From NCBI GenBank assembly GCA_033286805.1, contig GCA_033286805.1_4727.1: DNA of 64,000 nt, one strand, 5' to 3'. The notes below the pieces were generated by a model that was not told the origin of the DNA, made no database searches, and saw only the letters and a list, made by a program, of their open reading frames with translations. The translations under genes and the position numbers were made by a program. Below, in pieces: positions 1 to 64,000 of this stretch. The DNA is from a phage. How positions within the stretch are numbered: position 1 is the first letter of the stretch; each line of letters begins with the position of its first letter.

Positions 1-13
1 GCATATTAACCTC

Positions 14-50
14 CCTTCCTTCCCTAGCCGTCAAGGCCGGGGAAGGAAGG
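14..50. terminator. GC-rich stem-loop (CCTTCCTTCCC / GGGAAGGAAGG arms, loop tagccgtcaaggcc) followed by TTTATGGTTT
   Basis: Inverted repeat read directly; near-identical copy at 47150-47184; lies just past the 3' end of the minus gene 63..602. Confidence 0.5.
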
Positions 51-62
51 TTTATGGTTTAT

Positions 63-602
63 TTACTGTGTGTTCTTAGCTTCACGAATGAAAATAACAT
101 CAGGATATTCTTGGGATTCAATGAATTCAGGATTACGATAACGACGAATATGACGCATCGTTGTACAAGCAAGTTTGTAAAGATGTTCCTCCTCACGTTG
201 TGTTAATAACATCAGTTGCGCGTCTGGAATCACGAATGGGAGTCTTTCATTCACGTATTCCCGAAGGTCATCGAGATCATCGTGATGAATGCCCTCTGAG
301 AGCTTATATAACGCTTCCAGCAATTCTAATCCACCGAACTGGTAACTTCCTATTGTCGTCGTAAACAATGCGCCAGAACGCGTGGTGGATGCTCTATCGG
401 CGACATCGTATTGTTCTAACATATATCCGTAGACCATGCTACGTCGATCCAGTGTATCCGTAACGAGATTACGCCACCGTTCCAGTCTTTCGAGTGCTTT
501 GTCGATAGAGTAAACGATCATGCCATGTTCATCCAACTCTTCCGCAATACCCAATAGTTCATTGTTGTTAGGTTTTGCTGCACCGATAAGAAAAACACTC
601 AT
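63..602 (-). CDS. hypothetical protein (179 aa)
   Basis: Long ORF in six-frame track; no motif recognised. Confidence 0.5.
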   Translation of the reverse strand: MSVFLIGAAKPNNNELLGIAEELDEHGMIVYSIDKALERLERWRNLVTDTLDRRSMVYGYMLEQYDVADRASTTRSGALFTTTIGSYQFGGLELLEALYKLSEGIHHDDLDDLREYVNERLPFVIPDAQLMLLTQREEEHLYKLACTTMRHIRRYRNPEFIESQEYPDVIFIREAKNTQ

Positions 603-1015
603 TACTCAAACTCCTTATTCCAAAACTCGATTAATGAATCGAGCTGTTCCTTACTGGTTATCTCACCTCCCCTAACAAAATGAAATCGTTCTTGAATGGC
701 GATCTTTTCAAGGATGTCGGTAAGCAAATGACGGTGACAGAAATTTCCTGCAGGACAATAACACCCTAACACCACAACCGGATGGGAGAATAAAGCCAAC
801 CATTCCGATGTATGATCAACAAAGCTTTTGCGCATAAGCGTGTAGTAGCCTGCGGTATATTCATCCTCGGTTAACGTTTTTGATTTGATTCCTGTAACAA
901 GTTCCCATGAAGGTGCGAAGAGCGGGTTACCTGTTTTCACCGTCGTGTCCAGTAGGAACGCTCGTGTGTCTGAAAGCCAACGATGTTTGGCTAATTGAAG
1001 GGTGTATAAAAACAC
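602..1015 (-). CDS. hypothetical protein, possible DUF488-like (C-x-x-P-x-x-x-x-CHR-x-LL motif)
   Basis: Motif LGCYCPAGNFCHRHLL resembles the conserved CHR motif recalled for DUF488 proteins; weak. Confidence 0.35.
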   Translation of the reverse strand: MFLYTLQLAKHRWLSDTRAFLLDTTVKTGNPLFAPSWELVTGIKSKTLTEDEYTAGYYTLMRKSFVDHTSEWLALFSHPVVVLGCYCPAGNFCHRHLLTDILEKIAIQERFHFVRGGEITSKEQLDSLIEFWNKEFE

Positions 1016-1034
1016 AGCGCTAACCCCAAAGGAT

Positions 1035-1090
1035 AAAAATAAAACCTTGACATAACCACCACCGCAACCCCATACAGGGCTACGGTGGGG
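1035..1090 (-). terminator. Putative intrinsic terminator after gene 1119..1598 (stem CCACCG/CGGTGG region followed by a T-rich tract on the minus strand)
   Basis: Hairpin plus GTTTTATTTTTATCC on the minus strand immediately downstream of the stop. Confidence 0.4.
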
Positions 1091-1118
1091 TCATACAGAG
1101 AGACGTGTTAGGTTACAA

Positions 1119-1598
1119 TCAGTCTTTCAGCAGCTCAGCTGCATACGCACTGATGTTGTCGCGAATATGCTTAACCTGAGTTGTTGGGAAAGATTTCTTA
1201 TACGCGGTGGTCAGGCGTCCGTAAACCTGTTTCTTCTCGTTAGAGCCGAAACCAACTTCAGCGCTACGTTGAACCGTTGCAGACACAACGTCTTTGCCCA
1301 GCGGCAGGGTTACAGAAACAACGTCAACCTGTTTGTTATCCGCCATGAACTGCGCGCCAACGCGGCCAACCGCCAGACCGTGAGCCAGACCGATATCGGT
1401 GGTCAGTTTCTGTGCTTTTTCCAGGATTTCTTTTTCTTCCGGCGTTACCAGAGTACCCAGGAAATCACTGCCTAACTTCTGGCTACCAGATTCGTCCAGT
1501 TTAATACCAGCGGCGATTTTATCAGAAAGAGCCTGAACTTCCGGACGTACGTTAGAAGTGGTTTCAGTCGCTACGGTGGTTTCTACAGCTTCAGACAT
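1119..1598 (-). CDS. hypothetical protein (159 aa), strongly host-optimised codons, probably highly expressed
   Basis: Complete ORF; codon choice dominated by CTG/CCG/GGT/CGT/GAA/AAA; promoter-like motif upstream and terminator downstream. Confidence 0.6.
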   Translation of the reverse strand: MSEAVETTVATETTSNVRPEVQALSDKIAAGIKLDESGSQKLGSDFLGTLVTPEEKEILEKAQKLTTDIGLAHGLAVGRVGAQFMADNKQVDVVSVTLPLGKDVVSATVQRSAEVGFGSNEKKQVYGRLTTAYKKSFPTTQVKHIRDNISAYAAELLKD

Positions 1599-1710
1599 GT
1601 TAATACTCCAATTAGTTTTTTCGATCGATCAAAAGGATAAAATCAGAAGATTCTTTCTTCATAGGGAAAACACAAGTCGGTTAAGGTTTACTTCTTAAAC
1701 TCCTTGCGTT

Positions 1711-1733
1711 CTATCAGTTAGGTAATATAGACC
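1711..1733 (-). promoter_or_regulatory. Promoter-like conserved motif, copy 1 (plus-strand text ctatcagttaggtaatatagacc)
   Basis: One of four copies of GGTAATATAG with conserved flanks, each 25-115 nt upstream of a minus-strand gene start. Confidence 0.4.
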
Positions 1734-2534
1734 TCAACTTTTTTCCAATAATGCCGCAACGTTCCGTGCGAAACGAATTACCTTATAATTGCGGGTCTGT
1801 TTGATATCTTCTTCCCCATCACTGTCACCTTCAGACGGATCTTCCCACATGAAGTCTTGTTCGTCCGCTTTCTGTAAGTAGCGGTATAACTGCACCATGC
1901 TGCGTGCGGTCGGAGAGATAGCGCGAAGCTCATCCAATTCTTCATCAGTCAACAGAACGTGCGGTGAACGCAGTGGTTCCATTGTCGTATTGCACAACAG
2001 ACGAATCAGCAGATCGACACACGGAATAACAGAACCTGGTGAGGCGATTTCTGGGTGTAACGTATAACCCCAATATACGGTGTTAAAATACGTCAAAACA
2101 GCAGGTAGTGACGGATGTTCCATCGCACGGCCAATTTGTTGTCTTACGATAGATGCACGATCGTTCAATACATCGAAAGTAATCTGCTGAGGTTCCATAA
2201 CCGCAAGTGAAATACCGTACGCGTCAGCCACACCCAGGATTTCATGAAGGGCCGAACGTTCTTCTTCGGTGGATATTGTCCCGATTGCCTTACGCCCCGC
2301 AAGGTCAATCAGCATCGGTGAAACAGCTTCTTTAACCGCATTAAAAGAAGCCTGGTAAGCGTGTTTATGAATATACAGTGTCCACGCTAATGCGCGCTCA
2401 GCCGCATGAAGCAGATCGACATAAGACAGTTCTTGATGGCATGGGCCATACACACTCACAGCAAGCTTGGTGGCTTTCTCAGAGGCTTGCATAATAACAT
2501 CTGGTGATTTAGGCATATCGCGTTCTTCTTGCAT
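1734..2534 (-). CDS. hypothetical protein (266 aa)
   Basis: Long ORF; no motif recognised. Confidence 0.5.
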   Translation of the reverse strand: MQEERDMPKSPDVIMQASEKATKLAVSVYGPCHQELSYVDLLHAAERALAWTLYIHKHAYQASFNAVKEAVSPMLIDLAGRKAIGTISTEEERSALHEILGVADAYGISLAVMEPQQITFDVLNDRASIVRQQIGRAMEHPSLPAVLTYFNTVYWGYTLHPEIASPGSVIPCVDLLIRLLCNTTMEPLRSPHVLLTDEELDELRAISPTARSMVQLYRYLQKADEQDFMWEDPSEGDSDGEEDIKQTRNYKVIRFARNVAALLEKS

Positions 2535-2816
2535 CTTTTAAATTCCTACTTAACAATAAAGTTCATATACGGCGTATGTATCCGTAGAATAATGGGTTCT
2601 GGTAAGATCTTACATCAAAATGACGGCATAAAAAGTACCTCCTTACCCACATGGGTAAGGAGGTTCGTCCATCACGACGAAAGGACGTTATGTGACGCGG
2701 TGTCCATAACGGCCCTGGTAGCAGGCATTAAAGATAACAAAAAGGATGTAAGTTGAGCTAAACCACCTAAATACGGTAACGATTACTTCCGTACACAATA
2801 TAACGCAACATCTTTT

Positions 2817-3626
2817 TTACCAATGATTAAAGCTGCCCGCTTTAACGACGTCACAACGTAGGTGGTTACGTAACTGATCCAGGAAGACAACCGGACTATC
2901 ACCAGACAACATAGCCAGCGCGTGTTGGCCGCCGGAACGAACAACAAGCTCATCAACCATTGGTGCTGTAATCGGGAGATCATACGCATCCATGATTGCC
3001 TTGGCTTCCTGTTCTACGTCTTTCTGGAACCCTTCCATCGTCGGAGAGTCATATTTGGTTGCAAACTCGATCCCCGGTAAGTTAACGTAATCGTAAGTCA
3101 TGACACGGGTCATAACACGACGGCGCTCACGTTGCCAGATCTGAGGATCGGTTAACGCGCGAACCGAAAAACACACGTTCACTAGCGGTGTTTCAAAATC
3201 TTTACGTAATGGATCACCGTACGGTCCGCAAGGAATAACATCCCCCATCACCATCACGACAGGACGACCACGACGATCACGTCCAGCTTCCTCTAACCAA
3301 ATCTTAGAAAAGCAATGGCTTACCTTCGTTTCTTCGATTCGTAATGCTCGCTGCAAAAAGCTGGTTGCATCCTGACCGATCTCTGGTTTAGGGTGACCGT
3401 ATTCCCCTTTCAACGAACGATTGCGTGCGTTTGTTTGCAATAAGCTATTTTCCAGGAACAGCGGTTTCGAACGCTCAAGTTCGTAATATTCTTCGGTATT
3501 GTTAAAACAGTTAAATCCGCCTATAACACAGGTGTAGGCACCGTCAGCATTAGGACGGATAATACCTTTCTTATTCACACCAAGATAACTGGTGCAAACA
3601 AGATTACTAATTGGTGGTTGCATCAT
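2817..3626 (-). CDS. hypothetical protein (269 aa)
   Basis: Long ORF; no motif recognised. Confidence 0.5.
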   Translation of the reverse strand: MMQPPISNLVCTSYLGVNKKGIIRPNADGAYTCVIGGFNCFNNTEEYYELERSKPLFLENSLLQTNARNRSLKGEYGHPKPEIGQDATSFLQRALRIEETKVSHCFSKIWLEEAGRDRRGRPVVMVMGDVIPCGPYGDPLRKDFETPLVNVCFSVRALTDPQIWQRERRRVMTRVMTYDYVNLPGIEFATKYDSPTMEGFQKDVEQEAKAIMDAYDLPITAPMVDELVVRSGGQHALAMLSGDSPVVFLDQLRNHLRCDVVKAGSFNHW

Positions 3627-3706
3627 AACCCCTTTATAAGCAACTGAGTGAAAAAAAGCGTTACATTCCCGCTTTTACGTCAAGAAGGTGACGCGTAAGC
3701 GTTATA

Positions 3707-4438
3707 TCACCATTCATACGATCCGGCGCACTGATGCCCCAACAGTACCAACGCGTCGTCTTTGGCCGCCAGATATTTTTCTAACGTTATCCGTGAAACG
3801 GACACATTAGAGAAATCCATCACACCTAAGCGATGATCGTAATGGTTAATTTGCATCCGGTAGTAACCTTTCTTTACCACCAGAAACTCGCCTTGACGCA
3901 ACCATAGCGGAACGTCGCCAACCTCCGCATGGATATAAAACACCGGACATTCTGTCGTAACGGAGTTTTCCTTCCCATCGCTATCTGTAATCTTCCCTTT
4001 GGGAACAGCCGCGATAAAACATTCTCCGATACGCTCGGTTTGATACCCGTTTGGATAGCGCGGATCGTGAAATAACCAATGCTCATCGCTAATATCCACA
4101 TCGGATAATAACGTACGATGTGGACGTAAGGCGATATCAAACGGAACACGATAGATAACGTACCCACCTAACCAATGGGCTAAGTGACCACCGGAATAGT
4201 ACTGCTTGATTGCGGTACTGTATCCGTATATACAACCCATCAAACTGCTAGATACACAGATCCTTGGAAACGATCCGTCTTCCATACGCAAGGTACGTTG
4301 TGGGATACGCGGCATCATCGTTTTCAGTTCGGTATCGGTGCTAATATGCAATAAACCGAAAGGAAGCGTTTTGCTCGGCACCCACGCACAACGTTCCATA
4401 ATCGATCTTGGGACAATAGTCTCGATAGACGATAACAT
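3707..4438 (-). CDS. hypothetical protein (243 aa)
   Basis: Long ORF; 1-nt gap to the upstream gene suggests translational coupling. Confidence 0.5.
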   Translation of the reverse strand: MLSSIETIVPRSIMERCAWVPSKTLPFGLLHISTDTELKTMMPRIPQRTLRMEDGSFPRICVSSSLMGCIYGYSTAIKQYYSGGHLAHWLGGYVIYRVPFDIALRPHRTLLSDVDISDEHWLFHDPRYPNGYQTERIGECFIAAVPKGKITDSDGKENSVTTECPVFYIHAEVGDVPLWLRQGEFLVVKKGYYRMQINHYDHRLGVMDFSNVSVSRITLEKYLAAKDDALVLLGHQCAGSYEW

Positions 4439-4439
4439 A

Positions 4440-5150
4440 TCACCCCCTCAGAATCGCTTCTGTTTCGCTGATCGTATCCGCAGGATAAACCAAACTACTA
4501 TCGATTGCGTTATTCACGTAACCACCCATTAAGTTGGTGATGGTGTTTGTACCACTATCGATGATGTTTCGTAATCCGATATCGATGGCTTTTAACGTGC
4601 TGCGTTCCTCATCCGAAAGCAAACGCCATGCCCGACGACGATCGTTGGGGTCACGCGTGGTGATAGAAGCCAGAACAGAATAGATGCTGCTATCCGCATT
4701 CAGTTTAACGCCTGCCAATTTCGCTGACGTGTAGAGCAGCTGATATTTTTCTTTCTCAGTGTACCACCATGGCACCTTACCGAGCGTATAGATCTCGTTA
4801 TACATCAGCCATGGGAAAGAGTTTCGCATCACGACATCGGTTGACACCAACACCGTGTCACCGGGAAGAAACACAAACTCATAAAACGGCTGGCCATCCA
4901 TGGTAATTTCACGGATGTCAGACGGGTCGATATGGAGCTGGGTCAATGCGTGGCTGACACCATACTGACCATCAGGAAGAATAATCGGGCAGCACGCACA
5001 AACCCGGTTCTCACTCCCGATGATAGATAAACCCAATCCCTCGTAACGGACGGGTGTCAGAATCGAACACCCGCCACGAGTAACAACAGATTTATCTTCT
5101 TGTATGTCCCAGTCCGCAAGCACCGCAGCACCGTTGCGGACAAGCGCCAT
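4440..5150 (-). CDS. hypothetical protein (236 aa)
   Basis: Long ORF, abuts neighbours. Confidence 0.5.
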   Translation of the reverse strand: MALVRNGAAVLADWDIQEDKSVVTRGGCSILTPVRYEGLGLSIIGSENRVCACCPIILPDGQYGVSHALTQLHIDPSDIREITMDGQPFYEFVFLPGDTVLVSTDVVMRNSFPWLMYNEIYTLGKVPWWYTEKEKYQLLYTSAKLAGVKLNADSSIYSVLASITTRDPNDRRRAWRLLSDEERSTLKAIDIGLRNIIDSGTNTITNLMGGYVNNAIDSSLVYPADTISETEAILRG

Positions 5151-6674
5151 TTACACCTCGCTAATCTGGATAACGTAAAGCTGCTGGGCCACGTAATCGG
5201 TGGTCAGATGCATCGTTGCGATGGTCGCCGCTTCGAACACCGTGAGTTCAGGACGTTCACGCATAATCAAATCGATCTCGTCGATGAGACGGTTAACGCC
5301 TTGAGCGTCTTCATGATGCATCGTTTTCACGTAAAGTGTACGGAAATACTGCTGGAAGTTAGCTACGTCGGTATCGGTAAGGTTAGCAACTTCACCACGC
5401 ACAATTTCCATGACCTTCTTACGGGCATCTTCATCGAGGTCGACCGTAATCAGATCAGCGAACACACCCTGCAACGCCAGCGCGTATGCACGTAAGCGGT
5501 TTGCGGCTTGCTGGCTGGCTTTCATGTTGATGTAGTTACGGTAATGCTGCATGAAGCCTGCACCGTTAGCCAACAGTTCATCTTTACTGATGAGTTCACG
5601 CTCTAACAGGACGGCTGCGGTTAACGCTTCCGGTGAACCACCTTCTTGCAGATAACCCATGTAGACGTCTGCGTTAACGAAAATCGTCATCGTTGACGCG
5701 TCTTCAGCACGTTGAATCTGAGAAGCCGACGGTGCAGAAAGAATCAGCTCACCACGCTCCATACGCAGGATACGATCACGACCGACGCGTGCCATCCCGT
5801 TGATCGCCGCAGCACGAGCTTGTTGCATTTTAGCGCGGTAGTTTTCAAGCATCATGTCGTTGCCGTCCTGGATATCTTCCAGCAGGTTAACGGCCCACAT
5901 ATAGCAGAGGAATGCAGGAGTTGCCGCAGCGCGGGAACCGTGGAATGCAACATTATCGCTATCCGGATATGTAATCAGATAAGCGGTGTTGTTCGAAGAA
6001 GGAGCGGAACCACGGAAGAAATAGTTGTAGATGTCTTCCAGTGCCTGATCGCTCATCCCTTCCGTTGCTTGCTGTACAAAACGATCCAGGTTTTCATTAC
6101 CGGTATACAGCAACGTACGCAGCTTATCACCGGTGATAAACGCAAGCTTTCCGGTTGGAGTGAAATCGTTATTAATCGAAATCAAGCCATTGAGGTCATA
6201 ATCGCTAACTAAGGCCTGGTACTCTTCGGAGTTATAAAACTCAGGATAGTAACTCAGACTTACTGTCGGGATCAGTTTCGGTGCCAGGATGATCGAATCG
6301 ATACGTTTTTCCAGTTCCGGGTACAGCGCACGGCATTTCGGCAGGATGGTGTTACGCGCCAACTCTTTGGCGTACACCACTTTTTCCACCACGTCTTGAA
6401 CTGCGGTCTGTAAAACTTCATCGTGGATATAAACCTCGCGTTCGCTGGCAGGTGCTACAGCGCCATCTTCGGTTTCATCAAGTGTTTCAGCAACAACCAT
6501 ACGTTCAGCACTGAGCTGCACCAACGCGTCAGCGTCTTCCGGTGGTTGGTTCCAGTGCATGGTTTCACAAACCGCGGCTAACGGAGTACCTGGAATCGCA
6601 GCGACGATTTGGTTACGTTTGATAAACCCTTCGACAATAGGCTCAACAGCATAAACGGTTTTATTGGTGATCAT
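5151..6674 (-). CDS. hypothetical protein (507 aa)
   Basis: Long ORF; start overlaps the stop of the upstream small ORF (TAATG). Confidence 0.55.
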   Translation of the reverse strand: MITNKTVYAVEPIVEGFIKRNQIVAAIPGTPLAAVCETMHWNQPPEDADALVQLSAERMVVAETLDETEDGAVAPASEREVYIHDEVLQTAVQDVVEKVVYAKELARNTILPKCRALYPELEKRIDSIILAPKLIPTVSLSYYPEFYNSEEYQALVSDYDLNGLISINNDFTPTGKLAFITGDKLRTLLYTGNENLDRFVQQATEGMSDQALEDIYNYFFRGSAPSSNNTAYLITYPDSDNVAFHGSRAAATPAFLCYMWAVNLLEDIQDGNDMMLENYRAKMQQARAAAINGMARVGRDRILRMERGELILSAPSASQIQRAEDASTMTIFVNADVYMGYLQEGGSPEALTAAVLLERELISKDELLANGAGFMQHYRNYINMKASQQAANRLRAYALALQGVFADLITVDLDEDARKKVMEIVRGEVANLTDTDVANFQQYFRTLYVKTMHHEDAQGVNRLIDEIDLIMRERPELTVFEAATIATMHLTTDYVAQQLYVIQISEV

Positions 6675-6907
6675 TACTGCGCTCCCTCCAACGCATTACT
6701 ACCTACGGGTTCTTTGGTTTCCAGACGGCTGTTTAAGCGCGCAGCAACCGCATCTTCCAATCCCAACGGCATAACCTTTTTGTTCACGTCAGGATCGGCG
6801 GCATCATTACCAACGGTTTGACGTACGACCTCAGCAACCAACGTTACCGCGTTCGTCAGCGCAACAAAGCTCGCTGCTCGAGCCGTGTTAAGTTGTTCTT
6901 GGTTCAT
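6674..6907 (-). CDS. small hypothetical protein (77 aa)
   Basis: ORF with stop/start overlap to the 507-aa gene. Confidence 0.4.
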   Translation of the reverse strand: MNQEQLNTARAASFVALTNAVTLVAEVVRQTVGNDAADPDVNKKVMPLGLEDAVAARLNSRLETKEPVGSNALEGAQ

Positions 6908-6982
6908 TCACTTTTCCTTTTAATGTCAGAGCATCGCATTCTTGACGTACGTCAAGAAGGTACTGCGTTCAGCGAAATAAAC

Positions 6983-7008
6983 GAGCAGGGGCATGAAGCC
7001 CCCTGCTC
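6983..7008 (-). terminator. Intrinsic terminator hairpin (GAGCAGGGG...CCCCTGCTC) flanked by T-rich tracts on both strands
   Basis: 9-bp GC-rich stem with 8-nt loop directly after the stop of 7009..8232; GTTTATTTCG follows on the minus strand. Confidence 0.6.
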
Positions 7009-8232
7009 TTATTTGGCGTCGTTAAAATAAATATCAACAGCTCGTTCCGTTGCGTAGAGGAGACCAAGATTCACAGTCCCAACCACTTCCGGTGAACCGA
7101 TGATACGGTTAGCGATACTGGTGCCACTGAAGATAGCATCAAGGGTGTGCCCGTCTTCGGTTTTGTTCACACCATGACCCACGGAAGAGACAACGGATTT
7201 CGCTTGAGCTGCGAAGGTACCTTTATCGCCCATCCCCGCACCAAGGTCGTAACGCATGAAAATACGGATGGCGATCTGGTTCTCGCCTAACGGATTACCG
7301 TCTATTCTCACGTTACTATTATTGATACGCCCCGTAGTTGCTTCGTTGAGTTTCAGTTCCTTAACGCGTTTAGCTCGTGCTTTATCCGCTTCACCGACGA
7401 GCGCCGCCATGGTTTCACTCATATCCTCAATCTGAGCGCGGTACAGTACATCGATCTGTACAACTTCACCATGAACGTCAGCACGTGGGTTATACTGACT
7501 CATACGACGTAATGCTTCAACGGCTTCCTGACTCTCATCACTCAGATCGGTCGCAATCGGTTCTTCCAGTGTTGCAAGGATCGTTCGTGGTTCAACATGA
7601 TCGCCGATTTTCACGAGACCACGAATGTTGAGATGAGCGTCAACAATGAGCGTACGGCTCTTAATCGATGGTGTTACGAGACGATCGGCAAGATTGTCGA
7701 AGATATACGAACTGTCCTCGTGAGTCTCTGGAATATCCAGAATACCGACAAGAGACAGAACACCTGCGCGCCAAACAACCTGACCTGGGTTCCACCAATC
7801 GCGTTTAAAATAAAGACGATGGAAGACCACCACATCCTGATCCTTAACGCGATCCCCGACTTTATAATCGGTAATGAGATCGTGAGGATAATACTTACCT
7901 GGTCCTTTCCCGATTATCGTACCGAGCTGGAAAACCTCTTCCCCTAACTCTGGATCGTCGTATTGTATCGTCAGCGCAGTTTTGGTGACCTTCTTAACAA
8001 CACCGTCACCTTGGGCGGCAGCTGCAAAGAGTTTACCAACACGATGCGCGATGACAGTCTCGCCACCCGTACGCCATGGTTGTACATCGTAACCTTCAGC
8101 AGCAATCATGCGGTTGTGCTGTATACCTATAAATACGAGACGCTTTGGCGAAATCCAGCAAAATACATTTACTGTGCGTCTGGATTGTTCAGATAAGGTC
8201 GTTAATCTTATCCCGGAGGCGATGACAGGCAC
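7009..8232 (-). CDS. Multisubunit RNA polymerase beta-like segment (middle region; probable downstream exon of a split beta gene)
   Basis: IQHNRMIAAEG...VQPW...RTGGETVIAHRVG resembles the bacterial beta HDDANRALMGANMQRQAVP...VGTGME region; MGDKGT...GHGVNK resembles GDKxxGRHGNKG; ORF opens only 3 codons upstream of a GTG. Confidence 0.6.
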   Translation of the reverse strand: MPVIASGIRLTTLSEQSRRTVNVFCWISPKRLVFIGIQHNRMIAAEGYDVQPWRTGGETVIAHRVGKLFAAAAQGDGVVKKVTKTALTIQYDDPELGEEVFQLGTIIGKGPGKYYPHDLITDYKVGDRVKDQDVVVFHRLYFKRDWWNPGQVVWRAGVLSLVGILDIPETHEDSSYIFDNLADRLVTPSIKSRTLIVDAHLNIRGLVKIGDHVEPRTILATLEEPIATDLSDESQEAVEALRRMSQYNPRADVHGEVVQIDVLYRAQIEDMSETMAALVGEADKARAKRVKELKLNEATTGRINNSNVRIDGNPLGENQIAIRIFMRYDLGAGMGDKGTFAAQAKSVVSSVGHGVNKTEDGHTLDAIFSGTSIANRIIGSPEVVGTVNLGLLYATERAVDIYFNDAK

Positions 8233-8609
8233 ACCGCCTCCCGCTTACGTTCTCACGCAAGAGCAGACTATATCACATCTCGTTTCAAACGGTGCTTCTT
8301 CAGCACCTCAACGAGAGTTCACTTCTTCCCAGCGCATCCAGCGCCATTCTCTTATCCAAGGAGAATGCCTCACTCGAGGGGTACCGGGGGATGAATCCCT
8401 TAGTCGTTGAACCTTTACCTTAGAACGCTTCACAGCGATCCTTAGGTACTTGGCTGCGGATTGTCCTTAAGCTATTATCTGTTTTTATAACCATACCGTC
8501 TTTCTTTTCAGAATCCGTTTTGGTCGATAACAGCGATGGATGTCTTCGCAATTCAGTGAATCTCATCTACATGTCGCCACATAGACGGACCCTGCTATTA
8601 AAAGCGTTA
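8231..8609 (-). ncRNA. Group I intron (ORF-less), approximate boundaries
   Basis: Minus-strand reading gives P-like GAAUUGCGAAG (about 8543-8556), Q AAUCCGCAGCCAAGUACCUAAGG (about 8447-8466), R GGUUCAACGACUAAGGG (8394-8414), S GAUAUAGUCUGC (8267-8276), in canonical order with GACUA/UAGUC P7 pairing; stop codon immediately at the putative 5' splice site. Confidence 0.75.
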
Positions 8610-11600
8610 ATCATCTCTGTCGGCAGCAGGTACTGCAAGTGCCGATGTACTCATTATTGACGAGCTACCATCCGTTTTCTCGTCGTAGGGTTTCGTTTCA
8701 CCGTATACAGACACAATGTTTGCGTTAGGTGCGAGGTAAGCAGAAATACCTACGTCCCCACTATCCTTCGTACCTTCGGATACAACACCAATGTCCGACT
8801 TGTCGTATTCACGATCGCGTGCGCGTCGAAGCGATGTCTTTGAACGACCCCCGATACCGGTCATCGTTGCTTCTTCACCCTGCTTGATATCCAACATCGG
8901 GTTGGTTTCATCGATCACGATGGAAGCGCTGTCGTCGAGAATTTGGTTCCAGACGCTTACCGGACTGATTGAGATTTTCTGGCGATTTCCTTGACTGCTG
9001 TTCTCATTCTGACGAATAGCGCCAACCAGATCCTTATACACCAATTCAGCGAACTTATCGTACGTTTTAAAACGTTGGTAGTTCACATCGTTGGTGTTAG
9101 GTGCCCAGTCATCCAGAAGCAGTTCAACAGCACGCAGTAACAACATGGCGAAATCGGTAGGTTCTCCCATGTTCTGTAGCAACGTACGGCTTACCGGATC
9201 AACGAAAAGACGCTCCATGAGTTCAAGTTCGCGTAAATGACGAACCTTAAGTCCAGCACCATCGACAACGTTAAAATAGATATCTCGATTGTCAAAAGCG
9301 CCGCGAGCGTAACCAATGTAGTTACGGTACTCGTTAAACCCACCCAGCAACAACGTCGTCATGCGATCGTCTTTACTGAAAATCAAACTTTCGTCGTCAA
9401 AGCTCACCGCGAATTCATCGGGTGCTAAACCCATACGAGAACCGCGAGGTACCGTACGATAGTTTGCTTTAAGATGTTCTAATAACGGGGTAAGTCCACC
9501 CAGATAACTTAGAACAACACCGACCGGAATACGTACACCCATGAATTCAAGATCGGCAGCTTCGATCGGCATCTTAGCCGCATTGATACCGAAGAAATCG
9601 GGGAACGTCCCTACAGGTGTTGGTGTTTGTCCTGACTGACAGATATAGAGCTGATTGCGTTTATCGATTGCTAAGAATTCACCCAGCGTGTTACGCGCAA
9701 ACGTCAGGAGCCCTTCGGCTAACTGTTCGTTGAACCGATCTTCCCCGATGAACTCCGGCAATGTTTTTATATCGAGACGTATATCCCAATCAGCAAATTG
9801 GATTTGGGTATAGTTGCGTGCAAGCACAGCGAAGTAATACGGGACTTTGACGGCCGGATCAAAGACGTTACCACGTTTTAACGTGGTTAAGGGTGAGGAC
9901 TTATCGTAATACATCGCCGTAAGTTGACGTGTTAGCCAACGACCGGCGTTATTAACGACGCGCTCTGAACGTTTAACAAACACCTTACCGTAGGCGGTAC
10001 TCAACGCAACTTCGGATGACGACACCTTTCTGATAGGTTTATCGACGCGTTGTTTACGCATCCGGTACTTGATGCCGTTAACGACATAAATGCCATCCTT
10101 ACGAACCTTCGGCAACATCACCGGGAACGTGGTTGGGACACCGCCTACAGGAGCCAGTTTAATCGTGATGACTTGATAATCCCCCATCACGTCAACAACG
10201 TCTTCGACTTTATAACCCGTAACAGGGTAACCTGCTTGCTGCACCGCAACAACGGCAGCTGCGATGTCCTTTTGCATCACGTGTTCAACGTAATGTTTAT
10301 CCCACACCGCAAGCGTCGATTTACATAGGCTCTTATCGACGATAACATCCGCTTCCGGCATAACCTTTGCTGGCGCTAATTTCGCGGCTTTTGGTTTAAC
10401 TTCAACATACTCAGCAAGTGTTAATCCAGAACCGTCGGGTGCTTCGATTTCGTGGATAGCGTCAGCATTACGCATCGCTGCTTTATATTGAACGCCGCTT
10501 AACTGACCCGCATCCGCCAGATCGCTCGCGCGCACCAACACCGCATCTGATAACGACTGAATATATTCACCGTGCGTTTTTGGTAACGTTGCCGCGTCAA
10601 AGACATCAACCTTTTCTTCTTCGGTATTGTCGGTAACGACTTCGAAGAGATCGTCAGTAATGTCCTGATCTTCATCGGGTTGGAAATCTGGTTGTACTTC
10701 TACCCCGGGTACTTCACGGACATCTTCGAACGAGCGTTCTACAATGGCGTTCCACGCATCAGCGTCATCGTCTTCATCCGACCCACCAACCAACTCCGCT
10801 TCTAACTCATCGGGATCAAGAACAGTGGCCAGATCCTCACCGTTAGGAAGCACGACGTCGCGATCATCGTACTCCGCATCCGGGCTGTCCGCAAGAATAT
10901 CTCGCTCTTGACGAAGAACCTGTTCCTCTTCTTGTTTCTGTTCTTCTTCATTCGCGCTCTGCGACCACAGACGTGTTACCGCCATCATCCAACGACGCTG
11001 GAAGGTTTCAAGTGTCGTTTTATCGAGTTCTTCCCCTTCCTTAACAAGCCCGGTACGCCATTCCTCCAGTAGACCAAGATTCAACGTAAAGAAGTACACA
11101 CCGTCTGTAAATACAACGTTAAGCTTATCCAGTGTGGCTCTGTCTAACGAAGCCATCGTGCTGTTCTCACGATCGGTTCCCAACCAGCGGAAGAAGTCAA
11201 AGAACGATAGCTCCTCCGGCGTGGCGAAATTCATGAGGTTGTTACGGGTCGGTGCCTGTTGCGTGGTACGCATCAACGAAATCTTCGGCAATGTTGACGG
11301 TATACGGAACAACAGAAAGTGTTGACGATCGCTTTGCTGTGCGATTTCGTTGGCTTTCGACCAAATTGTTTTACGCACGTTGAACCATTCATCATACCAA
11401 CGGGTGAGCGTTGGACGATAAATGTACATGTGGTTAAGATGCGCGTAGTTAGCAACGATCTGAGCGTTGATGTTTTTCTCCACCGCGCTCAGATCGGTAA
11501 CCAAACGAAAACGACGATGTGACGCACGATAATCCAATTTCGCTCGTGGGAGTTGGAATCGTTGATCACGTCGAGGTGCGCCCTGTTTGGTTGCGAGATC

Positions 11601-11816
11601 ATCAGCAAACGAAATCCATAGTTGAGCACTTTCTTTACTCAGCATGTATTCGTTTTCTGGAGGACCTATCAATGAAGGATCCGTTGCGGTGTAATGATAG
11701 ACAGCATAACGCGGCAGCTGCAATAGCTGCACTAAACGTAATCTTGGTGATAGTAGCTCTTGGTAGCGTCTGACACCAAACTGTCGGTAGTAATCAAGGT
11801 ATTTAAGTTTTGCCAT
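8607..11816 (-). CDS. Multisubunit RNA polymerase beta-like subunit, N-terminal portion (1069 aa)
   Basis: C-terminal TGIGGRSKTSLRRARDREYD...GVVSEGTKDSGDVGISAYLA matches the bacterial beta GPGGLTRERAGFEVRDVH...[20 protein letters not shown] region; GGAG RBS before the ATG. Confidence 0.65.
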   Translation of the reverse strand: MAKLKYLDYYRQFGVRRYQELLSPRLRLVQLLQLPRYAVYHYTATDPSLIGPPENEYMLSKESAQLWISFADDLATKQGAPRRDQRFQLPRAKLDYRASHRRFRLVTDLSAVEKNINAQIVANYAHLNHMYIYRPTLTRWYDEWFNVRKTIWSKANEIAQQSDRQHFLLFRIPSTLPKISLMRTTQQAPTRNNLMNFATPEELSFFDFFRWLGTDRENSTMASLDRATLDKLNVVFTDGVYFFTLNLGLLEEWRTGLVKEGEELDKTTLETFQRRWMMAVTRLWSQSANEEEQKQEEEQVLRQERDILADSPDAEYDDRDVVLPNGEDLATVLDPDELEAELVGGSDEDDDADAWNAIVERSFEDVREVPGVEVQPDFQPDEDQDITDDLFEVVTDNTEEEKVDVFDAATLPKTHGEYIQSLSDAVLVRASDLADAGQLSGVQYKAAMRNADAIHEIEAPDGSGLTLAEYVEVKPKAAKLAPAKVMPEADVIVDKSLCKSTLAVWDKHYVEHVMQKDIAAAVVAVQQAGYPVTGYKVEDVVDVMGDYQVITIKLAPVGGVPTTFPVMLPKVRKDGIYVVNGIKYRMRKQRVDKPIRKVSSSEVALSTAYGKVFVKRSERVVNNAGRWLTRQLTAMYYDKSSPLTTLKRGNVFDPAVKVPYYFAVLARNYTQIQFADWDIRLDIKTLPEFIGEDRFNEQLAEGLLTFARNTLGEFLAIDKRNQLYICQSGQTPTPVGTFPDFFGINAAKMPIEAADLEFMGVRIPVGVVLSYLGGLTPLLEHLKANYRTVPRGSRMGLAPDEFAVSFDDESLIFSKDDRMTTLLLGGFNEYRNYIGYARGAFDNRDIYFNVVDGAGLKVRHLRELELMERLFVDPVSRTLLQNMGEPTDFAMLLLRAVELLLDDWAPNTNDVNYQRFKTYDKFAELVYKDLVGAIRQNENSSQGNRQKISISPVSVWNQILDDSASIVIDETNPMLDIKQGEEATMTGIGGRSKTSLRRARDREYDKSDIGVVSEGTKDSGDVGISAYLAPNANIVSVYGETKPYDEKTDGSSSIMSTSALAVPAADRDD

Positions 11817-12494
11817 GGGTTAGGCTCCACGAGGTCCCGTTAAGTTGCGTAATAGGAACGCAACCGTATCGTAACCAATATCGATGTTGAATTTATTTTT
11901 ACCACTTACCCAGAAAGCTCGCTTCTTGTGCGAGTTGGTAATTTCGTCAATAGCTTCCATGGAATAAAGAACGTTAACCGAGACCGTATCACCGTCGAAC
12001 CTTGTCTTCGCCTCAGTTCGCTACGCTGAGACCGCCTGCATGGATACGTACATCACAGGCTGCTTGCACTTTCATGCAAGAGGAGACTATATCAAACCGG
12101 CAGCACAACCTGCTACGGTAACCTACACTTCGAAGACGCTTGTCCTCTACAGGGTGGTAAATCCCTTAGTCGTTGAACCTGCGTTGTTTCACATTCTTGC
12201 AAACAAGAATGCCGTATTACTACGCAACAACCAGGCTGCTGATCGCCCATTGTTTCGCACCTTAGCACCGCTTACGCGGCTTTTCTTTCAGCCTAAGCCT
12301 CTTACGGAGGTAGTGCATCTCAACTGTTGTTTCTGCCTTTCGGCACCTCATGGGTCGTTGAGCTTTAGGGGTTCCCAGCAATTCGTAGGTTTTTCAAGCA
12401 CTCTCTTTCGAGAATACCGGACCAATTCAGTTAGTAAACAACATTATTACCATCCCCCATTCTCAAGGGTTAATTTTTTAAAATGATAGAATTA
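11814..12494 (-). ncRNA. Group I intron (ORF-less, about 680 nt), approximate boundaries
   Basis: Minus-strand P-like AAUUGCUGGGAACC (about 12370-12386), Q AUCAGCAGCC (about 12231-12250), R GGUUCAACGACUAAGGG (12160-12180, identical 21-mer to the other intron), S GAUAUAGUCUC (12085-12094). Confidence 0.7.
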
Positions 12495-13985
12495 ATGTGT
12501 TTTTGGGCTAACTCGAAGATCACCGCCTAAACCGGCGAGGTATGGCGCAGGGACAATAGTAGTTTCTACGAACGAAGCATTAGGTAACCAGTCGGGGTAT
12601 TCCCACGCAATAAATCGCTCGTCCGTTATTGGTTCCCAGTTGCTATCCAATTCGGTTTTCGGTTTTGCAGCGACGGTTGTACGCGCGTAACAGGTTAACG
12701 GAATGACGGATTGCATACCCGATACCGGATAACGTGTTACCATCGCTGCCAGGTTATTCCAGTACTTATATCCGGCAATATAGATAAGCTCGGTGTACGT
12801 GATGGGGTGAACATCCGCGCCGGGTTTATTCAACATCTCTGGGGGTAATTCACTCATACCACGGAACAGTCGAAACGAATCATTGTTCACATAGACAAGA
12901 CAAAGATATCGTCCATTAACCATGATAGGTTCGTTACGCACACCAGGATCGCTTAAGGTGTTCAGTAAACGTTCTATTCCGTCCCATGTTGTAAAGTCAT
13001 CGATGGTGTCTGGATCAAGAGTGACACGTTCACGTTCCATCGTTTCGGTATCGATAAGTTCAACTTCTGTAACATCACGGACAAATATTTCCTGCAAAAT
13101 CCCCGTACGTAACGCGTGTTGTGTTACAGGGAGAGCAGCTTTACTCATCTGGTATAACCCTAACTGAACTGCGGTACAGGAAGGCTGGTTAGGCGACCCT
13201 AGTACCTCCGTTGTGGGGTTAATTGCCGAAATAACGTTACGGGTTGAGTTCCAAACACGACGTGAGCCGAACTTCCCTTGGAAGATCCCTTTCTTACCTT
13301 GGAACATATCCAACAGTAAAGCGTAGATATCGTTGAATGTTCTCTGTAAGCTCCAGCGCTGGCCGTCGTAAACGGGATCGGAATAATCTTTTAATCCATC
13401 AGGGACGGTGTTAGAAATTGCAAGGAAACGACGATACAACTCCGTGATTTCTTGCTCGCTTTCATACCCACCTTCTTTTACTTCTATTTCACGTAAGCCC
13501 GCAGGCAATACCAGTAAGTGACGAGTCATCGCTTTGAACATGTTCTCTTCGACGACTTTAATTCGTAGCTCTCGTTGAGCTGAACCCGTTGAAACGAACT
13601 TGATATCCGCGACGTGTTGTGCAAAGAACCCATATCCTGTTTGTCCTGTTAGCGCATCGGACGCAACGAAGTCGCGTTGTTCAGGATCCCACCGAGCGTA
13701 CGCCTTCCCCGACATGATATCACCATAGAGGTGTTTTAGTCGAATGAGGCGGTCGTAAATGACAGGATGCAGGATTTCAACCTTGCATTCAATCACCGCA
13801 AATCGACGGTCTCGATCTTCACTACCCGCACTACCAAAGATGGTGTAAGAATAGAAACCGTCATCGTGGAAATTACCGGTGCTTGGGTCACGGATGCTCA
13901 TGCTCGTGATCTTGGGAAGAAAACGTAACTGCTGTTTATCGAGGTGTAAAATGCTAATGTTAAACGGCTCTCTGACTTTAGCCAT
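12492..13985 (-). CDS. Multisubunit RNA polymerase beta'-like subunit, N-terminal fragment
   Basis: DGFYSYTIFGS ~ beta' DGLFCARIFGP; FAVIECKVEILHPVIY ~ MGHIELASPTAHIWF; LLVLPAGLRE...ELYRRF ~ VLPPDLRP...LYRRV; GKKGIFQGKFGSRRVWNSTRNVIS ~ [23 protein letters not shown]. Start placed at the ATG at 13985 with AAGAGGAG RBS; ORF track extends to 14027. Confidence 0.7.
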   Translation of the reverse strand: MAKVREPFNISILHLDKQQLRFLPKITSMSIRDPSTGNFHDDGFYSYTIFGSAGSEDRDRRFAVIECKVEILHPVIYDRLIRLKHLYGDIMSGKAYARWDPEQRDFVASDALTGQTGYGFFAQHVADIKFVSTGSAQRELRIKVVEENMFKAMTRHLLVLPAGLREIEVKEGGYESEQEITELYRRFLAISNTVPDGLKDYSDPVYDGQRWSLQRTFNDIYALLLDMFQGKKGIFQGKFGSRRVWNSTRNVISAINPTTEVLGSPNQPSCTAVQLGLYQMSKAALPVTQHALRTGILQEIFVRDVTEVELIDTETMERERVTLDPDTIDDFTTWDGIERLLNTLSDPGVRNEPIMVNGRYLCLVYVNNDSFRLFRGMSELPPEMLNKPGADVHPITYTELIYIAGYKYWNNLAAMVTRYPVSGMQSVIPLTCYARTTVAAKPKTELDSNWEPITDERFIAWEYPDWLPNASFVETTIVPAPYLAGLGGDLRVSPKTH

Positions 13986-14230
13986 GGAGACACTCCTCTT
14001 TACCACCACCGGCTGCGGCGGTATCATCTGAACACACGAGAGACGTAATGGGTGATGGCGTCACCCATCGCTTCCTTGCTTGAGGCGAGGAAGTTATTAG
14101 GTTACGTACCTGCCTGATTTTATCAGGTGGGCGATGTGTGAAGTTACGCTTCAACATTATCAATGCCGAAGGTAAACTTCGTGCATCACGTTCCAACGTA
14201 ACATGGGAACGTATCGAACTGGAGGTATAC

Positions 14231-17200
14231 ATGGTAGATAAAACCCGTGTTGAGGGTGATGATAATTGGGACAACTGGGATGAAGACTTCTCCCTGGATC
14301 TCGATTTTAACGAACCCAAAGACGATCGTAAACCGATAACACGCTTTGCGATAGGAGCGGTTAAAGGTGCTGCTGAGGATCTTACTTCCTACGAAAGAAT
14401 GAAGGAGATCGCCAGAAACGCATTGCCTAAGGGCTACAGCGACGGTATGGATCTTATTGATTCCGCCGTCGGATCCACGAAGGAACTATACAATGAAGCC
14501 GTTCGTGACGTTCTTCCTAAGGTCCAAAGTTCAAAACGGTTAGCCGCACAACTGACCAAGAAATACCGTGCGAGCATGCCCGATTTCTCGAAGAAAATTC
14601 TTGAGCAATGGGAGCGAGAAGCCAAGGAAGAAGACGAACGTAAACAAGCTGAAGAAACCCTTCGTCAACGCATGGCGAGCGCGGGGGACGATGAGATCGC
14701 CCGCAAGGTTGCCGAGGTATTAGGCGAATCAGCAAACCAAAGCGCGGATCAGTTCGCTGAACAGCAAGCGAAAGAGAGTATCCGTGACGATATCGCTGAC
14801 AAACGGTACGCTGTAACCAACAAACAAATGAGTGCGATGCAAGAAGGCGTCGCCAAGATGGTTGGTTTCAACAACGAATTCGCTGCACGCTACATGCGTA
14901 AAAGCCTGGAACTGAAATATCGTTCCTTAGCGATTCAACGTGCAAGTTTTGATCAGCATAAAAAGTTAGCCGAAGTCTATATCGGTTTATTACAAAACAT
15001 CCAGAAGAATACGGCTTTACCTGATGCGGCTAAAGCAAAAATGTCGGAAGAATTCCGCCGTAGCGCGTACCAACGTTTCTTTGGTAATGCGTTAGATGCG
15101 ATGAGTTCTTTCGAGAACCGTTTCTTTGCCGATGTTAAGAAGAACCTCGCCACCAACGCATTAGGTGCTTTAAAAGGCGTCGTGTCCGGCGCAAACGATG
15201 CGTTATACGGTTTAAACGAAGCACGTGACTCGATGTCCATGATGGACGGGATGGGGTCAGAAGGCGATATTAAGGAAATGCAAGGAAAGATGTTGGGTCA
15301 GTTCATTGGCTCAACTGTCGCACCATGGATGGCTAATAAAGGCAGGATGGCGTTACGCGATTTAGCAAAACGTCACCCCAATGCTAAATTCGCTAGCGCG
15401 TTAAAAGCCGTGGATCAAGGTGGTGAGGCCGCCGCTTACACGACGCGTAATCTCGGTAAACTGCTCCAGGAAGATATTCGTAAGAACGAATTCAATCTTA
15501 GCGATCCTTTTTACAAGCAATTGTTACGCGGCGCAGGGCGTTGGGCGTTCAACATGGACAGCGGACGTAACTTCCGCGTGATGAACGACACCGCTGAAAC
15601 ACTGGCGGAGCAAACGTCTTTCGACGGTTTAACCTACCGCAGCATCAACGAGGTTATTCCAGGCTTTCTTGCACGCATTCTGAAAAGCAGTGAAGGCATC
15701 CGCACGGGAAACAGCGATCCTGACTACGAGGTCTATGACGGCATCAGCGGGCAATTCGTGTCTCAGCGCACGCGTGAACAAAGCGTCAATGACACGCTGT
15801 TTAACAAACGTACATTTGGTTATTACGCCAGCCGTTTCAATGAAGTCATCTCGGTCATCGATCCTGATAAGCAATTATCGGATAACGCAAGAAAAGGATT
15901 AGCAAAACAGCTAGCTCGTGACAGCGACGCAAACATTGCATTCGACCCGGCTCGTTTTACAGATGAAAGCAACTTCGATCGTAGTATCGACCGTGACGCT
16001 ATTAAGGAACTTTCTAATTACTTCCGTAACCGTTACGGTATCGACTACGTACCCGATGAAAAAGGACAACGCCATCAGGTCATTGGAAACCGCGGGCAAT
16101 ATTACACGGAACGTAACCGAGCGGATCTTCGCTACGGAAATCTGAAATCGTTACAACCGGATATCCAGCGTAACCTTAACCTACTGAAACGCACTGGTGA
16201 CGTCCAATATCTGGAACGTATTGGTATTGTAACGAGAAATAGCGACGGAAGTTACTCGGTTAATCACGATCGGTATTTCTCTGAAATCGATCGGTACATC
16301 GACCGACCGGAGTACGCTGACCGCGGCGATGTTAATACGCGATTAACCGCTCAGGAAACAAGAGCGCTGGCGCTGGGTTATCGTGACGCAAAACCGTCAG
16401 CTGGCGACGTCCAAAATGCGGGTCTGCCGAACATCGACCGTAAGGCTGCTGGAACAGTAACCATTGATGAAAACATCGGTTACGATAAATGGTGGAACGA
16501 CACAGGTGTTATCACCACATCGCTCGAAGAACAGAATCGAGCGTGGCAAGAACTTTATCTCGAAGCGTTGTCCGAAGCATCCGAACAACGTGTCGAAATG
16601 CTTGCGTTGCTGAAAGCCATTTCTGAGAAAGACTGGTCTAATAACGTTTCGCTGGATGGCGAAGATGTACCTGAAGGTACGGCACCCATTTCATTTATCG
16701 ATCGTGCCAAACAAAAACTCGGCACACGCAACCTCTTTAAAGGTGGTCGTAATCTCCTCTGGAAAGGAATTAAAAATACCGCACGTTTGGGTGTTAAAGG
16801 CGCGCGCTGGGGTGCAGAACGCACGTTGGGTAGTTTGGTAAATTCTGGCCGACGCATTATCAATTTCAACCGCTTCGTGTTCGGCGCATTATCCAAGGTC
16901 GATCAGGTTCCGTTTGACATTTACGTTAAAGGGGAATCCCAACCACGCATACTGGCTGCCAAACTTCGTCAGGGGTTATACTTCGACGAAGCGACAGGAA
17001 AAGCCGTAAAACGGATGAAGGATATCAAAGGCCCACTCGTTGATGCGGATGGAAACATCGTAATCAGCAACGAGGATATCGAGAAAGGGTTGGTCACTCG
17101 CGCTGGTCGTGCCTTTGATAATTCAGGACTTAAAGCATGGGCACGTGAAGGTCTTAATGGAATAACGACGGTATTAAGTCTCCCACGGATGTTAAAACGC

Positions 17201-20200
17201 GGTGCGGTCGAGATCTACAAGCAGCTTGACAAAACACCCGACGTTTACGTCAAGGGAGAATCAACGCCTCGTCTATTATCCATGGTGTTAGCGGCGGGTG
17301 GGTACTTCCGTCGCTCGGATGGACAAGTCATCAAAAATCTTGAAGACATCGATGGTGATGTTGTTGATGCACAAGGTAACGTCGTACTTACGCTTGCCGA
17401 CATGCAGAAAGGACTTGTCGATAAATACGGTAAGGCGATTCGTCGTTTAAAAGAAAAGCTCATCAACTTCGGTGTGAAAGCTTTCACGTTACCGTTAACC
17501 TTACTACGCAAGACAAAGGACATCCTTAAAGCCCTTCCAGGTAAAACCGTTAACGGTCTACGGCGGATGGGATTAAATTTCCAATCACCTGACGCATTAC
17601 TGGTGGGAACAACGTCGAGCATGGTAGATCGGCTCGATGCGATTTACCAGCTTCTTGACCAGCGTATGCCGGGTGGTGATAAGGATTACCGCGATTGGAA
17701 TGGCGATGGTGTTCGAGAAGGATCGTTGGAAGACCTGAAACGTAAGCGTGAAGCCAAGGAAAACGGTAAGGACGACACCGGCAAAGATTCCAATAAAGGG
17801 GAAGAAAAGGAGAAGAAACGAGGATTACTCGGAAGCCTTTTCGATATGCTCGGCGATACCGCATTAGGTAAACGACTCATGGCGAGTCCGCTTGGAAAAA
17901 TTCTAGGCGGTCTTGGGGCGGTGTTAAGCGGCGGAGCATCGTTAACCGGATTGTTGGGCAAGGGTCTCATTAGTGGAACCGGCGCGCTAGTCAAGGGAGG
18001 ACTAAGTGCGGCAGGATGGTTAGGACGTGGTGCGTTAATGGCGGGTGGGGCCGCGTTGAACGCCGTTGGTGGTTTATCGGGATTAGGCGCATTCCTTATA
18101 TCACCTGTTGGGCTTGCTATTGCAGGTGGTGCATTGGCTGCTTATGCTGGATGGAAGATCTATCAACATTTCGCCGAGAAGCCTGACCCGATGCAGAAGC
18201 TCCGTCTTATTGCATACGGTGCAAAAGGGGACGATAAAGACTTCAATAAGAAGCTGCTTGCGACAGAAACATACCTCACCGACCATGTGGTTATGACCGG
18301 GGATACCATCGGATTCGATCCGAAAGCGGATTCGGAAAAGATTCTCGAAATCTGGGAATTGTCTCTGGAAGATTCCGATCGAATGAACGAATGGAAACGC
18401 TGGTATCTGCATCGTTTTATTCCTGTTTTCGCTCGTGCGTACAAACTCTGGAAAGAGCATATGCCGGACGAGAAGAAATACATGGAAATGGATAAATATC
18501 CAAACGGTGAGAACAAAGTGAAATGGTCAGAAGCGTTCATCTGGCCTTCCGATAGTCCTGATGGTCCGTATTACGTCGAAGCTAACCCGTTGGGTTCTTC
18601 TGGTGCGACGCGTTATATTGCTGGTCAAGACGTCAAAACCTTGATGCTGAAACAACTCGAAGCCATCAAGAAAGAGTACCAGAATCAGATTAAGCAATAC
18701 ACTCATGATGAGGCTATTGCTGATTGGTCACGGATGTCTGACACACAACGTAAATCCGTTGCGCCTAACGCATTACGTGGTCAGAAAGCGTCGTTACGTT
18801 TTAACGATAAACGTTACAACAGCGCTGGCGCTAAAGGACGACAGAAACTGGATGCAACCGCGGTTATTGAAAGCGTAGACCGTCGCGGTAGGAAATGGGT
18901 TGCCGGTGGATACATCGATGAACTCACCAGTCTCCGTGTTCGTGCGTACGGTATTAAGGTTCCGTTGCTAAGTCAGATAAAAGTGCTGATGGAACTTGAA
19001 GACGCTGTAGAACCTGGTGTAGTCGCTGAAGGTAAAGGTGTTAAATACGGTGGCGATCTTGTTGCGCTCTACAAGAAATTCGCGACGAAGTTCGGAAGAG
19101 ACGTTAACAGCAAGCGGGATCAGGATATCTGGTTTGCTTGGATGAATAACCGTTTCCTGCCCGTCTTTTTAACCTATTACCAACAAGTTAGCGAAATGGG
19201 TGGTCAAGGTCTTCTGTCCGACGTGGTACAGAACCTGAAAGACAGCCAACGTTGGGAAATCGGTGAAGCACTTGTCGCAACGCAATACCGTGATGAGAAA
19301 GGTACACTGCAGCCCGTATGGTCCTGGAATAGTTGTGGTTTCTCCGGTACTGAAGCTAACACCACCAGCAGTTCAACAAAGAGCCAACTCGATCTGTTAA
19401 AAGAATATGCGGATAAAGAGAAGGTTCGTGAGAAGAACGCGGAAGCATCACAAGAGGATACCGATAAATTATCGAAGATCCAAGAGCTGATGATGAAGCA
19501 GGCTGGGTACGAGAAGAAAGACGGTGTCTGGCAGAAGAAATCTCGCATTACCGGCGGGATGAGTAACTCCGAAGCGAATTACAACCCCAATGGGAATAAG
19601 GTCGGTGAAAGCAGCTTTACGGCTTCAGCTACTTCCAGTGCGGGATTGGGGTCAACCGGCGATCTTACTGGATTGCCTAACATGGGCTTACAGAAACCTG
19701 CAACGGGACCAGGTCCTGAAGCTGGACGTCGTGCGCTTGTTAAATCCGCTGTAAAACGCGGTATTACCGATCCAATGGAAATGGCGATGTTCCTTGCGAA
19801 CATCGAACATGAATCGGGGAACTACACTCACGTACGTGAGGGGAACTATAAGACACCAGAGCGTCTTAAACAGGTCTTCCCTTACAAATTCCGTGATGTG
19901 CAGGATGCCGCACAGACGATCAGCATGGGGCCGGAAGCGGTATTCGAACGTGTGTATGGTAATCGTAAAGATCTCGGAAACACACAGAAAGGGGACGGGG
20001 CGAAGTATTTAGGACGTGGCTTCATTCAGGTTACTGGTAAAGCTAACTACGCTCGTCTGTCTAAGACCTTGAATAAGGATCTTGTCAGCGATCCGACATA
20101 CCTGGAAACGCCGGAAGGTGCAGCGGAAGGTAGTGTTGCATGGTGGCTCAACCGAGGTAACGTATTACGCGATCCCGCAAAACGGGGTGACGTACGCCAA

Positions 20201-20896
20201 GTTCGTTATCTGGTTAACGGTGGTTTTAACGGATTACGCGATGTTGAACAACGTTCAGCTTATTGGATTCAGGCGGCTAAGAACGGCACCCTGAAGAGAA
20301 TGATGGACGAGTTATCAGGGTCAACATCAGACGATCAAGCTGAAGGACCGACTACTGCCGAACAGGTGAAGAACGAAGCGGCACAAGAGGCAAACGGAAC
20401 ACCTGCTGTAAGCAACGATCCGCAAGCCCCAGTATCTTCTACTATCCCTGAAGCTAAACCGTCTGCGGCTGCCGGGACGGCTCCAGCACCTGGAGAAGCA
20501 TCGCCAACGCCTGGAAGTTTCGAAACAGCGAAAGCTGCGGCAGGACAACCGACATCGACGCCAGCGCTTAGCGATTTGCCGTCAAACCCGGGCGCAAATC
20601 GAGGGATATCGGTTCCGAATACGCCTGCACAGGTTGCGCAGTCTGCGACACAAACGTCGGCTGCAAGTGAGAACTTCTACGGTAGCGCGGGTGAAATTCT
20701 CCGACAGCAGCTGACCACGCAGCAGAACATCGAGAAGAACACCGGTAGAACGAATGAACTTATTTCGGAATTAATCCAAGCCGTTAAGGGTTCTTCTATC
20801 GGTAAGGGTTCTGCAGGTCCTTCTCAACAACAGACGATGTCGCTACCTAATCGTCCGCAAGGAATATCTCCAACACGGACAAGGTACGCACAGTAG
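14231..20896 (+). CDS. Giant protein (about 2220 aa) with GH19 lysozyme/chitinase-like domain; tape-measure/ejection-protein-like
   Basis: GH19-like motifs FLANIEHESG and YLGRGFIQVTGKANY (about nt 19780-20290); long Gly-rich hydrophobic segment (about nt 17880-18170); internal tandem duplication at about 16910-17560; start placed at the ATG at 14231 with GGAGG RBS (ORF opens at 14138). Confidence 0.7.
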   Translation: MVDKTRVEGDDNWDNWDEDFSLDLDFNEPKDDRKPITRFAIGAVKGAAEDLTSYERMKEIARNALPKGYSDGMDLIDSAVGSTKELYNEAVRDVLPKVQSSKRLAAQLTKKYRASMPDFSKKILEQWEREAKEEDERKQAEETLRQRMASAGDDEIARKVAEVLGESANQSADQFAEQQAKESIRDDIADKRYAVTNKQMSAMQEGVAKMVGFNNEFAARYMRKSLELKYRSLAIQRASFDQHKKLAEVYIGLLQNIQKNTALPDAAKAKMSEEFRRSAYQRFFGNALDAMSSFENRFFADVKKNLATNALGALKGVVSGANDALYGLNEARDSMSMMDGMGSEGDIKEMQGKMLGQFIGSTVAPWMANKGRMALRDLAKRHPNAKFASALKAVDQGGEAAAYTTRNLGKLLQEDIRKNEFNLSDPFYKQLLRGAGRWAFNMDSGRNFRVMNDTAETLAEQTSFDGLTYRSINEVIPGFLARILKSSEGIRTGNSDPDYEVYDGISGQFVSQRTREQSVNDTLFNKRTFGYYASRFNEVISVIDPDKQLSDNARKGLAKQLARDSDANIAFDPARFTDESNFDRSIDRDAIKELSNYFRNRYGIDYVPDEKGQRHQVIGNRGQYYTERNRADLRYGNLKSLQPDIQRNLNLLKRTGDVQYLERIGIVTRNSDGSYSVNHDRYFSEIDRYIDRPEYADRGDVNTRLTAQETRALALGYRDAKPSAGDVQNAGLPNIDRKAAGTVTIDENIGYDKWWNDTGVITTSLEEQNRAWQELYLEALSEASEQRVEMLALLKAISEKDWSNNVSLDGEDVPEGTAPISFIDRAKQKLGTRNLFKGGRNLLWKGIKNTARLGVKGARWGAERTLGSLVNSGRRIINFNRFVFGALSKVDQVPFDIYVKGESQPRILAAKLRQGLYFDEATGKAVKRMKDIKGPLVDADGNIVISNEDIEKGLVTRAGRAFDNSGLKAWAREGLNGITTVLSLPRMLKRGAVEIYKQLDKTPDVYVKGESTPRLLSMVLAAGGYFRRSDGQVIKNLEDIDGDVVDAQGNVVLTLADMQKGLVDKYGKAIRRLKEKLINFGVKAFTLPLTLLRKTKDILKALPGKTVNGLRRMGLNFQSPDALLVGTTSSMVDRLDAIYQLLDQRMPGGDKDYRDWNGDGVREGSLEDLKRKREAKENGKDDTGKDSNKGEEKEKKRGLLGSLFDMLGDTALGKRLMASPLGKILGGLGAVLSGGASLTGLLGKGLISGTGALVKGGLSAAGWLGRGALMAGGAALNAVGGLSGLGAFLISPVGLAIAGGALAAYAGWKIYQHFAEKPDPMQKLRLIAYGAKGDDKDFNKKLLATETYLTDHVVMTGDTIGFDPKADSEKILEIWELSLEDSDRMNEWKRWYLHRFIPVFARAYKLWKEHMPDEKKYMEMDKYPNGENKVKWSEAFIWPSDSPDGPYYVEANPLGSSGATRYIAGQDVKTLMLKQLEAIKKEYQNQIKQYTHDEAIADWSRMSDTQRKSVAPNALRGQKASLRFNDKRYNSAGAKGRQKLDATAVIESVDRRGRKWVAGGYIDELTSLRVRAYGIKVPLLSQIKVLMELEDAVEPGVVAEGKGVKYGGDLVALYKKFATKFGRDVNSKRDQDIWFAWMNNRFLPVFLTYYQQVSEMGGQGLLSDVVQNLKDSQRWEIGEALVATQYRDEKGTLQPVWSWNSCGFSGTEANTTSSSTKSQLDLLKEYADKEKVREKNAEASQEDTDKLSKIQELMMKQAGYEKKDGVWQKKSRITGGMSNSEANYNPNGNKVGESSFTASATSSAGLGSTGDLTGLPNMGLQKPATGPGPEAGRRALVKSAVKRGITDPMEMAMFLANIEHESGNYTHVREGNYKTPERLKQVFPYKFRDVQDAAQTISMGPEAVFERVYGNRKDLGNTQKGDGAKYLGRGFIQVTGKANYARLSKTLNKDLVSDPTYLETPEGAAEGSVAWWLNRGNVLRDPAKRGDVRQVRYLVNGGFNGLRDVEQRSAYWIQAAKNGTLKRMMDELSGSTSDDQAEGPTTAEQVKNEAAQEANGTPAVSNDPQAPVSSTIPEAKPSAAAGTAPAPGEASPTPGSFETAKAAAGQPTSTPALSDLPSNPGANRGISVPNTPAQVAQSATQTSAASENFYGSAGEILRQQLTTQQNIEKNTGRTNELISELIQAVKGSSIGKGSAGPSQQQTMSLPNRPQGISPTRTRYAQ

Positions 20897-20906
20897 TCAT
20901 TAGTTA

Positions 20907-20940
20907 AGGGCGGGAGATTCCCGCCCTCTTCTTGAGGAAT
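20907..20940 (+). terminator. Putative intrinsic terminator/attenuator (GGGCGG...CCGCCC stem, then TCTTCTT)
   Basis: GC stem-loop 11 nt after the stop of the giant gene, immediately before the RBS of the next gene. Confidence 0.5.
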
Positions 20941-20945
20941 GTTAC

Positions 20946-23087
20946 ATGGGTATTCTTGTTCAAAACGCCCTAATTACCAAACAAGCGTTTTTATTACCAG
21001 GCGATAGCAGCACGCTTAGTGCCGACATGATTAAAGCGAGACATACACCGTATTCCTACGATAACGTCGATGATACCACCTTAGGCGGGAACTGGGTGCT
21101 TAACCCACCACCGCAATATACCAAATTTGCCGACATCAAAGAACGCCGACGTGCGGTTATGCCGGGATCAACGGGCATGGGCCGAGGCTATAGTGAAAGC
21201 ATTAACAGCTTTAAAGAAGTCGTTACGTTACGATTCGGTAAACCTCGCTTTACAGGCGCAAGTATCTTCTTTACTGATTTCTACGATGCGGATGTTGCCG
21301 TAACGGTTAAAACCGGTCGCGATCCCGGTATTCTTTATTACGCAGCCAAAGCGTATACCACCGTTCTTTCTTACCTCACACCTCTACCTTACCTGTATAT
21401 GGTTGGACGTATCGGTCGATATTTCCTGGGTAAGCCTACCAGTCAATATTACTATCAAGTACCAACCATGCACGTGTATTGGGCGTCTTTCCAGACGCTG
21501 GTAAACCAAACAGCGATAAACATGGGTCTTATCGCCGGTGCCGGTAAAGATAAAGGCTATGTTGAAGAAGGGGGTACCGTACTCCACCAATATTCAATCG
21601 GTGGTCAGAACGTTGAAGAATTCATCAACTACGCCTCTAAGACGCTACCGGGGATTTATAAGAAAGGTGGTGGGATCGATATCTACCAGATTGCAACACG
21701 TCGTCAGCGTATACAGAACGCATGGGTACGTCGTATTCAATCCATGATGGAAAACGATTACTCGTCTTACGAGGAGTTCTGGAACGATCTTGATAAACGA
21801 CTTGATAGCGGAGCGTTTCCATCGGATGTAACCGGCCGTACGTTAACGCAGTATCTCGCCGACACACAGAAGTCTGCTGTTTACAGTGCGACAGCTGGTG
21901 ATAATAAACAAACGATGGACGACCTTTTATTTGGAAGAGCCTCGTACACCAATAAAGATGCTGACGCCAACTTCAATGTCTCAGCGGCTACCTCCGACGG
22001 AGGTACGTCAACACAGAGTCAGGGTACAACAGCCAATGTCGGTAATTCAACGTCAGGGACAACGCAGGCTTCAACAGCAGCATCAACGGCTGGAGGCGCT
22101 AACGTACAGAGCAAAGGAATCGGTCAAACGAACGCAGCCGAAGAAGCTACGTTTCTTGATCTGATGGATGCTGAACTGGCCGATGGTGCTCAGTTTATCA
22201 GTTTTCGAGTCGACTCTGTCACCAGTGTAACCGAAACGTTTTCAAACAGTGCTTCAGAAAGTTCAATCGCGCAGACGATGAACAGTCGTGCGCAAGCGAA
22301 CATCGAACGTCGTTTCACCCTTTCCGGTGGTAATACAGGTTGGGCTGTACTAGACGAAGCAATCAAAGCCGGTTCCGATCTCGTCAACGGTGCTATTTCC
22401 GGAATGGGTCTGGATGGTATTTTTGGTGCCTTCATGGGTTCCGGCTTCGCTGATATTCCGAAATTCTATTCTGGGTCTTCGGTAAGTCTACCGCGTGCGG
22501 ATCTGACGATGGAATTACGTTCCTGGAGTGGGGATCGTTGGTCGATCTTTACGAACCTCATGGTACCTCTTTTAGCTATCCTTGCAGGTGGTTTGCCTCA
22601 GGCTACCGGTAAATCGTCCTACGGGATGCCATTCATGTGTGAGTGTTATATTCCCGGTAAAGTCCAGATTAAAATGGGTCTTATCGATAACATCACCGTG
22701 ACGCGTCATGTTGGAAACGTACCATCAACACGTGAGCGGTTACCGTTAGGCATCGATGTCAGCTTCAGTGTTTATGACCTGTCGTCCATCGTCGCCATGC
22801 CGATCACAACGACAGCCGCATCGATCGCAAAACTGGATCCTCGTGGCTTCTTAAGTGATCTTCTTGCTGATGATACTCCGCTCAACAACTATCTTGCTGT
22901 ATTATCGGCATTGACACTTACGGAACAAGTTTACATGATTCCTGATTTAAGTCGTCGCATGCATAAAACCATGGCTGATATCGATAGTTTCTGGAGCAAA
23001 GGTAATTTTGCTAGCTGGTTGTCTGACACCATGCCTGGCAGGATAGCATCAGGGCTGTTATGGAAACGTACAGAACGACCGTTCTGA
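20946..23087 (+). CDS. hypothetical protein (713 aa) with Ser/Thr/Gly-rich low-complexity segment; possibly structural
   Basis: Long ORF downstream of the giant gene; low-complexity stretch ATSDGGTSTQSQGTTANVGNSTSGTTQASTAAS. Confidence 0.55.
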   Translation: MGILVQNALITKQAFLLPGDSSTLSADMIKARHTPYSYDNVDDTTLGGNWVLNPPPQYTKFADIKERRRAVMPGSTGMGRGYSESINSFKEVVTLRFGKPRFTGASIFFTDFYDADVAVTVKTGRDPGILYYAAKAYTTVLSYLTPLPYLYMVGRIGRYFLGKPTSQYYYQVPTMHVYWASFQTLVNQTAINMGLIAGAGKDKGYVEEGGTVLHQYSIGGQNVEEFINYASKTLPGIYKKGGGIDIYQIATRRQRIQNAWVRRIQSMMENDYSSYEEFWNDLDKRLDSGAFPSDVTGRTLTQYLADTQKSAVYSATAGDNKQTMDDLLFGRASYTNKDADANFNVSAATSDGGTSTQSQGTTANVGNSTSGTTQASTAASTAGGANVQSKGIGQTNAAEEATFLDLMDAELADGAQFISFRVDSVTSVTETFSNSASESSIAQTMNSRAQANIERRFTLSGGNTGWAVLDEAIKAGSDLVNGAISGMGLDGIFGAFMGSGFADIPKFYSGSSVSLPRADLTMELRSWSGDRWSIFTNLMVPLLAILAGGLPQATGKSSYGMPFMCECYIPGKVQIKMGLIDNITVTRHVGNVPSTRERLPLGIDVSFSVYDLSSIVAMPITTTAASIAKLDPRGFLSDLLADDTPLNNYLAVLSALTLTEQVYMIPDLSRRMHKTMADIDSFWSKGNFASWLSDTMPGRIASGLLWKRTERPF

Positions 23088-23104
23088 TATTCACTGCATA
23101 AACC

Positions 23105-23136
23105 CCCTCTCCCAACCCGTAGGGGAAGGGAGAGGG
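23105..23136. terminator. Conserved stem-loop family member (CCCTCTCCC aa CCC gtag GGG aa GGGAGAGGG) between convergent genes
   Basis: Inverted repeat read directly; same architecture as the hairpins at 40118, 51964 and 63924. Confidence 0.55.
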
Positions 23137-23142
23137 AATATG

Positions 23143-24212
23143 TTAACCTAATGTCACTGTCGGTAAATCAGGATAAAGTTTCTTCAAGCCAGCCATTGTG
23201 GTGGTAGTTGTATAATTCTTACCCATCACAGCAAGAGATGCATATTTCCTGCTGCGGGAGAAAAGAGAATAGAACCCACTGGATGTTTCCATCCACATCG
23301 TGAGGAGTTCTGCATCGTTACCGTGATAGTTCGTTTTACCCCATCCGGGTTTAAACGCATCGGCAAAATCAATTAAACGCGAGGCTTCAGCGTCGTATTC
23401 TTTAAGGGTAATATACGATGGGATACGGTAGTTACGAAACAGTAACGTAATGAGTTCAGGGACAACACTGCGGGCACGTTCAGCCGTAATGAGTTCGGTG
23501 ATAACAGCAGCCGTACGGAAATCGCCGTTGAGACCAACGCTACTTAACGATTCCGCTAAGGTGGTCGCCATCGCTACTTTATCCTCCGCTGACCCGGAGT
23601 CATACAGACTACGTACATCGATGTAGTTGCCTGCTAATGCGGCTTGACGAATCAACGACGTGACAACCGTCCGGTTCGTCTTATAGTCGTTGTAACTGAA
23701 TTCGGTTCGCGTTTTCCCTTGATCGTCGAGATACCGATCGACAATCGTTGAAAGTTTATAATACTCATCGCCCGACATCAGACTATCGAGAAGCTTAACG
23801 TTTCCATCTTTATCAATAAGCTTCCCTAACGCGCCATTGGATTGCTGGTTAATGGTACTGTAAATCTGGTCTTTTACTTGCGATAGGATGTTATCGGTTG
23901 ACGATATATTCAGGCCAGTAACATCTTTGATCTTATTCATCAACGCGTTTTCATTCAGGGAGATTTTGCCTCCGCTGATATCGATGAAAGAATTAAGATC
24001 GCTTATGGAAATCAGGTTTCCTGTTAACGCCGATAGTGTACTATTGATACTGTTCGTAATACTGCTGCGAAAACTGGTTAACGCATCCGCCGCTGAAACA
24101 GCGGTACCGCTAACCGCTTTAAGGAGCGTATCGCGCCCTGTCGAAAAATCGCTGGTGATGGTTTTGATCTTGGACGTATCTATACTCGGCAGTTTGTCGT
24201 AAAGACTCATCA
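23143..24212 (-). CDS. hypothetical protein (about 356 aa)
   Basis: Start placed at the ATG at 24212 (MSLYDKL...) preceded by CAGGAGGA RBS; the ORF-track start at 24261 overlaps the upstream hairpin. Confidence 0.5.
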
Positions 24213-24249
24213 CGTCCTCCTGAAAAAGAAAAAAGAAATACGGCATAAA

Positions 24250-24275
24250 GCCTACCCACACAATGGTGGGTAGGC
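24250..24275 (-). terminator. Intrinsic terminator on the minus strand (GCCTACCCAC...GTGGGTAGGC, then T-rich tract)
   Basis: Perfect 10-bp stem; minus strand continues TTTATGCCGTATTTCTTTTTTCTTTTT. Confidence 0.6.
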
Positions 24276-24292
24276 TAAGATCAACATCGATG

Positions 24293-24850
24293 TTAAACTT
24301 CTTCGTTTTCTGAACCTAATGATTCAGCATCTGGATCGTCAACAGGAATTGTTGCATCAAAATACCGTTTCGTATGCGTGGTTGTATATCCTACGCTATC
24401 TGTGATGGAAATCGTAAACGTGACTTCCCTTGCACGGATTAAGCGTAGTTTATTCATGAAGTTACGGAACGGCATCGATCCCCGATTCAACTCCTTAATG
24501 ACGTTTCCCCGAATACTGGAAATGTCTTTATTCGTTTTATCAGGGTGTCGTTTCTTCACATCACGCATATGTCGGGTAATATACGAATTGAGCTGATTTG
24601 CGCCGATCCCTCTCTCCGTATAAATCTGCAACAGGAACTCCGTAAGGAAATCCTGTCTGCCCGTAGGCGTCCAGAAGTTGTTACCGTGGTTATAGTTAGT
24701 CGCTCGTCCTCGATTACTTTGAGGATTTTCATCATCGCTTTCGTCACGACGCTTAAGCGGATTAATGCGTGCGCGAAAAGAGACTTCGTTATATTTATCG
24801 ATCATATTACACCAGTGTATTGACTGAGTGCGAAGGTTAGGAGTTCGCAA
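24293..24850 (-). CDS. hypothetical protein (185 aa)
   Basis: ORF; overlaps the upstream ORF, so the true start is probably internal. Confidence 0.45.
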   Translation of the reverse strand: MRTPNLRTQSIHWCNMIDKYNEVSFRARINPLKRRDESDDENPQSNRGRATNYNHGNNFWTPTGRQDFLTEFLLQIYTERGIGANQLNSYITRHMRDVKKRHPDKTNKDISSIRGNVIKELNRGSMPFRNFMNKLRLIRAREVTFTISITDSVGYTTTHTKRYFDATIPVDDPDAESLGSENEEV

Positions 24851-25317
24851 CAGTCTCTCGCTAGTTTCCTTGTTTTGCGTAATCCATAAGCCGCATCCAA
24901 ATCGTCACGTTCCGCCAGCGCGTCTAACCACGTCGCAAGTATGCGTCCATACTCGATAACGTCACGCATGAGAACGTCGAACTGGATAACACGACCATCG
25001 GCATCAGCAAGCCAACGATTGAATGTGATTTGTGGTGCTAGTATTGCATATGTTCTCTCCTCTAATGCGATTATGTTTATGTTGCCTTCGTTATCGAACG
25101 CTTGATGCCAACGGCGAAGGTCAAGCATCAACGACTCAGCGTCCATATACCACAACGGTAAATACGTTTTACGTGCAACGCGTATATCGTAGATGTTGTG
25201 AACCCAGGACGTTGTTTTGTAAAGCAACAAGAGTTCGTTTAACCGTTGCCTATCATCTTGAAACGTCTTCCTTTTATAACGTTGGAACGCACGCCTCAAG
25301 AAAAAGCGATGTAACAT
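24802..25317 (-). CDS. hypothetical protein (171 aa)
   Basis: ORF with promoter-like motif about 85 nt upstream. Confidence 0.5.
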   Translation of the reverse strand: MLHRFFLRRAFQRYKRKTFQDDRQRLNELLLLYKTTSWVHNIYDIRVARKTYLPLWYMDAESLMLDLRRWHQAFDNEGNINIIALEERTYAILAPQITFNRWLADADGRVIQFDVLMRDVIEYGRILATWLDALAERDDLDAAYGLRKTRKLARDCCELLTFALSQYTGVI

Positions 25318-25401
25318 GGCATCACCTATGTATCATTCTTGCAGGCATCAATGAAGCCATCACAAGAAGGTAACGTTATACGTCGCCTTCATGACTGTCA
25401 T

Positions 25402-25420
25402 CATGAAGGTAATATAGTCC
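25402..25420 (-). promoter_or_regulatory. Promoter-like conserved motif, copy 2 (catgaaggtaatatagtcc) in a divergent intergenic region
   Basis: Shares GGTAATATAGTC with the copies at 1711, 38520 and 51230. Confidence 0.4.
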
Positions 25421-25450
25421 TGTTATTTTTTTCAATACGGAGAATGTAAA

Positions 25451-26080
25451 ATGAGCGAATATGGTGTTGCCCCCGTAGATGATGAACCGCAAGAAGCACC
25501 AGATAAATTCGAGGTCCGTCTTGACGAAACCCGTAATATCCGCCAACGATTTATTCAACGCCTTGAAATGCTGTTAGATAGCGAATTCAAAGAATTTGAG
25601 CTTAATCACGGCGCTGATAACAAAGCCATCGTCGACGTCGAAAACGTCGACCGAATAGGTAAGCTGTTGTTGAAATCGTTGGGTGATAACGACAAAGTCG
25701 ACTTAACGTTGAAACGTATCAGTGCCGACCAGGCCATGAACGACAGCGCGCTGAAAACAGCACAAGCCCTAACCGAAACCATGCTGCGCCGCTTAGGTCA
25801 GATGGATCAACATCCTCTCGCAGCAGGGGCTGTTTATGAAGGCGAAGTCGTGAAGCCAGTCACGCCTGAAGAACGTGATCGTCGACTTGGTTTTGCGTCG
25901 TTGGAAGAGTTCGATAGCAAGGAGTTTTCACCAGGCGTTCTCATCCAGGGACGTGTCGAAGAAACCAGTGATGCTTTCTACGCTAGAATGGCTCAACTGA
26001 CGGCGTCGGTTCGTGAGGAGGTATCTCAGAAGATGGCTGCAGACCATCAGTCTTCGGAGGCGTCACACGAGGAGGAATAA
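25451..26080 (+). CDS. hypothetical acidic protein (209 aa)
   Basis: ORF with AGGA-type RBS; acidic C-terminus. Confidence 0.5.
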   Translation: MSEYGVAPVDDEPQEAPDKFEVRLDETRNIRQRFIQRLEMLLDSEFKEFELNHGADNKAIVDVENVDRIGKLLLKSLGDNDKVDLTLKRISADQAMNDSALKTAQALTETMLRRLGQMDQHPLAAGAVYEGEVVKPVTPEERDRRLGFASLEEFDSKEFSPGVLIQGRVEETSDAFYARMAQLTASVREEVSQKMAADHQSSEASHEEE

Positions 26081-26771
26081 AATAACTGAACCATTTTATT
26101 CCAAAGAACCGCATGAACATCACAGGTGCGTTAGAAAGTTCGATTGCTTCGTAAAGTTTGTCATAAGCCAGATCGGAATCAGGGATGGTTTCACTGATTC
26201 GTCTGGCTACAACCAATACGTTACAAATCGGATTGTCTTCTAACAGCATCTGATTGGGGAGGTGCCAGCGTTTGAAATCGTAAAAGAACATCGCATTATA
26301 CGTCTTACGGATTTCTGACGGATGCAGTGTGGCCGGATGACGGTAAATAATCTCAACGCTATCTTGCGCGCCGAGGTATTGCTGGATGCCTTCTTTTAAC
26401 GCAATTGCAGCATCTCCCACAAATTCAAACGGGTACGTATTCACATGAACCGAAAAATCCGGCGCAGCAATCCCCGTCAAGCGGTCTTTCATGTAGTCCG
26501 CTACCACGTAACATAATCGCCACATCAACTCCGTCGGAATGCATTTATCGAGAATGGTTTCATCGATATTTGCTAACGCACCCTTAAACTCTTCGTAAGT
26601 GTAAGTAACACCCGCCTGCTTCTCCGGCTCCAGGTTATAGGGTCGGTAATGCCATTTCTTCCCCCACTTTCTGATAGCCTCCGGATCCAACGTTGTTGCT
26701 ACCGCCATTTCGATATCAAGCAGCGCCTCGAGTTCTACGTACACCGTCACTAACGCCGCATTTCCAGTCAT
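25983..26771 (-). CDS. hypothetical protein (262 aa)
   Basis: Long ORF. Confidence 0.5.
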   Translation of the reverse strand: MTGNAALVTVYVELEALLDIEMAVATTLDPEAIRKWGKKWHYRPYNLEPEKQAGVTYTYEEFKGALANIDETILDKCIPTELMWRLCYVVADYMKDRLTGIAAPDFSVHVNTYPFEFVGDAAIALKEGIQQYLGAQDSVEIIYRHPATLHPSEIRKTYNAMFFYDFKRWHLPNQMLLEDNPICNVLVVARRISETIPDSDLAYDKLYEAIELSNAPVMFMRFFGIKWFSYFIPPRVTPPKTDGLQPSSEIPPHEPTPSVEPF

Positions 26772-27475
26772 CGTTGCTCTCCAGCTTCACCGGTTAACAT
26801 CTGCATATCGGGAGACGTTTTAATTTTCTTCTCGTACTCTTTTGTTTGCTTGAATACCAACTCACCGATTTCTTCCAATTCTTCAACGGTGACGGTATGC
26901 AAATAAAGCAACGGAATAATCCAGGTATTCGCACGAAGCATATCCCGAATATCATCAACGGTGGGTAATTCCGTAAAGAACTGTTCGTCTACCGCGAATA
27001 AATCCCGGGCGATACCATCCACCAGTTTATGATTGCTTTCATGGATCCATGCAAAACTTCCAGCAAGATGATCGATAAGCATATCGATGTCATCGACCGT
27101 TGAGAACACTGTACGGCGAACATGCGTTGTGAGGTCCATCGTAAAACCCATTAACGAAGGGGTTTCCTCAGAACGGAGTTCACGCCAAAGACGGATCATG
27201 TTTTCAGGGATAAACAAATCATGGATGAACGTCACACTGAATTTCGTAACCCAATCACGAATTGTTGCCCCTTTGGAATATTGCTGCGGTGGGGAATACA
27301 AATACACCCAGCGTTTTGTGTACGCGATAACTTCCTTTCGCATCGCTGCATCTAAAACAAGCACGTAACGATCGGAAGCAAGCTCTTCTAATAAAAGCTC
27401 GAACGCAGTATCACTCTCTGGGGAGAACGATCGTTTTATTTCTGCGATACGTCGTGATAACCGACCACGTAACAT
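26768..27475 (-). CDS. hypothetical protein (235 aa)
   Basis: Long ORF, 4-nt overlap with the downstream gene. Confidence 0.5.
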   Translation of the reverse strand: MLRGRLSRRIAEIKRSFSPESDTAFELLLEELASDRYVLVLDAAMRKEVIAYTKRWVYLYSPPQQYSKGATIRDWVTKFSVTFIHDLFIPENMIRLWRELRSEETPSLMGFTMDLTTHVRRTVFSTVDDIDMLIDHLAGSFAWIHESNHKLVDGIARDLFAVDEQFFTELPTVDDIRDMLRANTWIIPLLYLHTVTVEELEEIGELVFKQTKEYEKKIKTSPDMQMLTGEAGEQR

Positions 27476-27477
27476 AA

Positions 27478-28152
27478 TTAGCCCTCATCAAGGTTATTCT
27501 GGAGATGCATCGCGGTGAGGATAACGCCAACCGCCGAAACCGATTTTGCCTTGCTGTCTTCAGGGAGCTGCTCCAAGCTTACGGTACCTGTTTCTAACAG
27601 CATGCGGTTCATCGCGTTGAACTTCTTATCGTCACCACCACGAGCCTGCATCAGCTCTCGGTTCACGTTCGGCATCGACCGTCCTAACGTCGCTTGCATT
27701 TCCGGCTGACTCCAAGTGGAACCCTTACTTTCACCCGTCGGCTGATTGGTGAGTTGGTCCTTGGTGTTGTTGTTTTTCGGAATCGATATTTTAGCACTCA
27801 ACGTTTCGGCTTGTCGGCGGTTTGGAATCAGGTACAATCTGGTTGGGCGGTCACGAAGCACCAATTGCCCTGTTTTCTGGTCGGTGAGATAAATGCGCTG
27901 GAAGAAGGGGAAACCGTATTTCTTACCAACTTCCAACGCACGTTTTATCGTCACCTCGTTTTTGTTCATGTTGGGTACCCAGATGGGTAGAATCTCTTTC
28001 TTATCCCGACATAAACGCATATAGGCATCAAACGTCTCATCATCGATTTCAGCAAAACGTTTTTTGTAAATAGCGTAAGTCGGGCTCGATTCACCCACCA
28101 GGTCTTTGATATACCCAAGAATGAATTTTTCTGCTGCAGCGCGGTTGGACAT
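27478..28152 (-). CDS. hypothetical protein (224 aa)
   Basis: Long ORF. Confidence 0.5.
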   Translation of the reverse strand: MSNRAAAEKFILGYIKDLVGESSPTYAIYKKRFAEIDDETFDAYMRLCRDKKEILPIWVPNMNKNEVTIKRALEVGKKYGFPFFQRIYLTDQKTGQLVLRDRPTRLYLIPNRRQAETLSAKISIPKNNNTKDQLTNQPTGESKGSTWSQPEMQATLGRSMPNVNRELMQARGGDDKKFNAMNRMLLETGTVSLEQLPEDSKAKSVSAVGVILTAMHLQNNLDEG

Positions 28153-28161
28153 AAACGTCTC

Positions 28162-28503
28162 CTATTGTCGTGTCTGTTGCGGAAATACCCGAAACACCTG
28201 GACAATGATGTTCTTGTCCTCGCGGTTGGCGATGTCGATCATGTGTTTTGTTCCAGGACTTTTGAAATCCCAGAACGCAATTAAATGCGTAATGACATCG
28301 CCCATCCACTCATTGCGTCTGAATCCAGCACCTTTACGATAAGGGCCATCCCAATCGGCAGGAAACGTGGTGTATTTGAACCCGTAATCCTTCGCATAGC
28401 GGCGCACATGCAAATCAGCACCTGAATGCGCACCGCCAGCAATGAGATGAACCTTGTCGTGAGGAAGGTTGTGTAACATCTGGTTCATACGCTTTTCGAA
28501 CAA
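28162..28503 (-). CDS. SLOG-fold protein, DUF2493/YspA-like (possibly N-terminally longer, to about 28611)
   Basis: HLIAGGAHSGADLHVRRYA...FPADWDG...GAGFRRNEWM...HLIAFWDFKSPGTKHMIDIA matches the recalled GGARGAD...FPADW...GPIRN...AFPGG...GT pattern; the frame stays open upstream and encodes a further RVGVSGSRYWDD strand but has no ATG. Confidence 0.55.
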   Translation of the reverse strand: MFEKRMNQMLHNLPHDKVHLIAGGAHSGADLHVRRYAKDYGFKYTTFPADWDGPYRKGAGFRRNEWMGDVITHLIAFWDFKSPGTKHMIDIANREDKNIIVQVFRVFPQQTRQ

Positions 28504-28556
28504 GGGATAATCATCCCAGTAGCGTGATCCTGATACCCCTACACGATAGGGTTCGC

Positions 28557-28877
28557 TTATCTTCCACCGCGCAATGACTTTACGTTGCGCGCAATAAAGG
28601 GTGCGACGTAATCACGGAAATTATGAATCCATCCTTTAATGGGTTGGTTGTCTAGTAAGCACTCACGTACCGAAAACGTACTTACTTCTAATACACCAAA
28701 CTGTAGTCGCCAATAGCGATTGATTTCAGCTTGGGTATGTTCTAATGTCATGTACTCAGGAACACGAGCCAATAGGTCGTGTTTAAATTGCTCAGCAATC
28801 GCTGGTTGATGTGACGCAATTGTCTGCGTGATAACATCAATCAGTTCATGTGCATGCTTGATAGCAGGTGCGGTCAT
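28557..28877 (-). CDS. hypothetical protein (106 aa)
   Basis: ORF; its 3' end overlaps the open upstream frame of the SLOG gene. Confidence 0.45.
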   Translation of the reverse strand: MTAPAIKHAHELIDVITQTIASHQPAIAEQFKHDLLARVPEYMTLEHTQAEINRYWRLQFGVLEVSTFSVRECLLDNQPIKGWIHNFRDYVAPFIARNVKSLRGGR

Positions 28878-28889
28878 TTATTTAGCCTT

Positions 28890-30380
28890 TTATTTTTTAC
28901 TCGGACGATTCAATGCGGGTACCGGGTTCTTTGGTTGCTTTGTCTTTTCATCCATCCAGTACGGGAAGTACTCACCGGTACGCATACGCAATAAGTCCAT
29001 TGTGGACAGGAACGGCAGTGGGTTAGGATCGTCCAAATACGTCCAGTAACCACGCGTGTTTAACAATACATCCCAATCGAAACCTTTTGCTTTAAGATCG
29101 TCATACAGTTCCTGTGGGGTGCAATACAGCTGTGGGTTTTCGTAAACCTCTTGACGCCAGAGATTATGCATCTGACACAGCTCCGACGTGATTTCCAGAG
29201 CACGCTGTAAATACTCATCCTCTTCGCAGAGAGAACGAATGGTCGTACGCTGCAACGCAACATCCGGATAAATATCCAAATATACCGTTGAAGCGCCATC
29301 AGCTGATTTACCACCTGACGCATGCATACCCCAACCACGCATCCAATCTTTATCACGCAGGTAGTGGTATTCCGTTAACGATGGCTTAACCCCTTCGCTC
29401 TGACTAACCACAATCGGGAACGGTAAGCCGGTGGGTCCGTTTTTAGCACGCATGTTGAAGACTTGAATCAACTGCAGATCGGTATCCCCGATAAGGTTGT
29501 CACCAGGCCCACGCGGATAAAGGACGCGTTTATCGGCGTTCTGAAGAATCGTCAGTTTATCGATTTTCCAGAGGTTATTCGTATAAAACGTGAAGCGTTC
29601 CGGGACGTTCTTAAACTTCTCATCGCCCTTAAACCCTTTCAGTTTTCGTACCGGCTGCTGTCCCGGCATACCACCGACGTTTACACCATCACCAAGGTGG
29701 GCGGTCATGGTAATGTAGATACCCGCCGACGCTGTGAGTACTGGCATCTGTGATAAAATCTGGCTTTTCGCTGCTGCGGAACGCATCGCTTCAGCATTCA
29801 GTTTTGCACCACCGGCGGTTTCTTTATCAAACAACGCATCAACAGCATCGATTGGTAACCCAGAGAAACTGTCGATGAGTACAACGGTCGGCAACCACCA
29901 GGTATAGTTCTCACCGTGTTTATTAATAAACGGAACGGCTTTGCGTTGAGATTTATCTTTGACCTTATCGTCACGGAATTTCTTAATCGCATCAAACCAA
30001 ATGTTACCGCTCATCTGAACAGCATCGGTGATAAACACACGTTCTTCTTCGAAAAGATCGACACCTGCGATATTAGACATGTTCATCGCAAGCGTTAAGA
30101 TACGTGTTGTCGTTAACGACATTTCTGTGTCGTAAACGCTACTATTGCTGTTTGCGTAACGATCGATAACGCGTAACAAGCGAAACATTATGAACGTGGT
30201 TTTGTTCATGTTGCCGCGAGCGCCTGCGCCCTCAACAAGCATCATGCCGCCATTACAAATGCTTTCACCGTGTTTACCGACATAGTACCGACCACCAGAT
30301 GTGGGAATATCCATTAAGCAACCAATGTTGAGATTAAAACGCATCTCTTCACCAGGAGAAAGGTACTTATTAAGATTCAT
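28890..30380 (-). CDS. hypothetical protein (496 aa)
   Basis: Long ORF; only a degenerate P-loop-like GAGARGNMNKTT, no confident assignment. Confidence 0.5.
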   Translation of the reverse strand: MNLNKYLSPGEEMRFNLNIGCLMDIPTSGGRYYVGKHGESICNGGMMLVEGAGARGNMNKTTFIMFRLLRVIDRYANSNSSVYDTEMSLTTTRILTLAMNMSNIAGVDLFEEERVFITDAVQMSGNIWFDAIKKFRDDKVKDKSQRKAVPFINKHGENYTWWLPTVVLIDSFSGLPIDAVDALFDKETAGGAKLNAEAMRSAAAKSQILSQMPVLTASAGIYITMTAHLGDGVNVGGMPGQQPVRKLKGFKGDEKFKNVPERFTFYTNNLWKIDKLTILQNADKRVLYPRGPGDNLIGDTDLQLIQVFNMRAKNGPTGLPFPIVVSQSEGVKPSLTEYHYLRDKDWMRGWGMHASGGKSADGASTVYLDIYPDVALQRTTIRSLCEEDEYLQRALEITSELCQMHNLWRQEVYENPQLYCTPQELYDDLKAKGFDWDVLLNTRGYWTYLDDPNPLPFLSTMDLLRMRTGEYFPYWMDEKTKQPKNPVPALNRPSKK

Positions 30381-30478
30381 TGGGTAAAGACTCCTTCGAT
30401 TCTTCGACTAATTCTTAGTGTTCAGAGAATAACTATTTTTAGTTAAGACTGACAACCGCTATTTCCACGAGGACAATC

Positions 30479-31321
30479 ATGCATAAATTTACCATTCCTG
30501 AAGACCCGATTACACTGCAGACCCTTTGGGATTCACATCGTGCTTTATCAATGGAAGGCTTTGCGCAAGACTTCGCTTCACTTACCGCAGTAACGAACCT
30601 TCGTAGTATGTTTACCAACGGTAAGAAGTTTGTTACCGATTGGCTTAAGAAACGTGATGTGACGGTTTATCCTAAAGTTTTCGATGACCTCGACACCATC
30701 TTTAGCAACAACGCTTACAGCAATCTCATTGGGTATCGTGCTTTTATTCCGAATGGTTTAAATGCGCCGATGTCAGATTATGTTGTCGCTTTAACTCAGA
30801 GTCTGGATAGCGTAATTGGCACCATCCTACCCGATTTGGATAAGTTGACCGTAACGTGCGCTAAAGCCGTCAACGACGTTAACTTCCGCCGTAGTAGTGG
30901 TATGGCTCAAACGCTACCTAAAAACGATCCAGAGAACGTTCTAGAGACGTTACGTGCGATGTTCAAACAAGGGACGGTAACACAGACCACTGTAGGCCGT
31001 GCATATAAGAACGAAGATGATATTCGTCAGATCGGAAAAGATCTGGATGCTTCCCGTATCCGTGCGCTTGACGTTAATCCTAAAGACGTGAAGAAGGCAA
31101 TCGAACGTTTCATGGAGGTAGCTGACCGTTTAACCGAAATCCTGGTTCAAGACTACAACGAAGGTGCGGTGAGCAACGCGATGATTCGCGATATTAGCGA
31201 CGCTATCTACCAAACAGCCAAGCAGGCTGAACTGTACGCGTTTCTCGTGAACGCTTTGGCTGAGGCGATCATCGCATATAACGATACCTGGGACGCTGTT
31301 AAGAAGAACGCGAAAAAATAA
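30479..31321 (+). CDS. hypothetical protein (280 aa)
   Basis: Long ORF followed by a hairpin. Confidence 0.5.
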   Translation: MHKFTIPEDPITLQTLWDSHRALSMEGFAQDFASLTAVTNLRSMFTNGKKFVTDWLKKRDVTVYPKVFDDLDTIFSNNAYSNLIGYRAFIPNGLNAPMSDYVVALTQSLDSVIGTILPDLDKLTVTCAKAVNDVNFRRSSGMAQTLPKNDPENVLETLRAMFKQGTVTQTTVGRAYKNEDDIRQIGKDLDASRIRALDVNPKDVKKAIERFMEVADRLTEILVQDYNEGAVSNAMIRDISDAIYQTAKQAELYAFLVNALAEAIIAYNDTWDAVKKNAKK

Positions 31322-31329
31322 CATAATAA

Positions 31330-31365
31330 CCCACCCTACTACCCCGTTAAGGGCGGTAGGGTGGG
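31330..31365. terminator. Stem-loop (CCCACCCTAC...GTAGGGTGGG) between convergent genes, followed by TAAGGTTTATTTG
   Basis: 10-bp stem with inner CCCC-GTTAA-GGG. Confidence 0.55.
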
Positions 31366-31372
31366 ATAAGGT

Positions 31373-31804
31373 TTATTTGCCGTATAGTTGTACCACTCGT
31401 TGTGTCGTAGGAACGCAGACTCTTACCAGAAGCTTTTTAATCTCCTGACGAATCGTTGCTTTATCATCATAATAAAGCCATGGCGGAACGCGTTGCATTA
31501 TGCACTGCACGGCTTCATCGTAGTTCGCCGTCTCATTAAGTAACGTCTCACTATCCAGATCTTTCCATGCAGTAATACCAAGTCGCGCAGCAAACATCAA
31601 CGCTGAAACCGACTCAGCTATCTCCAATCGCTCATTCATATCCGCAAGACCTTTTAGCATGATGTAATTATCATCATGCTGATGTAAGGTGCCATACAAA
31701 CTTCCGAAGAGAAGTATACGTTTAGCTTTTGCGGTTAAGAGGAACGACAGGAGAGCGTGTTTCAACGGTTGTTTCTCACGTTCTACCTGTTCGACCATCA
31801 CCAT
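31373..31804 (-). CDS. hypothetical protein (143 aa)
   Basis: ORF, 3-nt gap to the upstream RNase H gene. Confidence 0.5.
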   Translation of the reverse strand: MVMVEQVEREKQPLKHALLSFLLTAKAKRILLFGSLYGTLHQHDDNYIMLKGLADMNERLEIAESVSALMFAARLGITAWKDLDSETLLNETANYDEAVQCIMQRVPPWLYYDDKATIRQEIKKLLVRVCVPTTQRVVQLYGK

Positions 31805-31807
31805 TGA

Positions 31808-33346
31808 TTACTCCAACACATAACGTGGGTTACTGTATATGTTAGCCCATATACCAACGTCGGCACCTGACTCAATAATCACAGCGAAACGAAACGCAAC
31901 ATCAGACTCGCGATATGTTACCGCGTACGCTTTCGTTTCCGGTGATGCTAAATAGCTCAAGTTCAGACGTTGAGGCAGGTCTAACCCCAAGGACATGGTA
32001 CAAGACGTAACACCCTGCTTATCGGGGTTCAGTCTGTAATTCACATCCACCTTCAGGCTTTTCGTAACCTGCGTAATCGCACTATGCACTTTGGTCACCG
32101 TTTTGCCTTTCTTATCCTTTTCTGTTTCGAAAAGAACGTCGGTGATTTCGGTTACAACCAGACGCGGTGTGGATTCGCGGTTAGCATCAAGCCATTCATC
32201 CAGTAACGTCTTTAAGAAGTTCAAGGAATCAATCGCACGCCAAGCAAGGTTAGGTGGATTGCACGCTTCCATTAAAATGGCTGTGTTCGATCCACCTAGC
32301 GGAAGATGCACGCTCTTACCGAGGCCCGTCGGACGCATCGTAAGATCGCACTCACCCTCAAGAATATCGCGATGATATTGACGATGATGAAGGTTATCCG
32401 TGTATGCGATATACACTGACTCCGTTGTCCCATGCTCTAATACCCGAGATGCATGCGTACGCATAATCTCAACAGCGTCATCCGGCTTACTTAAATAGAT
32501 AACACTATACGCACTATCGCTAATCCTTTTCCCTAACTCAAGACGTCCCTTGTTGTCTTTATCGGTGTTACCACCGAAATAGATGTAGCGGCCATCTTTC
32601 GCACGCTCTTGCTGCTGGTTGGTGGTAAAGTAGCAGCGTGAGAACGTAAAGAACGGGCTTATTTCCGGTTCGGGGCTCCAATACCCCTTAGCTGGAAGTT
32701 CGCGGCGTATTTGGGTTCTTACAGCCCAGTCCTGGTTTTGTGACAGATATGTTCCACGCGTTGCCAGCATATCCGCACGTTCGTTACCAACATTGCCCTC
32801 GTGTCCAGGAACATAGCGCAGCGAAATATCGATAGCGTCGCGCTTCGCATCCCTTATCGCGCTATCGAGTTTCCGCCACCGTTCCGCATTCATTAACGGT
32901 TTATTGTCGGATTTAACCCAGTTGTTCTCTCGCCAATTAGCAAGATGGTTGGTGGCACCTACAACAACATATTGGCTGTCCGACAACAGCTGGATCCGTT
33001 TTGCCCCCTTTGCTTTTCCAAGTTCAATCGCACGTATTGCAGCATCCAACTCAGCCTGATTGTTCGTTACGTTGAAACCCAAAGCCTCTAACTCGTCCAC
33101 GTATTCCTTGGGTTCGACCAGCACAGCGTCTTTAGGAAAGTCGAGTTTAGGGTCAACATAACCGTATTGCGTTGGTTTGGGCTTCCCACTTTTTGAGGGT
33201 TCCAAGGTGCCTTTTATTTCTTTCACCATATCGTAGGTGTAGCCGTGCACGCCGTAGCCACCATACCCACTCGATGTTGGACGGGATCCTCCATCACAGT
33301 AGAAAACGGCACCGAGCTCAGTATTTCCTGCCATTGTAAACCTCAT
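31808..33346 (-). CDS. rnhA: RNase HI-like ribonuclease with about 300-aa C-terminal extension
   Basis: N-terminal YCDGGSR, NQAELDAAIRAIE, LLSDSQYVV, YVPGHEGNVGNERAD match the RNase HI catalytic D-E-D-H-D arrangement. Confidence 0.8.
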   Translation of the reverse strand: MRFTMAGNTELGAVFYCDGGSRPTSSGYGGYGVHGYTYDMVKEIKGTLEPSKSGKPKPTQYGYVDPKLDFPKDAVLVEPKEYVDELEALGFNVTNNQAELDAAIRAIELGKAKGAKRIQLLSDSQYVVVGATNHLANWRENNWVKSDNKPLMNAERWRKLDSAIRDAKRDAIDISLRYVPGHEGNVGNERADMLATRGTYLSQNQDWAVRTQIRRELPAKGYWSPEPEISPFFTFSRCYFTTNQQQERAKDGRYIYFGGNTDKDNKGRLELGKRISDSAYSVIYLSKPDDAVEIMRTHASRVLEHGTTESVYIAYTDNLHHRQYHRDILEGECDLTMRPTGLGKSVHLPLGGSNTAILMEACNPPNLAWRAIDSLNFLKTLLDEWLDANRESTPRLVVTEITDVLFETEKDKKGKTVTKVHSAITQVTKSLKVDVNYRLNPDKQGVTSCTMSLGLDLPQRLNLSYLASPETKAYAVTYRESDVAFRFAVIIESGADVGIWANIYSNPRYVLE

Positions 33347-33384
33347 TAATCATTGTCCGTATGATAGCCCAAAGTTGTACGGTA

Positions 33385-33936
33385 TTACCGATTACCGTCG
33401 GTTGACGTTGGTTGATCGCGATCGACTTTCATTGACCGCAGTTTTCCGCCGTTAATTACACATTGATTGCGTTGTTTGGCGGAGGTCAGACTATTACAGA
33501 CGTAATAGGTATCGATAAAACGTTCAACGCGTTCTTGAAACTCCCTCTCGTCAACTTTATCTTTTTCAAAGGTTCGTAACGCTCGATCAACCTCACCCTG
33601 GAGAATCCGGTTCTGTTCAACCATACTGTCGATTAAACGGCCTCTTACTTCGTTCGATGTGTAGAGTTGACGAATCAGTTCTCGGTTGGTGTCTCGTGCA
33701 TAACGCAATGTTGCATTTTCCTGACGTAAACTAGTCACGTCAGCCATCAAGGTAATGATTTTTTCGCCAGCAAATAACGTCACGATACCCAATACGATGA
33801 AAAAGCCCGTAATCAAGAATATCGAGGACTGTCGAGCTCCATCTCGACGATAGCGTGTGGGCGGTCGCTTACTTCGCCGAAACAACTCGCGAAGAAAAGG
33901 GAAAAGCCAGGGCAACGCCTTGAGTGTAGTAAACAT
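33385..33936 (-). CDS. membrane/coiled-coil protein (about 183 aa)
   Basis: Start placed at ATG 33936 with AAGGA RBS; hydrophobic helix FLITGFFIVLGIVTLFAG then coiled-coil-like segment. Confidence 0.5.
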   Translation of the reverse strand: MFTTLKALPWLFPFLRELFRRSKRPPTRYRRDGARQSSIFLITGFFIVLGIVTLFAGEKIITLMADVTSLRQENATLRYARDTNRELIRQLYTSNEVRGRLIDSMVEQNRILQGEVDRALRTFEKDKVDEREFQERVERFIDTYYVCNSLTSAKQRNQCVINGGKLRSMKVDRDQPTSTDGNR

Positions 33937-33990
33937 GCGTGTGTCCTTGATAGTATGAAATTTCCAATACAACTTAACCGAGGACGTCGA

Positions 33991-35331
33991 ATGATTAGTA
34001 TTTTTGGTTTTTATACGTACAAAGGGTACGCTAATAACCACCCAAAAACCACGGCGAAATTCGGTGAGTTCAGTCAGCACAGTGCTACGTTCAGTCGCGA
34101 AATCGGCATCTATACCAACACGGCGTACGCACGTACGACCTTATTAGTGTTGAATGCCGAAAACGAAGCTGGTGAAGCACAAACGCTGAATGACGACACC
34201 GCAGGCCGTATTCTTCAGGTTGGTCAATGGTTGCTGGAAAAAGCCGCATCGGGCGAAATCCAAGATGACCGAGACCAAGTTATTGGCTACCTAAAAGACG
34301 ACTTCACAACGTATTTGGATTCTATCGACATCCCGACACCCACCACCGATGGGAACGTCTATCTACCGGCGTGGATCAGTTTCAAGATAACCGCCACGGG
34401 TGATGTTGTCAAGATATGGCTGTCTGATAGCGTATTCCAAAGTCAATATCCAAAATACGAATACGAAGTCGTTCCTCCTGTTCCTAAGGATCAGTTAGAC
34501 ACCTTCTTCGAAGATCTGGCAACGTTGAAGAAACTGGTTGACAGTCGAAGCAGCGAGAAACTGACCGAAGAAATCAACGAGGTGCGCGACCAATTCCCAG
34601 ACACACAATTGTGGACGAAAACCTATAAAGCGTACGATTACACCGACGATTCGAAGTACATTGATACCGATTGGACGGTGATTATCTACGGTGCAGCAGG
34701 TAACAATATTGATAATATCAAGGAGTTCCTGCAAAACTGGATTCTTAGCAATAGCACGCATGGACGCCCAGACTGGGAAATCGTTCTGCCGGATCTTTTT
34801 ATCCCGACAGAACACATCTTCATTCCAATCTGGAACCGCCACAGCGCTCCGGAGATGACCAATCAGGCACGTATCTATAGTCCCATCTTCGATGATTCGT
34901 TGATGGATACCTACCTGAAAAACTTTGCTGATGGTTACGGCGAAACCGCCGAAGTCCGTAAGTCGCTTCAAGCGGTGCCGACGTTGTGGCGCTCGATCGG
35001 TTTCTTAAGTGTTGGTAACTCACGTAACCGTGATGGTAAACTTAAGTTCTACGACCGCTGGCCACAATACGCGCTCATCAGCACAACCAGCATCGACATT
35101 AACCGTATCGACGATGCGACACGTGAATTCATCACCTTCACTTACGAAATGCTGAAACTGGCAGAATCGCTGACCGAAGACGACCCGGTACCGTTGGGTT
35201 ATAGTCGTGTTACGCGTGGTAGCAATAGCTTCTTAGCGAAAAGCCATAACGATGTTCAGTATCTCTTCTTAACAAAAGAAGCGTTCCTGAAGAAAATGCC
35301 GGATGAAGCCGACACGCCTGTTGGAGGTTGA
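33991..35331 (+). CDS. hypothetical protein (about 446 aa)
   Basis: Start placed at ATG 33991 with GAGGA RBS (ORF-track start 33955 would overlap the divergent gene). Confidence 0.5.
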   Translation: MISIFGFYTYKGYANNHPKTTAKFGEFSQHSATFSREIGIYTNTAYARTTLLVLNAENEAGEAQTLNDDTAGRILQVGQWLLEKAASGEIQDDRDQVIGYLKDDFTTYLDSIDIPTPTTDGNVYLPAWISFKITATGDVVKIWLSDSVFQSQYPKYEYEVVPPVPKDQLDTFFEDLATLKKLVDSRSSEKLTEEINEVRDQFPDTQLWTKTYKAYDYTDDSKYIDTDWTVIIYGAAGNNIDNIKEFLQNWILSNSTHGRPDWEIVLPDLFIPTEHIFIPIWNRHSAPEMTNQARIYSPIFDDSLMDTYLKNFADGYGETAEVRKSLQAVPTLWRSIGFLSVGNSRNRDGKLKFYDRWPQYALISTTSIDINRIDDATREFITFTYEMLKLAESLTEDDPVPLGYSRVTRGSNSFLAKSHNDVQYLFLTKEAFLKKMPDEADTPVGG

Positions 35332-35960
35332 TTATGGCTGTAACACGCATGACGCCAAGTCCCGGTGCGGTCGGGGTATTCACAGTATCAGCGCCGTTTT
35401 CCGTTGGTGCGTCAACGCTATATACCGTTACAGCGTTACGCCGATTCAGCGAAGTCATCGGTAGTGGAATCGATCTATTTACGGAACTGTACGAACCGTT
35501 ATCAATAGACAAATCCACTTTCGAAGCGCATCTCGAAGCGAATGCTTATCTCGTCACGTTGCAACCGGATTATGGTGCGCCCGTACTGGTACCTGATACG
35601 TATATCACGTCGTACCCAAAGAACGATTCCTTGCGGTATCGTCGCATTATTCTGGGTATCGATTTCGGGCCTCTTCCTCCCGGTCTTGACCTTTCGTATT
35701 TAACAACGATATTGAAAGGTAAGGCCAGTGATATTCTTGGTGTCGAACCTGAAGTTAAAACGATGGAAATCACTCTCGATGATACCGTTACTCAGGAACA
35801 ACATCAGATAAACGAAGCCCGTCGTCAGGCTGCGATAAAAGAGCGGGATACCATTTACGCACGCTGTGAAACGCAAGAGAAGCAGATAACGGCTTTACTT
35901 GCAACCCAAAAGCAACTTATCAAATTGCTTCAAGACGCCGGTATCAATCCGACACCTTAA
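35328..35960 (+). CDS. hypothetical protein (210 aa)
   Basis: ORF overlapping the upstream stop (ATGA). Confidence 0.5.
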   Translation: MIMAVTRMTPSPGAVGVFTVSAPFSVGASTLYTVTALRRFSEVIGSGIDLFTELYEPLSIDKSTFEAHLEANAYLVTLQPDYGAPVLVPDTYITSYPKNDSLRYRRIILGIDFGPLPPGLDLSYLTTILKGKASDILGVEPEVKTMEITLDDTVTQEQHQINEARRQAAIKERDTIYARCETQEKQITALLATQKQLIKLLQDAGINPTP

Positions 35961-35966
35961 CATATT

Positions 35967-35998
35967 CCCTCCTCCTTCCCTGTTGGGTTGGAGGAGGG
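35967..35998. terminator. Conserved stem-loop family member in inverted orientation (CCCTCCTCC...GGAGGAGGG) between convergent genes
   Basis: Reverse complement is nearly identical to the hairpins at 51964 and 63924. Confidence 0.55.
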
Positions 35999-36070
35999 TT
36001 ATGCCGTCAAGCAAAAAAAAAAAAATGATAGTCACAGGCTCTCCAATGAAGGAGAGCCGTGACCGTCAGT

Positions 36071-36772
36071 TTAAGATGCAGATAATCTCGCGTACTTCTG
36101 GCGAACATGGTTCTTACGGCGAACTTCGTCGTCCTCGTCACGCCATTCGAGGTAAGCAACGAATCGACGTAACTGCGCCGCCGTCATCGTTGACGAGCGG
36201 TCTTCTACGTCTAGAACAACGTAACGAACATCACCAACACCATCGCAATCAACGTAACTGAATACCAAAAGACCATCACCGTATTCAACGATGGTAACTT
36301 CGAATCGTTTATTGAACAAATAAAACAGTTCCGATTCAATGATCATCGGAATGACGCATAAATCAGCACGATTGAGGATTTCCATCATCACCCGTAACGC
36401 GCGAGGAGTATGGCGAGCGAACTGGTCGTTAAAACGTTGTTTCATCGCTTGTTCCACGCCATCTGTTTTTGTTCCAAACCAAGGACGTATTACAGATTTC
36501 GGTGGTGTGAGACGAAAGCGATATGCTTGTATAAACAACAGAATATCAGCGACGTTAGGAAATTCTTCCTGGTCTTCGTATATCTTGCGGATAATATCCG
36601 GAATCGTAACCATCAAGTATTTCTTATCGCCTCCCACTTTCTCGAGATTAGCAATATGTCCTTCTACCATAGGCTGGTAAACGAAATTATACCAATGACG
36701 GTATCTTTCGGTGCGTTGGTAGTTTGGGATAAAATTAAGAATAATACTCACTGCGCGTTTTAATGGGTTCAT
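36071..36772 (-). CDS. hypothetical protein (233 aa)
   Basis: Long ORF. Confidence 0.5.
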   Translation of the reverse strand: MNPLKRAVSIILNFIPNYQRTERYRHWYNFVYQPMVEGHIANLEKVGGDKKYLMVTIPDIIRKIYEDQEEFPNVADILLFIQAYRFRLTPPKSVIRPWFGTKTDGVEQAMKQRFNDQFARHTPRALRVMMEILNRADLCVIPMIIESELFYLFNKRFEVTIVEYGDGLLVFSYVDCDGVGDVRYVVLDVEDRSSTMTAAQLRRFVAYLEWRDEDDEVRRKNHVRQKYARLSAS

Positions 36773-36786
36773 CGGAAGGATCCTTC

Positions 36787-37221
36787 TTATGTTTTAATAT
36801 GCACATCGTCAATCCCCTCGGTAATCCAGCCGATGGGAAGGACAATCGTTGTTATCGTGTTATGGGTGTAATGATTGAGAAAGTGGAAATAGTAATTTTT
36901 GTTAGACTGTTCGATCCGTAGGTCGAGGTGCGCGTCTTCAGGTAACCGTAACCAAGCACCGTACAGTTCATTAAACTTACGCTGAATTTTACCGGGGTTC
37001 ATTGGAACCCCACGACCACGACGATGTAGCTGACGTAATGATTCAATCAAACACTCAGAGATACCCGTTGTCGTTCCGTTATCGCTTGTATCAATAACGA
37101 TGAACTCTCGTGACCCACGACCGAGATAAAAGCCAGCGACAAAAGCTGCAGCAACAAAAATTATCGTACCGATACCAATATACCAATAGTAAGTATCCAT
37201 AACGACCTCACTTATACCCAA
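36787..37221 (-). CDS. small membrane protein (about 140 aa)
   Basis: N-terminal hydrophobic helix YYWYIGIGTIIFVAAAFVAGFYLG. Confidence 0.5.
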   Translation of the reverse strand: MGISEVVMDTYYWYIGIGTIIFVAAAFVAGFYLGRGSREFIVIDTSDNGTTTGISECLIESLRQLHRRGRGVPMNPGKIQRKFNELYGAWLRLPEDAHLDLRIEQSNKNYYFHFLNHYTHNTITTIVLPIGWITEGIDDVHIKT

Positions 37222-37787
37222 TAGTCGGCAAGCGGTTTTACCTTATTAATGGGCAACTGTACTTTACCGATGTTCTCTACATCCGCATCAGCGTAGAGAA
37301 CAATTTTATCATCGTCTCTTTCCCAACGAATAATAAATCGACCAGGAAGAAGATTACTCTGTTCAAGAGACGCAGTAACCTGCTGCGTCAAAACAGACAA
37401 CCAAGCAGGCATCAATGTTGCAATATCTAAGTCATTTGACCACTCAGCACGTTGCTCCACTGGACGTAACATACGTTCGACGGTGCGTTGAACCGTTGCG
37501 GTGATATAGCCTTTATCTTCGTCACTGATTGGATCAGGACGAGACACAAAACGTTCAGCAGGCTTGTGGGTAATATATTCATGCAAATCGATGAGTGGTG
37601 TTGTCATAGTACTCGCTCCATCAGAATGTAATTGGGTAACCCGTAGGGTTGTCTGCATGCTATTCAGAAGCGCAAAAGCGCCATAAACAACAACGATACC
37701 AAGTATAGCCAAAACAGAAATCATTAACGTGTATTGCATTGTCATCTCCCCTACATACGCATCTTGAAGATCGGTTAAAAACAACAA
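37212..37787 (-). CDS. membrane protein (about 190 aa)
   Basis: N-terminal hydrophobic helix LMISVLAILGIVVVYGAFALL. Confidence 0.5.
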   Translation of the reverse strand: MLFLTDLQDAYVGEMTMQYTLMISVLAILGIVVVYGAFALLNSMQTTLRVTQLHSDGASTMTTPLIDLHEYITHKPAERFVSRPDPISDEDKGYITATVQRTVERMLRPVEQRAEWSNDLDIATLMPAWLSVLTQQVTASLEQSNLLPGRFIIRWERDDDKIVLYADADVENIGKVQLPINKVKPLADYWV

Positions 37788-37840
37788 AAGAAAAAACGAT
37801 ATAAAGCAAGGTCCTCTGATATCAGAGGACCTTGGATCAA

Positions 37841-38497
37841 TTAGCTTGCAGCTTCTTCATTTGTATCAGGTTTGCTTCCCCCTAACAAACCGTCAAACAG
37901 ACCCGTATGTTTCAGGTAGAAGAGAGCGATAGCGCCCATTGCTGCTGCGCTCGTCGCCGTTAACGCAACCCCAGCACGATACTGCCATTTACGGTCAGGC
38001 TTTTGATCAAGAGCCATACGACGCATGTATTCAGCCTCTGCTTCATTCCGATGAATTTCGGATTCAGCCAAGCGGGCTAAGGTATCGCGGTCAAGGTTAT
38101 CATAACGTACGTTCATGGTGGTTTCCTCTTGTTTGGAAGTTGATTGCTTAGTGGATTCTTGGTCAACAGTCGTTTCAGATGGTTCAAACGGCTGGTTGTT
38201 CATTTTCTGATCTTTATTGGTCATGATAGACTCCTTCGATTTTTGAGATGAAATTGATTTAAACCATCGTGGATGGCGGTATTCAGTTTTACATGTGCAG
38301 TTAAGTTTCTCGTGCAGGAAAGCGTAAAAACGTTTTGCGCCTACACGTAAGGCTTTCAGCATTACCCATCCACGAGCACTCAAACGGTGTAGCTGTTGCG
38401 GTATGTCTAGTTTCCTAGCCAAGCGAAAGTATCTTTCAATCACTTCGATAGGAAACCATTGTTGTTCCACATCGGTGAGACTGAAAGTCTTATCCAT
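37841..38497 (-). CDS. hypothetical protein with C-terminal transmembrane helix (possibly two genes, internal start near 38224)
   Basis: Internal ATG at 38224 preceded by AAGGAG; C-terminal hydrophobic GVALTATSAAAMGAIALFYL. Confidence 0.45.
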   Translation of the reverse strand: MDKTFSLTDVEQQWFPIEVIERYFRLARKLDIPQQLHRLSARGWVMLKALRVGAKRFYAFLHEKLNCTCKTEYRHPRWFKSISSQKSKESIMTNKDQKMNNQPFEPSETTVDQESTKQSTSKQEETTMNVRYDNLDRDTLARLAESEIHRNEAEAEYMRRMALDQKPDRKWQYRAGVALTATSAAAMGAIALFYLKHTGLFDGLLGGSKPDTNEEAAS

Positions 38498-38519
38498 GAA
38501 TGAAATCTCGCTGGCTTAC

Positions 38520-38541
38520 TTCACTTAAGTAATATAGCCGT
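38520..38541 (-). promoter_or_regulatory. Promoter-like conserved motif, copy 3 (tcacttaagtaatatagccgtg)
   Basis: Near-identical over about 24 nt to copy 4 at 51230; 23 nt upstream of the minus gene start at 38497. Confidence 0.45.
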
Positions 38542-38629
38542 GAAAAATGTTGGAATAAGTTAAATACCGCAACCGCAGCTAATTTTATAGGCTTTTAGCC
38601 TAAACCAATCATCTTCGGAATCATCATCT

Positions 38630-39469
38630 TTGAAACAGGAATCTATCATGGAAAAAGTATTTGTTTGTAAGCTGTTTACCAACGGCAATAGCCAACCAAT
38701 GTACCTGACCGATCCAGTTCTAGGTAATCGGAACAGCACCGTATTCAAAGAAGCTTTCGAATACGCTAAAAATAAAGCCGTGAGAACACTGACGTCCGAT
38801 GACTGTATCAACGGTATCACGTGGGCGGAGTTATTCGGTGATGCTGTTAGACACTTCGTTCGGGACGCAAGAAAACGGGAAATCTGTCTCACGACTATCG
38901 TTGTGCGTGAAAATGCAGAAATTTTATCAAACGTTTTGGTTGATTTTAATGACGTTTGCGTGTTTAATCCAGAGAACACGTTTGAACAATATCTTACTGC
39001 CCTGAACAACCAGCTCGGTAAAGATATTCATCCCGAATTCGCCAAGTTAACATATCAGTTACTTTTTGACGACGTCGATCCAAATACGAAGATCGATACC
39101 AGCTTATCGCCCCTGGTAAAGAAATACGGATCGGTTCTCGCTACGGCAACACCCACCACCGATGGCGGTTATGATATCGAATTGGATGGTCCATTAAAAG
39201 AACAAGAGCCTACTGGGGTTAGGGCGGTACATCACAACCTCGTCGTTAAATCTGATGGGTGCGATGAACATTACGCTATGATAAACGATGAAAACAATTA
39301 CCGTTTAAGTCAAGCGATTGGTGTTCTACGCTATACCGAACCCACTGTTGTAGACGATTATACATCGACAACAACGCACACCACGTGTTTCATTTTCATC
39401 TATCCCAATGAAAGTGTGTACATTACTGACTGCTACGGCAATACCGTAGATAGCTTACGTCGTTACTAA
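38630..39469 (+). CDS. hypothetical protein (279 aa)
   Basis: Long ORF followed by a terminator. Confidence 0.55.
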   Translation: MKQESIMEKVFVCKLFTNGNSQPMYLTDPVLGNRNSTVFKEAFEYAKNKAVRTLTSDDCINGITWAELFGDAVRHFVRDARKREICLTTIVVRENAEILSNVLVDFNDVCVFNPENTFEQYLTALNNQLGKDIHPEFAKLTYQLLFDDVDPNTKIDTSLSPLVKKYGSVLATATPTTDGGYDIELDGPLKEQEPTGVRAVHHNLVVKSDGCDEHYAMINDENNYRLSQAIGVLRYTEPTVVDDYTSTTTHTTCFIFIYPNESVYITDCYGNTVDSLRRY

Positions 39470-39473
39470 TCGT

Positions 39474-39505
39474 CGAGCCTGTCCTTCGGGGCAGGCTTTT
39501 ATGCT
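39474..39505 (+). terminator. Intrinsic terminator (GCCTGTCC-TTCG-GGGCAGGC, then TTTTATG)
   Basis: 9-bp stem with UUCG tetraloop plus T-tract immediately after the stop at 39469. Confidence 0.7.
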
Positions 39506-39571
39506 GTTAAATATCAGGAATAAGAATTAACAAAATAGGAAAATGGTGTGAATATAACACAAAGGAGGGAG

Positions 39572-39694
39572 ATGATCATGTTACTCATTTTAATGGAGAG
39601 AGCATTGCTGGCGGGTATCTGCGCATTCTCTGTTAAACACGCTGTTGCTATCATGGCTGAAGAAAGGCGTAATACGCATAATGTATTACGCTGA
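39572..39694 (+). CDS. small hydrophobic peptide (40 aa), unannotated in the ORF track
   Basis: AAAGGAGGGAG directly before the ATG; translation MIMLLILMERALLAGICAFSVKHAVAIMAEERRNTHNVLR. Confidence 0.4.
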   Translation: MIMLLILMERALLAGICAFSVKHAVAIMAEERRNTHNVLR

Positions 39695-39804
39695 AAACAC
39701 TGTGTGCATTAGTGTATGACGAGAAATCGTCGAGGCCCCCGTCTTCACGAGGGCCAACACCTATGCATGATTATTCATCGTCTGTTAAACAAAAGGTTAT
39801 AAAC

Positions 39805-40113
39805 ATGAGCAATTTGAACGTTGAATTTACTTCAACAACGCCTGTCATGAATGGTGTTGGCACTGAAACCAAAATCGTATTAGAACCCATTCCAGGGTTA
39901 CGCGATCTCGGTGATTTTTATCCACTGATGCCGCGTATACGGAAGGCCTTAAACAGTATCGATCTTGATTCCAATAAAGATTTCCAACACGATACAGAAA
40001 ATACCGATCATGTATTGCTGCCATCAGGGATCGCAAAATTCACCTACACGCAAACATTGAAAGCCTCCGATGGTGAAATCCGTCGTTTTATCGTTGAAGT
40101 AGAAAGCGCATAA
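39805..40113 (+). CDS. hypothetical protein (about 102 aa)
   Basis: Start placed at ATG 39805 (MSNLNVEF...); ORF track begins at 39712. Confidence 0.45.
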   Translation: MSNLNVEFTSTTPVMNGVGTETKIVLEPIPGLRDLGDFYPLMPRIRKALNSIDLDSNKDFQHDTENTDHVLLPSGIAKFTYTQTLKASDGEIRRFIVEVESA

Positions 40114-40117
40114 AAAC

Positions 40118-40149
40118 CATCCTCCCAACCCGTAAGGGAAGGGAGGATG
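40118..40149. terminator. Conserved stem-loop family member (CATCCTCCC aa CCC GTAA GGG aa GGGAGGATG) between convergent genes
   Basis: 9-bp outer stem, A-A internal loop, inner CCC/GGG closed by GUAA (GNRA-type) tetraloop. Confidence 0.6.
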
Positions 40150-40166
40150 AAATATGCCGTTAAACG

Positions 40167-40808
40167 TTATTCAACAAACCCTGCATTCAACAGATTGTCG
40201 TAAACACGATTAGCGACATCAACAGGAGAATGTGTGTTACTGGTATCTATACGCAGCGTTTTCGCGTCGCCGAGATAGTCCATAAAATCCATGTAACGAT
40301 AACGTCGTTTATTGAATGTCGCTTCATCGATGTTATCAAACATCTGATGTTTAGCGTGACGAACACGGAACCGTCTTAAATACGTAGGATAGTCAATATC
40401 CAGATAAACATAGTAAGACGGCATGATAATCGACGGTAGGTTCGGCAACAACGCGTCAAACAGCTTAACGTTGGCATCATTAACCTGGTAAACATACGTC
40501 GAAGCAATCGAACGATCGCTAAGCACAGTTTTCCCTTCGTTAAGGGCTGGATGAATCACCTTGTTGAAGAGATGATTACGTTGCGACATCATCGCCAACA
40601 GCTCGGTTTCCGGATCGAATCTGTTTGTTGGTGTTTGGTCTTCCAGGATAAGTTTACGAATGGCTTCTCCGTAGAGAGTACCACCGGGTTCACGTACGAC
40701 ACAGACATTGTTTAAACGGCTGTGTAAAGACGAGATAACCGAACTCTTTCCTGAATAATCCAAACCTTCAATAACGATATACTTATTACGAGACATTCCC
40801 CGCTCCAA
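40167..40808 (-). CDS. tmk: thymidylate (dTMP) kinase
   Basis: KYIVIEGLDYSGKSS P-loop and REPGGT...GE.IR lid match E. coli Tmk (KYIVIEGLEGAGKTT...REPGGT); true start probably the internal MSRNKY. Confidence 0.8.
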   Translation of the reverse strand: MERGMSRNKYIVIEGLDYSGKSSVISSLHSRLNNVCVVREPGGTLYGEAIRKLILEDQTPTNRFDPETELLAMMSQRNHLFNKVIHPALNEGKTVLSDRSIASTYVYQVNDANVKLFDALLPNLPSIIMPSYYVYLDIDYPTYLRRFRVRHAKHQMFDNIDEATFNKRRYRYMDFMDYLGDAKTLRIDTSNTHSPVDVANRVYDNLLNAGFVE

Positions 40809-40812
40809 TTAA

Positions 40813-41988
40813 CTACTTCGTTTTTGCTGCCAACGGCTGCGATACTGTAATCTCTACCCGATTCTCATCGGTACGTTTAACGATGATAAGGCTGCGTTCA
40901 TCACCGAATGGTTCTGAGATCTTACAAGCCTCTTTAAGATTTTCGAGAATCGAGCCATGGGGTTCAAACACCGCAAAACCGGAACTAGCGTCGATTCTTA
41001 CTAAATATACACGCACATCGTTTACGGTAATGGTGTCATCCGTCTTGAACCCACAGCAGGAGGGTAGATGGAACTGGCCGGGAATACCGGCTACGTATGC
41101 CTCACCACCGAACATTTCTATTAACGTCACCGGTTTAAATGTTTTCTCTGGGAAAGCATTATTAAGAATATCGTTTCCATTCACAAACCAGATCGTTACT
41201 TTATCTTCAGAATACGCTAGTCGGTATGGTTGAGTTGCGGACGCTTGCGCTTTATGCTGGTTAAATAACTTTGATTTTGTCGCAATCACAGCACGGCCTT
41301 GGGCGTCAAAGTACAGAACTTCATACCCAACACATCCGATAAACACGCGACGGTTATTAAGTTCAGGGATTCTGACTACTAACGCATTACCATCTTCCGT
41401 CGGTGTAATACCCCGCAGGATAATCGATTCGTTATTCAATACTGAGTTGTCCACAACGATGCTTCGCATTACCGCTGGGGTTACTGTTTTATCTGCGGTG
41501 GGTTCAGGTTGCTCAGCAATGCGGTCAAAAGGTTCGATGGATACCATGGGAACGAAGTATTCAACGATATGCTTGTTTTCAGCACCAACGTCCATGACGG
41601 TGATCTGCAAACGCGTAGCATCCGAATTCAATGCTTGTTTCACACGTTCTGCATTAGGAGTATCACGGTCAATATGAATCAAGGCTTTTACCACACCGTC
41701 GTCTTCCAACCATCCCGTTAAAACGCGACCGACGATATCATTCACGTCACGAATCGGGAAGCACAGTTCAGCGCCATCGAGCACCGCTTCGATTTTACTG
41801 CTAATGACGGGCACCTTACCGTCGTTAAGATGCGCCAGCAGACCGGTTACTGCACCTTCACTAACCGGATGTTTTGTCGTCGTACTGACCAACGGTACGA
41901 TAAAACGATCTTCGCTGTATTTCTCGACACCACAGATAACCGGGACTTGAGGGCATTGATCAACCAGCCCCCATTCAACAGTATTCAT
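40813..41988 (-). CDS. hypothetical protein (391 aa)
   Basis: Long ORF. Confidence 0.5.
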   Translation of the reverse strand: MNTVEWGLVDQCPQVPVICGVEKYSEDRFIVPLVSTTTKHPVSEGAVTGLLAHLNDGKVPVISSKIEAVLDGAELCFPIRDVNDIVGRVLTGWLEDDGVVKALIHIDRDTPNAERVKQALNSDATRLQITVMDVGAENKHIVEYFVPMVSIEPFDRIAEQPEPTADKTVTPAVMRSIVVDNSVLNNESIILRGITPTEDGNALVVRIPELNNRRVFIGCVGYEVLYFDAQGRAVIATKSKLFNQHKAQASATQPYRLAYSEDKVTIWFVNGNDILNNAFPEKTFKPVTLIEMFGGEAYVAGIPGQFHLPSCCGFKTDDTITVNDVRVYLVRIDASSGFAVFEPHGSILENLKEACKISEPFGDERSLIIVKRTDENRVEITVSQPLAAKTK

Positions 41989-42024
41989 AACGTTTTTTTT
42001 CCTTCTTGGGTTTTGTACGAGTTG

Positions 42025-42666
42025 CTAACGGCGTTTTGTACCGACCTTCCCATTTCGATGGTCATCAAGAATACGCCATTCTTCGAACAGGAGTTCAGCG
42101 GCGAAATAACCGACGGCGATGCTGTCTATCGCATGCTCATCAAGATTCGCTAACACAACACCGTTTCTGGGTGTGATGTTCATGAGGTTCAACACTTTCT
42201 GGCGAACATCGTCCTTACCAACACGGGACGTCATAATCCCAACAGCGCGTTTTGCGCTTCGGTTATCAACCCCTAAGAAAGACACCGTAGGGTCAAAATC
42301 GATAACCGTTGTCTGAATCGCTGAAAACAGCTCGCTGAGCGCCATACCGCTTTGCTTGAAACGACCGATGAATGGTGTCTCACAAGCAACCGCTTGCGGC
42401 TGGTACTCTTGCAATAACGTTGTCAGCGAACGACGGTGTTCTTGGATACGTGCGGCACGATTACCGTATCCAAGCGCAATATCACCATCGGGATCATATC
42501 GACGTGAAGCGTGCCATGTCCCTGCATACAGCAGTTCAATATCTTCGACACGCACGTCCAAACGTAGTAACGACGCACCGAGCGTATCGGTGCCAGGGTC
42601 GATTGCCAGAATATCGTAAGCGTATTCTGGTGGGATCATGGTGTTACAACAGCCTCTACTGACCAT
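42025..42666 (-). CDS. RuvC-like Holliday junction resolvase (RNase H-fold nuclease)
   Basis: ILAIDPGTDTLG, ACETPF and DEHAIDSIAVGY correspond to the RuvC IDPGS...E...D..DA.AIA acidic catalytic motifs. Confidence 0.65.
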   Translation of the reverse strand: MVSRGCCNTMIPPEYAYDILAIDPGTDTLGASLLRLDVRVEDIELLYAGTWHASRRYDPDGDIALGYGNRAARIQEHRRSLTTLLQEYQPQAVACETPFIGRFKQSGMALSELFSAIQTTVIDFDPTVSFLGVDNRSAKRAVGIMTSRVGKDDVRQKVLNLMNITPRNGVVLANLDEHAIDSIAVGYFAAELLFEEWRILDDHRNGKVGTKRR

Positions 42667-43454
42667 GGGAAGGTTTTCGCAACAACACCTTCCAGGAAGC
42701 GTTCAACTTCCGATTGCTCATACACCGAAAGCTTTTCGAACGGCGTTTGGTCTTCGGTTAAACCTACCGCATGAATAGGACCCAGGTCTTTAACCAGGGT
42801 GACTTCACCTTTAACGCCTTCACGTTTAACGATAACGGCGTGGTCATTAACCTTGGGATCGTACAGCACGCGCATCATGGTTACTGCATCATCCGGTTCA
42901 TAACCGAAATCGATGGCAACACGAGCATTCGTCCCTTCATCATCCAGAAGCTTGCTCAGCGCTTTACAACGGTCTTCAATCCAATCCAACGCGACCACGG
43001 TTTCTTGGCGTAGCTGAACCTCAACCTCTTTTCCTTGTTCGTCGATACGTTTCACGGTAACAAAATCGTGTAATAAACGGTCAGGAAGGAGAGAAGCAAT
43101 AAGCTCAACGTCGGGTTCAGGTTTTTCGTTTTCCAGAATGATGGTCGCTTGTGCGTCCAGATGTTCTTTAAAACGGATGTAGCGTGTTAATCGCAGAACT
43201 TCGTCTTGGGATTTTGCGTCTTCGGGAATAATCTCCGTCATGACGTTATAGATCTTTTCAGCGAACGTCGGAATTACGGTGATTGTAATTCGTGCTGGCG
43301 TGCCACGCTCCTGGTACTCATCGGCTAATTTCTTCGCCATCCCGTTAAAGTAGGTTTGGAGAAACGGTTGCTGCGTTAGAAACATTTTCTCCAGATCGGA
43401 ATAGCGATGCTTGCGTGCATGGCCTAGCTTCTTCATGGGTTTTTTCATCAACAT
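42636..43454 (-). CDS. hypothetical protein (272 aa)
   Basis: Long ORF; no phosphoesterase motifs seen, so not an obvious SbcD/Mre11. Confidence 0.5.
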   Translation of the reverse strand: MLMKKPMKKLGHARKHRYSDLEKMFLTQQPFLQTYFNGMAKKLADEYQERGTPARITITVIPTFAEKIYNVMTEIIPEDAKSQDEVLRLTRYIRFKEHLDAQATIILENEKPEPDVELIASLLPDRLLHDFVTVKRIDEQGKEVEVQLRQETVVALDWIEDRCKALSKLLDDEGTNARVAIDFGYEPDDAVTMMRVLYDPKVNDHAVIVKREGVKGEVTLVKDLGPIHAVGLTEDQTPFEKLSVYEQSEVERFLEGVVAKTFPWSVEAVVTP

Positions 43455-43469
43455 AAATCCTTATTTATC

Positions 43470-45926
43470 TTAAATAATCGTGACGTGTTCGTTATACGTT
43501 TCAGGGAGGATGATGTTCGTTTTATCAAGAACCATACACTCGGCTTTACGGAATGATGCATGGTTGATCACATAGTGACTGATGAACCACACCTGGCTTA
43601 CGCGGTGGCCATCAACCAGACGACGAACAAAATCCATGGCATTAGATTGGTGTTGCGGATCAAATGTTGATGCGAATTCATCTAACATCAACGGATAATC
43701 CGTAAACCCTTTGTAATGCATCATCGCGATGATAAACGCGATATTGATAATTTCCTTTTGCCCCTTACTCCCATAAACAATATCTTTTCGCGGTGTCGGA
43801 TACTTCTCAGTTAAAAGCGGAAAACGATAGTTCAATCCTTGCGCGTCGATAGCACACGGGAGTATCTGAAGTTGGTATTCCCAAATACTCGCAATGATGC
43901 CGTTCATGTACTCAACGAACGCGTTGATGGGACCCGCAATTGTTTCGGCAATCAGTCCGTTGGATGGACTCAACTCATCCAGAACAAGTTGTGCGTAACT
44001 GAGCTGTTCTTCCACCTCTTTTTGTGTCGTTTCCAACTGAGCCAGAAGCTGCTGGTCGGTTTTAGCTTCCTGTAACTGCTGTTCGACATGGCTTATTCGG
44101 CGAACCGTATCAGACATCGCAGCACGTAACGATTTCGTGTAGAGGTGTTGCAGATACTCTAACCACAGTTGCGTTAACGCTTTATCGCTGTTATCAGAAC
44201 GCACCTGATCTTCCATAATCGCCGTAATGGTTTCCAATCTACCTTCCGTAGCTGTGATGGCTTGTGTTAACCGCTCAACGGTTGTTAACAACTCTGTCCT
44301 GTTCTTATAAAGCAATTCTCGACGTTGCTGTAACGGTTCAACATCAACCGCTTGTACCCGTTCGAGCATGCCTTGAAGATGCTTCCGTTCCTGTTCGGCT
44401 TGTGTGTAACGCGCAAGTTTCTCAAACGCAAGCAACCAATCGTTAATGATTCCAATGCTGCGGAATCCTAAACCGTTTTTACGTCCTTCTTCCAGCAGAT
44501 TGTCCCACATGGGTTTAATGGCGTAATAATCCTTCGTCCAACGTGTTAACTGACGATGCTGTTCCATCCAGAGCGTATAGCGCTGAACCTTCTCACTAAG
44601 CTCAGCTAACGATTTCTCTTGTTCTTCAACCCAAGCACGACCCTTCTGAATACGTTGTTCAATACCCGCTTTGCTGGTCTTTTCTGTTTCACCAACGTGA
44701 AAGCGATAATTGCATTTTGGACAGCTGGTCTGGGGTTGGTGGTTAAGGTGGTCGAGGTGCGCTTCTAAATCGGCTAACGCATGTTTCGCGTTACGCAAAC
44801 GCATTCTTGCCGCCTCTTCCTCCTTGATGTAAGCTTCAGCATCGTAAACATGATAGGTGTTGTCGGTATCAATCCATTCTTGCAATAGTTCTGTTAACGG
44901 AGCCTGAACTTGCGTGAGCTGTTGTAAACAAACCGCGGCGTCCAGATTCATTGTTAAAAGCTCACCTGGATGATCTTGCTGAAGTTGTTCGTCCAAACAG
45001 GCAAGGCGGGCTTTAATTTGATCAATATCACCTTCTCCAGACTGTTTCAACTGGTCAAGGATATTATCGATACCCAACAGCTCGTCAACCTGACTTTCGA
45101 GTTTCGCATTCGCATTCGCGAGTTGCTCTCTTAGTTCAGCCAGATTCCGCTGTTCTTGTTGCGATGTTCCTCCTTGGTAACGAACAACAGCACGAAGAAG
45201 CTCACGATTAAAATGATGGGCGCGTTGTGCGGATTCCAGAAGCTGTCGTTGATCAACATCGCTATCGAATAACGGCAATCCCATCATCGCTTCGAGCGCT
45301 GAGCGTTGCTGTTTTAACTCTGCTTCCAATCCCTGATGGTCGGTGCCGGTGTATTTCGCTTCAATGCGTTGTGATGTTTCAACCAACTTATTCAGCGTAT
45401 GCTCATTCACCGCTTTCAGTGAACGTACTTGTTGCTTAACCACCTGAAACAACTCAAGCGCATAATCGACGTTAACCGGACATATCTGCGTTAATCGTTC
45501 GCGACGTTTCATCGGTCCCATTTCGGTGAACTGATAAGCCGTTTCGTAACCTAACAACAAACGAATAGTGTCATCATTAAGTTCGAAATGTTCTTCAATC
45601 AGTTTCCACTGAGCGGGTTGTGTACCACCACCATTCAGGTTCTCGCTGTCGTTAACGTAGAACTCATGCTTAAACCCTTTTTCTAAACGACTGATAAGAC
45701 GGTATTGCTTATTACGGTGTTCGCAGCGGTACTCGTAATACCCGTCTTTATCAAAATCGGCACGCTCAGGAACGGTTGGATACAGCAAAGGCAATAGACT
45801 ACTCTTACCCGAACCGTTGCTGCCTAAAATGAGTTGTACGGGATTATCTGGCCGGATGACCAGCTCCCGAATCATCCCGGTATCAAAACGATTGAATCCA
45901 CGTAAGTGGAGATAGGTGCATCGCAT
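43470..45926 (-). CDS. Rad50/SbcC-like SMC-family ATPase
   Basis: N-terminal Walker A LILGSNGSGKSSLL, long coiled-coil-like middle with CPKCNYRF zinc-hook-like motif, C-terminal LMLDEFAS Walker B/D-loop; start placed at ATG 45926 (ORF track begins at 45989). Confidence 0.7.
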   Translation of the reverse strand: MRCTYLHLRGFNRFDTGMIRELVIRPDNPVQLILGSNGSGKSSLLPLLYPTVPERADFDKDGYYEYRCEHRNKQYRLISRLEKGFKHEFYVNDSENLNGGGTQPAQWKLIEEHFELNDDTIRLLLGYETAYQFTEMGPMKRRERLTQICPVNVDYALELFQVVKQQVRSLKAVNEHTLNKLVETSQRIEAKYTGTDHQGLEAELKQQRSALEAMMGLPLFDSDVDQRQLLESAQRAHHFNRELLRAVVRYQGGTSQQEQRNLAELREQLANANAKLESQVDELLGIDNILDQLKQSGEGDIDQIKARLACLDEQLQQDHPGELLTMNLDAAVCLQQLTQVQAPLTELLQEWIDTDNTYHVYDAEAYIKEEEAARMRLRNAKHALADLEAHLDHLNHQPQTSCPKCNYRFHVGETEKTSKAGIEQRIQKGRAWVEEQEKSLAELSEKVQRYTLWMEQHRQLTRWTKDYYAIKPMWDNLLEEGRKNGLGFRSIGIINDWLLAFEKLARYTQAEQERKHLQGMLERVQAVDVEPLQQRRELLYKNRTELLTTVERLTQAITATEGRLETITAIMEDQVRSDNSDKALTQLWLEYLQHLYTKSLRAAMSDTVRRISHVEQQLQEAKTDQQLLAQLETTQKEVEEQLSYAQLVLDELSPSNGLIAETIAGPINAFVEYMNGIIASIWEYQLQILPCAIDAQGLNYRFPLLTEKYPTPRKDIVYGSKGQKEIINIAFIIAMMHYKGFTDYPLMLDEFASTFDPQHQSNAMDFVRRLVDGHRVSQVWFISHYVINHASFRKAECMVLDKTNIILPETYNEHVTII

Positions 45927-46040
45927 GCTATGATAATCCTTCTTCGATACCTTCTGAACCCGTGGTTCAGAATGCGAAGCTGAAGCCATACTTCAGCGTT
46001 ATTTTCTATATCGTTATTTAAATCAGTAGGAGATTACAGC

Positions 46041-47129
46041 ATGAGCGACCTGGCAACAGACAATCGCACAAAAGGGAGTCAGCTAGCTCCAGACAACAAC
46101 GTAAGCGTTTTCCGTATCTTTGCCTTGGGTACTGTTGCTGCCGACTTTTCCAATAAAAGTCTGGAGGAAGATCCTAACCAAACGCTGGAGGTCTTTCTTG
46201 ATGAGATGATGTCAGGCGCTGATGGGAAAGTTGAAGCGGCGGGAAGCGTTAAAGAAGTCAGTGCAACAGACGCTCAAGGAAACAGCTATACGGCGAAAGC
46301 GGCAACAACAACCAGCGTACAGTGTTACTGGTTACCCTTCGGCAGTAACCGGATGACAGCACCTAACTTGAGGAAAGGTCAGCGTGTGGTGGTTTGGCGT
46401 ACCGCCGATGAAGAACAGCTCTACTGGCAACCCAAAGGAGGGGATAGCGAGCTGATGACCATGGAATCGGTTATCCTCACCGTCAGCGCACGTCCTAGCG
46501 CTAAGAAGGACCGTAAATCGATTTCAACGGAAGACTGCTATTACCTAATGGTTGATACCTTCCTCAAGAAGGCGGTTATCGGCACCAGCGCACAGCTTGG
46601 TGAAGTTACCCAAGTTTACATGGAACTTAATCTGGACGAGGGTTACCTACAGGTTGCGGACAGCGTCCATCAAAATCTGCTGTTACTCCATTTCGTTGAA
46701 CATATGCTGCGTTATCAAAACCAGGATGACAGCATCATCGACGTGACAAAAAAGAACATCACATTCCAGTGCGAGGATACGCTCAAAGCAATCGCTAAGA
46801 ACGATATCCGAATGAAAGCAAAAAACATTTATACCGAATGTGAGAACTTCGAGCGTACCAGCAAAACAGAAAGCGTTACGAGTCAGAATGTTTCTTTGAA
46901 GTGTGATCGTTACACCGCGCAAGTATCAGGACAGACCATGTTTAAATGTCCGAATACGGTATTCACTGGGGCTGTAAGCTTCACAGGTGAAGACGGAAAC
47001 ACGATGACGTTGAATGGGAACTTCATACACGTCGCAGGCTCTTGGCGTTCACCAACCGGAACAAACGTATACACCCACGATCACGGCGGTGTAGACCGTG
47101 GCAGCGGTCGTACAGATCCGTTCCAATAA
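46041..47129 (+). CDS. hypothetical protein (362 aa)
   Basis: Long ORF with AGGAG RBS, followed by a hairpin. Confidence 0.55.
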   Translation: MSDLATDNRTKGSQLAPDNNVSVFRIFALGTVAADFSNKSLEEDPNQTLEVFLDEMMSGADGKVEAAGSVKEVSATDAQGNSYTAKAATTTSVQCYWLPFGSNRMTAPNLRKGQRVVVWRTADEEQLYWQPKGGDSELMTMESVILTVSARPSAKKDRKSISTEDCYYLMVDTFLKKAVIGTSAQLGEVTQVYMELNLDEGYLQVADSVHQNLLLLHFVEHMLRYQNQDDSIIDVTKKNITFQCEDTLKAIAKNDIRMKAKNIYTECENFERTSKTESVTSQNVSLKCDRYTAQVSGQTMFKCPNTVFTGAVSFTGEDGNTMTLNGNFIHVAGSWRSPTGTNVYTHDHGGVDRGSGRTDPFQ

Positions 47130-47149
47130 AAAAAAGAAATGCTATACAA

Positions 47150-47184
47150 CCTCCTTCCCTAGCCGTCAAGGCCGGGGAAGGAGG
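47150..47184. terminator. Bidirectional stem-loop (CCTCCTTCCC...GGGAAGGAGG, loop tagccgtcaaggcc), near-identical to 14-50
   Basis: Perfect 10-bp arms; A-run on the left and T-rich on the right give U-tracts on both strands. Confidence 0.6.
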
Positions 47185-47199
47185 ATTATAGTTTATTTA

Positions 47200-47637
47200 T
47201 TAACGCGTTGCATTCTGGATGATTTCTTTTCCGATCTTAACCAAAGCGGGTATCTGTACAGCGGTTGCGCCTCGATGACGAAACGCGGTCGTTAACGCGG
47301 TATCGATACTCACCGCACGTCCGTGAAGACGATCGAAATAGACTTGAGTGATTGCGGTAGCGTAATCCTTTCGCTGTTTCTTGGTTTGGCTCAACAGCGC
47401 CGCACTATGACTAACGATGAAGTAAGCGATTAAGAAGAACGCCGCTGACCGCGAACCAGGTAGAAAACCTTGTCGCTTAGGGAGCATCTCACAATCGCGA
47501 ACACTATTATCGTTCGCCAGCTCTTCCATATCAACACAGCATAATTTTGCATAGGTGTGGAGATAGTGGGTAAAAGTTGAATTTAACATTTTTCTTTCCT
47601 CGATTACAATGAGTTCAATGTATAGCTTAAACGTCAC
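47200..47637 (-). CDS. hypothetical protein (145 aa)
   Basis: ORF, last gene of a minus-strand small-gene operon. Confidence 0.45.
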   Translation of the reverse strand: MTFKLYIELIVIEERKMLNSTFTHYLHTYAKLCCVDMEELANDNSVRDCEMLPKRQGFLPGSRSAAFFLIAYFIVSHSAALLSQTKKQRKDYATAITQVYFDRLHGRAVSIDTALTTAFRHRGATAVQIPALVKIGKEIIQNATR

Positions 47638-47695
47638 AGAACGACGTATAACGGTTTGTTTTAATTTCTAATGGGTTTCCTTATCTAAGATTGAA

Positions 47696-48058
47696 TTAAA
47701 GCGCTCTGAAGAGTTCTGTAGCGTTCTCGTCACGTAAACAGGCTTCGTTCAACAATTCAGCTAACAGCTTCGACCGAACTTCAACAAATGTCCTGAGGCG
47801 ATGCTCCCATTCTAAACGGATAGTGTACGTATTATCCAGGTTTTTGTAATCAACGACAGATACCGAGCAGCGGGGTTCACGTTTGTTCACAGCACTCCAA
47901 ACATCACGGATAACCGTCACGCCTTTCTTGGTGCATGTAAACGTTAAAATACAGCGGTTATTCGCAGCTTCTTCACGGACGCCAACAAATTCACTTCGTA
48001 ACGATGAGACTTTGATCAGTCGGTCAATGGCGAGCGATAAACCGATACGTTGTTGCAT
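47696..48058 (-). CDS. hypothetical protein (120 aa)
   Basis: ORF. Confidence 0.45.
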   Translation of the reverse strand: MQQRIGLSLAIDRLIKVSSLRSEFVGVREEAANNRCILTFTCTKKGVTVIRDVWSAVNKREPRCSVSVVDYKNLDNTYTIRLEWEHRLRTFVEVRSKLLAELLNEACLRDENATELFRAL

Positions 48059-48059
48059 A

Positions 48060-48488
48060 TCAAATCCCCTCTTTCAGAATCTCATTGAGGCTATTAGCAA
48101 CCGCATCTAACTTCGTGCTGATTACTTTTGGTGTCAATCCGTATATTTTCCAAACTATCTGTGGTTGACGTATTCCATTTGTCTGACAATACATCTCGAT
48201 CGACAACACCATATCGTCGGTGAACGTCGTGCTTTCGCAACAACGAAGATAGGCAGCCTCAAGCAACGTCTTTCCTAACGTGGTACACACAAAAGTCAAT
48301 CGAACGCAACGCATAGACAACGTGTTCGCATTCATTGATGCTGAGATCGGCTGAATGTGTTCACGCAGTTTTTCGTCTTCACGTAAAAGTGATAGGGTGC
48401 GATGTAAGCTGGTGTGCTGAGCAACCAGTGAATGATAAAGACCAACGCGCGCTGCAGTTACTGCTGATTCGGGCCATTTAATTTTCAT
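48060..48488 (-). CDS. hypothetical protein (142 aa)
   Basis: ORF. Confidence 0.45.
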   Translation of the reverse strand: MKIKWPESAVTAARVGLYHSLVAQHTSLHRTLSLLREDEKLREHIQPISASMNANTLSMRCVRLTFVCTTLGKTLLEAAYLRCCESTTFTDDMVLSIEMYCQTNGIRQPQIVWKIYGLTPKVISTKLDAVANSLNEILKEGI

Positions 48489-48503
48489 GTTCGATTCCTC
48501 GTA

Positions 48504-48947
48504 TTAACACTGTGTTCCATTCGATAAGCGGGTGGTATCAAAACGATCCAGTTGGTGTACAATGCTATTAGCAACACGATGCAAATAGTGTATTTTGTCC
48601 ATTCGTGAAATCGCAGAAATCGTCCAGCAAGCCTCTGACGTCCAATAGGTGCCGTCTTCACTAAGGCTAACGTTATAAACTAACTTCGTCATCACATTTC
48701 TCGCCTTATGCTCAGCAGACCAGAATATGTTTTCTAACACATCCTTCCCCGTTTGTGAAAACACGAACCCAAGCTTCACGTCGAAGTCGGATGCTTCAAG
48801 ATTAACGCAGTGAAGATGATTCTCTAACGGCGCAAAAGAGGCTAAACGTTCCAGCGCGTTTTGCAGTGTGGGATGATCGAGCTTTTCGAGATCATCCACA
48901 GGTTGTTCAGGTACAATCGCGATCGATTTACAGAATTTAATTTCCAT
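48504..48947 (-). CDS. hypothetical protein (147 aa)
   Basis: ORF with AGAGGA RBS; palindrome 31 nt upstream. Confidence 0.5.
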   Translation of the reverse strand: MEIKFCKSIAIVPEQPVDDLEKLDHPTLQNALERLASFAPLENHLHCVNLEASDFDVKLGFVFSQTGKDVLENIFWSAEHKARNVMTKLVYNVSLSEDGTYWTSEACWTISAISRMDKIHYLHRVANSIVHQLDRFDTTRLSNGTQC

Positions 48948-48977
48948 GGTAGGTTCCTCTTGATAGATGGTAGTAAC

Positions 48978-48997
48978 GGGGATACCGCGGTATCCCC
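48978..48997. promoter_or_regulatory. Perfect 20-bp palindrome GGGGATACC-GC-GGTATCCCC
   Basis: Read directly; related GGATACCC-TG-GGGTATCC at 62562-62579, both about 31-33 nt upstream of a minus-strand start codon. Confidence 0.45.
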
Positions 48998-49004
48998 TAA
49001 GTCT

Positions 49005-49475
49005 TTATAACACGCCCCAAGCCATATTGGGTACAGGCTCGTTACGTTCGATGTAATACATCAAGCGTTCTTTAAGTTTGGTTAACGCCTCAGCAACGAT
49101 GTTCTCTATGGCGACGACCTTTTCCATATTGCTCATCGTATCCTTCCACGTGAACCATTCGATCAAATTAACGGTGTGTAAGACCTTGTTATCGTCGGTC
49201 ATAACCTGGGTATTTTCACGACGATCGCGGGTTGTATACAACGGCGTTTGTATATTCGTTTTAATACGTGTCCAAAGCTCTTCCAGGAACTCACTCGATC
49301 GACTATCTGCCGTGACGATAAGCTCACTACGTACTGATTGTTCTCCTCGCTTTTCAATAACAAATAAACCATCGTAATCGATGTTCATCAATTTACGGAG
49401 GTTATCATTGCTATTCCAGTCTTTTACAACGGCAGGAAGTCGGCTATTGTAACCTTCAGGCAATCTCTCAATCAT
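49005..49475 (-). CDS. hypothetical protein (156 aa)
   Basis: ORF. Confidence 0.45.
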   Translation of the reverse strand: MIERLPEGYNSRLPAVVKDWNSNDNLRKLMNIDYDGLFVIEKRGEQSVRSELIVTADSRSSEFLEELWTRIKTNIQTPLYTTRDRRENTQVMTDDNKVLHTVNLIEWFTWKDTMSNMEKVVAIENIVAEALTKLKERLMYYIERNEPVPNMAWGVL

Positions 49476-49905
49476 CGGTTTCTGCTCCTATATCACGTTT
49501 AAGGTCGGCCACCAGTTTTTCATAATGGTCTTTTATTACATTGGCAATAACGAATTGCACTTTTCTCACCAGCTGCTCATTGGCATCACTGAACGTAAGA
49601 TGCTCACGCACTTCAACCGGACGTGATACACCGCCGATATCGTAGACTTTGTTCGATGTACGGCGAGCAATCACTGGAAGCGGTTCCACGGCGGCCAGTG
49701 CAGTACAGATTTCCGTAACGAGTTCTTGAATGCTGCTTCTGCCTTCGATAATAACAGAACAGCGATAGACATCTACCTCGTTAAGCTGTTCAACGACATC
49801 AGCCTTGATTTTGAAATTTCCAATAAGCGAGCTCACCAAAGTGCTATGCCAGTTGTTCACCACCCCGACCAACAGCGGATGATTCTCAAGATCTCTTCTA
49901 TTCAT
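49468..49905 (-). CDS. hypothetical protein (145 aa)
   Basis: ORF. Confidence 0.45.
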   Translation of the reverse strand: MNRRDLENHPLLVGVVNNWHSTLVSSLIGNFKIKADVVEQLNEVDVYRCSVIIEGRSSIQELVTEICTALAAVEPLPVIARRTSNKVYDIGGVSRPVEVREHLTFSDANEQLVRKVQFVIANVIKDHYEKLVADLKRDIGAETDD

Positions 49906-50080
49906 CAGTTAGCTCCTAAATAGATCTACAACGAACTTTCGATGGAAGGGAGTATGTTTCCCTTCCTTGGGTTCGTTTATTGCGTTACGAAGCTTTACAG
50001 CTTGCGTAAACCACAACGGTTCCATTGTTGATTACCTCAACATCATCCTGGTCCGTTTGATCGCAAGTTTGGTGTCCGCA

Positions 50081-50425
50081 TTAACTCCCTCTGTGGTGCG
50101 AAAACAAAACATCTAACTGTTCCCGTTGTTCTTTTAAGCATGCAGGAAGCTGGTCTTCCCGTACCGTTCCGATTTCCAACGTGATGTACCAACGTTGTTC
50201 TGAGGCCTGCCATTGAAAACTGCTCTGTAACCGCAGGATGTTAGGATCACGTACCTTGTTTGCACTGTAACGGTTGAACCAATCCAGGTATTCTGCTTTC
50301 CCTTCCTCGTCGGCAACGTAACGCTGCACGCTGTTCTTCCCTTTGTTCTCGTATCCCGTTGCACGTATCATGCGAACGTTTCTCCTGTAATGTGTTGTGG
50401 GCGTTGTAGCATGGTAACATCCCAT
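50081..50425 (-). CDS. hypothetical protein (about 100-114 aa)
   Basis: ORF; overlaps the upstream gene, start uncertain. Confidence 0.4.
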   Translation of the reverse strand: MGCYHATTPTTHYRRNVRMIRATGYENKGKNSVQRYVADEEGKAEYLDWFNRYSANKVRDPNILRLQSSFQWQASEQRWYITLEIGTVREDQLPACLKEQREQLDVLFSHHRGS

Positions 50426-51150
50426 TGTACGATCCGGCTCCGGCTTACCAGCATCATGACGGATTCATCATCAAGCCCTGGTTGCGCAACCGGCAACCAA
50501 CGTTCGTTAAGCACCTTCGCTTCAACGCGTTTCTTGCGGGGATTGTAACGCACCTCGCTGACCCAAGCGAATCCAAGCGGATGCACAACCCGTGGATAAT
50601 ACATGCGAAGCAATTGATGCATTTGATCCATTGCCTCCAAGCTCGCATCCGCCAGGTAAGGTTTCACCATGGCAAGCTTTTTGGTGTAATACGTTCCAAC
50701 GGTATGGTTCGCCCACCCAGGAAGCGCGTGATGGAATCCTACCTGTAATTGTGTATTGCCGTTCACCTTCAGCCAACCGTATTGTCCCGCCGCACGTCCC
50801 TCGTCAGTATCGATCCATGTAAGTATATCGATGAACGCACGATCGGCGATCTCGATGCGTTCCACCCGTTCATCCAACGCACCACGTACCACGAATCCGC
50901 TCGCGCTCAGCCGTGCAGGATGCTGGCTACGATGTGCGTACCAATTCTTGTTGCCGGTAAGCAGGTAAGGATACAAGTGCGCACCACGCCAAACAACCTT
51001 TCCGTTCGTCCCGTCGACGCAACGTACACGCATCCCAGCCTGACCGCTGCTGTAGCATGCTACCCTCACGCATTCGTTTTGAACATCGCTCGGTAACGCC
51101 AGGTATTCATCTCCAGTAAACATGGTATCAAAAATCAATGCTTCTTTCAT
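50368..51150 (-). CDS. hypothetical protein (260 aa), first gene of the minus-strand operon
   Basis: Long ORF directly downstream of the large non-coding region and promoter-like motif copy 4. Confidence 0.5.
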   Translation of the reverse strand: MKEALIFDTMFTGDEYLALPSDVQNECVRVACYSSGQAGMRVRCVDGTNGKVVWRGAHLYPYLLTGNKNWYAHRSQHPARLSASGFVVRGALDERVERIEIADRAFIDILTWIDTDEGRAAGQYGWLKVNGNTQLQVGFHHALPGWANHTVGTYYTKKLAMVKPYLADASLEAMDQMHQLLRMYYPRVVHPLGFAWVSEVRYNPRKKRVEAKVLNERWLPVAQPGLDDESVMMLVSRSRIVQWDVTMLQRPQHITGETFA

Positions 51151-51229
51151 CTAAAAAGATCCTCTGTTTTTCACGTTAATTAAACAACGTATTGATTTCT
51201 ATTTGACACAATACGAACATTGTACGTAT

Positions 51230-51257
51230 CTATCACTTAGGTAATATAGTCGTGAAA
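51230..51257 (-). promoter_or_regulatory. Promoter-like conserved motif, copy 4 (ctatcacttaggtaatatagtcgtgaaa)
   Basis: About 80 nt upstream of the start at 51150; shares extended identity with copy 3. Confidence 0.45.
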
Positions 51258-51351
51258 GGATTTGCATTAAAGCAAGGGTTTTGTTTTTTAAGAAGGGATG
51301 GATTTAGAAGAGGTGTTTCAAGGAAGGTAAACGAGGATAGGTATTTTGATT

Positions 51352-51367
51352 TAAGTAAGTAAGTAAG
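51352..51367. repeat. (TAAG)x4 microsatellite
   Basis: Read directly: taagtaagtaagtaag. Confidence 0.8.
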
Positions 51368-51370
51368 ATG

Positions 51371-51516
51371 TTATCTGTATTTGTTAAAAGTGTATTGTCT
51401 AAGTTATCTTGTTTATCTTAGGTTATGTCTTATTGTTTAATCGTTTTATCTTTGTATGTTTAAGTTGTTTTATTTATCTTGTTTGTTTATTTAAAAGTAA
51501 GTTAATAAGCTTATCT
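51371..51516. repeat. Six direct TTATCT(T) repeats at roughly 30-35-nt spacing in a C-depleted T-rich tract
   Basis: Copies at 51371, 51404, 51413, 51446, 51474 and 51511; C is rare on the plus strand between about 51260 and 51520. Confidence 0.6.
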
Positions 51517-51733
51517 TCAAAACAATGGATAACATGTGTTTACCACCTTAACGGTAACACATGTCATCTGTGCATTACACTCCGCTATCACTTCGTTACA
51601 TGCTTATATGTTGGATAACTCAAAAAACATTTGTGATACTCTTCTTCACGTTGTTCATCAGAGTATCTCGTCTATACTCATTGCATTCGTATACGACATA
51701 ACCGTTATACGCTAACGCTACGCTTATAGCTTG

Positions 51734-51800
51734 ATAACTCTAAGGATAAAAACATAAACTCGCTTCGCTCGTTTAGTTTTTCTTTTTCTTAGAGTTATCC
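51734..51800. repeat. 12-bp inverted repeat GATAACTCTAAG ... CTTAGAGTTATC separated by about 43 nt
   Basis: Arms at 51734-51745 and 51789-51800; further GGATAAC-type motifs at 51527 and 51613. Confidence 0.55.
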
Positions 51801-51963
51801 TGTTGCTCGTCTCTAAAGGACTTCGCTCCTCCCCCGTCCCCCGAAGGGGCCGAGGTCGTGGAAATTTTACTTTCCAAATACATTTACAACATCTGTAAAC
51901 TTTTACTCCAGGTACTTAATCTTATCATTAGAAATTATAAAAGAGAATAAACACAAACATAAA

Positions 51964-51995
51964 CCTTCCTCCAACCCAACAGGGAAGGAGGAAGG
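51964..51995. terminator. Conserved stem-loop family member (CCTTCCTCC aacccaacaggg aa GGAGGAAGG) at the 3' end of gene 52012..52905
   Basis: Near-identical to the reverse complement of the 35967 hairpin and to the 63924 hairpin. Confidence 0.55.
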
Positions 51996-52011
51996 GAGAG
52001 ATTAATTAAAA

Positions 52012-52905
52012 TTAATCAGCGACGTTATAACCGAATACTGCTTTACCGTAGGTGTGAGTACCGTTAGCTAACGACAGCACCAGCACATGGTTGTACGTAG
52101 CGTTAACGCCCTTGTCAGTAGACTCGGTGGTAGCACCGTTATAGACAAAGGTAGCCGTTTGCAGATTGGCTTTCAGTTCATTGATGATATCATCACTTAC
52201 GCCGGTCTGCTCTTTGATCAGGGTGGTCAGGTTACCTGCTAAGCTTGCATCGATATTTACTTCGTTGCCAGTAATAGCTTGTAAACCTGGAGCGTAAGTA
52301 CTGAAGTCTAACGGATAGGTTAACAGACGTGCTGACGTTTTGGTACCATCGCCTTCATCAACGTAGGTTAAGTTACCCAGGTTGGTAACCTTGATGATGT
52401 TAGCCAGATCCAGCGTGGTGTTATAAACTTTAACTTGAACAGAGCCATACCACGCCAACGAATCTTCTTTGGCTTCCAGGGTGATCGTCTGGATACCTGA
52501 CTGATCAAAGGTAACCTGAGTAGCTAACGTTTCGGCTTTGATGTCTTTCGTTTTATCCAGGAACTTCTCACCGGAAGGCGTGATCATACCGTAGCGTTGA
52601 GCTACAAGGTCAACCACATCACCGATGGTGGTGTTCGCCTCAACGTTAACACGTACAGCGATCTTCTGGAACCACTTAGCCAGATCCAGACGATGGTAGG
52701 TGACATCGCGGTTATTGAAGTAAGGGGTACCTTCACCAGGACTAAGTGTTAAAGTTGCTTCTGGAGCAGAAGGATTCTTTTCTTTAAGGACGTATTTAAG
52801 GTCGGTGTATTTAAAGTTGGCACCAGTGTCGGCGTTGAGCTGGTTAATCTCATCAACGATAAGTTGCCAAGGTGTTTTTAAAGTAAGCGATACTTGAGCT
52901 GTCAT
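52012..52905 (-). CDS. hypothetical protein (297 aa), paralogous to 53048..53590; possibly virion-associated
   Basis: Shared segments with the neighbouring gene (TYHRLDLAKWF ~ YYDRLALSEVF; LAWYGSVQVKV ~ LVYTGTLQVAL). Confidence 0.55.
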   Translation of the reverse strand: MTAQVSLTLKTPWQLIVDEINQLNADTGANFKYTDLKYVLKEKNPSAPEATLTLSPGEGTPYFNNRDVTYHRLDLAKWFQKIAVRVNVEANTTIGDVVDLVAQRYGMITPSGEKFLDKTKDIKAETLATQVTFDQSGIQTITLEAKEDSLAWYGSVQVKVYNTTLDLANIIKVTNLGNLTYVDEGDGTKTSARLLTYPLDFSTYAPGLQAITGNEVNIDASLAGNLTTLIKEQTGVSDDIINELKANLQTATFVYNGATTESTDKGVNATYNHVLVLSLANGTHTYGKAVFGYNVAD

Positions 52906-53047
52906 TTTCTACCTCTATGGTTGTTACATCACTCTCAAAAGATGTAAGTGTTTACAGAAATAAGTATATTTTATATTAAATGTGAATAATATGGAGAACG
53001 ACTCCGAATCTCCTTTTCGACCATCAAAAATCAGAGGACACACAATC

Positions 53048-53590
53048 ATGGCCTTAGACTTTAACAAAGCAGCGAAATCCCTTCTGCTTGATCTTATCAA
53101 CACCAAAGCAACCCGTGCACTGGCCGAACAAGAACTGCAGTTCGGTACCCCGGGGGCATCTTCCGAACATGAAAAGAACACCGTTATTCAGCTGGACGCT
53201 GCGCCTGAAGCAGAAAACCTGCAGGGTAGTCAGCAGTTCTACTACGATCGTCTGGCTCTGTCCGAAGTTTTCGCTGATGTAACCGGCGACGTTACTTTCG
53301 AACTGCCGCACGGTACCGACAGCATCCAGGCTTCTGAACTGGTAAGCAAGCTGGTCACCAAATTCGGCCTGGCTTCCCTGAACGGTGAAATCAAAGAAGA
53401 AACCTTCCAGCTGTCTGCTGGTACTGTTGGTCAGGTAACTCTGAGTGCGATCGATAATGGTCTGGTATATACCGGCACTCTGCAGGTTGCTCTGACCTAT
53501 GCAGCAGCACCGAAAGACCAACTGGCAACTGTTCTGGCGGATAACGTAGCTGATGGCTTCGTGAAACCGACCGTTAGCGTTGTTGGCTAA
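53048..53590 (+). CDS. hypothetical protein (about 181 aa), strongly host-optimised codons, paralogue of 52012..52905
   Basis: Start placed at ATG 53048 after GAGGA RBS (ORF opens at 52982); codon choice almost exclusively CTG/CCG/GGT/ACC/GAA. Confidence 0.6.
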   Translation: MALDFNKAAKSLLLDLINTKATRALAEQELQFGTPGASSEHEKNTVIQLDAAPEAENLQGSQQFYYDRLALSEVFADVTGDVTFELPHGTDSIQASELVSKLVTKFGLASLNGEIKEETFQLSAGTVGQVTLSAIDNGLVYTGTLQVALTYAAAPKDQLATVLADNVADGFVKPTVSVVG

Positions 53591-53604
53591 TACCAATAGC
53601 TTAG

Positions 53605-53644
53605 AGCAATAGTATGGGTTTTGTACAGCTCGGCTATTGCTCTT
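53605..53644 (+). terminator. Possible terminator hairpin (AGAGCAATAG...CTATTGCTCT) after 53048..53590
   Basis: 10-bp inverted repeat with long loop 15 nt after the stop; U-tract weak. Confidence 0.35.
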
Positions 53645-53792
53645 CTACAATTTGGTTGTAACAATCTGCGTGGTTGCACGCTTATCTTTCTCATTGAGCG
53701 CTTCGTGTGAAGCGTGGTGTTGAAAGGGTTGTGGATCTCCTCAAGCGGCCAGGGACCCAGACCAACCTGAATAAACACGAACACCTGTTAAG

Positions 53793-53824
53793 CCCCTCCT
53801 CATCCGTTATTGGGTGAGGAGGGG
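53793..53824. terminator. Stem-loop CCCCTCCTCA...TGAGGAGGGG followed by TCTTATACGTCTTTAT
   Basis: 10-bp GC-rich stem between convergent transcription units. Confidence 0.55.
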
Positions 53825-53887
53825 TCTTATACGTCTTTATGCGTTCCGTTCGTTCTGGAGCGTTTTAGGACGGTTTACTGCAAGGTT

Positions 53888-54523
53888 TTATTCAACACTG
53901 AAACCGTTCAAACAGATAGCTTCGTAACGCTTACGTTCACGACGTTTACGCGCCTGCCAACCGTAAATGAACTTCTCGTCTTTCTCACGACGTTCAGCTA
54001 ATTCGATGTAATAGGTGCTCTGCATGTCCAGCATCGCATCGATGAGATAATCCTTACCAGTTGCGCCACGCTTAGCGATGTAGGCATCAAGAGCTGCCAG
54101 TGATTTGGGACCCATTGCACCATCAGCATCAATATCTTTCCAGTAAGTTTGACGGTTGTTCATGACGTTCAGGTAACGCTGAAGGTTCTTAACCGCAACC
54201 GTTTTACCTGCATTGATACCCAGGTCAAAGAGACGGTCAGCCAAGAACACAGAACGTTTCATGACTTCGTCAAGCTTCATCTTATCCCAGAAGTGGGTCT
54301 TGTAGATAAAGAACGCCATTTCCGTGGTAAGGTTACGCATGTTACCGTCCCACCCGAATTTCGTTTTCAGCGTGGTTTTGTACTGATCCGCAAGCGCTTT
54401 CGTAATGCCGTGGTTTGTACATTTTCCGCTGTCGTCTGGGTCATCAACATACCCGCCTTCAACATCGGTTTTGTCGCGAATGATGAATTCGCAGGTAAAA
54501 TCTTTTTCAGTAATCTTAGCCAT
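53888..54523 (-). CDS. Endolysin, GH108-type N-acetylmuramidase with peptidoglycan-binding region
   Basis: N-terminal EGGYVDDPDDSGKCTNHGIT matches the GH108 signature E-GGY...D.GG.T..GIT; length and C-terminal basic region fit a PG-binding module. Confidence 0.7.
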   Translation of the reverse strand: MAKITEKDFTCEFIIRDKTDVEGGYVDDPDDSGKCTNHGITKALADQYKTTLKTKFGWDGNMRNLTTEMAFFIYKTHFWDKMKLDEVMKRSVFLADRLFDLGINAGKTVAVKNLQRYLNVMNNRQTYWKDIDADGAMGPKSLAALDAYIAKRGATGKDYLIDAMLDMQSTYYIELAERREKDEKFIYGWQARKRRERKRYEAICLNGFSVE

Positions 54524-54625
54524 TAGAACTCCTCGTTGGAATAACGATTTAGAGGAACAGGGAAGCCCTAGAACACGATAAACGATTTAATCCAGGCAAA
54601 CCCCAGACTAAACTTTTCTAAGCGT

Positions 54626-54639
54626 TAGAACGCGTTCTA
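54626..54639. promoter_or_regulatory. 14-bp perfect palindrome TAGAACGCGTTCTA about 100 nt upstream of the endolysin start
   Basis: Read directly; too tight for a hairpin loop, so more likely a protein-binding site. Confidence 0.3.
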
Positions 54640-54649
54640 GAGCGCAATA

Positions 54650-56698
54650 TCAAATACCTTTGGTTCCCTTCACGTGATGTGCGATTTCTTCAACCATTGC
54701 ACGCAGGGCACGAAGCTGTTGGTCGTGTTCGTACCAACCGCCTAACAGAACCCCGCTATACACCATGGTGTCAAGACTTAACAGTCCTTTATCTGATACG
54801 TTGATCATTTCAGGGAACTGTTCTTGAACACGCTGTGCGATAACACCGATCTTCTCGACATCAGGATCGTAGTTGTGACGGAAACGGGCAAGCCCGCTGC
54901 GCGCCATTTCACGTAAACGTTCACTGAGAGATTCCGGATGATCTTTCAGATAACGAATGTCGTGTTTACTGCGTTCATCCGAGCGGATGTATGCGTTAGG
55001 AACATCGATGTTACTGTTGAAGTACAGCGCACTACCACCACCTGCAGAGTTCCCCCAATAGAAGCGTGTGATCTCACCGCCGCCATTCTCCGTGATGATG
55101 ACATGTTTACCTAAACGCGTACCACCATTACCATCAACGAAGACCAGTTTGTTTCCGCTGTAAGAACCCCAGAACAAGCGTGTATCGATGATGTGTGTTG
55201 CGGCGAGACGGGCGTTACGTGGTGTAGAATACACGGTGTTAACATCTTGCTGTGCATGCGCATCGGAAGCGATCCCGTAGTTCTGTACGTTACCCAACCC
55301 TACCTGCGCTTTTGTAACAGCATGAGGGTTATCCCGACGGTTGGCGTGAGCGTTAACCAGATCACCCGCTAATTTCTGAATTGCCCAGTTGGTAGACTGT
55401 GGTGTCATGTAACGGTTCGTTGCAGAACCACCTTGCGCTTCAGCTTGGTTAGCGGTTGGGTAGTTCTCAACACTTCCTAACCCTACTTGTGCTTTAGACA
55501 CTTGGTGTGGGTTATTCTTATCGGCGATGTGTGCATTAAGCGGAACTAACGCAAAGGTCTCAATGGACGCTTTGGTTGTGTTCGGTGCCATTAATCGGTT
55601 AGCTGCAACACCAGCACGCGCTTCTTCTTCAGAAGCCATTGGGTAGTCTTGCACATTCCCTAACCCAACCTGTGCTTTGGTCACCCTGTGTGGGTTGTTA
55701 TAATCGGCTTTATGCGCATTAAGCGGAATCAATGCGAACTGTTCAATCGATGCAACGGTACGTAGCGGCGTCATGAAACGGTTGTTCGCTGTTCCGGCTT
55801 TCGCCTCATCATCCGAAGCGGTCGGGAAGTTATCAACGTTCCCAAGGTTAACCTGTGCTTTGGTGACACTGTGTGGGTTATCCCGACGGTTAGCATGCGC
55901 GTCGACTAGATCGCCCGCCAGTTTAGCAATCGCCCAGCCAACCGTTTGTGCGGTCATGTAACGGTCAGGTGCGGTACCGGCTTCTGCCTCCGCCTTGTTT
56001 GCGGTAGGATAGTTCTGTACGTTACCTAGTCCGACTTGGGCTTTTGTTACTTCGTGTGGGTTATCGGTACGGTTAGCGTGAGCGTAATGCAGATCGGTTA
56101 GATCTTTATCCGCCGCTTGCATGTCTTTGCGTAGCTGATCGATTGCCGCCCAGAGACGGTTATCGGACGCAGCATCACCGATGAGTATTGCGGCTTTTAA
56201 CGAATAGATCGCTAAGCAAAGATGTTCGGTACCGTAAATAGCACTAACGTGGTGGATGTGTGGTTCAGGCGGATAGAGTTCCGGTTTGTTCTTGATGTCA
56301 TCCCAGTTGATCGGACGATCGTCAAGTTTGAGTTCTTCGATAGCCTGATATAACGCGTCAATAAGACTTACGTAAACACCACCGATGATACGATAGTCGT
56401 TAATTAACGTCCCCTCGATATCATCGTTGATAATGGCGATGGCTGCACAGATTTCTTTACCCGCGTAAAGCGTAGCGTCCTGATACAAGAAGATAGGTTT
56501 GTAGTCCACGCCTCGCACCAGTGTCTTACCGGTAAGCTTTTCAGTGATGACCAGACTTTCGGTGAAGAACGGTCCGCCATCAAGGGCGTAACATTTATTC
56601 TCGGTTCGTGGAACGGTATGTTCTTCGCCAACGATGTGGTTGCTGGCGAGTGTACCGGTCCAGTCCTCGGGGTACTTCAGGGTAATTGGTGTCGACAT
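54650..56698 (-). CDS. Tail fibre protein with repeated NPH-x-VTKAQVGLGNV modules and C-terminal intramolecular chaperone (peptidase S74-like) domain
   Basis: About 5 tandem modules of roughly 40 aa; C-terminal SDERSKHDIRYL matches the S74 chaperone SD-x-R-x-K-x-x-I start motif. Confidence 0.7.
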   Translation of the reverse strand: MSTPITLKYPEDWTGTLASNHIVGEEHTVPRTENKCYALDGGPFFTESLVITEKLTGKTLVRGVDYKPIFLYQDATLYAGKEICAAIAIINDDIEGTLINDYRIIGGVYVSLIDALYQAIEELKLDDRPINWDDIKNKPELYPPEPHIHHVSAIYGTEHLCLAIYSLKAAILIGDAASDNRLWAAIDQLRKDMQAADKDLTDLHYAHANRTDNPHEVTKAQVGLGNVQNYPTANKAEAEAGTAPDRYMTAQTVGWAIAKLAGDLVDAHANRRDNPHSVTKAQVNLGNVDNFPTASDDEAKAGTANNRFMTPLRTVASIEQFALIPLNAHKADYNNPHRVTKAQVGLGNVQDYPMASEEEARAGVAANRLMAPNTTKASIETFALVPLNAHIADKNNPHQVSKAQVGLGSVENYPTANQAEAQGGSATNRYMTPQSTNWAIQKLAGDLVNAHANRRDNPHAVTKAQVGLGNVQNYGIASDAHAQQDVNTVYSTPRNARLAATHIIDTRLFWGSYSGNKLVFVDGNGGTRLGKHVIITENGGGEITRFYWGNSAGGGSALYFNSNIDVPNAYIRSDERSKHDIRYLKDHPESLSERLREMARSGLARFRHNYDPDVEKIGVIAQRVQEQFPEMINVSDKGLLSLDTMVYSGVLLGGWYEHDQQLRALRAMVEEIAHHVKGTKGI

Positions 56699-56711
56699 AA
56701 CCTGGAGGTCC

Positions 56712-59306
56712 TTATAACGTGACTGTACCTAATTTGGTTGTCTTATTGAGATTAATGACAGAGATCTGGGTATCGCTGGTCGTAATCGTTCCGATATTAA
56801 CGCGCTGTCCTTTATCATCTTCTTGCTTGTAGATGGTTAACTCCAGCTCTAACTGGTCGCCATTAGGAACAACGGAAACGTACCATGTTTTATTACCTGG
56901 TGAACTATTATAGTCTTTTAGGTTATAATGGCCTTTAGGTAAGGTCATGACCTTACCGGCAAACAAGCAAGTGATGTCTTCGTTGATGTAGATATCGTAA
57001 CCGGAAGCAGCAACGACCGTAGAAACCATGTAGACATGTTTGACGGTACCTGCGAGGTATTCGGCTACGCTTGGTCCGTATGCTCTGAATACCTGTCCAC
57101 CATTGGATAAACGGTACGCTTCCCCAAGGTCGACGTACCCCAGACCCCATACCGGATGGACGTTGTAACGACGTCCGCTGCTGGCCAAATACTCATAAAG
57201 GTCATCTACCGATAACCCAACCCACGCACCACTGGCGTTCTTAGCACCACGGAATTGAAAATCGTTTGCGTTTCCTGGAGTAGCAACGCGCACGGACATC
57301 GCCCCGGCGATTAACCAACCATCAGCGCATTTACGATACCCTAATGGTCCCCACGCCCCCAGAGTGTTGTCAATGTTATTGATTTGGTCCCGAAGCGTGT
57401 AAGTTACCGTTGTGACGACCCCCGTTACGGTAATGTTCCCTTCCCGAGCGCTGGTCGTCACTTCAGACGTCATGATAGCCGCCTTCCTGGAGACAGGATC
57501 GTACACCGATATGAACATCAAGCAGGGGGCCCCTGTGGACGCCGGAGGAACCACGATAGAGCCGCGTATAACGGAGTATCTCTCAAGCTTCGGCGACGTG
57601 TAGGTATCCCAACAAAGTTTGGCCGCTCTGTCGAGTTCTGCCTGCGTGATGCTTATCGATGCCCCCTTTAAGGCTAACGTATCAGGGTCGACCTCAACCC
57701 TGCTGCTTAATCTCCCTTCCTGTAGCCAACTGCCAGTCACTATCGTCTGGTCGTCGCTCATGTGAATTGTCGCGAAACGTTCGCTCACTGAACCGCCTAC
57801 GTGGACGCGACTGGTTGGCGGGAATCCCATCACATCGACCACGCTGTTCTTATAGCGATAACTCAAATCCCAATCAGCGGTTATTAACCGCTTTTCGAAA
57901 TTGCTCTGACCCCCTGGGATGCGGGATAAGACATAGACCTTGTTCTTCGCCGTGAAGCCAACGAAGCCGTGTGGGCCACAGGACCCAACAACGCGGTCCT
58001 TGATGTTAATCCAGTTCCCCACCTCGTACGCGGATATTGGGGTGAGTTTTGCAAGTTCGTCGAAGACATTACCAGCGTAGTCACCAATGCGATACGATCG
58101 AACCATCGGCGAGGCCAGGTTATCATTCACACAGCTGGTAACCAGACCGTCCTCGCGAATGACCATGTTCCCGGTAAGGTTGGCCCCACCCCATGCCCAG
58201 AATCCGTCTTTATAATCACGGTCACGAGTTGACATCGTACAAGGGCCACGAAAGGACACCGAACCATCGGAGTTCACTTGTAATGACGGCGTTCCAGCAT
58301 TGGGACTTAATGTCCATTGCTTCGTATCCAGGTTCAAATCGACGTACCAGATCGTTGTCCCCTGGTCGGCGATATTCACGGTACTGTTAGTGTACCATGC
58401 CGTCGTGCAGTAGATTCGCGCAATGTTACCTTTTACAACAGCGTAATTTCTAATACCCGCACGAATAGGGACAAGCGTCGTTAATTGACTAGGATACGCT
58501 GTATGGTTTAACACTTCCCAGAAAAGAATATGGTCGAGGTTGGTTTTCGTCGTTCCCTCAAAAATCTTTCCACTAAACCCGGTTTCTTTGGTGAACTGTA
58601 CAGCCGCACCATTTTTAATGTCCGATAACATACAGGTATGTACATCGAGCCCGTTTTTCCCTTCATACGCCCACCAGACTAACAGGTACACTTTGTTTTT
58701 GTAGACGAACGTACTACAGCGCGCCATGCTGTCGGTAATACCCTCTACCGACCCGGTACACATGGCGGCGACATGCTTCTCTACGTTGAATGTGCCGTTA
58801 GTCAGAACGATGTAGGGCTGTGTGTTCTCGTCGTTTGCGTCCATCGCGACACCCATCATCACGCCGTGGTTATGACACCAGACCGATTGTGGGATTTTAG
58901 GTAGTGCTGTAGGCCTATACTGGCGACTGGTACCTATGGCGGTATCGAGCAGCCCTTCACCATTGTTTTTACAGATAGCGTAATACACCCCGTTTTTCAT
59001 GCTGTTGGATGCCGAGCGAAGGATGGAAACACTCCCGTCTGCTTCCTGACAGATTCCGTAGGTACGACGTTCGGTCATGGCTATCGCGCCATCAGCTGAC
59101 CCTTCGATGGCGAGAGGGAAGTAACTTTGATCGCCAATTTGTTCGATATCGGTTACGTCAATATCAATGTACTTTTCCATCTCGGTGTTGAACTCTGCGG
59201 TGCTGTACGCGCCGAGATCGCCAGCCTTTAACCCTGTTGGATTGCTTCGACTAGCGATACGCTCAGTAACGCTGGTCACCAGTTCGCTAAATTTTTTCAT
59301 TGCCAT
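56712..59306 (-). CDS. large hypothetical protein (864 aa), possibly tail spike/receptor-binding
   Basis: Long ORF within the tail-fibre cluster; no motif recognised. Confidence 0.45.
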   Translation of the reverse strand: MAMKKFSELVTSVTERIASRSNPTGLKAGDLGAYSTAEFNTEMEKYIDIDVTDIEQIGDQSYFPLAIEGSADGAIAMTERRTYGICQEADGSVSILRSASNSMKNGVYYAICKNNGEGLLDTAIGTSRQYRPTALPKIPQSVWCHNHGVMMGVAMDANDENTQPYIVLTNGTFNVEKHVAAMCTGSVEGITDSMARCSTFVYKNKVYLLVWWAYEGKNGLDVHTCMLSDIKNGAAVQFTKETGFSGKIFEGTTKTNLDHILFWEVLNHTAYPSQLTTLVPIRAGIRNYAVVKGNIARIYCTTAWYTNSTVNIADQGTTIWYVDLNLDTKQWTLSPNAGTPSLQVNSDGSVSFRGPCTMSTRDRDYKDGFWAWGGANLTGNMVIREDGLVTSCVNDNLASPMVRSYRIGDYAGNVFDELAKLTPISAYEVGNWINIKDRVVGSCGPHGFVGFTAKNKVYVLSRIPGGQSNFEKRLITADWDLSYRYKNSVVDVMGFPPTSRVHVGGSVSERFATIHMSDDQTIVTGSWLQEGRLSSRVEVDPDTLALKGASISITQAELDRAAKLCWDTYTSPKLERYSVIRGSIVVPPASTGAPCLMFISVYDPVSRKAAIMTSEVTTSAREGNITVTGVVTTVTYTLRDQINNIDNTLGAWGPLGYRKCADGWLIAGAMSVRVATPGNANDFQFRGAKNASGAWVGLSVDDLYEYLASSGRRYNVHPVWGLGYVDLGEAYRLSNGGQVFRAYGPSVAEYLAGTVKHVYMVSTVVAASGYDIYINEDITCLFAGKVMTLPKGHYNLKDYNSSPGNKTWYVSVVPNGDQLELELTIYKQEDDKGQRVNIGTITTSDTQISVINLNKTTKLGTVTL

Positions 59307-59318
59307 TATTCACCTCAG

Positions 59319-59804
59319 TTAAATCGGCGAATCAGGTAATTGGCCATCGACAATCTCGGTAGTGGCCACTTTACGTGTCGCAGCAAGATGTGCTGTGCCC
59401 TGAACTTTGTTCCAGGTACCGATACGCATCACGTTTTTATAGCTGCTGTTACTGTCGCTCAATGTGTAAACAAAACCGTTATCCGTGACAGCAAGATAGA
59501 TCCAACCGGTTGATGCGCTAACACCAGAAACATCCAACGTGGTCGCGGGCACCGTTCCTGTTATCGTGTTGTATTCCGCTTCACCTTGGCCGATGCTGAT
59601 CCTCCCGTTGTTGTAGCTGGCTGCTGGAATTATTTTATTTCGGCTGAAGAAAAGGAACGGAAGATAACGTTGTGTGACAAGAGGTGTAAGTTTAGGAGCC
59701 ACTTCTGTCTTGGCGTACACGTTTGTCTGCGTCGTTGTTACTGAATGAGGATTCTTCTTGGCCAGGTAGGCTCCCCATTCAGAAAGCAATGTCGATAACT
59801 TCAT
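59319..59804 (-). CDS. hypothetical protein (161 aa), tail-fibre-cluster gene
   Basis: ORF in the fibre cluster. Confidence 0.45.
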   Translation of the reverse strand: MKLSTLLSEWGAYLAKKNPHSVTTTQTNVYAKTEVAPKLTPLVTQRYLPFLFFSRNKIIPAASYNNGRISIGQGEAEYNTITGTVPATTLDVSGVSASTGWIYLAVTDNGFVYTLSDSNSSYKNVMRIGTWNKVQGTAHLAATRKVATTEIVDGQLPDSPI

Positions 59805-59808
59805 ACGA

Positions 59809-60324
59809 CTACCCCATATAACGTTTTTGGCCGAGGATAAAGACCTTGTTAAGGACCACCGAGGTAATGCCTGACGCGTTGCAACTCACCTGCCCAACAC
59901 GAATCGCTGTTGATGAATCAGCCCCAGCACTACTGTTCCAACTCCAGCCGACCGACCCACCTTTCTGATGAATAAACAGATATCCGGTTTTGTTTGCCCA
60001 ATCGGAAGTAAGATTTTTGATGTCTAACGTTCCTTTCGCCAGAATATAGTCGGTACCAGCGATCATGACGGGGATTTCAGGATACGAGATTACCGTACCG
60101 CTGGCGGTAACGTTGCTGATGCGATCACTACGAATATCAGTACAATCACCGAAATACGCTACGGGGAGTATCCCCTTAGGGAGCTTTTTGCCGATTCTCG
60201 TATCGATAGTGTTTTTATCGGGTGCGTCGATTTGCGCTGCAGTGACTTGGTTAGGGTTATCCTTCCTTGCGTACCATGTCGTCATGCGAGCACCCAATTC
60301 ACTCATTTTTGTGCCCATTTTCAC
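59809..60324 (-). CDS. hypothetical protein (171 aa), tail-fibre-cluster gene
   Basis: ORF in the fibre cluster. Confidence 0.45.
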   Translation of the reverse strand: MKMGTKMSELGARMTTWYARKDNPNQVTAAQIDAPDKNTIDTRIGKKLPKGILPVAYFGDCTDIRSDRISNVTASGTVISYPEIPVMIAGTDYILAKGTLDIKNLTSDWANKTGYLFIHQKGGSVGWSWNSSAGADSSTAIRVGQVSCNASGITSVVLNKVFILGQKRYMG

Positions 60325-60352
60325 ATCCTATCGAAAAATAAAAAGAAGGAAA

Positions 60353-60369
60353 GGTGGGTAGAACCCACC
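60353..60369 (-). terminator. Intrinsic terminator on the minus strand (GGTGGGT...ACCCACC, then T-rich TTTCCTTCTTTTTATTTTTCG)
   Basis: Hairpin immediately after the stop of 60376..62529 with a long U-tract on the minus strand. Confidence 0.6.
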
Positions 60370-60375
60370 CATCCG

Positions 60376-62529
60376 TTATAACGTTTCGAAGTCGGTTGCT
60401 TTGATAACCGCGTTGAAGTTGGCAAGGAATTCCTTAAGCAATGCTTGGAAGACATCACGGAACGCTGTGTTCGTCTGCAAGCTGGTTAAATAATCGTTCT
60501 TAAGGTAATCGCTCAGCTTACCGATCTTCTGCATCTTCTCGCCGTCTTGGTTCTCTCCAGGTTCTTGGCTGTTGATGTTAACCCATTTGATCCCTTCGAG
60601 ATCACCATCGGCAAGGAAGTTGGCGGGTGTCTCATCGTCGTTCAGGATTTTAATCGTATCACTGGATTCAATGCCACCGTAAGCTTCCAGAAGCTGGTTG
60701 ACTGTTAGCGTGTTGGTGTTGATTGAACCATTGACACCATCAATACCGATGCCTGCACCTGTGATGGATGTCGCCGAAAGATCGATCGGTCCGGTTAACT
60801 TACCACCGTTGATCGGTAACGCACCAACTTGCTCGGCGGTGTGTGTATGGTTAGCTAACGCCGCAAACGCCACGATAGACTTATACGTCGAATACGGCGT
60901 CATATACGCTGATTGGTTGGTGTTGTCAGCCGCTTCAGTATCGGTAGCGACATTAAAGTTCTGCACGTTGCTGAGACCGACCTGCGCCTTCGTTACTTCA
61001 TGCGGATTGCTCTTATTGACAACGTGTGCTGCAAAACCATCACCAGCTAAAGCAGTGATTGCCGCTTTTGTCGCAGCCGGTGTCATATAGCGGTTGGTTG
61101 CTTCACCCGTTTGCGCCTCTTCGTCGGAAGCAACAGGATAGTTCTCAACGCTCCCCAAACCAACCTGAGATTTTGTTACTTGGTGTGGGTTTTCGGTATT
61201 CGCGATGTGACTACTGAACCCTTGACCAGCCAGTTGCTCGATTGCGTAACGAACAAGTATTGGCGTCATGTACTTGTTGTTAACTTGACCATCGATAGCT
61301 TCTTGGGTGGTGGCAACCCCGAAGTTTTGCACGCTCCCCAACCCAACCTGCGCTTTCGTAACAGCGTGGGGGTTATTGGTGTTACCGATGTGATCGGTAA
61401 CCGTTGGGGTGATTAATCCTGCGATAGCGGCTGCCGTGGTCGCAGGGGTCATGTATTTATCGTTAGCAACACCCGCAGCAGCTTCTACGTTAGATGCTAC
61501 ACCGTAGTTCAATACATTTCCTAACCCAACTTGAGCTTTGGTTACCCCGTGGGGGTTGTTCTTGTCTCCGGTATGGGTTGTCAACGTAGCGTTAACGTTA
61601 TCGATACGCGTGCTTAAGCCATCGGTGATTGCTTTGATTGCGGCTCGTACACCCACTGGTGTCGTGTACAGATTGGTGGCCGTACCGGTAATGGTTGCAT
61701 TACTATCGGCTGTACCGTAGTTCTCAACGTTTCCGAGTCCCACCTGGGCTTTCGTTACCTTGTGTGGGTTGTTATAGTTGCTGATGTGTGCAGCAGCACT
61801 ATCACCACTCAGGTTAGCGATCATCTTACGCGTCATCGCCAACGTCATGTACAGATTTTCACCGATGGTTTCCAGATCGCTCTCGGTCGCCGTTGTGAAG
61901 TTCTGAACATTCCCCAATCCAACTTGAGCCTTGGTTACCCCATGGGGGTTATCGCGACGATTCTCGTGCTGCAGCAATGCGGTCATTGCTTTATTGAACC
62001 CTTCTTCAAGCGGTTCTTTCAATGATTCGATTGCGGCCACCACATCGTCCCACGTCATTGTGTCGGTTTCGACATTATGTTGGTGGTTGATTGGTGGGAA
62101 TACGGAAGGAACGTCGGCAACCTTTTCCCAGAACGTAACGCGGGGATCGTAAAGGTTGTTGGCTAAAACGTTAAGAATTTGTTGTTGATCAAGTGTAAAC
62201 TCACCCCCCAGTGAATAGTAGTTCAGTTGCAACTGTCCACTGAATGCGGTGTCCAACAGCATGATGGAACCGTATAATTCCAGGCCGGTCAGCGCAGCCA
62301 TGGCACGGAAGGGGTGAGTGCATAAAAAGTCAACGCCTTCTTCCAGATACGCGTTTGTTTCAGGGTTGTAGATCTTTAACCCATTACGAAAATATGGCGC
62401 GTATTTAGGAACGAGAAAGTTAAATCCGGTCCCCGTGGAAGGACGGACAGTGACGAGTTCTTCTGGAACCCATGCGCCATCCAAATTCCCCTGCGGGTTA
62501 TACGGAAGGCGTTTAATTTCATCTGTCAT
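60376..62529 (-). CDS. Tail fibre protein paralogue with about 7 NPH-x-VTKAQVGLG(N/S)V modules
   Basis: Same repeated module as 54650..56698 but no S74-like C-terminus. Confidence 0.65.
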   Translation of the reverse strand: MTDEIKRLPYNPQGNLDGAWVPEELVTVRPSTGTGFNFLVPKYAPYFRNGLKIYNPETNAYLEEGVDFLCTHPFRAMAALTGLELYGSIMLLDTAFSGQLQLNYYSLGGEFTLDQQQILNVLANNLYDPRVTFWEKVADVPSVFPPINHQHNVETDTMTWDDVVAAIESLKEPLEEGFNKAMTALLQHENRRDNPHGVTKAQVGLGNVQNFTTATESDLETIGENLYMTLAMTRKMIANLSGDSAAAHISNYNNPHKVTKAQVGLGNVENYGTADSNATITGTATNLYTTPVGVRAAIKAITDGLSTRIDNVNATLTTHTGDKNNPHGVTKAQVGLGNVLNYGVASNVEAAAGVANDKYMTPATTAAAIAGLITPTVTDHIGNTNNPHAVTKAQVGLGSVQNFGVATTQEAIDGQVNNKYMTPILVRYAIEQLAGQGFSSHIANTENPHQVTKSQVGLGSVENYPVASDEEAQTGEATNRYMTPAATKAAITALAGDGFAAHVVNKSNPHEVTKAQVGLSNVQNFNVATDTEAADNTNQSAYMTPYSTYKSIVAFAALANHTHTAEQVGALPINGGKLTGPIDLSATSITGAGIGIDGVNGSINTNTLTVNQLLEAYGGIESSDTIKILNDDETPANFLADGDLEGIKWVNINSQEPGENQDGEKMQKIGKLSDYLKNDYLTSLQTNTAFRDVFQALLKEFLANFNAVIKATDFETL

Positions 62530-62561
62530 GATGCGCCCTTTACAAGTTGTTAGTAAGTATG

Positions 62562-62579
62562 GGATACCCTGGGGTATCC
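62562..62579. promoter_or_regulatory. Palindrome GGATACCC-TG-GGGTATCC upstream of the tail fibre gene
   Basis: Related to the palindrome at 48978-48997; downstream TTACTA element shared. Confidence 0.45.
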
Positions 62580-62633
62580 TGTGTTAACAGCGGTAAAATA
62601 TTACTGTAACTATAAAATAAGGGGGCCTCTCCC

Positions 62634-63914
62634 ATGTATACATTGGTAAAAACTTACGGATTACCCGTAGGTTCTGGCACGGCCTGGACAGCGCTTGAGG
62701 CGGGTGAAAGTGTCCTGAGTACGTTGTTCTCAACGTATCAAAAACTCAAGATCCAGGTCCATGAAAGCTATGCTGACCAGCAACAAGTTATTGATCTGTA
62801 CGCGTTCCAATCCGAGCTTCAAAACAGCAGTGATACGCTCAATGCGTGGCTGAAGGCGAAATCGGACGCACATACTAACCTCCGTGGACAGCCAGGCGAG
62901 CTGTCGATTAAAACCCACAAGCTTTATTGTCACGACGTTATTACAGTAGGCTTTCTCCCTAAAGTCGGTAATAGCGGCTATCATCCGAGCAACGCGATCC
63001 CTGAGTCGGAACGCACTGATATCCTGTTGACGAAAGCGAATACGAACTACGAAAATATCGGTAAGCATTGCTTGTTTACCGTAGGTGGTTATGTTCATCC
63101 TCACGTTTACGGTAAAGACGTCGGTGTCTATATCCAGGGCGGGTTCAAGACGGCACAGCGTAGCCAAGAAAACGATATCGGCATGATTGATTTTAGCCGT
63201 ATCGGGAGTTTGGAAATCCATGCCATCACAGAAGAGATGATTGCTGATTCCACGAAGCTCTTGCCGTATAAGGACGAGATGTACTTGCGGTTACCGCGCA
63301 AGGTCGCCGAAGATGAAACCGTCGCGCTGGTGTTCGGGGGATATTTACATCTTCTTGACGATTGTTACACGATCGTTAGTGACACGACAGCAAAAATAAA
63401 CTGCATTAACATGTTTCTTTATGAAAGATACTTCCGTTCCCGCAAATACCTTGATCTAACGTCTCTTGGTATTCTGTTGAACGAAGAAGACCCGCAGTCC
63501 GATATTGTTGCCAATCGTTTATTGTCCGATAAAGCATTAAAAGCGTGGGTGACGCATCCTTGCAGTTTCTGGGTGTATATCAAAGCAACATCGATTCAGG
63601 TTACGCAAGAACCTTTACCACGAAGTGGTGTACCAGGACAATATTTCTTAGGTAAGAAACCGGAAGGACTGATTCGAGCCGATCTTGGTGAGTTACCGGC
63701 TTACGTGCAGACCTATGAAAAACCGTTATGGGTACTTCACTCGCGCTGGGGACTTCGTAAGAACATGTTGTTTGAAAACACATTGTACAAGCACACCCGC
63801 GTTAAGCGGCTTAACGATACGCCTTATCTTCACCAGGTCTGGTTGGAAACGCACGCGACGTTGCAGACAGTACACAAGCTCGAATTGATCGATTCCAGTC
63901 AGAAAAACAAATAA
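62634..63914 (+). CDS. hypothetical protein (426 aa)
   Basis: Long ORF followed by a conserved hairpin. Confidence 0.55.
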   Translation: MYTLVKTYGLPVGSGTAWTALEAGESVLSTLFSTYQKLKIQVHESYADQQQVIDLYAFQSELQNSSDTLNAWLKAKSDAHTNLRGQPGELSIKTHKLYCHDVITVGFLPKVGNSGYHPSNAIPESERTDILLTKANTNYENIGKHCLFTVGGYVHPHVYGKDVGVYIQGGFKTAQRSQENDIGMIDFSRIGSLEIHAITEEMIADSTKLLPYKDEMYLRLPRKVAEDETVALVFGGYLHLLDDCYTIVSDTTAKINCINMFLYERYFRSRKYLDLTSLGILLNEEDPQSDIVANRLLSDKALKAWVTHPCSFWVYIKATSIQVTQEPLPRSGVPGQYFLGKKPEGLIRADLGELPAYVQTYEKPLWVLHSRWGLRKNMLFENTLYKHTRVKRLNDTPYLHQVWLETHATLQTVHKLELIDSSQKNK

Positions 63915-63923
63915 CCAAACATA

Positions 63924-63955
63924 ACCCTCCTCCAACCCGTAAGGGAAGGAGGAGG
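63924..63955. terminator. Conserved stem-loop family member (CCCTCCTCC aa CCC GTAA GGG aa GGAGGAGGG)
   Basis: 9-bp outer stem, GUAA tetraloop on an inner CCC/GGG stem; immediately after the stop at 63914. Confidence 0.6.
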
Positions 63956-64000
63956 GAATATGCTGTTATGCTACATATAAGGTTAGATAACCATCGATGA

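What the first reader, a model, noticed from the sequence alone, without database searches (positions are those of the whole stretch)
1119..1598. Monocistronic, codon-optimised gene bracketed by promoter-like motif and terminator
The 159-aa ORF uses almost exclusively host-preferred codons (CTG, CCG, GGT, CGT, GAA, AAA), unlike most neighbours, and has promoter-like motif copy 1 upstream and a hairpin plus T-tract downstream. This is the signature of a very abundant protein of unknown function, for example an early nucleoid or takeover protein or an abundant virion component.
Basis: seen in the sequence. Interest (0 to 1): 0.45.

Follow-up and report, generated by a model that had tools for sequence, protein, structure and literature searches.

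The report
Highly expressed early jumbo-phage gene
This is a small gene of a Goslar-like nucleus-forming jumbo phage, built for very high early expression, whose function is unknown; published data find the identical Goslar protein in high copy in purified phage preparations, and its phiKZ relative is needed for infection.

Summary
Window 1119-1598 (minus strand) is a real 159-aa gene, identical in protein sequence to gp214 of Escherichia phage Goslar. It has the strongest E. coli-type codon bias of about 60 ORFs in the window and exceeds the nuclear shell gene chmA. A 17-nt motif (CTATATTACCTAACTGA) lies 116 nt upstream. It occurs four times in the window and also upstream of Goslar chmA, so it is most likely the early promoter read by the injected virion RNA polymerase. 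A 24-bp hairpin followed by a U-tract lies downstream. The interpretation (a very abundant protein, early or virion) is supported by published data. Goslar gp214 was measured at about 865 copies per virion-equivalent in purified phage. I also find that it belongs to one family of small proteins, seen so far only in nucleus-forming jumbo phages (Chimalliviridae), together with phiKZ gp186. That gene is early, tolerates no transposon insertions, and its knock-down abolishes plaques and lowers ChmA. The fold is confidently predicted but matches no solved structure. No catalytic residues are conserved and the protein is not basic. Best reading: a chimallin-class early cassette for a stoichiometric, non-enzymatic protein needed to establish infection. 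True packaging into virions is unproven. Most components were already published; the family link and promoter class are new.

The parts
1714..1730 (-). Early-promoter-like motif CTATATTACCTAACTGA (core TATATTAC at 1722-1729), preceded by an A-rich stretch. The expected transcription start lies a few bases downstream of the core.
   Evidence: 4 copies in the window against 0.15 expected. The core TATATTAC occurs 7 times against 1.9 expected, all on the minus strand. The same motif lies about 65 nt upstream of Goslar chmA and upstream of gp182. The same core heads many phiKZ operons and lies about 100 nt upstream of the Eowyn orthologue. Review PMC7598289 describes early promoters of the virion RNA polymerase as AT-rich motifs of about 10 nt centred near -10.
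1599..1713 (-). 5' untranslated leader of about 115 nt, with the Shine-Dalgarno GGAG at 1606-1609, 7 nt before the ATG. A TATG (phiKZ-type late-promoter core) lies at 1660-1663; its significance is unknown.
   Evidence: Sequence. The 135-nt intergenic region is identical to Goslar, while the ORF differs at 1.9% and the 3' intergenic region at 6.8%. It has no significant secondary structure (z = -1.2).
1119..1598 (-). Coding sequence of 159 aa (17.0 kDa, pI 5.75), equal to Goslar gp214 (RefSeq HOV27_gp214) and Goslar_00221 (GenBank). It is a member of the gp214 / phiKZ gp186 family.
   Evidence: 100% amino-acid identity to Goslar. (9 synonymous, 0 non-synonymous differences). (56 representative clusters, 145-170 aa). 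(AlphaFold2 pLDDT 92).
1048..1097 (-). Terminator-like hairpin with a stem of about 24 bp, including one bulge, and a 4-nt loop.
   Evidence: dG -34 kcal/mol, z = -6.0. Six transitions relative to Goslar are clustered at 1065-1076, and the Goslar version folds equally well (-35.5 kcal/mol, z = -6.4).
1035..1044 (-). U-tract UUUUAUUUUU, 3-4 nt after the base of the hairpin.

Best explanation
This is a self-contained early expression cassette of a Goslar-like chimallivirus.

How it is expressed: the RNA polymerase injected with the virion most likely starts just downstream of CTATATTACCTAACTGA, the same motif class that precedes the nuclear-shell gene chmA. The roughly 115-nt leader is unstructured and carries a good Shine-Dalgarno sequence. 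The 159 codons are the most host-optimised in the region. A long hairpin plus U-tract ends the transcript. The result is a very large amount of a 17-kDa protein within minutes of infection.

What the protein is like: it has a disordered Thr/Glu/Ala-rich N-terminal tail of about 17 residues, then a helical layer packed on a three-stranded beta-sheet, then a C-terminal helix. The family conserves only glycines, one arginine and hydrophobic positions, and the protein is near-neutral in charge. It therefore most likely acts stoichiometrically, as a building block or adaptor of a large early assembly, and not as an enzyme or DNA binder.

Why it matters: its phiKZ relative gp186 is needed for ChmA accumulation and plaque formation. 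In Goslar the protein co-purifies with virions in high copy.

Shown here or in print: the gene, the codon bias, the repeated motif and its presence at chmA, the hairpin, family membership, the confident fold model that matches no solved structure, published abundance in Goslar preparations, and published early kinetics and essentiality of phiKZ gp186.

Inferred: that the motif is the promoter for the virion RNA polymerase, early timing in Goslar itself, transfer of function from gp186, the stoichiometric/assembly role, and the site of action.
For: Expression signals:
- CAI is rank 1 of 60 and higher than chmA. A reference-free PCA also ranks it first.
- The motif is enriched 4 against 0.15 expected, and the same motif precedes Goslar chmA.
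- The TATATTAC core lies upstream of the Eowyn orthologue and at the head of the phiKZ gp185-185.1-186 operon.
- Early promoters of these phages are described as conserved AT-rich motifs at -10 (PMC7598289; PMC8244752).
- The hairpin has z = -6 and stays equally stable despite 6 substitutions relative to Goslar.

Selection and family:
- All 9 differences from Goslar are synonymous.
- 56 clusters of 145-170 aa match over the full length.
- phiKZ gp186 matches the family profile: hmmsearch 1.9e-12 and hhalign probability 96.8%. Foldseek also hits the 134-aa KTN4 protein.
- Local codon bias is also high in the family members: Eowyn rank 1 of 20, RTH11 rank 1 of 14, phiKZ rank 2 of 30.

Published data on phiKZ gp186:
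- Control reads are 8790/15976/8898/4327/1698 at 5/10/15/20/30 min, which is early kinetics.
- Two independent antisense oligomers are effective (+++ and ++). Plaques and ChmA are both scored +++.
- It has 0 transposon insertions while its neighbours have thousands of reads.

Protein properties:
- About 865 copies per virion-equivalent in Goslar.
- No Pfam family and no PDB relative by sequence or fold.
- Only M1 and G127 are invariant, and G78 and R111 nearly so. pI is 5.75.
Against: - No transcription start site or time course exists for Goslar, so promoter identity rests on motif recurrence and analogy.
- The gene sits inside a block of late structural genes on the same strand. No terminator lies between gp213 and the motif, so late read-through is possible.
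- The leader (about 115 nt) is longer than the 31-40 nt typical of phiKZ early mRNAs.
- The match to phiKZ gp186 covers only about 87 columns. The C-terminal third diverges, so transfer of function is uncertain.
- The Goslar authors count the protein among high-copy virion-associated proteins, and all 4 such candidates they tested by GFP were truly in virions. That favours the virion rival.
- Antisense and transposon phenotypes do not reveal the step affected.
- Nothing here shows what the protein binds.
Confidence: 0.55

Rival explanations
1. It is primarily a genuine high-copy virion protein: inside the capsid, or in the unmodelled peripheral baseplate or fibres. In that case it acts in the particle or after ejection into the next host, and the early-type promoter only adds to late synthesis.
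For: About 865 copies per virion in CsCl-purified Goslar, third among the unmodelled proteins of unknown function. All four other high-copy candidates tested by GFP were virion-packaged. The gene lies between the prohead protease and the tail tube/sheath genes, and this position is conserved in Eowyn and RTH11. Read-through from gp213 is possible, and a TATG lies in the leader.
Against: The same preparations contain ChmA, ChmC and PhuZ. The authors state that nucleus fragments and PhuZ filaments were captured. gp214 is not seen in any cryo-EM map. phiKZ gp186 mRNA peaks at 10 min and falls 5- to 10-fold by 30 min, while the capsid gene rises. It is not flagged as structural in the phiKZ record, where many others are. 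Knock-down of newly made gp186 lowers ChmA within the same infection. There is no match to PF12699 or DUF7941. A peptide spanning the candidate protease site ATE|TT is found uncut.
Confidence: 0.25
2. It is a host-takeover or anti-defence protein, made in bulk to titrate a host factor or an immune signal. It would be comparable to the abundant early phiKZ gp014 or to sponge proteins.
For: Early promoter class, extreme expression, small size, no catalytic residues, and a published AlphaFold3 homodimer prediction.
Against: The family is conserved across phages of Escherichia, Klebsiella, Erwinia, Xanthomonas, Pseudomonas, Aeromonas, Vibrio and Ralstonia, which suggests a phage-internal partner. 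It is strictly required in phiKZ in a laboratory host. It pellets or bands with large assemblies. It is not mentioned in the main text of the phiKZ ribosome-association study.
Confidence: 0.1
3. It is a head-assembly scaffold or chaperone, made in excess and mostly removed during maturation, as its position next to the prohead protease might suggest.
For: Conserved position 1-3 genes downstream of the head maturation protease. Helix-rich, abundant and small. A/S/G-x-E motifs (AVE6, ATE12) lie in the N-terminal tail (sequence; the cleavage rule is recalled from Thomas et al. 2012 and was not checked, because that paper is not held).
Against: Early, not late, promoter class and kinetics. In phiKZ the gene is not near the protease. 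Knock-down lowers ChmA, an event that precedes head assembly. Coverage of 79% in mature particles argues against removal. The observed peptide starts at A10 after V9, which is not after Glu.
Confidence: 0.07

Closest known systems
Pseudomonas phage phiKZ gp186 (PHIKZ186, NP_803752.1)
   Same: It belongs to the same protein family by profile match (hmmsearch 1.9e-12, hhalign 96.8%) and by fold (KTN4 orthologue). It is small, lies downstream of a TATATTAC early promoter and has locally high codon bias. Its function is uncharacterised.
   Different: It is 134 aa rather than 159 aa and more acidic (pI 4.3). The C-terminal third is not alignable. It is the third gene of an operon, not a stand-alone cassette, and it is not next to the prohead protease. 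It is not annotated as a virion protein. Its essentiality and early kinetics were measured for phiKZ, not for this phage.
The chimallin (chmA) expression cassette of Goslar
   Same: It has the same upstream motif class (TTATATTACCTAGGTGA), comparable extreme codon adaptation (0.61 against 0.65) and the same strand logic. Both proteins appear in virion preparations.
   Different: The proteins are unrelated (631 aa shell protein against 159 aa). The chmA leader is about 65 nt against about 115 nt. The function of ChmA is known. gp214 is about 7-fold more abundant than ChmA in the purified preparation.
High-copy virion proteins of chimalliviruses (PF12699 'inner body' proteins such as Goslar gp58 and phiKZ gp93; DUF7941 proteins gp22/gp23)
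   Same: Present at hundreds to thousands of copies per particle by mass spectrometry, not resolved in cryo-EM maps, and of unknown function. The DUF7941 genes in this window are also codon-optimised.
   Different: No sequence match to either family. A different predicted fold. An early-type promoter. Its phiKZ relative has early, not late, kinetics.
phiKZ gp014 (abundant early ribosome-binding protein) and JADA (phiKZ gp124 orthologue)
   Same: These are abundant, early chimallivirus proteins identified by the same kinds of screens. JADA is described as essential.
   Different: There is no homology. JADA is 721 aa and always lies downstream of a subunit of the non-virion RNA polymerase. Neither ribosome nor Avs5 association has been reported for gp186 or gp214.

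Membership tests
Goslar gp214 / phiKZ gp186 protein family (unnamed; phrog_9746) | Full-length sequence similarity among proteins of about 145-170 aa that share the motifs AAxxLAxGE, MKKNKxLD, GKD, RSxEV, KYG and LKxVR | tested here: met
   100% identity to Goslar gp214. 56 representative clusters at E <= 1e-3, all covering the full length. phrog_9746 at 1.1e-9.
Goslar gp214 / phiKZ gp186 protein family (unnamed; phrog_9746) | Inclusion of phiKZ gp186 in the same family | tested here: met
   hmmsearch 1.9e-12 and 43.7 bits in a small targeted database. hhalign probability 96.8%, E = 2e-10 over 87 columns. Foldseek hit to the 134-aa KTN4 protein at E = 7e-5. The C-terminal third is not aligned.
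Chimallivirus early promoters (read by the virion RNA polymerase) | A conserved AT-rich motif of about 10 nt that recurs upstream of early operons | tested here: met
   TATATTAC core occurs 7 times against 1.9 expected. The extended 17-mer occurs 4 times against 0.15 expected, and each copy lies 40-132 nt before an ORF. The definition comes from PMC7598289.
Chimallivirus early promoters (read by the virion RNA polymerase) | Presence upstream of a known early gene of the same phage | tested here: met
   TTATATTACCTAGGTGA lies about 65 nt upstream of Goslar chmA. chmA is described as early-expressed in the Goslar preprint.
Chimallivirus early promoters (read by the virion RNA polymerase) | Transcription start about 10 nt downstream of the motif centre, with early, rifampicin-independent transcription | not testable with these tools
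   No Goslar transcriptome was available. Kinetics are known only for phiKZ gp186.
Intrinsic (factor-independent) terminator | A stable G+C-rich hairpin immediately followed by a U-tract | tested here: met
   Stem of about 24 bp, -34 kcal/mol, z = -6, then UUUUAUUUUU 3-4 nt after the stem base. The strict scan missed it because of bulges. Whether it terminates the phage polymerases was not tested.
PF12699 inner-body proteins / DUF7941 filament proteins | A match to the Pfam model | tested here: not met
   No Pfam hit for the protein or for any of 55 family members. DUF7941 is detected in other window ORFs with the same tool.
Substrates of the phiKZ-type prohead protease | Cleavage after Glu in S/A/G-x-E motifs in mature virions | tested here: inconclusive
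   AVE6 and ATE12 motifs are present. The published peptide ATETTSNVRPEVQALSDK spans ATE|TT uncut and begins after V9. The stored peptide table is truncated, so other N-termini cannot be excluded.
Nucleoid-associated / histone-like DNA-binding proteins | A small, strongly basic protein with a known DNA-binding fold | tested here: not met
JADA (Avs5 activator, phiKZ gp124 orthologues) | A protein of about 720 aa encoded directly downstream of a subunit of the non-virion RNA polymerase | tested here: not met
   This protein is 159 aa and sits between the prohead protease and the tail genes. JADA is defined in PMC12931631.

The most novel reading that the evidence does not exclude
gp214/gp186 is an unrecognised, nearly universal chimallivirus early structural protein, made in molar excess over chimallin. 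It would build or line a large transient assembly needed to get from the injected-genome vesicle to a chimallin-enclosed nucleus, and it would also be carried in the particle to prime the next infection. That would make it a missing component of the phage-nucleus pathway with a fold of its own.
Probability: 0.2. Interest if true: 0.75.

Novelty: new member of a known kind. Interest (0 to 1): 0.5.

Why it matters
Nucleus-forming jumbo phages resist most DNA-targeting defences and are candidates for phage therapy. The steps between genome injection and nucleus formation are poorly understood, and most of their conserved genes have no known function.

This gene combines several notable properties:
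- It has the strongest expression signals in the region, above chimallin itself.
- Its promoter is of the early class.
- Family members were found in phages of eight host genera.
- Its predicted fold matches no solved structure.
- Its phiKZ relative is essential.

Two published observations had not been connected: a high-copy 'virion-associated' protein in Goslar, and an essential early gene listed as 'non-core' in phiKZ. Linking them yields one testable candidate and suggests that core-genome lists based on sequence searches missed it. The gene, its abundance and the phiKZ phenotype are already in the literature, and no function is shown here.

Tried and rejected
- The BFVD fold search returned only uncharacterised jumbo-phage proteins.
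- The afdb50 fold library was unavailable.
- The word-indexed protein search found few relatives and none carried a name.
- tblastn with the Eowyn orthologue found only 'hypothetical protein' annotations.
- A sigma-70 promoter is rejected: the scan finds no site upstream of the gene.
- A structured 5' leader or riboswitch is rejected: z = -1.2 and no Rfam hit.
- A histone-like DNA binder is rejected on charge.
- JADA (the Avs5 trigger, 'essential early abundant protein') was followed as a lead and rejected. It is the phiKZ gp124 orthologue and is unrelated.
- No mention of gp186 was found in the main text of the phiKZ ribosome-association paper, the interaction-proteomics paper or the early-infection (EPI) vesicle preprint.
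- Thomas et al. 2012 and Ceyssens et al. 2014 are not held. The phiKZ virion proteome and temporal class could therefore not be read directly.
- A full-text search for 'TATATTAC' returned only irrelevant papers.
- No paper mentions Goslar 'gp221', the GenBank numbering of this gene.

Full report
IDENTITY OF THE REGION. The window is a close relative of Escherichia phage vB_EcoM_Goslar, a nucleus-forming jumbo phage of the Chimalliviridae. Window 1000-1800 is 97.9% identical to Goslar 201215-202015. The ORF at 1119..1598 lies on the minus strand and runs from ATG to TGA, 159 aa. It corresponds to Goslar_00221 in GenBank MK327938 and to HOV27_gp214 / YP_009820905.1 in RefSeq. The protein is 100% identical to Goslar gp214. 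The two phages differ at 9 of 480 nucleotides in the ORF, and all 9 changes are synonymous. The 135-nt upstream intergenic region is identical. The 103-nt downstream intergenic region has 7 changes. Under no constraint roughly three quarters of random changes would alter the protein, so this is a coding gene under purifying selection.

THE OBSERVATION.
- Codon bias. With Sharp & Li E. coli weights (recalled from memory) the CAI is 0.651. The window mean is 0.29 with sd 0.087, so the gene ranks 1 of 60 with z = 4.1. Of 157 informative codons, 71% have w >= 0.7, and only three are rare.
- Check independent of the recalled table. I ran a PCA of relative codon usage over 56 window ORFs. The first axis loads on CTG, CGT, ACC, TCT, GTT, GGT, ATC, CCG, AAC and TTC. 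This ORF is the most extreme on that axis (z = 2.75).
- Comparison with known abundant Goslar genes. gp214 scores 0.655, chimallin 0.613, tail sheath 0.46, tail tube 0.44 and PhuZ 0.38. The other high scorers in the window are the DUF7941 genes (gp23-like 0.60, gp22-like 0.44), a GH108 endolysin-like gene (0.49) and gp209 (0.43). Three of these products are high-copy in the published virion proteome, so the index tracks abundance in this phage.
- Upstream motif. CTATATTACCTAACTGA lies at 1714-1730 (-), immediately after the stop codon of gp213 and 116 nt before the ATG. The 17-mer occurs four times in the window, all on the minus strand, against 0.15 expected. Each copy lies 40-132 nt before an ORF. 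The other three ORFs are orphans with no Pfam or PHROG family. The motif is not sigma-70-like.
- Downstream hairpin. A stem of about 24 bp at about 1048-1097 has dG -34 kcal/mol and z = -6. UUUUAUUUUU follows. The strict scan missed it because of bulges. Six transitions relative to Goslar cluster in the loop and 3' arm, yet both versions fold equally well (-34.3 against -35.5 kcal/mol). This argues for selection on the structure.
'Monocistronic' remains an inference, because nothing would stop read-through from gp213. A canonical terminator does lie further upstream, between the protease gene and gp213 (2637-2664).

WHAT THE MOTIF IS. The same motif (TTATATTACCTAGGTGA) lies about 65 nt upstream of the Goslar chimallin gene, and another copy precedes gp182. 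The six copies share an extended pattern, roughly TTTCACGRC-TATATTAC-YTAAGTGA. In phiKZ the core TATATTAC, preceded by a T/A-rich tract, heads many plus-strand operons. This matches the published description of early promoters of the virion RNA polymerase as conserved AT-rich motifs centred near -10, with a T-rich upstream element (PMC7598289; PMC8244752). The core also lies about 100 nt upstream of the orthologue in Klebsiella phage Eowyn. In phiKZ it heads the gp185-185.1-186 operon. I therefore read the motif as the Goslar early promoter. No Goslar transcription start data were available, so this step is inferred. The leader is unstructured (z = -1.2) and carries GGAG 7 nt before the ATG. 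A TATG, the phiKZ late-promoter core, occurs at 1660-1663. It is too short to interpret.

THE PROTEIN FAMILY.
- The protein has no Pfam family. It gives only a weak PHROG hit to a family of unknown function.
- A full HMMER scan of 1.84 billion representatives found 56 clusters. All are 145-170 aa and match end to end. In the alignment only M1 and G127 are invariant, and G78 and R111 nearly so. The remaining conservation is hydrophobic or glycine.
- A tblastn search and a search of predicted viral structures (BFVD) place members in jumbo phages of Klebsiella, Serratia, Erwinia, Xanthomonas, Pseudomonas, Aeromonas, Vibrio and Ralstonia. All are annotated as hypothetical.
- Synteny is conserved. 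In Goslar, Eowyn and RTH11 the gene lies between the prohead protease block (gp210-gp212) and a DUF488-N3a gene (gp215), ahead of the tail tube and sheath genes. gp213 is not conserved.
- A profile built from the alignment identifies phiKZ gp186 (134 aa) as a member. hmmsearch gives 1.9e-12 and hhalign gives 96.8% probability over 87 columns. Foldseek independently hits the 134-aa protein of the phiKZ-like phage KTN4. The C-terminal third does not align.
- Strong local codon bias recurs in the family members: Eowyn CAI 0.51, rank 1 of 20; RTH11 GC3 0.90, rank 1 of 14; phiKZ gp186 GC3 0.33, rank 2 of 30.

PUBLISHED EXPERIMENTAL DATA.
- Goslar (Basu et al., bioRxiv 10.64898/2026.04.21.720040). 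gp214 has 79% coverage, 23 peptides and 5.2% of the molar label-free signal in CsCl-purified virions. That corresponds to about 865 copies per virion (576-1359). It is not visible in any cryo-EM map, and no function could be predicted. The same preparation contains chimallin (about 126), PhuZ (about 170) and ChmC. The authors state that nucleus fragments and PhuZ filaments were co-isolated. gp214 itself was not tested by GFP. The four proteins that were tested were all truly in virions.
- phiKZ antisense screen (Gerovac et al., bioRxiv 10.1101/2024.07.31.605949 and Nature 2025, PMC12571901). gp186 is called an 'early expressed transcript'. Two independent antisense oligomers are effective (+++ and ++). 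Both plaque formation and ChmA level are scored +++. The gene is listed as non-core and uncharacterised. Their control time course gives 8790, 15976, 8898, 4327 and 1698 reads at 5, 10, 15, 20 and 30 min. The major capsid gene rises about six-fold over the same period. The decline of gp186 is lost when chmA is silenced.
- phiKZ transposon mutagenesis (PMC12676376). PHIKZ186 has 0 reads and 0 insertion sites in one dataset and 6 reads in another. The flanking genes gp185 and gp187 have thousands.

SYNTHESIS. The evidence best fits a chimallin-class early cassette. It would be transcribed by the injected polymerase, terminated at its own hairpin and translated very efficiently. Its product is a small, probably dimeric protein that acts by mass rather than by catalysis and is required to establish infection. 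Its high copy number in virion preparations has two possible explanations that I cannot separate. One is real packaging: early synthesis, a stable protein and perhaps late read-through. The other is co-purification of a large gp214-containing assembly. The 7:1 ratio to chimallin argues against simple carry-over as a minor shell accessory. The early, declining mRNA in phiKZ and the lack of a structural annotation there argue against a classical late structural gene.

Rival readings are a virion or ejected protein (0.25), a host-takeover or anti-defence titrator (0.10) and a head scaffold or chaperone (0.07). A semi-tryptic peptide starting at A10 hints at trimming of the disordered tail. It does not follow the after-Glu rule of the prohead protease, and the stored peptide table is truncated.

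NOVELTY AND SCORE. The gene is annotated. Its abundance in Goslar and the phenotype of phiKZ gp186 are published. New here are four points:
- The two proteins belong to one family found across nucleus-forming jumbo phages of eight host genera, although phiKZ gp186 is listed as 'non-core'.
- The gene carries the same promoter motif as chmA.
- Extreme codon adaptation recurs in the family members examined.
- Its position is conserved inside an otherwise late structural block.

No function is demonstrated. I rate it a new member of a known kind (an early, highly expressed chimallivirus gene of unknown function), with interest 0.5.

Noticed in passing
window 8244-8611 (-) and 12063-12447 (-): Two group I introns (Rfam RF00028, 55-56 bits, both above the gathering score) lie near the virion RNA polymerase beta gene (Goslar gp207). 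The second corresponds by position to the Intron_gpI feature that the Goslar RefSeq record annotates just upstream of gp207.
   Followed up: partly
window 2637-2664 (-): A canonical terminator-like hairpin (12-bp stem ACCTCCTTACCC/GGGTAAGGAGGT, then ACTTTTTATG) lies between the prohead protease gene (gp212) and gp213. It separates the protease operon from the gp213-gp214 region.
   Followed up: no
window 1065-1076: Six of the seven differences from Goslar in the 3' intergenic region are transitions packed into 12 nt of the hairpin (CA to TG three times on the transcribed strand). They convert Watson-Crick pairs to G-U wobble without loss of stability. The clustering itself is unexplained.
   Followed up: partly
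window 2535-2816: Colinearity with Goslar at a fixed offset is lost in the intergenic region between gp213 and the protease gene, which suggests an indel. The exact difference was not mapped.
   Followed up: no
window 25401-25417, 38521-38537, 51233-51249 (all -): Three further copies of the early-promoter-like motif. Each precedes an orphan ORF with no Pfam or PHROG family (24802-25317, 37841-38497, 50368-51150). These are candidate early genes.
   Followed up: partly
window 52012-52905 (-), 52991-53590 (+), 53888-54523 (-): These are the next most codon-optimised genes. Two are DUF7941 paralogues, matching the Goslar gp22/gp23 high-copy filament proteins. One is a GH108 + PG_binding_3 endolysin-like gene with unexpectedly high CAI (0.49).
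   Followed up: partly
window 602-1015 (-): gp215, the gene downstream of the cassette, matches Pfam DUF488-N3a (1.3e-9). It is conserved next to the gp214 orthologue in Eowyn and RTH11, and the Eowyn copy is labelled phiKZ ORF151-like.
   Followed up: partly
window 1569-1598 (-), protein residues 1-10: The published Goslar peptide table contains a strong semi-tryptic peptide, ATETTSNVRPEVQALSDK, that starts at A10 after V9. This suggests trimming of the disordered N-terminal tail at a site that does not fit the after-Glu rule of the prohead protease.
   Followed up: partly
whole window: The window starts at about Goslar position 200,215 and is 64 kb long, while the Goslar record is 237,307 bp. 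gp22/gp23-like genes appear at 52-54 kb. The source genome therefore seems to run across the ends of the Goslar record, meaning a different start point or a circularly permuted assembly. I did not verify this by alignment.
   Followed up: no

Follow-up and report, generated by a model that had tools for sequence, protein, structure and literature searches.

Background

The early promoters of phiKZ, read by its virion RNA polymerase (vRNAP), were reportedly described by Ceyssens et al. in 2014. In all jumbo phages that encode an RNAP, the early operons are preceded by an AT-rich motif of ~10 nt whose centre lies near -10 (PMC7598289). The consensus early promoter of phiKZ is tatattaaaaaaaatttaagatgTATATTACaaatgtg (supplement of PMC12676376), accompanied by a 'T-rich motif upstream of -19', and the early motif is found at the mapped primary transcription start site (TSS) of PHIKZ054 (both Wicke et al. 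2020, PMC8244752). Transcription starts 6 nt after the consensus in phiKZ and phiR1-37, and the early promoters of Bacillus phage AR9 are AAATATATATTAT-(6N)-G+1 (PMC5312081). In phiKZ the late signal is T-3ATG+1, and for middle transcription the signal is an AT-rich/TACT element, weak and placed at about -22 to -24 (PMC7598289, PMC8244752).

A stretch of phage DNA of 64,000 nt (the window) was analysed for a repeated element upstream of minus-strand genes. The window shares ~97% identity with Escherichia phage Goslar, which belongs to the Chimalliviridae and is a nucleus-forming jumbo phage. The element has the core TATATTAC, the same as in the phiKZ consensus early promoter, aaaaaaaatttaagatgTATATTACaaatgtg. 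The four copies are very probably early promoters read by the injected virion RNAP, with transcription from the G seven nt after the core. The signal is already known from the relative phiKZ, so that the finding is correct but ordinary.

The element in the window

Four repeats had been claimed in the original prediction, and exactly four copies of a 27-nt element were found, all on the minus strand, against ~0.14 expected by chance (Table 1). Their consensus on that strand is tTTTCACGgCTATATTACyTAnGTGAt, and the TATATTAC core is present in 4/4. On the plus strand GGTAATATAG was counted three times in the window (0.07 expected; three or more in 0/100 shuffles), and TTAGGTAATATAGYC with up to two mismatches had exactly 4 matches, at 1718, 25405, 38525 and 51237 (0.14 expected; four reached in 0/100 shuffles). 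In a position-weight-matrix (PWM) scan of the window the four copies scored 30.7–41.8 and no further site reached 12; the top score in the randomised Goslar-like sequence used as background was 17.9. The reported near-identity of copies 3 and 4 was reproduced, with agreement at 22/24 positions over cacttaRgtaatatagYcgtgaaa, and the reported spacing of 25–115 nt to a start codon agrees with the ATGs listed in Table 1. All four sites are intergenic, co-oriented with and directly upstream of minus-strand genes, and Rfam and tRNA scans gave nothing at any of them.

Three more minus-strand TATATTAC octamers in the window (23408, 24576 and 37570), all within genes, were considered as promoters and rejected; they are without flanks and score below 12 in the PWM scan, and are chance matches.

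Table 1. Coordinates of the putative promoters, their predicted start sites, first downstream genes and vRNAP genes in the window.
Feature	Position	Strand	Details
Putative promoter copy 1	1713..1739	-	27-mer AGTTGAGGTCTATATTACCTAACTGAT (1739-1713); core TATATTAC 1729-1722
Predicted TSS, copy 1	G at 1715	-	117-nt leader to ATG 1598
First gene after copy 1	1119..1598	-	159 aa, of unknown function; identical in Goslar (HOV27_gp214)
Putative promoter copy 2	25400..25426	-	27-mer ATAACAGGACTATATTACCTTCATGAT (25426-25400); core 25416-25409
Predicted TSS, copy 2	G at 25402	-	85-nt leader to ATG 25317
First gene after copy 2	24802..25317	-	Goslar gp200, 171 aa, without family match
Putative promoter copy 3	38520..38546	-	27-mer TTTTCACGGCTATATTACTTAAGTGAA (38546-38520); core 38536-38529
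Predicted TSS, copy 3	G at 38522	-	25-nt leader to ATG 38497
First gene after copy 3	37841..38497	-	Goslar gp004, 218 aa, without family match
Strong intrinsic-terminator-like hairpin	37807..37834	-	12-bp stem; directly 3' of the copy-3 gene
Putative promoter copy 4	51232..51258	-	27-mer CTTTCACGACTATATTACCTAAGTGAT (51258-51232); core 51248-51241
Predicted TSS, copy 4	G at 51234	-	84-nt leader to ATG 51150
First gene after copy 4	50368..51150	-	Goslar gp021, 260 aa, without family match; starts small-gene operon
vRNAP genes, three subunits	4440..14027	-	gp210, gp207, gp205
gp210, vRNAP subunit	4440-5150	-	
gp207, vRNAP subunit	7009-11816	-	split by group I intron
gp205, vRNAP subunit	12492-14027	-	37% identity to PHIKZ180, E 2e-86
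gp196, fourth vRNAP subunit	27478-28152		

Copy 1, which is identical in Goslar (201954-201928), overlaps in its upstream half with the stop codon of the gene before it (1734-2534). Copy 2 lies within a divergent intergenic region common to the plus-strand gene 25451-26080. Copy 3, the nearest of the four to the Goslar consensus, forms a compact one-gene unit with its gene and the hairpin behind it, which carries a terminator annotation in Goslar. Downstream of copy 4, eight small minus-strand genes follow in a run from 51150 down to 47200; the Goslar orthologue of this copy is TACATTAC...CTTCATG, and each variant base occurs in other Goslar copies.

The Pfam search matched 0/4 of the first downstream genes. 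In PHROGs only 1119-1598 was matched, to a family of unknown function, and a PDB sequence search with the same gene gave no match. This gene had been called codon-optimised, and its E. coli optimal-codon fraction is indeed 0.777, against a window mean of 0.49 (sd 0.07). A copy number of >200 per virion preparation has been reported for gp214; such high-copy association with virions is unexpected for a purely early gene.

Distribution in the Goslar genome

A motif search across the complete genome, which had been proposed as a check, was performed on Goslar and yielded 12 strong sites and one weaker site, 13/13 on the minus strand. By PWM the 12 sites score 26.6–42.7, against 12.5 for the next best and a random maximum of 17.9, and the pattern TA[TC]ATTAC-N5-TG occurs 13 times, always on the minus strand, versus ~1 expected. 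The motif is real and its genome-wide distribution non-random: 12/13 sites are intergenic, 13/13 are co-oriented with the downstream gene, and all 13 cores lie 32–212 nt upstream of a minus-strand start codon. The genes behind them include chmA (nuclear shell protein), a PHIKZ068 homologue, an HD-domain gene and several small-gene runs. Core position 3 is C (TACATTAC) in 5/13 sites. A number of 12–13 promoters is low for the 175 genes expressed at 5 min and below the 28–32 of phiKZ; either the units are long, or weaker early promoters escaped detection.

The close relatives found were Goslar and two Goslar-like IMG/VR genomes, 94–97% identical; being too similar, and ascertained through the motif itself, they are unfit as a test of conservation, and distant chimalliviruses were used instead.

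Comparison with phiKZ and other chimalliviruses

The element matches the phiKZ consensus beyond its core, as both have an upstream A-tract with TTT and a TG 6–7 nt after the core. In the window, in Goslar and in phiKZ, the sites have an AAAAAA..TTTCA or TTTTCAC block 5–20 nt upstream of the core, and within a 41-kb stretch of phiKZ five sites, upstream of PHIKZ054, 068, 036, 041.3 and 058.1, have the core and both flanks. The TG at +6/+7 after the core is present in 22/22 non-redundant sites, which would fit a G+1 like that of AR9 and phiKZ. In both phiKZ and Goslar-type phages the sites are intergenic and co-oriented with small-gene operons.

The element also stands before the same genes as in phiKZ and is conserved across the family. 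It precedes chmA in both Goslar and phiKZ (PHIKZ054), and likewise the homologous pair Goslar gp175/gp174 and PHIKZ068/069 (E 1e-33 and 2e-14). Upstream of chmA it was found in phiKZ, PhiPA3 (with one core change), RAY, Eowyn, RSL2, Proteus phage 10 and Goslar, phages among which ChmA identity is only 22–25%.

Some differences from phiKZ were seen. The bases between T-tract and core are AAGATG/GAGATY in phiKZ and CACGGC/CAGGGT in the Goslar type, C is tolerated at core position 3 in Goslar, and ~13 sites are detectable in Goslar versus 28–32 in phiKZ. Leaders here measure 25–117 nt, often longer than the 31–40 nt typical of phiKZ.

These comparisons bear on the reading of the element as a repeated non-promoter sequence, such as a binding site of a regulator or of a packaging or replication protein, a mobile-element remnant or a recombination hotspot. 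Duplication or gene conversion could explain why some copies are near-identical over ~35–40 nt (the Goslar gp004 and gp182 sites agree at 35/35 positions over a span that covers the core, the 22 nt before it and the 5 nt after it), and in copy 2 the predicted start lies within a perfect 8-bp palindrome. Against this, the orientation to the downstream gene is fixed at 13/13 Goslar sites, the apparent TTCAC/GTGAA inverted repeat shows no covariation between sites, and the same position is held before orthologous genes in phages with proteins ~23% identical, which is unexpected for mobile remnants. We regard this reading as extremely improbable.

The early promoters of coliphage N4 vRNAP are DNA hairpins with a short stem and a 3-nt loop. 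They resemble the present elements in being promoters of a virion-injected polymerase that transcribes early genes, and differ in that the N4 enzyme is single-subunit and its signal a hairpin. An N4-like hairpin was considered here, with the arms TTCAC...GTGAA, which stand on either side of the core in the best copies; these arms are 15 nt apart, weak and without covariation across 12 Goslar sites, and the hairpin reading was therefore dropped.

AR9 offers a further likeness in its AT-rich element with TATATTA, followed by six nt and then a G start, and in both cases the reader is thought to be a virion-packaged multisubunit RNAP. The core ends in T in AR9, where the present element has C, and AR9 has the longer alternating AT run; AR9 is a phage with uracil-containing DNA from outside the chimalliviruses.

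The polymerase proposed to read the element

The window encodes 4/5 Goslar virion RNA polymerase subunits (Table 1), and all five have been detected in Goslar virions. In Goslar, expression of chmA and 175/249 genes is seen at 5 min post infection as well as in infections stalled at the stage of a vesicle with vRNAP only. The original prediction of a phage-polymerase-specific, possibly early, promoter class is supported by the early expression of Goslar chmA, as it is by the phiKZ core and flanks, the shared gene positions and the lack of a sigma-70 pair.

A host sigma-70 promoter with TATATT as its -10 hexamer would be a similar kind of signal, sigma-70 -10 elements being likewise AT-rich hexamers near -10; the reader here presumably differs in having no sigma homologue. 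TATATT agrees with TATAAT at 5/6 positions, and TTGAAA or TTGGAA stands upstream at three sites. However, when ~1 kb around each copy was scanned with the consensus, no -35/-10 pair on the minus strand with a 16–18 nt spacer overlapped any of the four, as had been claimed from the sequence. Where TTGAAA occurs, just 13 nt separate it from TATATT; an extended -10 (TGn) is absent, and conservation extends through the start site (AC-N5-TG), which is not a sigma-70 requirement. Infection of the phiKZ type has moreover been described as independent of the host transcription apparatus (PMC8244752), and a sigma-70 promoter hardly deserves credence.

The promoters of the second phage polymerase (nvRNAP), known from phiKZ middle and late transcription, are likewise phage-polymerase-specific and come from the same virus family. 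If nvRNAP, or both enzymes, read the element, it would be a middle or continuous promoter and not specifically an early one. There are precedents in the continuously expressed genes of AR9, which have both early and late promoters (PMC5312081), and in PHIKZ054, which has both an early and a middle promoter (PMC8244752). The virion-associated proteins of highest abundance include the products of gp214 (behind copy 1) and gp158 (the second gene downstream of the Goslar 142800 site), which suggests expression continuing late. The known nvRNAP signals, T-3ATG+1 and the weak AT-rich/TACT element, nevertheless differ from the element and are absent from the four copies, with TATG at the predicted start in 0/4 (post-core sequences CTAACTGAT, CTTCATGAT, TTAAGTGAA and CTAAGTGAT), whereas the element equals the phiKZ early consensus base for base. 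This alternative appears very unlikely, and vRNAP rather than nvRNAP is the probable reader.

Under early transcription by vRNAP, the elements would belong to the promoters of the first transcription wave in phiKZ-like phages, the phage here being a Goslar-like chimallivirus. The recognised signal would span ~27 nt in three parts, namely an A-tract/TTTCA block, the invariant TATATTAC core near -10 and the TG 6–7 nt after the core. Transcription would start at the four G residues of Table 1 and run leftward on the minus strand, with the host sigma-70 polymerase dispensable. Small genes without known function would be expressed from the four units, among them gp214 with its very strong codon adaptation. 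We infer both the exact start sites and the early timing of these units. The legend of a Goslar figure has the displayed sequence begin 91 nt upstream of the chmA ATG, which is 1 nt upstream of the Goslar chmA 27-mer; the predicted start is 66 nt upstream of the ATG. As the legend may give a display window and not a mapped end, the 66-nt start is neither confirmed nor refuted by it.

Significance

The current picture of chimallivirus transcription is unchanged and is extended to another genus. For nucleus-forming jumbo phages the principal E. coli model is Goslar. No Goslar promoter was found described in the searchable literature, and a full-text literature search for TATATTAC gave unrelated papers only, among the matches listed.

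A stronger claim would be that TATATTAC-N5-TG, as essentially invariant in at least seven chimallivirus genera, is a family-wide marker, and that the ~13 Goslar sites form a distinct immediate-early class; we consider this improbable. If true, the immediate-early regulon of any chimallivirus could be read from sequence, and in Goslar it would include the genes of the very abundant virion-associated proteins gp214 and gp158. These proteins would then be made from the first minutes and also packaged, and proteins both early and injected would constitute a functional class not described so far.

The near-invariance of the core across the family constrains DNA recognition by the sigma-less virion polymerase. 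The predicted start sites would mark the transcription units that are made first in the early infection vesicle, and the ~13 units could serve as a short list for host-takeover functions. The phiKZ consensus has already been used to drive transgenes and selection markers in engineered phage, and the element described here, compact at ~40 nt, could be used for their early expression in engineered Goslar-like phages.

Relation to Goslar and sequence scans

The first 8 kb of the window are 97.9% identical to Escherichia phage vB_EcoM_Goslar, a nucleus-forming jumbo phage (237 kb) in the family Chimalliviridae. In a whole-window comparison, window 1-36025 corresponded to Goslar 200216-237304 and window 35974-64000 to Goslar 1-27821, with 94-98% identity and a few indels. 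Two stretches were without a megablast match to Goslar: 49106-50117, within the small-gene operon downstream of copy 4 of the motif (gp018-gp020 region; gp numbers are Goslar names), and 57032-59083, inside the 864-aa gene 56712-59306 (Goslar gp026). Both represent local replacement or strong divergence in a genome otherwise 94-97% identical to Goslar.

For the motif scan, a weight matrix was built from the Goslar sites, and the Goslar genome was assembled from five joined stretches.

Coordinates of the putative promoters and neighbouring features (window positions unless stated)
Feature	Location	Strand	Details
Copy 1	1739-1713	minus	predicted start 1715; predicted leader 117 nt; first gene 1119-1598
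Copy 2	25426-25400	minus	predicted start 25402; predicted leader 85 nt; first gene 24802-25317
Copy 3	38546-38520	minus	predicted start 38522; predicted leader 25 nt; first gene 37841-38497
Copy 4	51258-51232	minus	predicted start 51234; predicted leader 84 nt; first gene 50368-51150
Thirteenth, weaker candidate early promoter	Goslar 187639-187632 (L005, Goslar 150001-200000: 37632-37639)	minus	TACATTACCTTCCTG
16-codon ORF	1647-1697	minus	MKKESSDFILLIDRKN; in the copy-1 leader, predicted start to gp214 start codon
Perfect 8-bp palindrome	25387-25408	minus	CTTCATGA-N6-TCATGAAG
Group I intron	8147-8640 (Rfam match 8244-8611)	minus	RF00028, 55.3 bits
Second group I intron	12063-12447 (junction 12423-12518)	minus	56.5 bits
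Inverted repeat	51528-51568
Inverted repeat	51733-51799
Inverted repeat	51964-51995

A conserved element in the window and in Goslar

Motif copies were found at 1718, 25405, 38525 and 51237, where the original prediction had placed them. Read on the minus (transcribed) strand, about 27 nt are conserved, as tTTTCACGgC-TATATTAC-yTAnGTGAt, around the core octamer TATATTAC (a point-mutant form would be, for example, TAGCTTAC). GGTAATATAG occurs three times in the window against 0.07 expected, and the 15-mer, allowing two mismatches at most, matches exactly these four positions against 0.14 expected, a count reached by none of 100 shuffles. The weight matrix recovered only the four copies (scores 30.7-41.8), with nothing else in the window at 12 or above; its maximum on randomised sequence was 17.9. 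Three further TATATTAC octamers in the window were rejected, being inside genes and without the flanks. Between copy 4 and its orthologue in Goslar, 4 of the 27 positions differ; because each variant base occurs in other copies (TACATTAC, CTTCATG), these changes fit constraint rather than decay.

The genome-wide motif search that had been proposed as a check was run on Goslar and returned 12 weight-matrix sites (scores 26.6-42.7; next best 12.5). The pattern TA[TC]ATTAC-N5-TG gave 13 matches where about one was expected, all on the minus strand. Twelve of these 13 are intergenic, the remaining one being inside an annotated ORF of 62 codons, and the core ends 32-212 nt from the minus-strand start codon downstream. 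The thirteenth, weaker candidate is 59 nt upstream of gp225 and is without the usual upstream TTTCAC block. Among the genes served are chmA (nuclear shell protein), which is followed by an nvRNAP (non-virion RNA polymerase) subunit gene, gp175/gp174, an HD-domain gene heading a long small-gene run, and several other small-gene runs. None of the plus-strand Goslar genes, many of them annotated as virion structural, is preceded by a copy.

Relation to the phiKZ early promoter

By sequence, the closest known counterpart of the element is the phiKZ early promoter, whose consensus is tatattaaaaaaaatttaagatgTATATTACaaatgtg (supplement of PMC12676376). Its octamer is identical to TATATTAC, and the two share an upstream A-tract and TTT, as well as TG at the sixth and seventh positions past the core. 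The phiKZ early motif has been described as an extended -10 box that includes T-rich sequence beyond -19 on the upstream side, and it is found at the mapped primary start site of PHIKZ054 (PMC8244752). A 41-kb phiKZ stretch contained five such intergenic sites, upstream of PHIKZ036, 041.3, 054 (chmA), 058.1 and 068.

In Goslar, gp175 is homologous to PHIKZ068 (E 1e-33) and gp174 to PHIKZ069 (E 2e-14), so Goslar and phiKZ have the element at two shared gene positions; the proteins of these phages are only about 23% identical. Further phages with the element, 70-158 nt before chmA, are PhiPA3 (where the core reads TATATCAC), RAY, Eowyn, RSL2 and Proteus phage 10. Taken together, 22 non-redundant sites give the consensus ..A.T..AAaa..TTTcA.g.c TATATTAC.ta..TGa, with the TG invariant. 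A repeat without promoter function is an unlikely explanation for the copies, because their orientation is fixed and they are syntenic with those of phiKZ. No description of a Goslar promoter was found in the Goslar literature searched. The promoter class is well known and its phiKZ core is the same; the Goslar-type element would add to that class.

Predicted start sites, timing and polymerase

Chimalliviridae nucleus-forming jumbo phages carry two multisubunit RNA polymerases, of which the virion enzyme (vRNAP) enters with the injected DNA and transcribes early genes and the nvRNAP transcribes later genes. According to reviews, an AT-rich motif of about 10 nt precedes the early operons in all jumbo phages that encode an RNAP; it is centred near -10 and is taken as the vRNAP promoter (PMC7598289). 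AR9 early promoters read AAATATATATTAT-(6N)-G+1, and transcription in phiKZ and phiR1-37 starts 6 nt past the consensus (PMC5312081). When TATATTAT is aligned with TATATTAC, the invariant G of GTGA falls at +1, the base at all four predicted starts. In Goslar the corresponding starts would be at 201930, 226681, 2553 and 15053, alongside nine other predicted starts. From the motif we infer the start sites, the early timing of the four units and the reader, so that copies 1-4 would be early promoters used by the vRNAP injected with the DNA.

Of the five vRNAP subunits that have been detected in Goslar virions, four (gp210, gp207, gp205 and gp196) have homologues encoded in the window, and ORF 12492-14027 is 37% identical to PHIKZ180. 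At 5 min, chmA and 175 of 249 Goslar genes are expressed, as they are when infection is halted at the vesicle stage. The one statement bearing on a Goslar start site, which has a sequence begin 91 nt before the chmA ATG, is ambiguous. Set against 175 genes detected early, thirteen promoters seem few, so there must be long units or weaker promoters that escaped detection.

Recognition by the host sigma-70 holoenzyme is not supported. In line with the original remark that the element does not resemble a sigma-70 pair, no minus-strand -35/-10 pair overlaps any of the four copies; an occasional TTGAAA is separated from TATATT by only 13 nt, and conservation continues through the start site. The nvRNAP is a rival candidate as reader, but the phiKZ middle signal (a weak AT-rich/TACT near -22) and late signal (TATG at the start) are both absent. 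Useful outputs are the predicted start sites, a short list of immediate-early units and a compact early-expression element for use in engineered Goslar-like phages.

The copy-1 unit

Gene 1119-1598 (minus strand) is identical to HOV27_gp214, and its product has no Pfam match and no PDB sequence match. The description of this gene as codon-optimised was borne out: its E. coli optimal-codon fraction is 0.777 against a window mean of 0.49 (sd 0.07), by far the highest in the window and about 4 sd above the other 52 genes. Copy 1 may be subject to dual or continuous expression, in favour of which are this codon usage and the listing of gp214 at >200 copies per Goslar virion preparation. The gene has an early-type promoter upstream, yet its product is reported to be one of the most abundant virion-associated Goslar proteins without an assigned function.

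The copy-1 leader is identical in Goslar; the 16-codon ORF in it lacks an obvious ribosome-binding site. The second gene of the unit, 602-1015 (minus; Goslar gp215), matched Pfam DUF488-N3a (PF22751, E 1.3e-9) and PHROG 2450; of the eight genes tested downstream of the four promoters, no other had a family match.

Surroundings of copies 2 and 4 and group I introns

The palindrome is directly past the copy 2 core and spans the predicted start; its stems are conserved in Goslar, with a single-base difference in the loop. Possibly it is an operator in the divergent intergenic region. Between gp022 and the copy-4 promoter, 860 nt (51151-52011) contain no convincing ORF and gave no Rfam or tRNA match. 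This stretch is 93% identical to Goslar, against 98.6-99.3% for the other three promoter regions (outside alignment ends). The last of its three inverted repeats resembles a terminator hairpin and is just past the upstream gene.

The first group I intron splits a vRNAP subunit gene (gp207 homologue) into ORFs 7009-8232 and 8607-11816; this stretch of about 494 nt has no counterpart in Goslar, where gp207 is one continuous CDS. The second is between the gp207 and gp205 homologues, in the same place as an annotated Goslar intron. Past this shared intron, the window lacks the HNH/NUMOD homing-endonuclease gene of about 1.5 kb that trails it in Goslar (gp206, 212238-213710), so intron and endonuclease content varies among Goslar-like phages.

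Follow-up and report, generated by a model that had tools for sequence, protein, structure and literature searches.

Amongst the closest described systems is the intron of the Pseudomonas phage PhiPA3, a group I intron that carries the HNH nicking homing endonuclease gp210 and sits in gp211/209, the beta gene of its virion RNA polymerase, or vRNAP (Birkholz et al. 2024, Science, PMC11620839). In phiKZ-like phages, it is established that the virion RNAP is needed for early transcription (cited in PMC11620839). The E. coli jumbo phage Goslar (NC_048170) harbours an 'Intron_gpI' with the HNH gene gp206, though in its beta'-like gene at the site D|FDGD, and is without any beta-gene intron.

The window analysed here (the whole 64,000-nucleotide stretch of phage DNA) is approximately 96% identical to Goslar. 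On its minus strand, to which all features below belong, positions 8609..8149 very probably constitute a self-splicing group I intron that is functional, without an ORF, and td-like (subgroup IA-type). The gene it interrupts encodes the beta-like subunit of the vRNAP, a multisubunit enzyme packaged in the virion, in an E. coli jumbo phage that resembles Goslar and forms a nucleus. As the insertion site in the beta gene was already published for PhiPA3 in 2024 (PMC11620839), the window intron is a further case, and general knowledge of group I introns is unchanged by it.

Both the PhiPA3 intron and that of the window interrupt the homologue of phiKZ gp178, and both are inserted immediately behind its second conserved Asp (NDD|MKR in PhiPA3, DRDD|PKR in the window, with EHDD-PKR in phiKZ). 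Each is a td-like ribozyme whose P9.2 loop reads 'UAACGA' and whose tail is CUGAA. They differ in that the PhiPA3 intron, from a Pseudomonas rather than an E. coli Goslar-like phage, is 1352 nt long and contains an ORF, whereas that of the window is 461 nt and contains none; the large P5, P7.2 and P9.1-9.3 extensions of the window intron are absent from PhiPA3, and a nuclease-based role in competition is impossible for the window copy itself. The Pseudomonas phage HPP-Temi (PP968062) harbours another ORF-less group I intron (Rfam, 70.5 bits) at the identical vRNAP beta site (NDD|PKRINF), but this is 348 nt long, has a core close to that of PhiPA3 and not that of the window, and is without the P7.2 and P9.3 extensions.

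The beta-like gene and the limits of its intron

The 5' exon of the vRNAP beta-like gene (8610..11816) begins with an ATG at 11816, is colinear with Goslar gp207 and ends ...GAC AGA GAU GAU (…AADRDD), whilst the 3' exon (7009..8148), which reads PKRLVFIGIQHNRM... to the stop codon, opens with CCA AAG CGU (PKR) at 8148, exactly where homology to gp207 restarts. The L003 protein P0001 begins with the same MLPKREMFVGIQHN sequence as this 3' exon. Limits of the 461-nt intron (8149..8609) were set by the natural intron-less allele of Goslar, gp207, which is continuous at the site (DRDD-G-KRLVFVGIQHN; …GTAGACCGTGACGATGGAAAACGTCTGG…). The intron starts UAACGC... and ends ...GGAUUUCG, its final G being the omega-G at 8149.

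Joining of the exons gives a CDS of 4347 nt, the length of Goslar gp207, with no indels and 95.5% identity, which encodes one protein of 1448 aa. The gene is a homologue of Goslar gp207 and phiKZ gp178, with 41% identity to the latter across the junction, and the spliced product matched PHROG 3148 ('RNA polymerase beta subunit') in one stretch covering 2-1420 of 1424 positions, so that aligning the ligated protein to beta subunits, a check suggested by an earlier sequence-only reading of this DNA, came out in favour of a single spliced gene. Pfam searches with the spliced beta-like and beta'-like proteins gave no match, both being too divergent, and a PDB sequence search with the beta-like protein returned nothing meaningful; the beta identity thus rests on the PHROGs, the homology to phiKZ gp178 and the published RpoB alignment (PMC11620839).

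The spliced reading is ...AADRDD|PKRLVFIGIQHN, within the beta EHDD-ANR motif, with a predicted ligated RNA junction of GAUGAU|CCAAAGCGU and a predicted protein sequence of ...AADRDDPKRLVF... across it. The same DD|PKR junction recurs in L003, L011, L012 and HPP-Temi, which backs the boundaries given here. In all six occupied alleles (6/6), a U precedes the 5' splice site, a G precedes the 3' splice site and the protein restarts at xKR; the last intron column of the alignment of these six same-site introns (A2) is an invariant G.

That an ORF-less intron interrupts a beta-like gene, and that its removal restores a conserved protein in frame, had been proposed in the sequence-only reading and held up, but its 3' splice site did not. 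The 3' boundary had been placed near the GTG at 8232, for an intron of about 375 nt, whereas the Goslar comparison places it at 8149|8148, 84 nt further downstream. A 3' splice site near this GTG was rejected, since the 28 codons from 8232 to 8149 have no Goslar counterpart and the GTG is missing in L011 and L012, the two closest relatives; what had been taken for the downstream coding frame is intron RNA (P9.1-P9.3). Splicing after AUCCAG (8180|8179, analogous to td) would shift the frame and lose the conserved KRLVFIGIQHN, and splicing after UGG (8155|8154) would add two residues unseen in any homologue and leave A+1 unpaired with the guide; both sites were likewise rejected. The junction had also been expected upstream of the HDDANR-like region, but the intron in fact lies within this motif, of which DRDD is a part.

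On neither strand of 8149-8609 was an ORF with a family match found, and an antisense ORF of 100 aa had no Pfam match. The window copy, being without an HNH ORF, would therefore be an ORF-less derivative or relative and not an autonomous mobile intron.

Predicted fold of the ribozyme

Rfam model RF00028 matched the window at 8611..8244 (-) with 55.3 bits against a gathering score of 50 (E 2.7e-11), covering model positions 1-253 without truncation, in agreement with the earlier placement of a group I intron on the coding (minus) strand between two ORFs. The same-site introns of L003, L011, L012, HPP-Temi and PhiPA3 also scored above gathering. The four strings previously named as P, Q, R and S elements (GAAUUGCGAAG, AAUCCGCAGCCAAGUACCUAAGG, GGUUCAACGACUAAGGG and GAUAUAGUCUGC) are present in that order, and GACUA/UAGUC, proposed to form P7, does so in the fold and is invariant in relatives.

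In P1 (8588..8612), exon G8612-A8611-U8610 and intron U8609 face the guide G8591-G8590-U8589-C8588, so that the 5' splice site is marked by a U·G wobble; a short inner stem, GCU/AGC, comes next. RNAfold predicted this hairpin in the local region, and together with the Goslar comparison it supports the 5' splice site already suggested at GAU|UAA. The GUC directly 5' of P2 is invariant in 6/6 same-site introns (A2 columns G7 T8 C9), and compensatory changes in P1 can be read from the sequences of PhiPA3 (GAU|UGU / ACAGUC) and HPP-Temi (GAU|UGA / UUGGUC).

The catalytic core (8266..8584), for which helix coordinates and pair counts were taken on alignment A3, comprises P2 (8584-8567), P3 (8562-8556 with 8322-8315), P4 (8550-8545 with 8460-8455), P5 (8540-8536 with 8468-8464), P6/6a/6b (8454-8411), P7 (8405-8401 with 8270-8266), P7.1/P7.2 (8399-8329; P7.1 at 8399-8388 and a multi-stem P7.2 at 8387-8329) and P8/8a (8314-8280). 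The 3' peripheral domain (8153..8261) consists of P9 (8261-8244, with a GAGA loop), P9.1 (8241-8215), P9.2 (8212-8192) and P9.3 (8185-8153).

With the Pseudomonas introns included, the MAFFT alignment misaligned P3'/P8, hence covariation was counted on four enterobacterial sequences only, three being close relatives; across 106 pairs in 20 helices of this alignment (A3), 92.3% of cells were paired, as against 35-42% with partners slid, and 27/106 pairs had changed on both sides, as against 1-6 when slid, with 0/500 shuffles reaching 27. Covariation supports P2-P9.3, and with them the core helices P3-P8 and the P3/P7 pseudoknot, although P7 is uninformative in this respect because it is invariant, and P9 and P9.1 show compensatory changes among the window, L011 and L012. 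The MFE z-score of the intron was -5.29. The covariance-model scan and fold check put forward with the sequence-only reading thus favoured the intron, with the gathering score passed, covariation across P2-P9.3 and a predicted P1 hairpin.

Extra helices P7.1/P7.2 between P7 and P3', together with P9.1/P9.2 hairpins, mark subgroup IA in the Michel-Westhof classification. P7.1, P7.2, P9.1 and P9.2 are all present in the window intron and are recovered by unconstrained MFE folding, so that by these helix criteria the modelled fold is assigned to subgroup IA.

The in-frame GTG at 8232 sits in the 3' peripheral domain and is not conserved. It is preceded by GGAGG, as would suit a split gene in which a dead intron remnant is never spliced and the beta-like subunit consists of two polypeptides, the second starting at 8232, that come together in the polymerase; split beta/beta' fragments already make up the RNAPs of jumbo phages, and beta'-N is a separate gene here. 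However, the GGAGG, at a distance of 2 nt from the GTG, belongs to P9.1, a stem whose evolution shows compensatory changes and not codon conservation, and in L011 and L012 the open stretch that precedes the 3' splice site offers no in-frame start. Such a break would moreover divide the conserved DD-xKR motif, the ribozyme core is intact with its structure under selection, and the gene is a single uninterrupted ORF in 77/80 IMG/VR homologues, rendering two polypeptides extremely unlikely.

Guide pairing in the window is weak, as the exon part of P1 has 3 bp only (GAU/GUC) and P10 at most 2 bp, and P4 and P5 contain one mismatch each. An extended P10 between intron nt 3-9 (ACGCUUU) and 3' exon +3..+9 (AAAGCGU) was considered and rejected, since these seven bases are not significant, being equalled by 17% of shuffled exons. 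The short P1/P10 pairing and the single mismatches, with the endonuclease ORF gone, would fit a real intron whose splicing is impaired or dependent on a protein cofactor and which is decaying towards loss whilst reduced polymerase output is tolerated; under the homing-cycle model, an intron is expected to degenerate once its ORF is lost. We consider this very unlikely, given that differences between the window and L011 are compensatory and located in P9/P9.1, which indicates continuing selection for the fold, and that the host gene encodes the virion RNAP required for early transcription (PMC11620839).

From these sequence comparisons, we infer that the window intron is spliced. The pre-mRNA would fold into a P1-P9.3 ribozyme, in which an external guanosine bound in P7 would attack after U8610, at the U·G wobble of P1 (exon GAU/guide GUC), and the freed 5' exon would then attack after the omega-G at 8149. 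Ligation of GAU GAU|CCA AAG would yield one 1448-aa protein with an intact, active-site-proximal ...AADRDD-PKRLVFIGIQHN, corresponding to the EHDD-ANR region of E. coli RpoB.

The neighbouring beta'-like gene and its intron

The N-terminal half of the vRNAP beta' subunit is encoded by a beta'-like gene (11820..14027), with exon 1 at 14027 (or ATG 13985)..12519 and exon 2 at 11999..11820 including the stop codon. Exon 2 has 59 codons and ends 5 nt before the ATG of the beta gene. The spliced product of 562 aa matched 3-538 of 539 positions of PHROG 2986, aligned with the AR9 beta' chain 7S00_d, DYDGD motif included, and is 39% identical to PhiPA3 gp212 end to end.

Between the exons is a second group I intron, also ORF-less in the window (12000..12518, 519 nt; RF00028, 56.5 bits at 12447..12063), which follows the first Asp of the catalytic DFDGD motif (…LGGD|FDGDTVS…). 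Its limits were taken from the natural intron-less allele L090 and the uninterrupted PhiPA3 gp212. The orthologue of this second intron is the gp206-containing intron of Goslar, a phage of the same group. The upstream ORF of 511 aa (14027..12492) had been read as a beta exon in a three-exon gene, an arrangement that was discarded since this ORF is beta'-like and has its own second exon and intron, and since 12062-11816 has stops in all three frames relative to the beta ATG.

Allelic series and probable homing history

The beta site presents an allelic series, with Goslar intron-less, L012 possessing an intron with an HNH ORF, and L011 and the window possessing ORF-less introns. The 403-aa HNH/NUMOD ORF of L012 lies in the P1 loop and is a full-length homologue of PhiPA3 gp210 and of the HNH ORF that the same-site intron of L003 contains, the latter likewise matching gp210 over its full length. 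With respect to both sites, Goslar is occupied at beta' by an intron containing an HNH ORF and is empty at beta, the L012 phage shows the opposite arrangement, and the window phage and L011 possess both introns, neither with an ORF.

Exon sequences flanking the intron (8119..8760, intron excluded) are unusually diverged from Goslar, at 18-33% over approximately 150 nt upstream and 30 nt downstream of the insertion compared with 4.5% gene-wide. Mismatches reach 33% within ±30 nt of the junction and 18-30% over the 150 nt upstream; of the 60 nt around the junction, 20 are mismatched (P = 7e-13), more than in any other 60-nt window of the 4347-nt gene, and most exon changes near the junction are synonymous. 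Such a divergence peak at the junction is the signature of homing, and the segment is read as a co-conversion tract.

The window intron would belong to the family of the PhiPA3 gp210 HNH intron at the same site, having entered the lineage by endonuclease-driven homing that left the co-conversion tract. An HNH ORF may later have been lost, or was never gained, in the window, whilst the sister phage L012 keeps it, the direction being the one we infer. No similarity could be detected between the P5 extension of the window intron (nt ~66-141) and its counterpart in L012, which makes a simple 'ORF deletion' history incomplete. The window and L011 are approximately 3-4% diverged overall, with their intron differences concentrated in P9 and P9.1 and compensatory. 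The occupied site would also destroy the endonuclease target.

Relationship to the td intron and implications

The intron of the phage T4 td (thymidylate synthase) gene is of subgroup IA2. It shares with the window intron the P7.1/P7.2 and P9/P9.1/P9.2 architecture and identical P7 strands (AACGACUA / GAUAUAGUCUGCUCU), but has a different host gene and insertion site. Its ORF, I-TevI (GIY-YIG), is located in P6, whereas the HNH ORF of the window-intron family is in the P1 loop, and the window intron has an extra 37-nt tail (P9.3) after P9.2 unlike that of td.

A 32-nt stretch of the window intron, UCCGGGAUAAGAUUAACGACCUUAUCUGAACA (8186..8217), covers P9.2 and matches the 3' end of the T-even td intron. 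A blastn search with it retrieved 226 T4-like records, with identities of 95-100% overall and >=99% in 40 cases, and it is 100% identical in T-even records among the matches listed. The rest of the window intron aligns poorly with td.

Identity of this kind might arise if a td-like fragment of a co-occurring T4-like phage had been mis-joined into the contig during assembly. The chance of such a chimera is practically negligible, as the same intron occurs at the same position in two independent IMG/VR assemblies (L011 and L012), the site is also occupied in L003, HPP-Temi and PhiPA3, the td intron is dissimilar outside the 32-mer and a generic P7 strand, and the exon frames are exactly restored.

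Taken as a genuine intron of this phage group, the window's beta DD| intron brings E. coli phages within the 'intron endonuclease as competitive weapon' system of PhiPA3, and the phages approximately 96% identical to one another provide a natural allelic series usable for studies of homing, co-conversion and immunity in a tractable host. More tentatively, and with considerable doubt, the two catalytic-site introns, beta DD| and beta' D|FDGD, among nearly identical Goslar-like phages might be read jointly as a reciprocal weapon-and-shield system, and intron segments might in addition pass between cytoplasmic T4-like phages and nucleus-forming ones that infect the same E. coli cell, the nuclear shell notwithstanding. 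If so, the window phage and L011 would enjoy immunity to both endonucleases whilst paying for neither, and the 32-nt identity to T-even td would reflect exchange of an intron segment across the shell. Considered by itself, the 32-nt identity is a curiosity.

Folding of the T4 td intron has been reported as ribosome-assisted. Nucleus-forming phages separate transcription from translation, thus a td-like intron in them would have to fold without ribosome help, making the window intron a possible model for such folding.

For gene models, the beta-like subunit becomes one spliced protein of 1448 aa, and the beta'-like gene needs a second exon with the FDGD of DFDGD, the first Asp ending exon 1. 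The Goslar RefSeq record is without the beta'-like second exon, and the HPP-Temi locus carries no annotation beyond two 'RNA polymerase beta subunit' CDSs.

A group I intron in the beta-subunit gene

A search with Rfam RF00028, the model for group I introns (gathering score 50 bits), returned a full-model match on the minus strand of the window at 8611..8244 (55.3 bits, E = 2.7e-11), and a second match at 12447..12063. The four sequence elements quoted in the sequence-only reading, which had proposed an ORF-less group I intron in the RNA polymerase beta gene, were found on the coding strand in the order stated, and folding of the 461-nt intron gave z = -5.29, with none of 100 shuffled sequences being as stable. 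The group I intron in the beta gene is real, not a chance resemblance; the core of that proposal stands, though not its 3' boundary, its exon count or its placement relative to an HDDANR-like region.

The window region is ~96% identical to that of the E. coli jumbo phage vB_EcoM_Goslar, in which gp207 ("RNA polymerase beta subunit", 1448 aa) is encoded by a single continuous CDS. Across the site, Goslar gp207 reads ...AVPAVDRDD-G-KRLVFVGIQHNRM, whilst the window reads ...AVPAADRDD, a stop, 461 nt and then PKRLVFIGIQHNRM, and from this comparison the intron was placed at 8609..8149 (minus strand). The 5' exon thus ends in GAU GAU at U8610, the intron in ...UUUCG at G8149, and the 3' exon starts with CCA AAG CGU at 8148. 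Ligation gives a CDS of 4347 nt, equal in length to that of Goslar gp207 and 95.5% identical to it, without indels. The 3' boundary first supposed, close to GTG 8232, is 84 nt too early and leaves 28 in-frame codons that have no Goslar counterpart; these codons are helices P9.1-P9.3 of the intron, and the GTG is missing from both closest relatives (IMG/VR genomes L011 and L012). An assembly artefact was excluded, as three independent assemblies carry the intron.

RNA structure of the beta intron

A P2-P9.3 structure was derived on the window sequence, and its pairs were counted on an alignment of the introns of the window, L011, L012 and a Logan contig (L003). Standard pairs occupied 92.3% of the alignment cells, against 35-42% when the 3' partners were slid by 1-3 columns. 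Both sides had changed in 27 of the 106 pairs, compared with 1-6 in the slid controls and 10 ± 2.2 in shuffles, none of 500 of which reached 27. Covariation was found in P2, P3, P4, P6a, P6b, P8 and P8a between the window group and L003, and in P9 and P9.1 within the set of three close relatives; P7 (GACUA/UAGUC) shows no variation in the alignment and is hence uninformative. Compensatory changes separating the window from L011 speak against an intron that is impaired and decaying. It is likewise unlikely that the beta gene is split without being spliced, given that there is no conserved start codon, that GGAGG belongs to the P9.1 stem and that the intron core is under structural selection.

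P1 is predicted to pair exon GAU and intron U1 with the guide GGUC, directly 5' of P2. The guide GUC is invariant across all six same-site introns, and in PhiPA3 (UGU/ACA) and Pseudomonas phage HPP-Temi (UGA/UUG) the intron side of P1 could be read by eye as having changed in a compensatory way. Guide pairings in the window intron are short, with 3 bp in the exon part of P1 and at most 2 bp in P10 (C+1 and C+2 with G19 and G18). An extended P10 between intron nt 3-9 (ACGCUUU, 8601-8607) and 3' exon positions +3 to +9 (AAAGCGU, 8140-8146) is probably due to chance, 17% of shuffles pairing equally well. The ACGCU upstream of the guide is kept in L003 and L012. The window intron also has P7.1/P7.2 and P9.1/P9.2, features which we take to group it with the td-like IA introns.

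An ORF of 100 aa (8108-8410, plus strand), open in L012 too, lies opposite the core of the intron and the first part of the 3' exon, in antisense orientation. A Pfam search with it gave no match, and conservation of the RNA sequence is its most likely cause.

Host gene and insertion site

The spliced beta protein aligned in a single stretch with positions 2-1420 of 1424 of PHROG 3148 ("RNA polymerase beta subunit"), and with phiKZ gp178 (41% identity) in an alignment spanning the junction; Pfam and PDB sequence searches with this protein gave nothing useful. In PhiPA3, a putative group I intron bearing the HNH nicking endonuclease gp210 has been described (Birkholz et al. 2024, PMC11620839), so that the beta DD| insertion site was already published in 2024. 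The PhiPA3 junction reads NDD|MKRVGFISIQQQ, and the intron-less phiKZ reads EHDD-PKRINFISIQQQ at the corresponding site. Judged from these alignments, the DRDD|PKR site of the window is that of the gp210 intron, and by the same comparison it falls within the EHDD-ANR-like motif instead of upstream of an HDDANR-like region, as had been proposed.

A second intron, in the beta' gene

The 511-aa ORF at 14027..12492, initially read as an exon of beta, belongs to a separate beta'-like gene according to its PHROG, AR9 and PhiPA3 matches. Splicing as GGU GAU|...AGG|UUC GAC GGU GAU yields a 562-aa protein that aligns with positions 3-538 of 539 of PHROG 2986, matches the AR9 beta' chain 7S00_d, DYDGD motif included, and matches the uninterrupted PhiPA3 gp212 end to end (39% identity). 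A natural intron-less allele is present in the L012 phage (L090; GLGGD-FDGDTVS). Together with the protein matches, this allele places the second, ORF-less intron at 12518..12000 (minus strand), between exons at 14027-12519 and 11999-11820 whose junction is confirmed by L090 and gp212. The insertion comes directly after the initial Asp of the catalytic motif DFDGD (…LGGD|FDGDTVS…). The second exon has 59 codons, and 3 nt separate the end of its stop codon, at 11820, from the beta ATG at 11816.

The orthologous Goslar intron (NC_048170 / MK327938, locus 6103-8041) encodes a 490-aa HNH ORF, gp206, whilst that of the window has none. In the Goslar record gp205 is annotated as ending at the intron and the FDGD-containing exon is omitted, which truncates the beta' gene model. 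Vibrio jumbo phage vB_pir03 (MT811961) also has a group I intron in beta' (~1431-2740; Rfam 54.7 bits), in a record where the beta' pieces are annotated as separate CDSs. Its position (NAD|FDGD) is the same as that of the window's beta' intron, and over P4'-P7 it shows 78% similarity to the intron in the beta gene of the window.

Same-site introns and probable homing history

Several relatives carry introns at the beta DD| site. L011 and L012, each 96-97% identical to the window, share the junction DRDD|PKRLVF; the L011 intron (461 nt, ORF-less) is near-identical to that of the window, and the L012 intron has the same 3' 330 nt and a 403-aa HNH/NUMOD1 ORF that lies in the P1 loop and runs through to P6. 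More distantly, L003 (~66% amino acid identity) has a 1487-nt intron with a 373-aa HNH_3 ORF (DD|PKREMF), PhiPA3 a 1352-nt intron with gp210 (NDD|MKR) and HPP-Temi a 348-nt ORF-less intron (NDD|PKRINF). The HNH proteins of L012, L003 and PhiPA3 are full-length homologues (35-36% identity, E 1e-55 to 1e-61). The HPP-Temi intron (PP968062, 1963-2310) is unannotated, the record giving two 'RNA polymerase beta subunit' CDSs and a small hypothetical ORF within the intron. Occupancy of the site is rare, since the beta gene is uninterrupted in 77 of 80 homologues that a junction-spanning profile retrieved from IMG/VR.

Four Goslar-like genomes with ~94-97% mutual identity (L010, L011/L092 and L012/L090 against the window) differ in intron content. 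In Goslar an HNH-encoding intron sits in beta' and the beta site is empty; the L012 phage has the converse arrangement, with an HNH-encoding intron in beta and an unoccupied beta' site. The L011 phage and the window both have ORF-less introns at the two sites. In the exons, the window and Goslar diverge most at precisely the beta insertion site, by 33% within ±30 nt, with 18-30% over ~150 nt upstream and 0% at 30-90 nt downstream; the mismatch density at the junction is the highest in the whole gene (P = 7e-13 against the 4.5% gene-wide background). Such junction-centred divergence is the co-conversion signature typical of homing driven by an endonuclease. Every stage of the homing cycle is represented in the group: Goslar has an empty site, L012 an ORF-bearing intron, and the window and L011 the ORF-less form. 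We infer the direction of change, be it ORF loss or ORF gain; the P5 extension of the window has no similarity to that of L012, and the history was therefore not one clean deletion.

That group I introns sit in essential phage genes, at catalytic motifs and with or without homing endonucleases, is well established, and only two points go beyond expectation, namely the allelic series that the E. coli phages form and a td-identical segment.

A td-like segment in P9.2

Nucleotides 393-424 of the beta intron (8217..8186, minus strand), 32 nt comprising P9.2 and its flanks, have a match at the 3' end of the intron in td, the thymidylate synthase gene. Matches to the segment were obtained in 226 records of T4-like phages, at 95-100% identity (100% among the records listed), and outside it the td and window introns align poorly. 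This patchy identity suggests that a td-type intron and the window's beta intron recombined in a shared E. coli host, and the segment may stem from recombination between introns of unrelated coliphages. The P9.2 stems of other members of the window beta-intron family differ, and L012 differs at 2 of the 32 positions.
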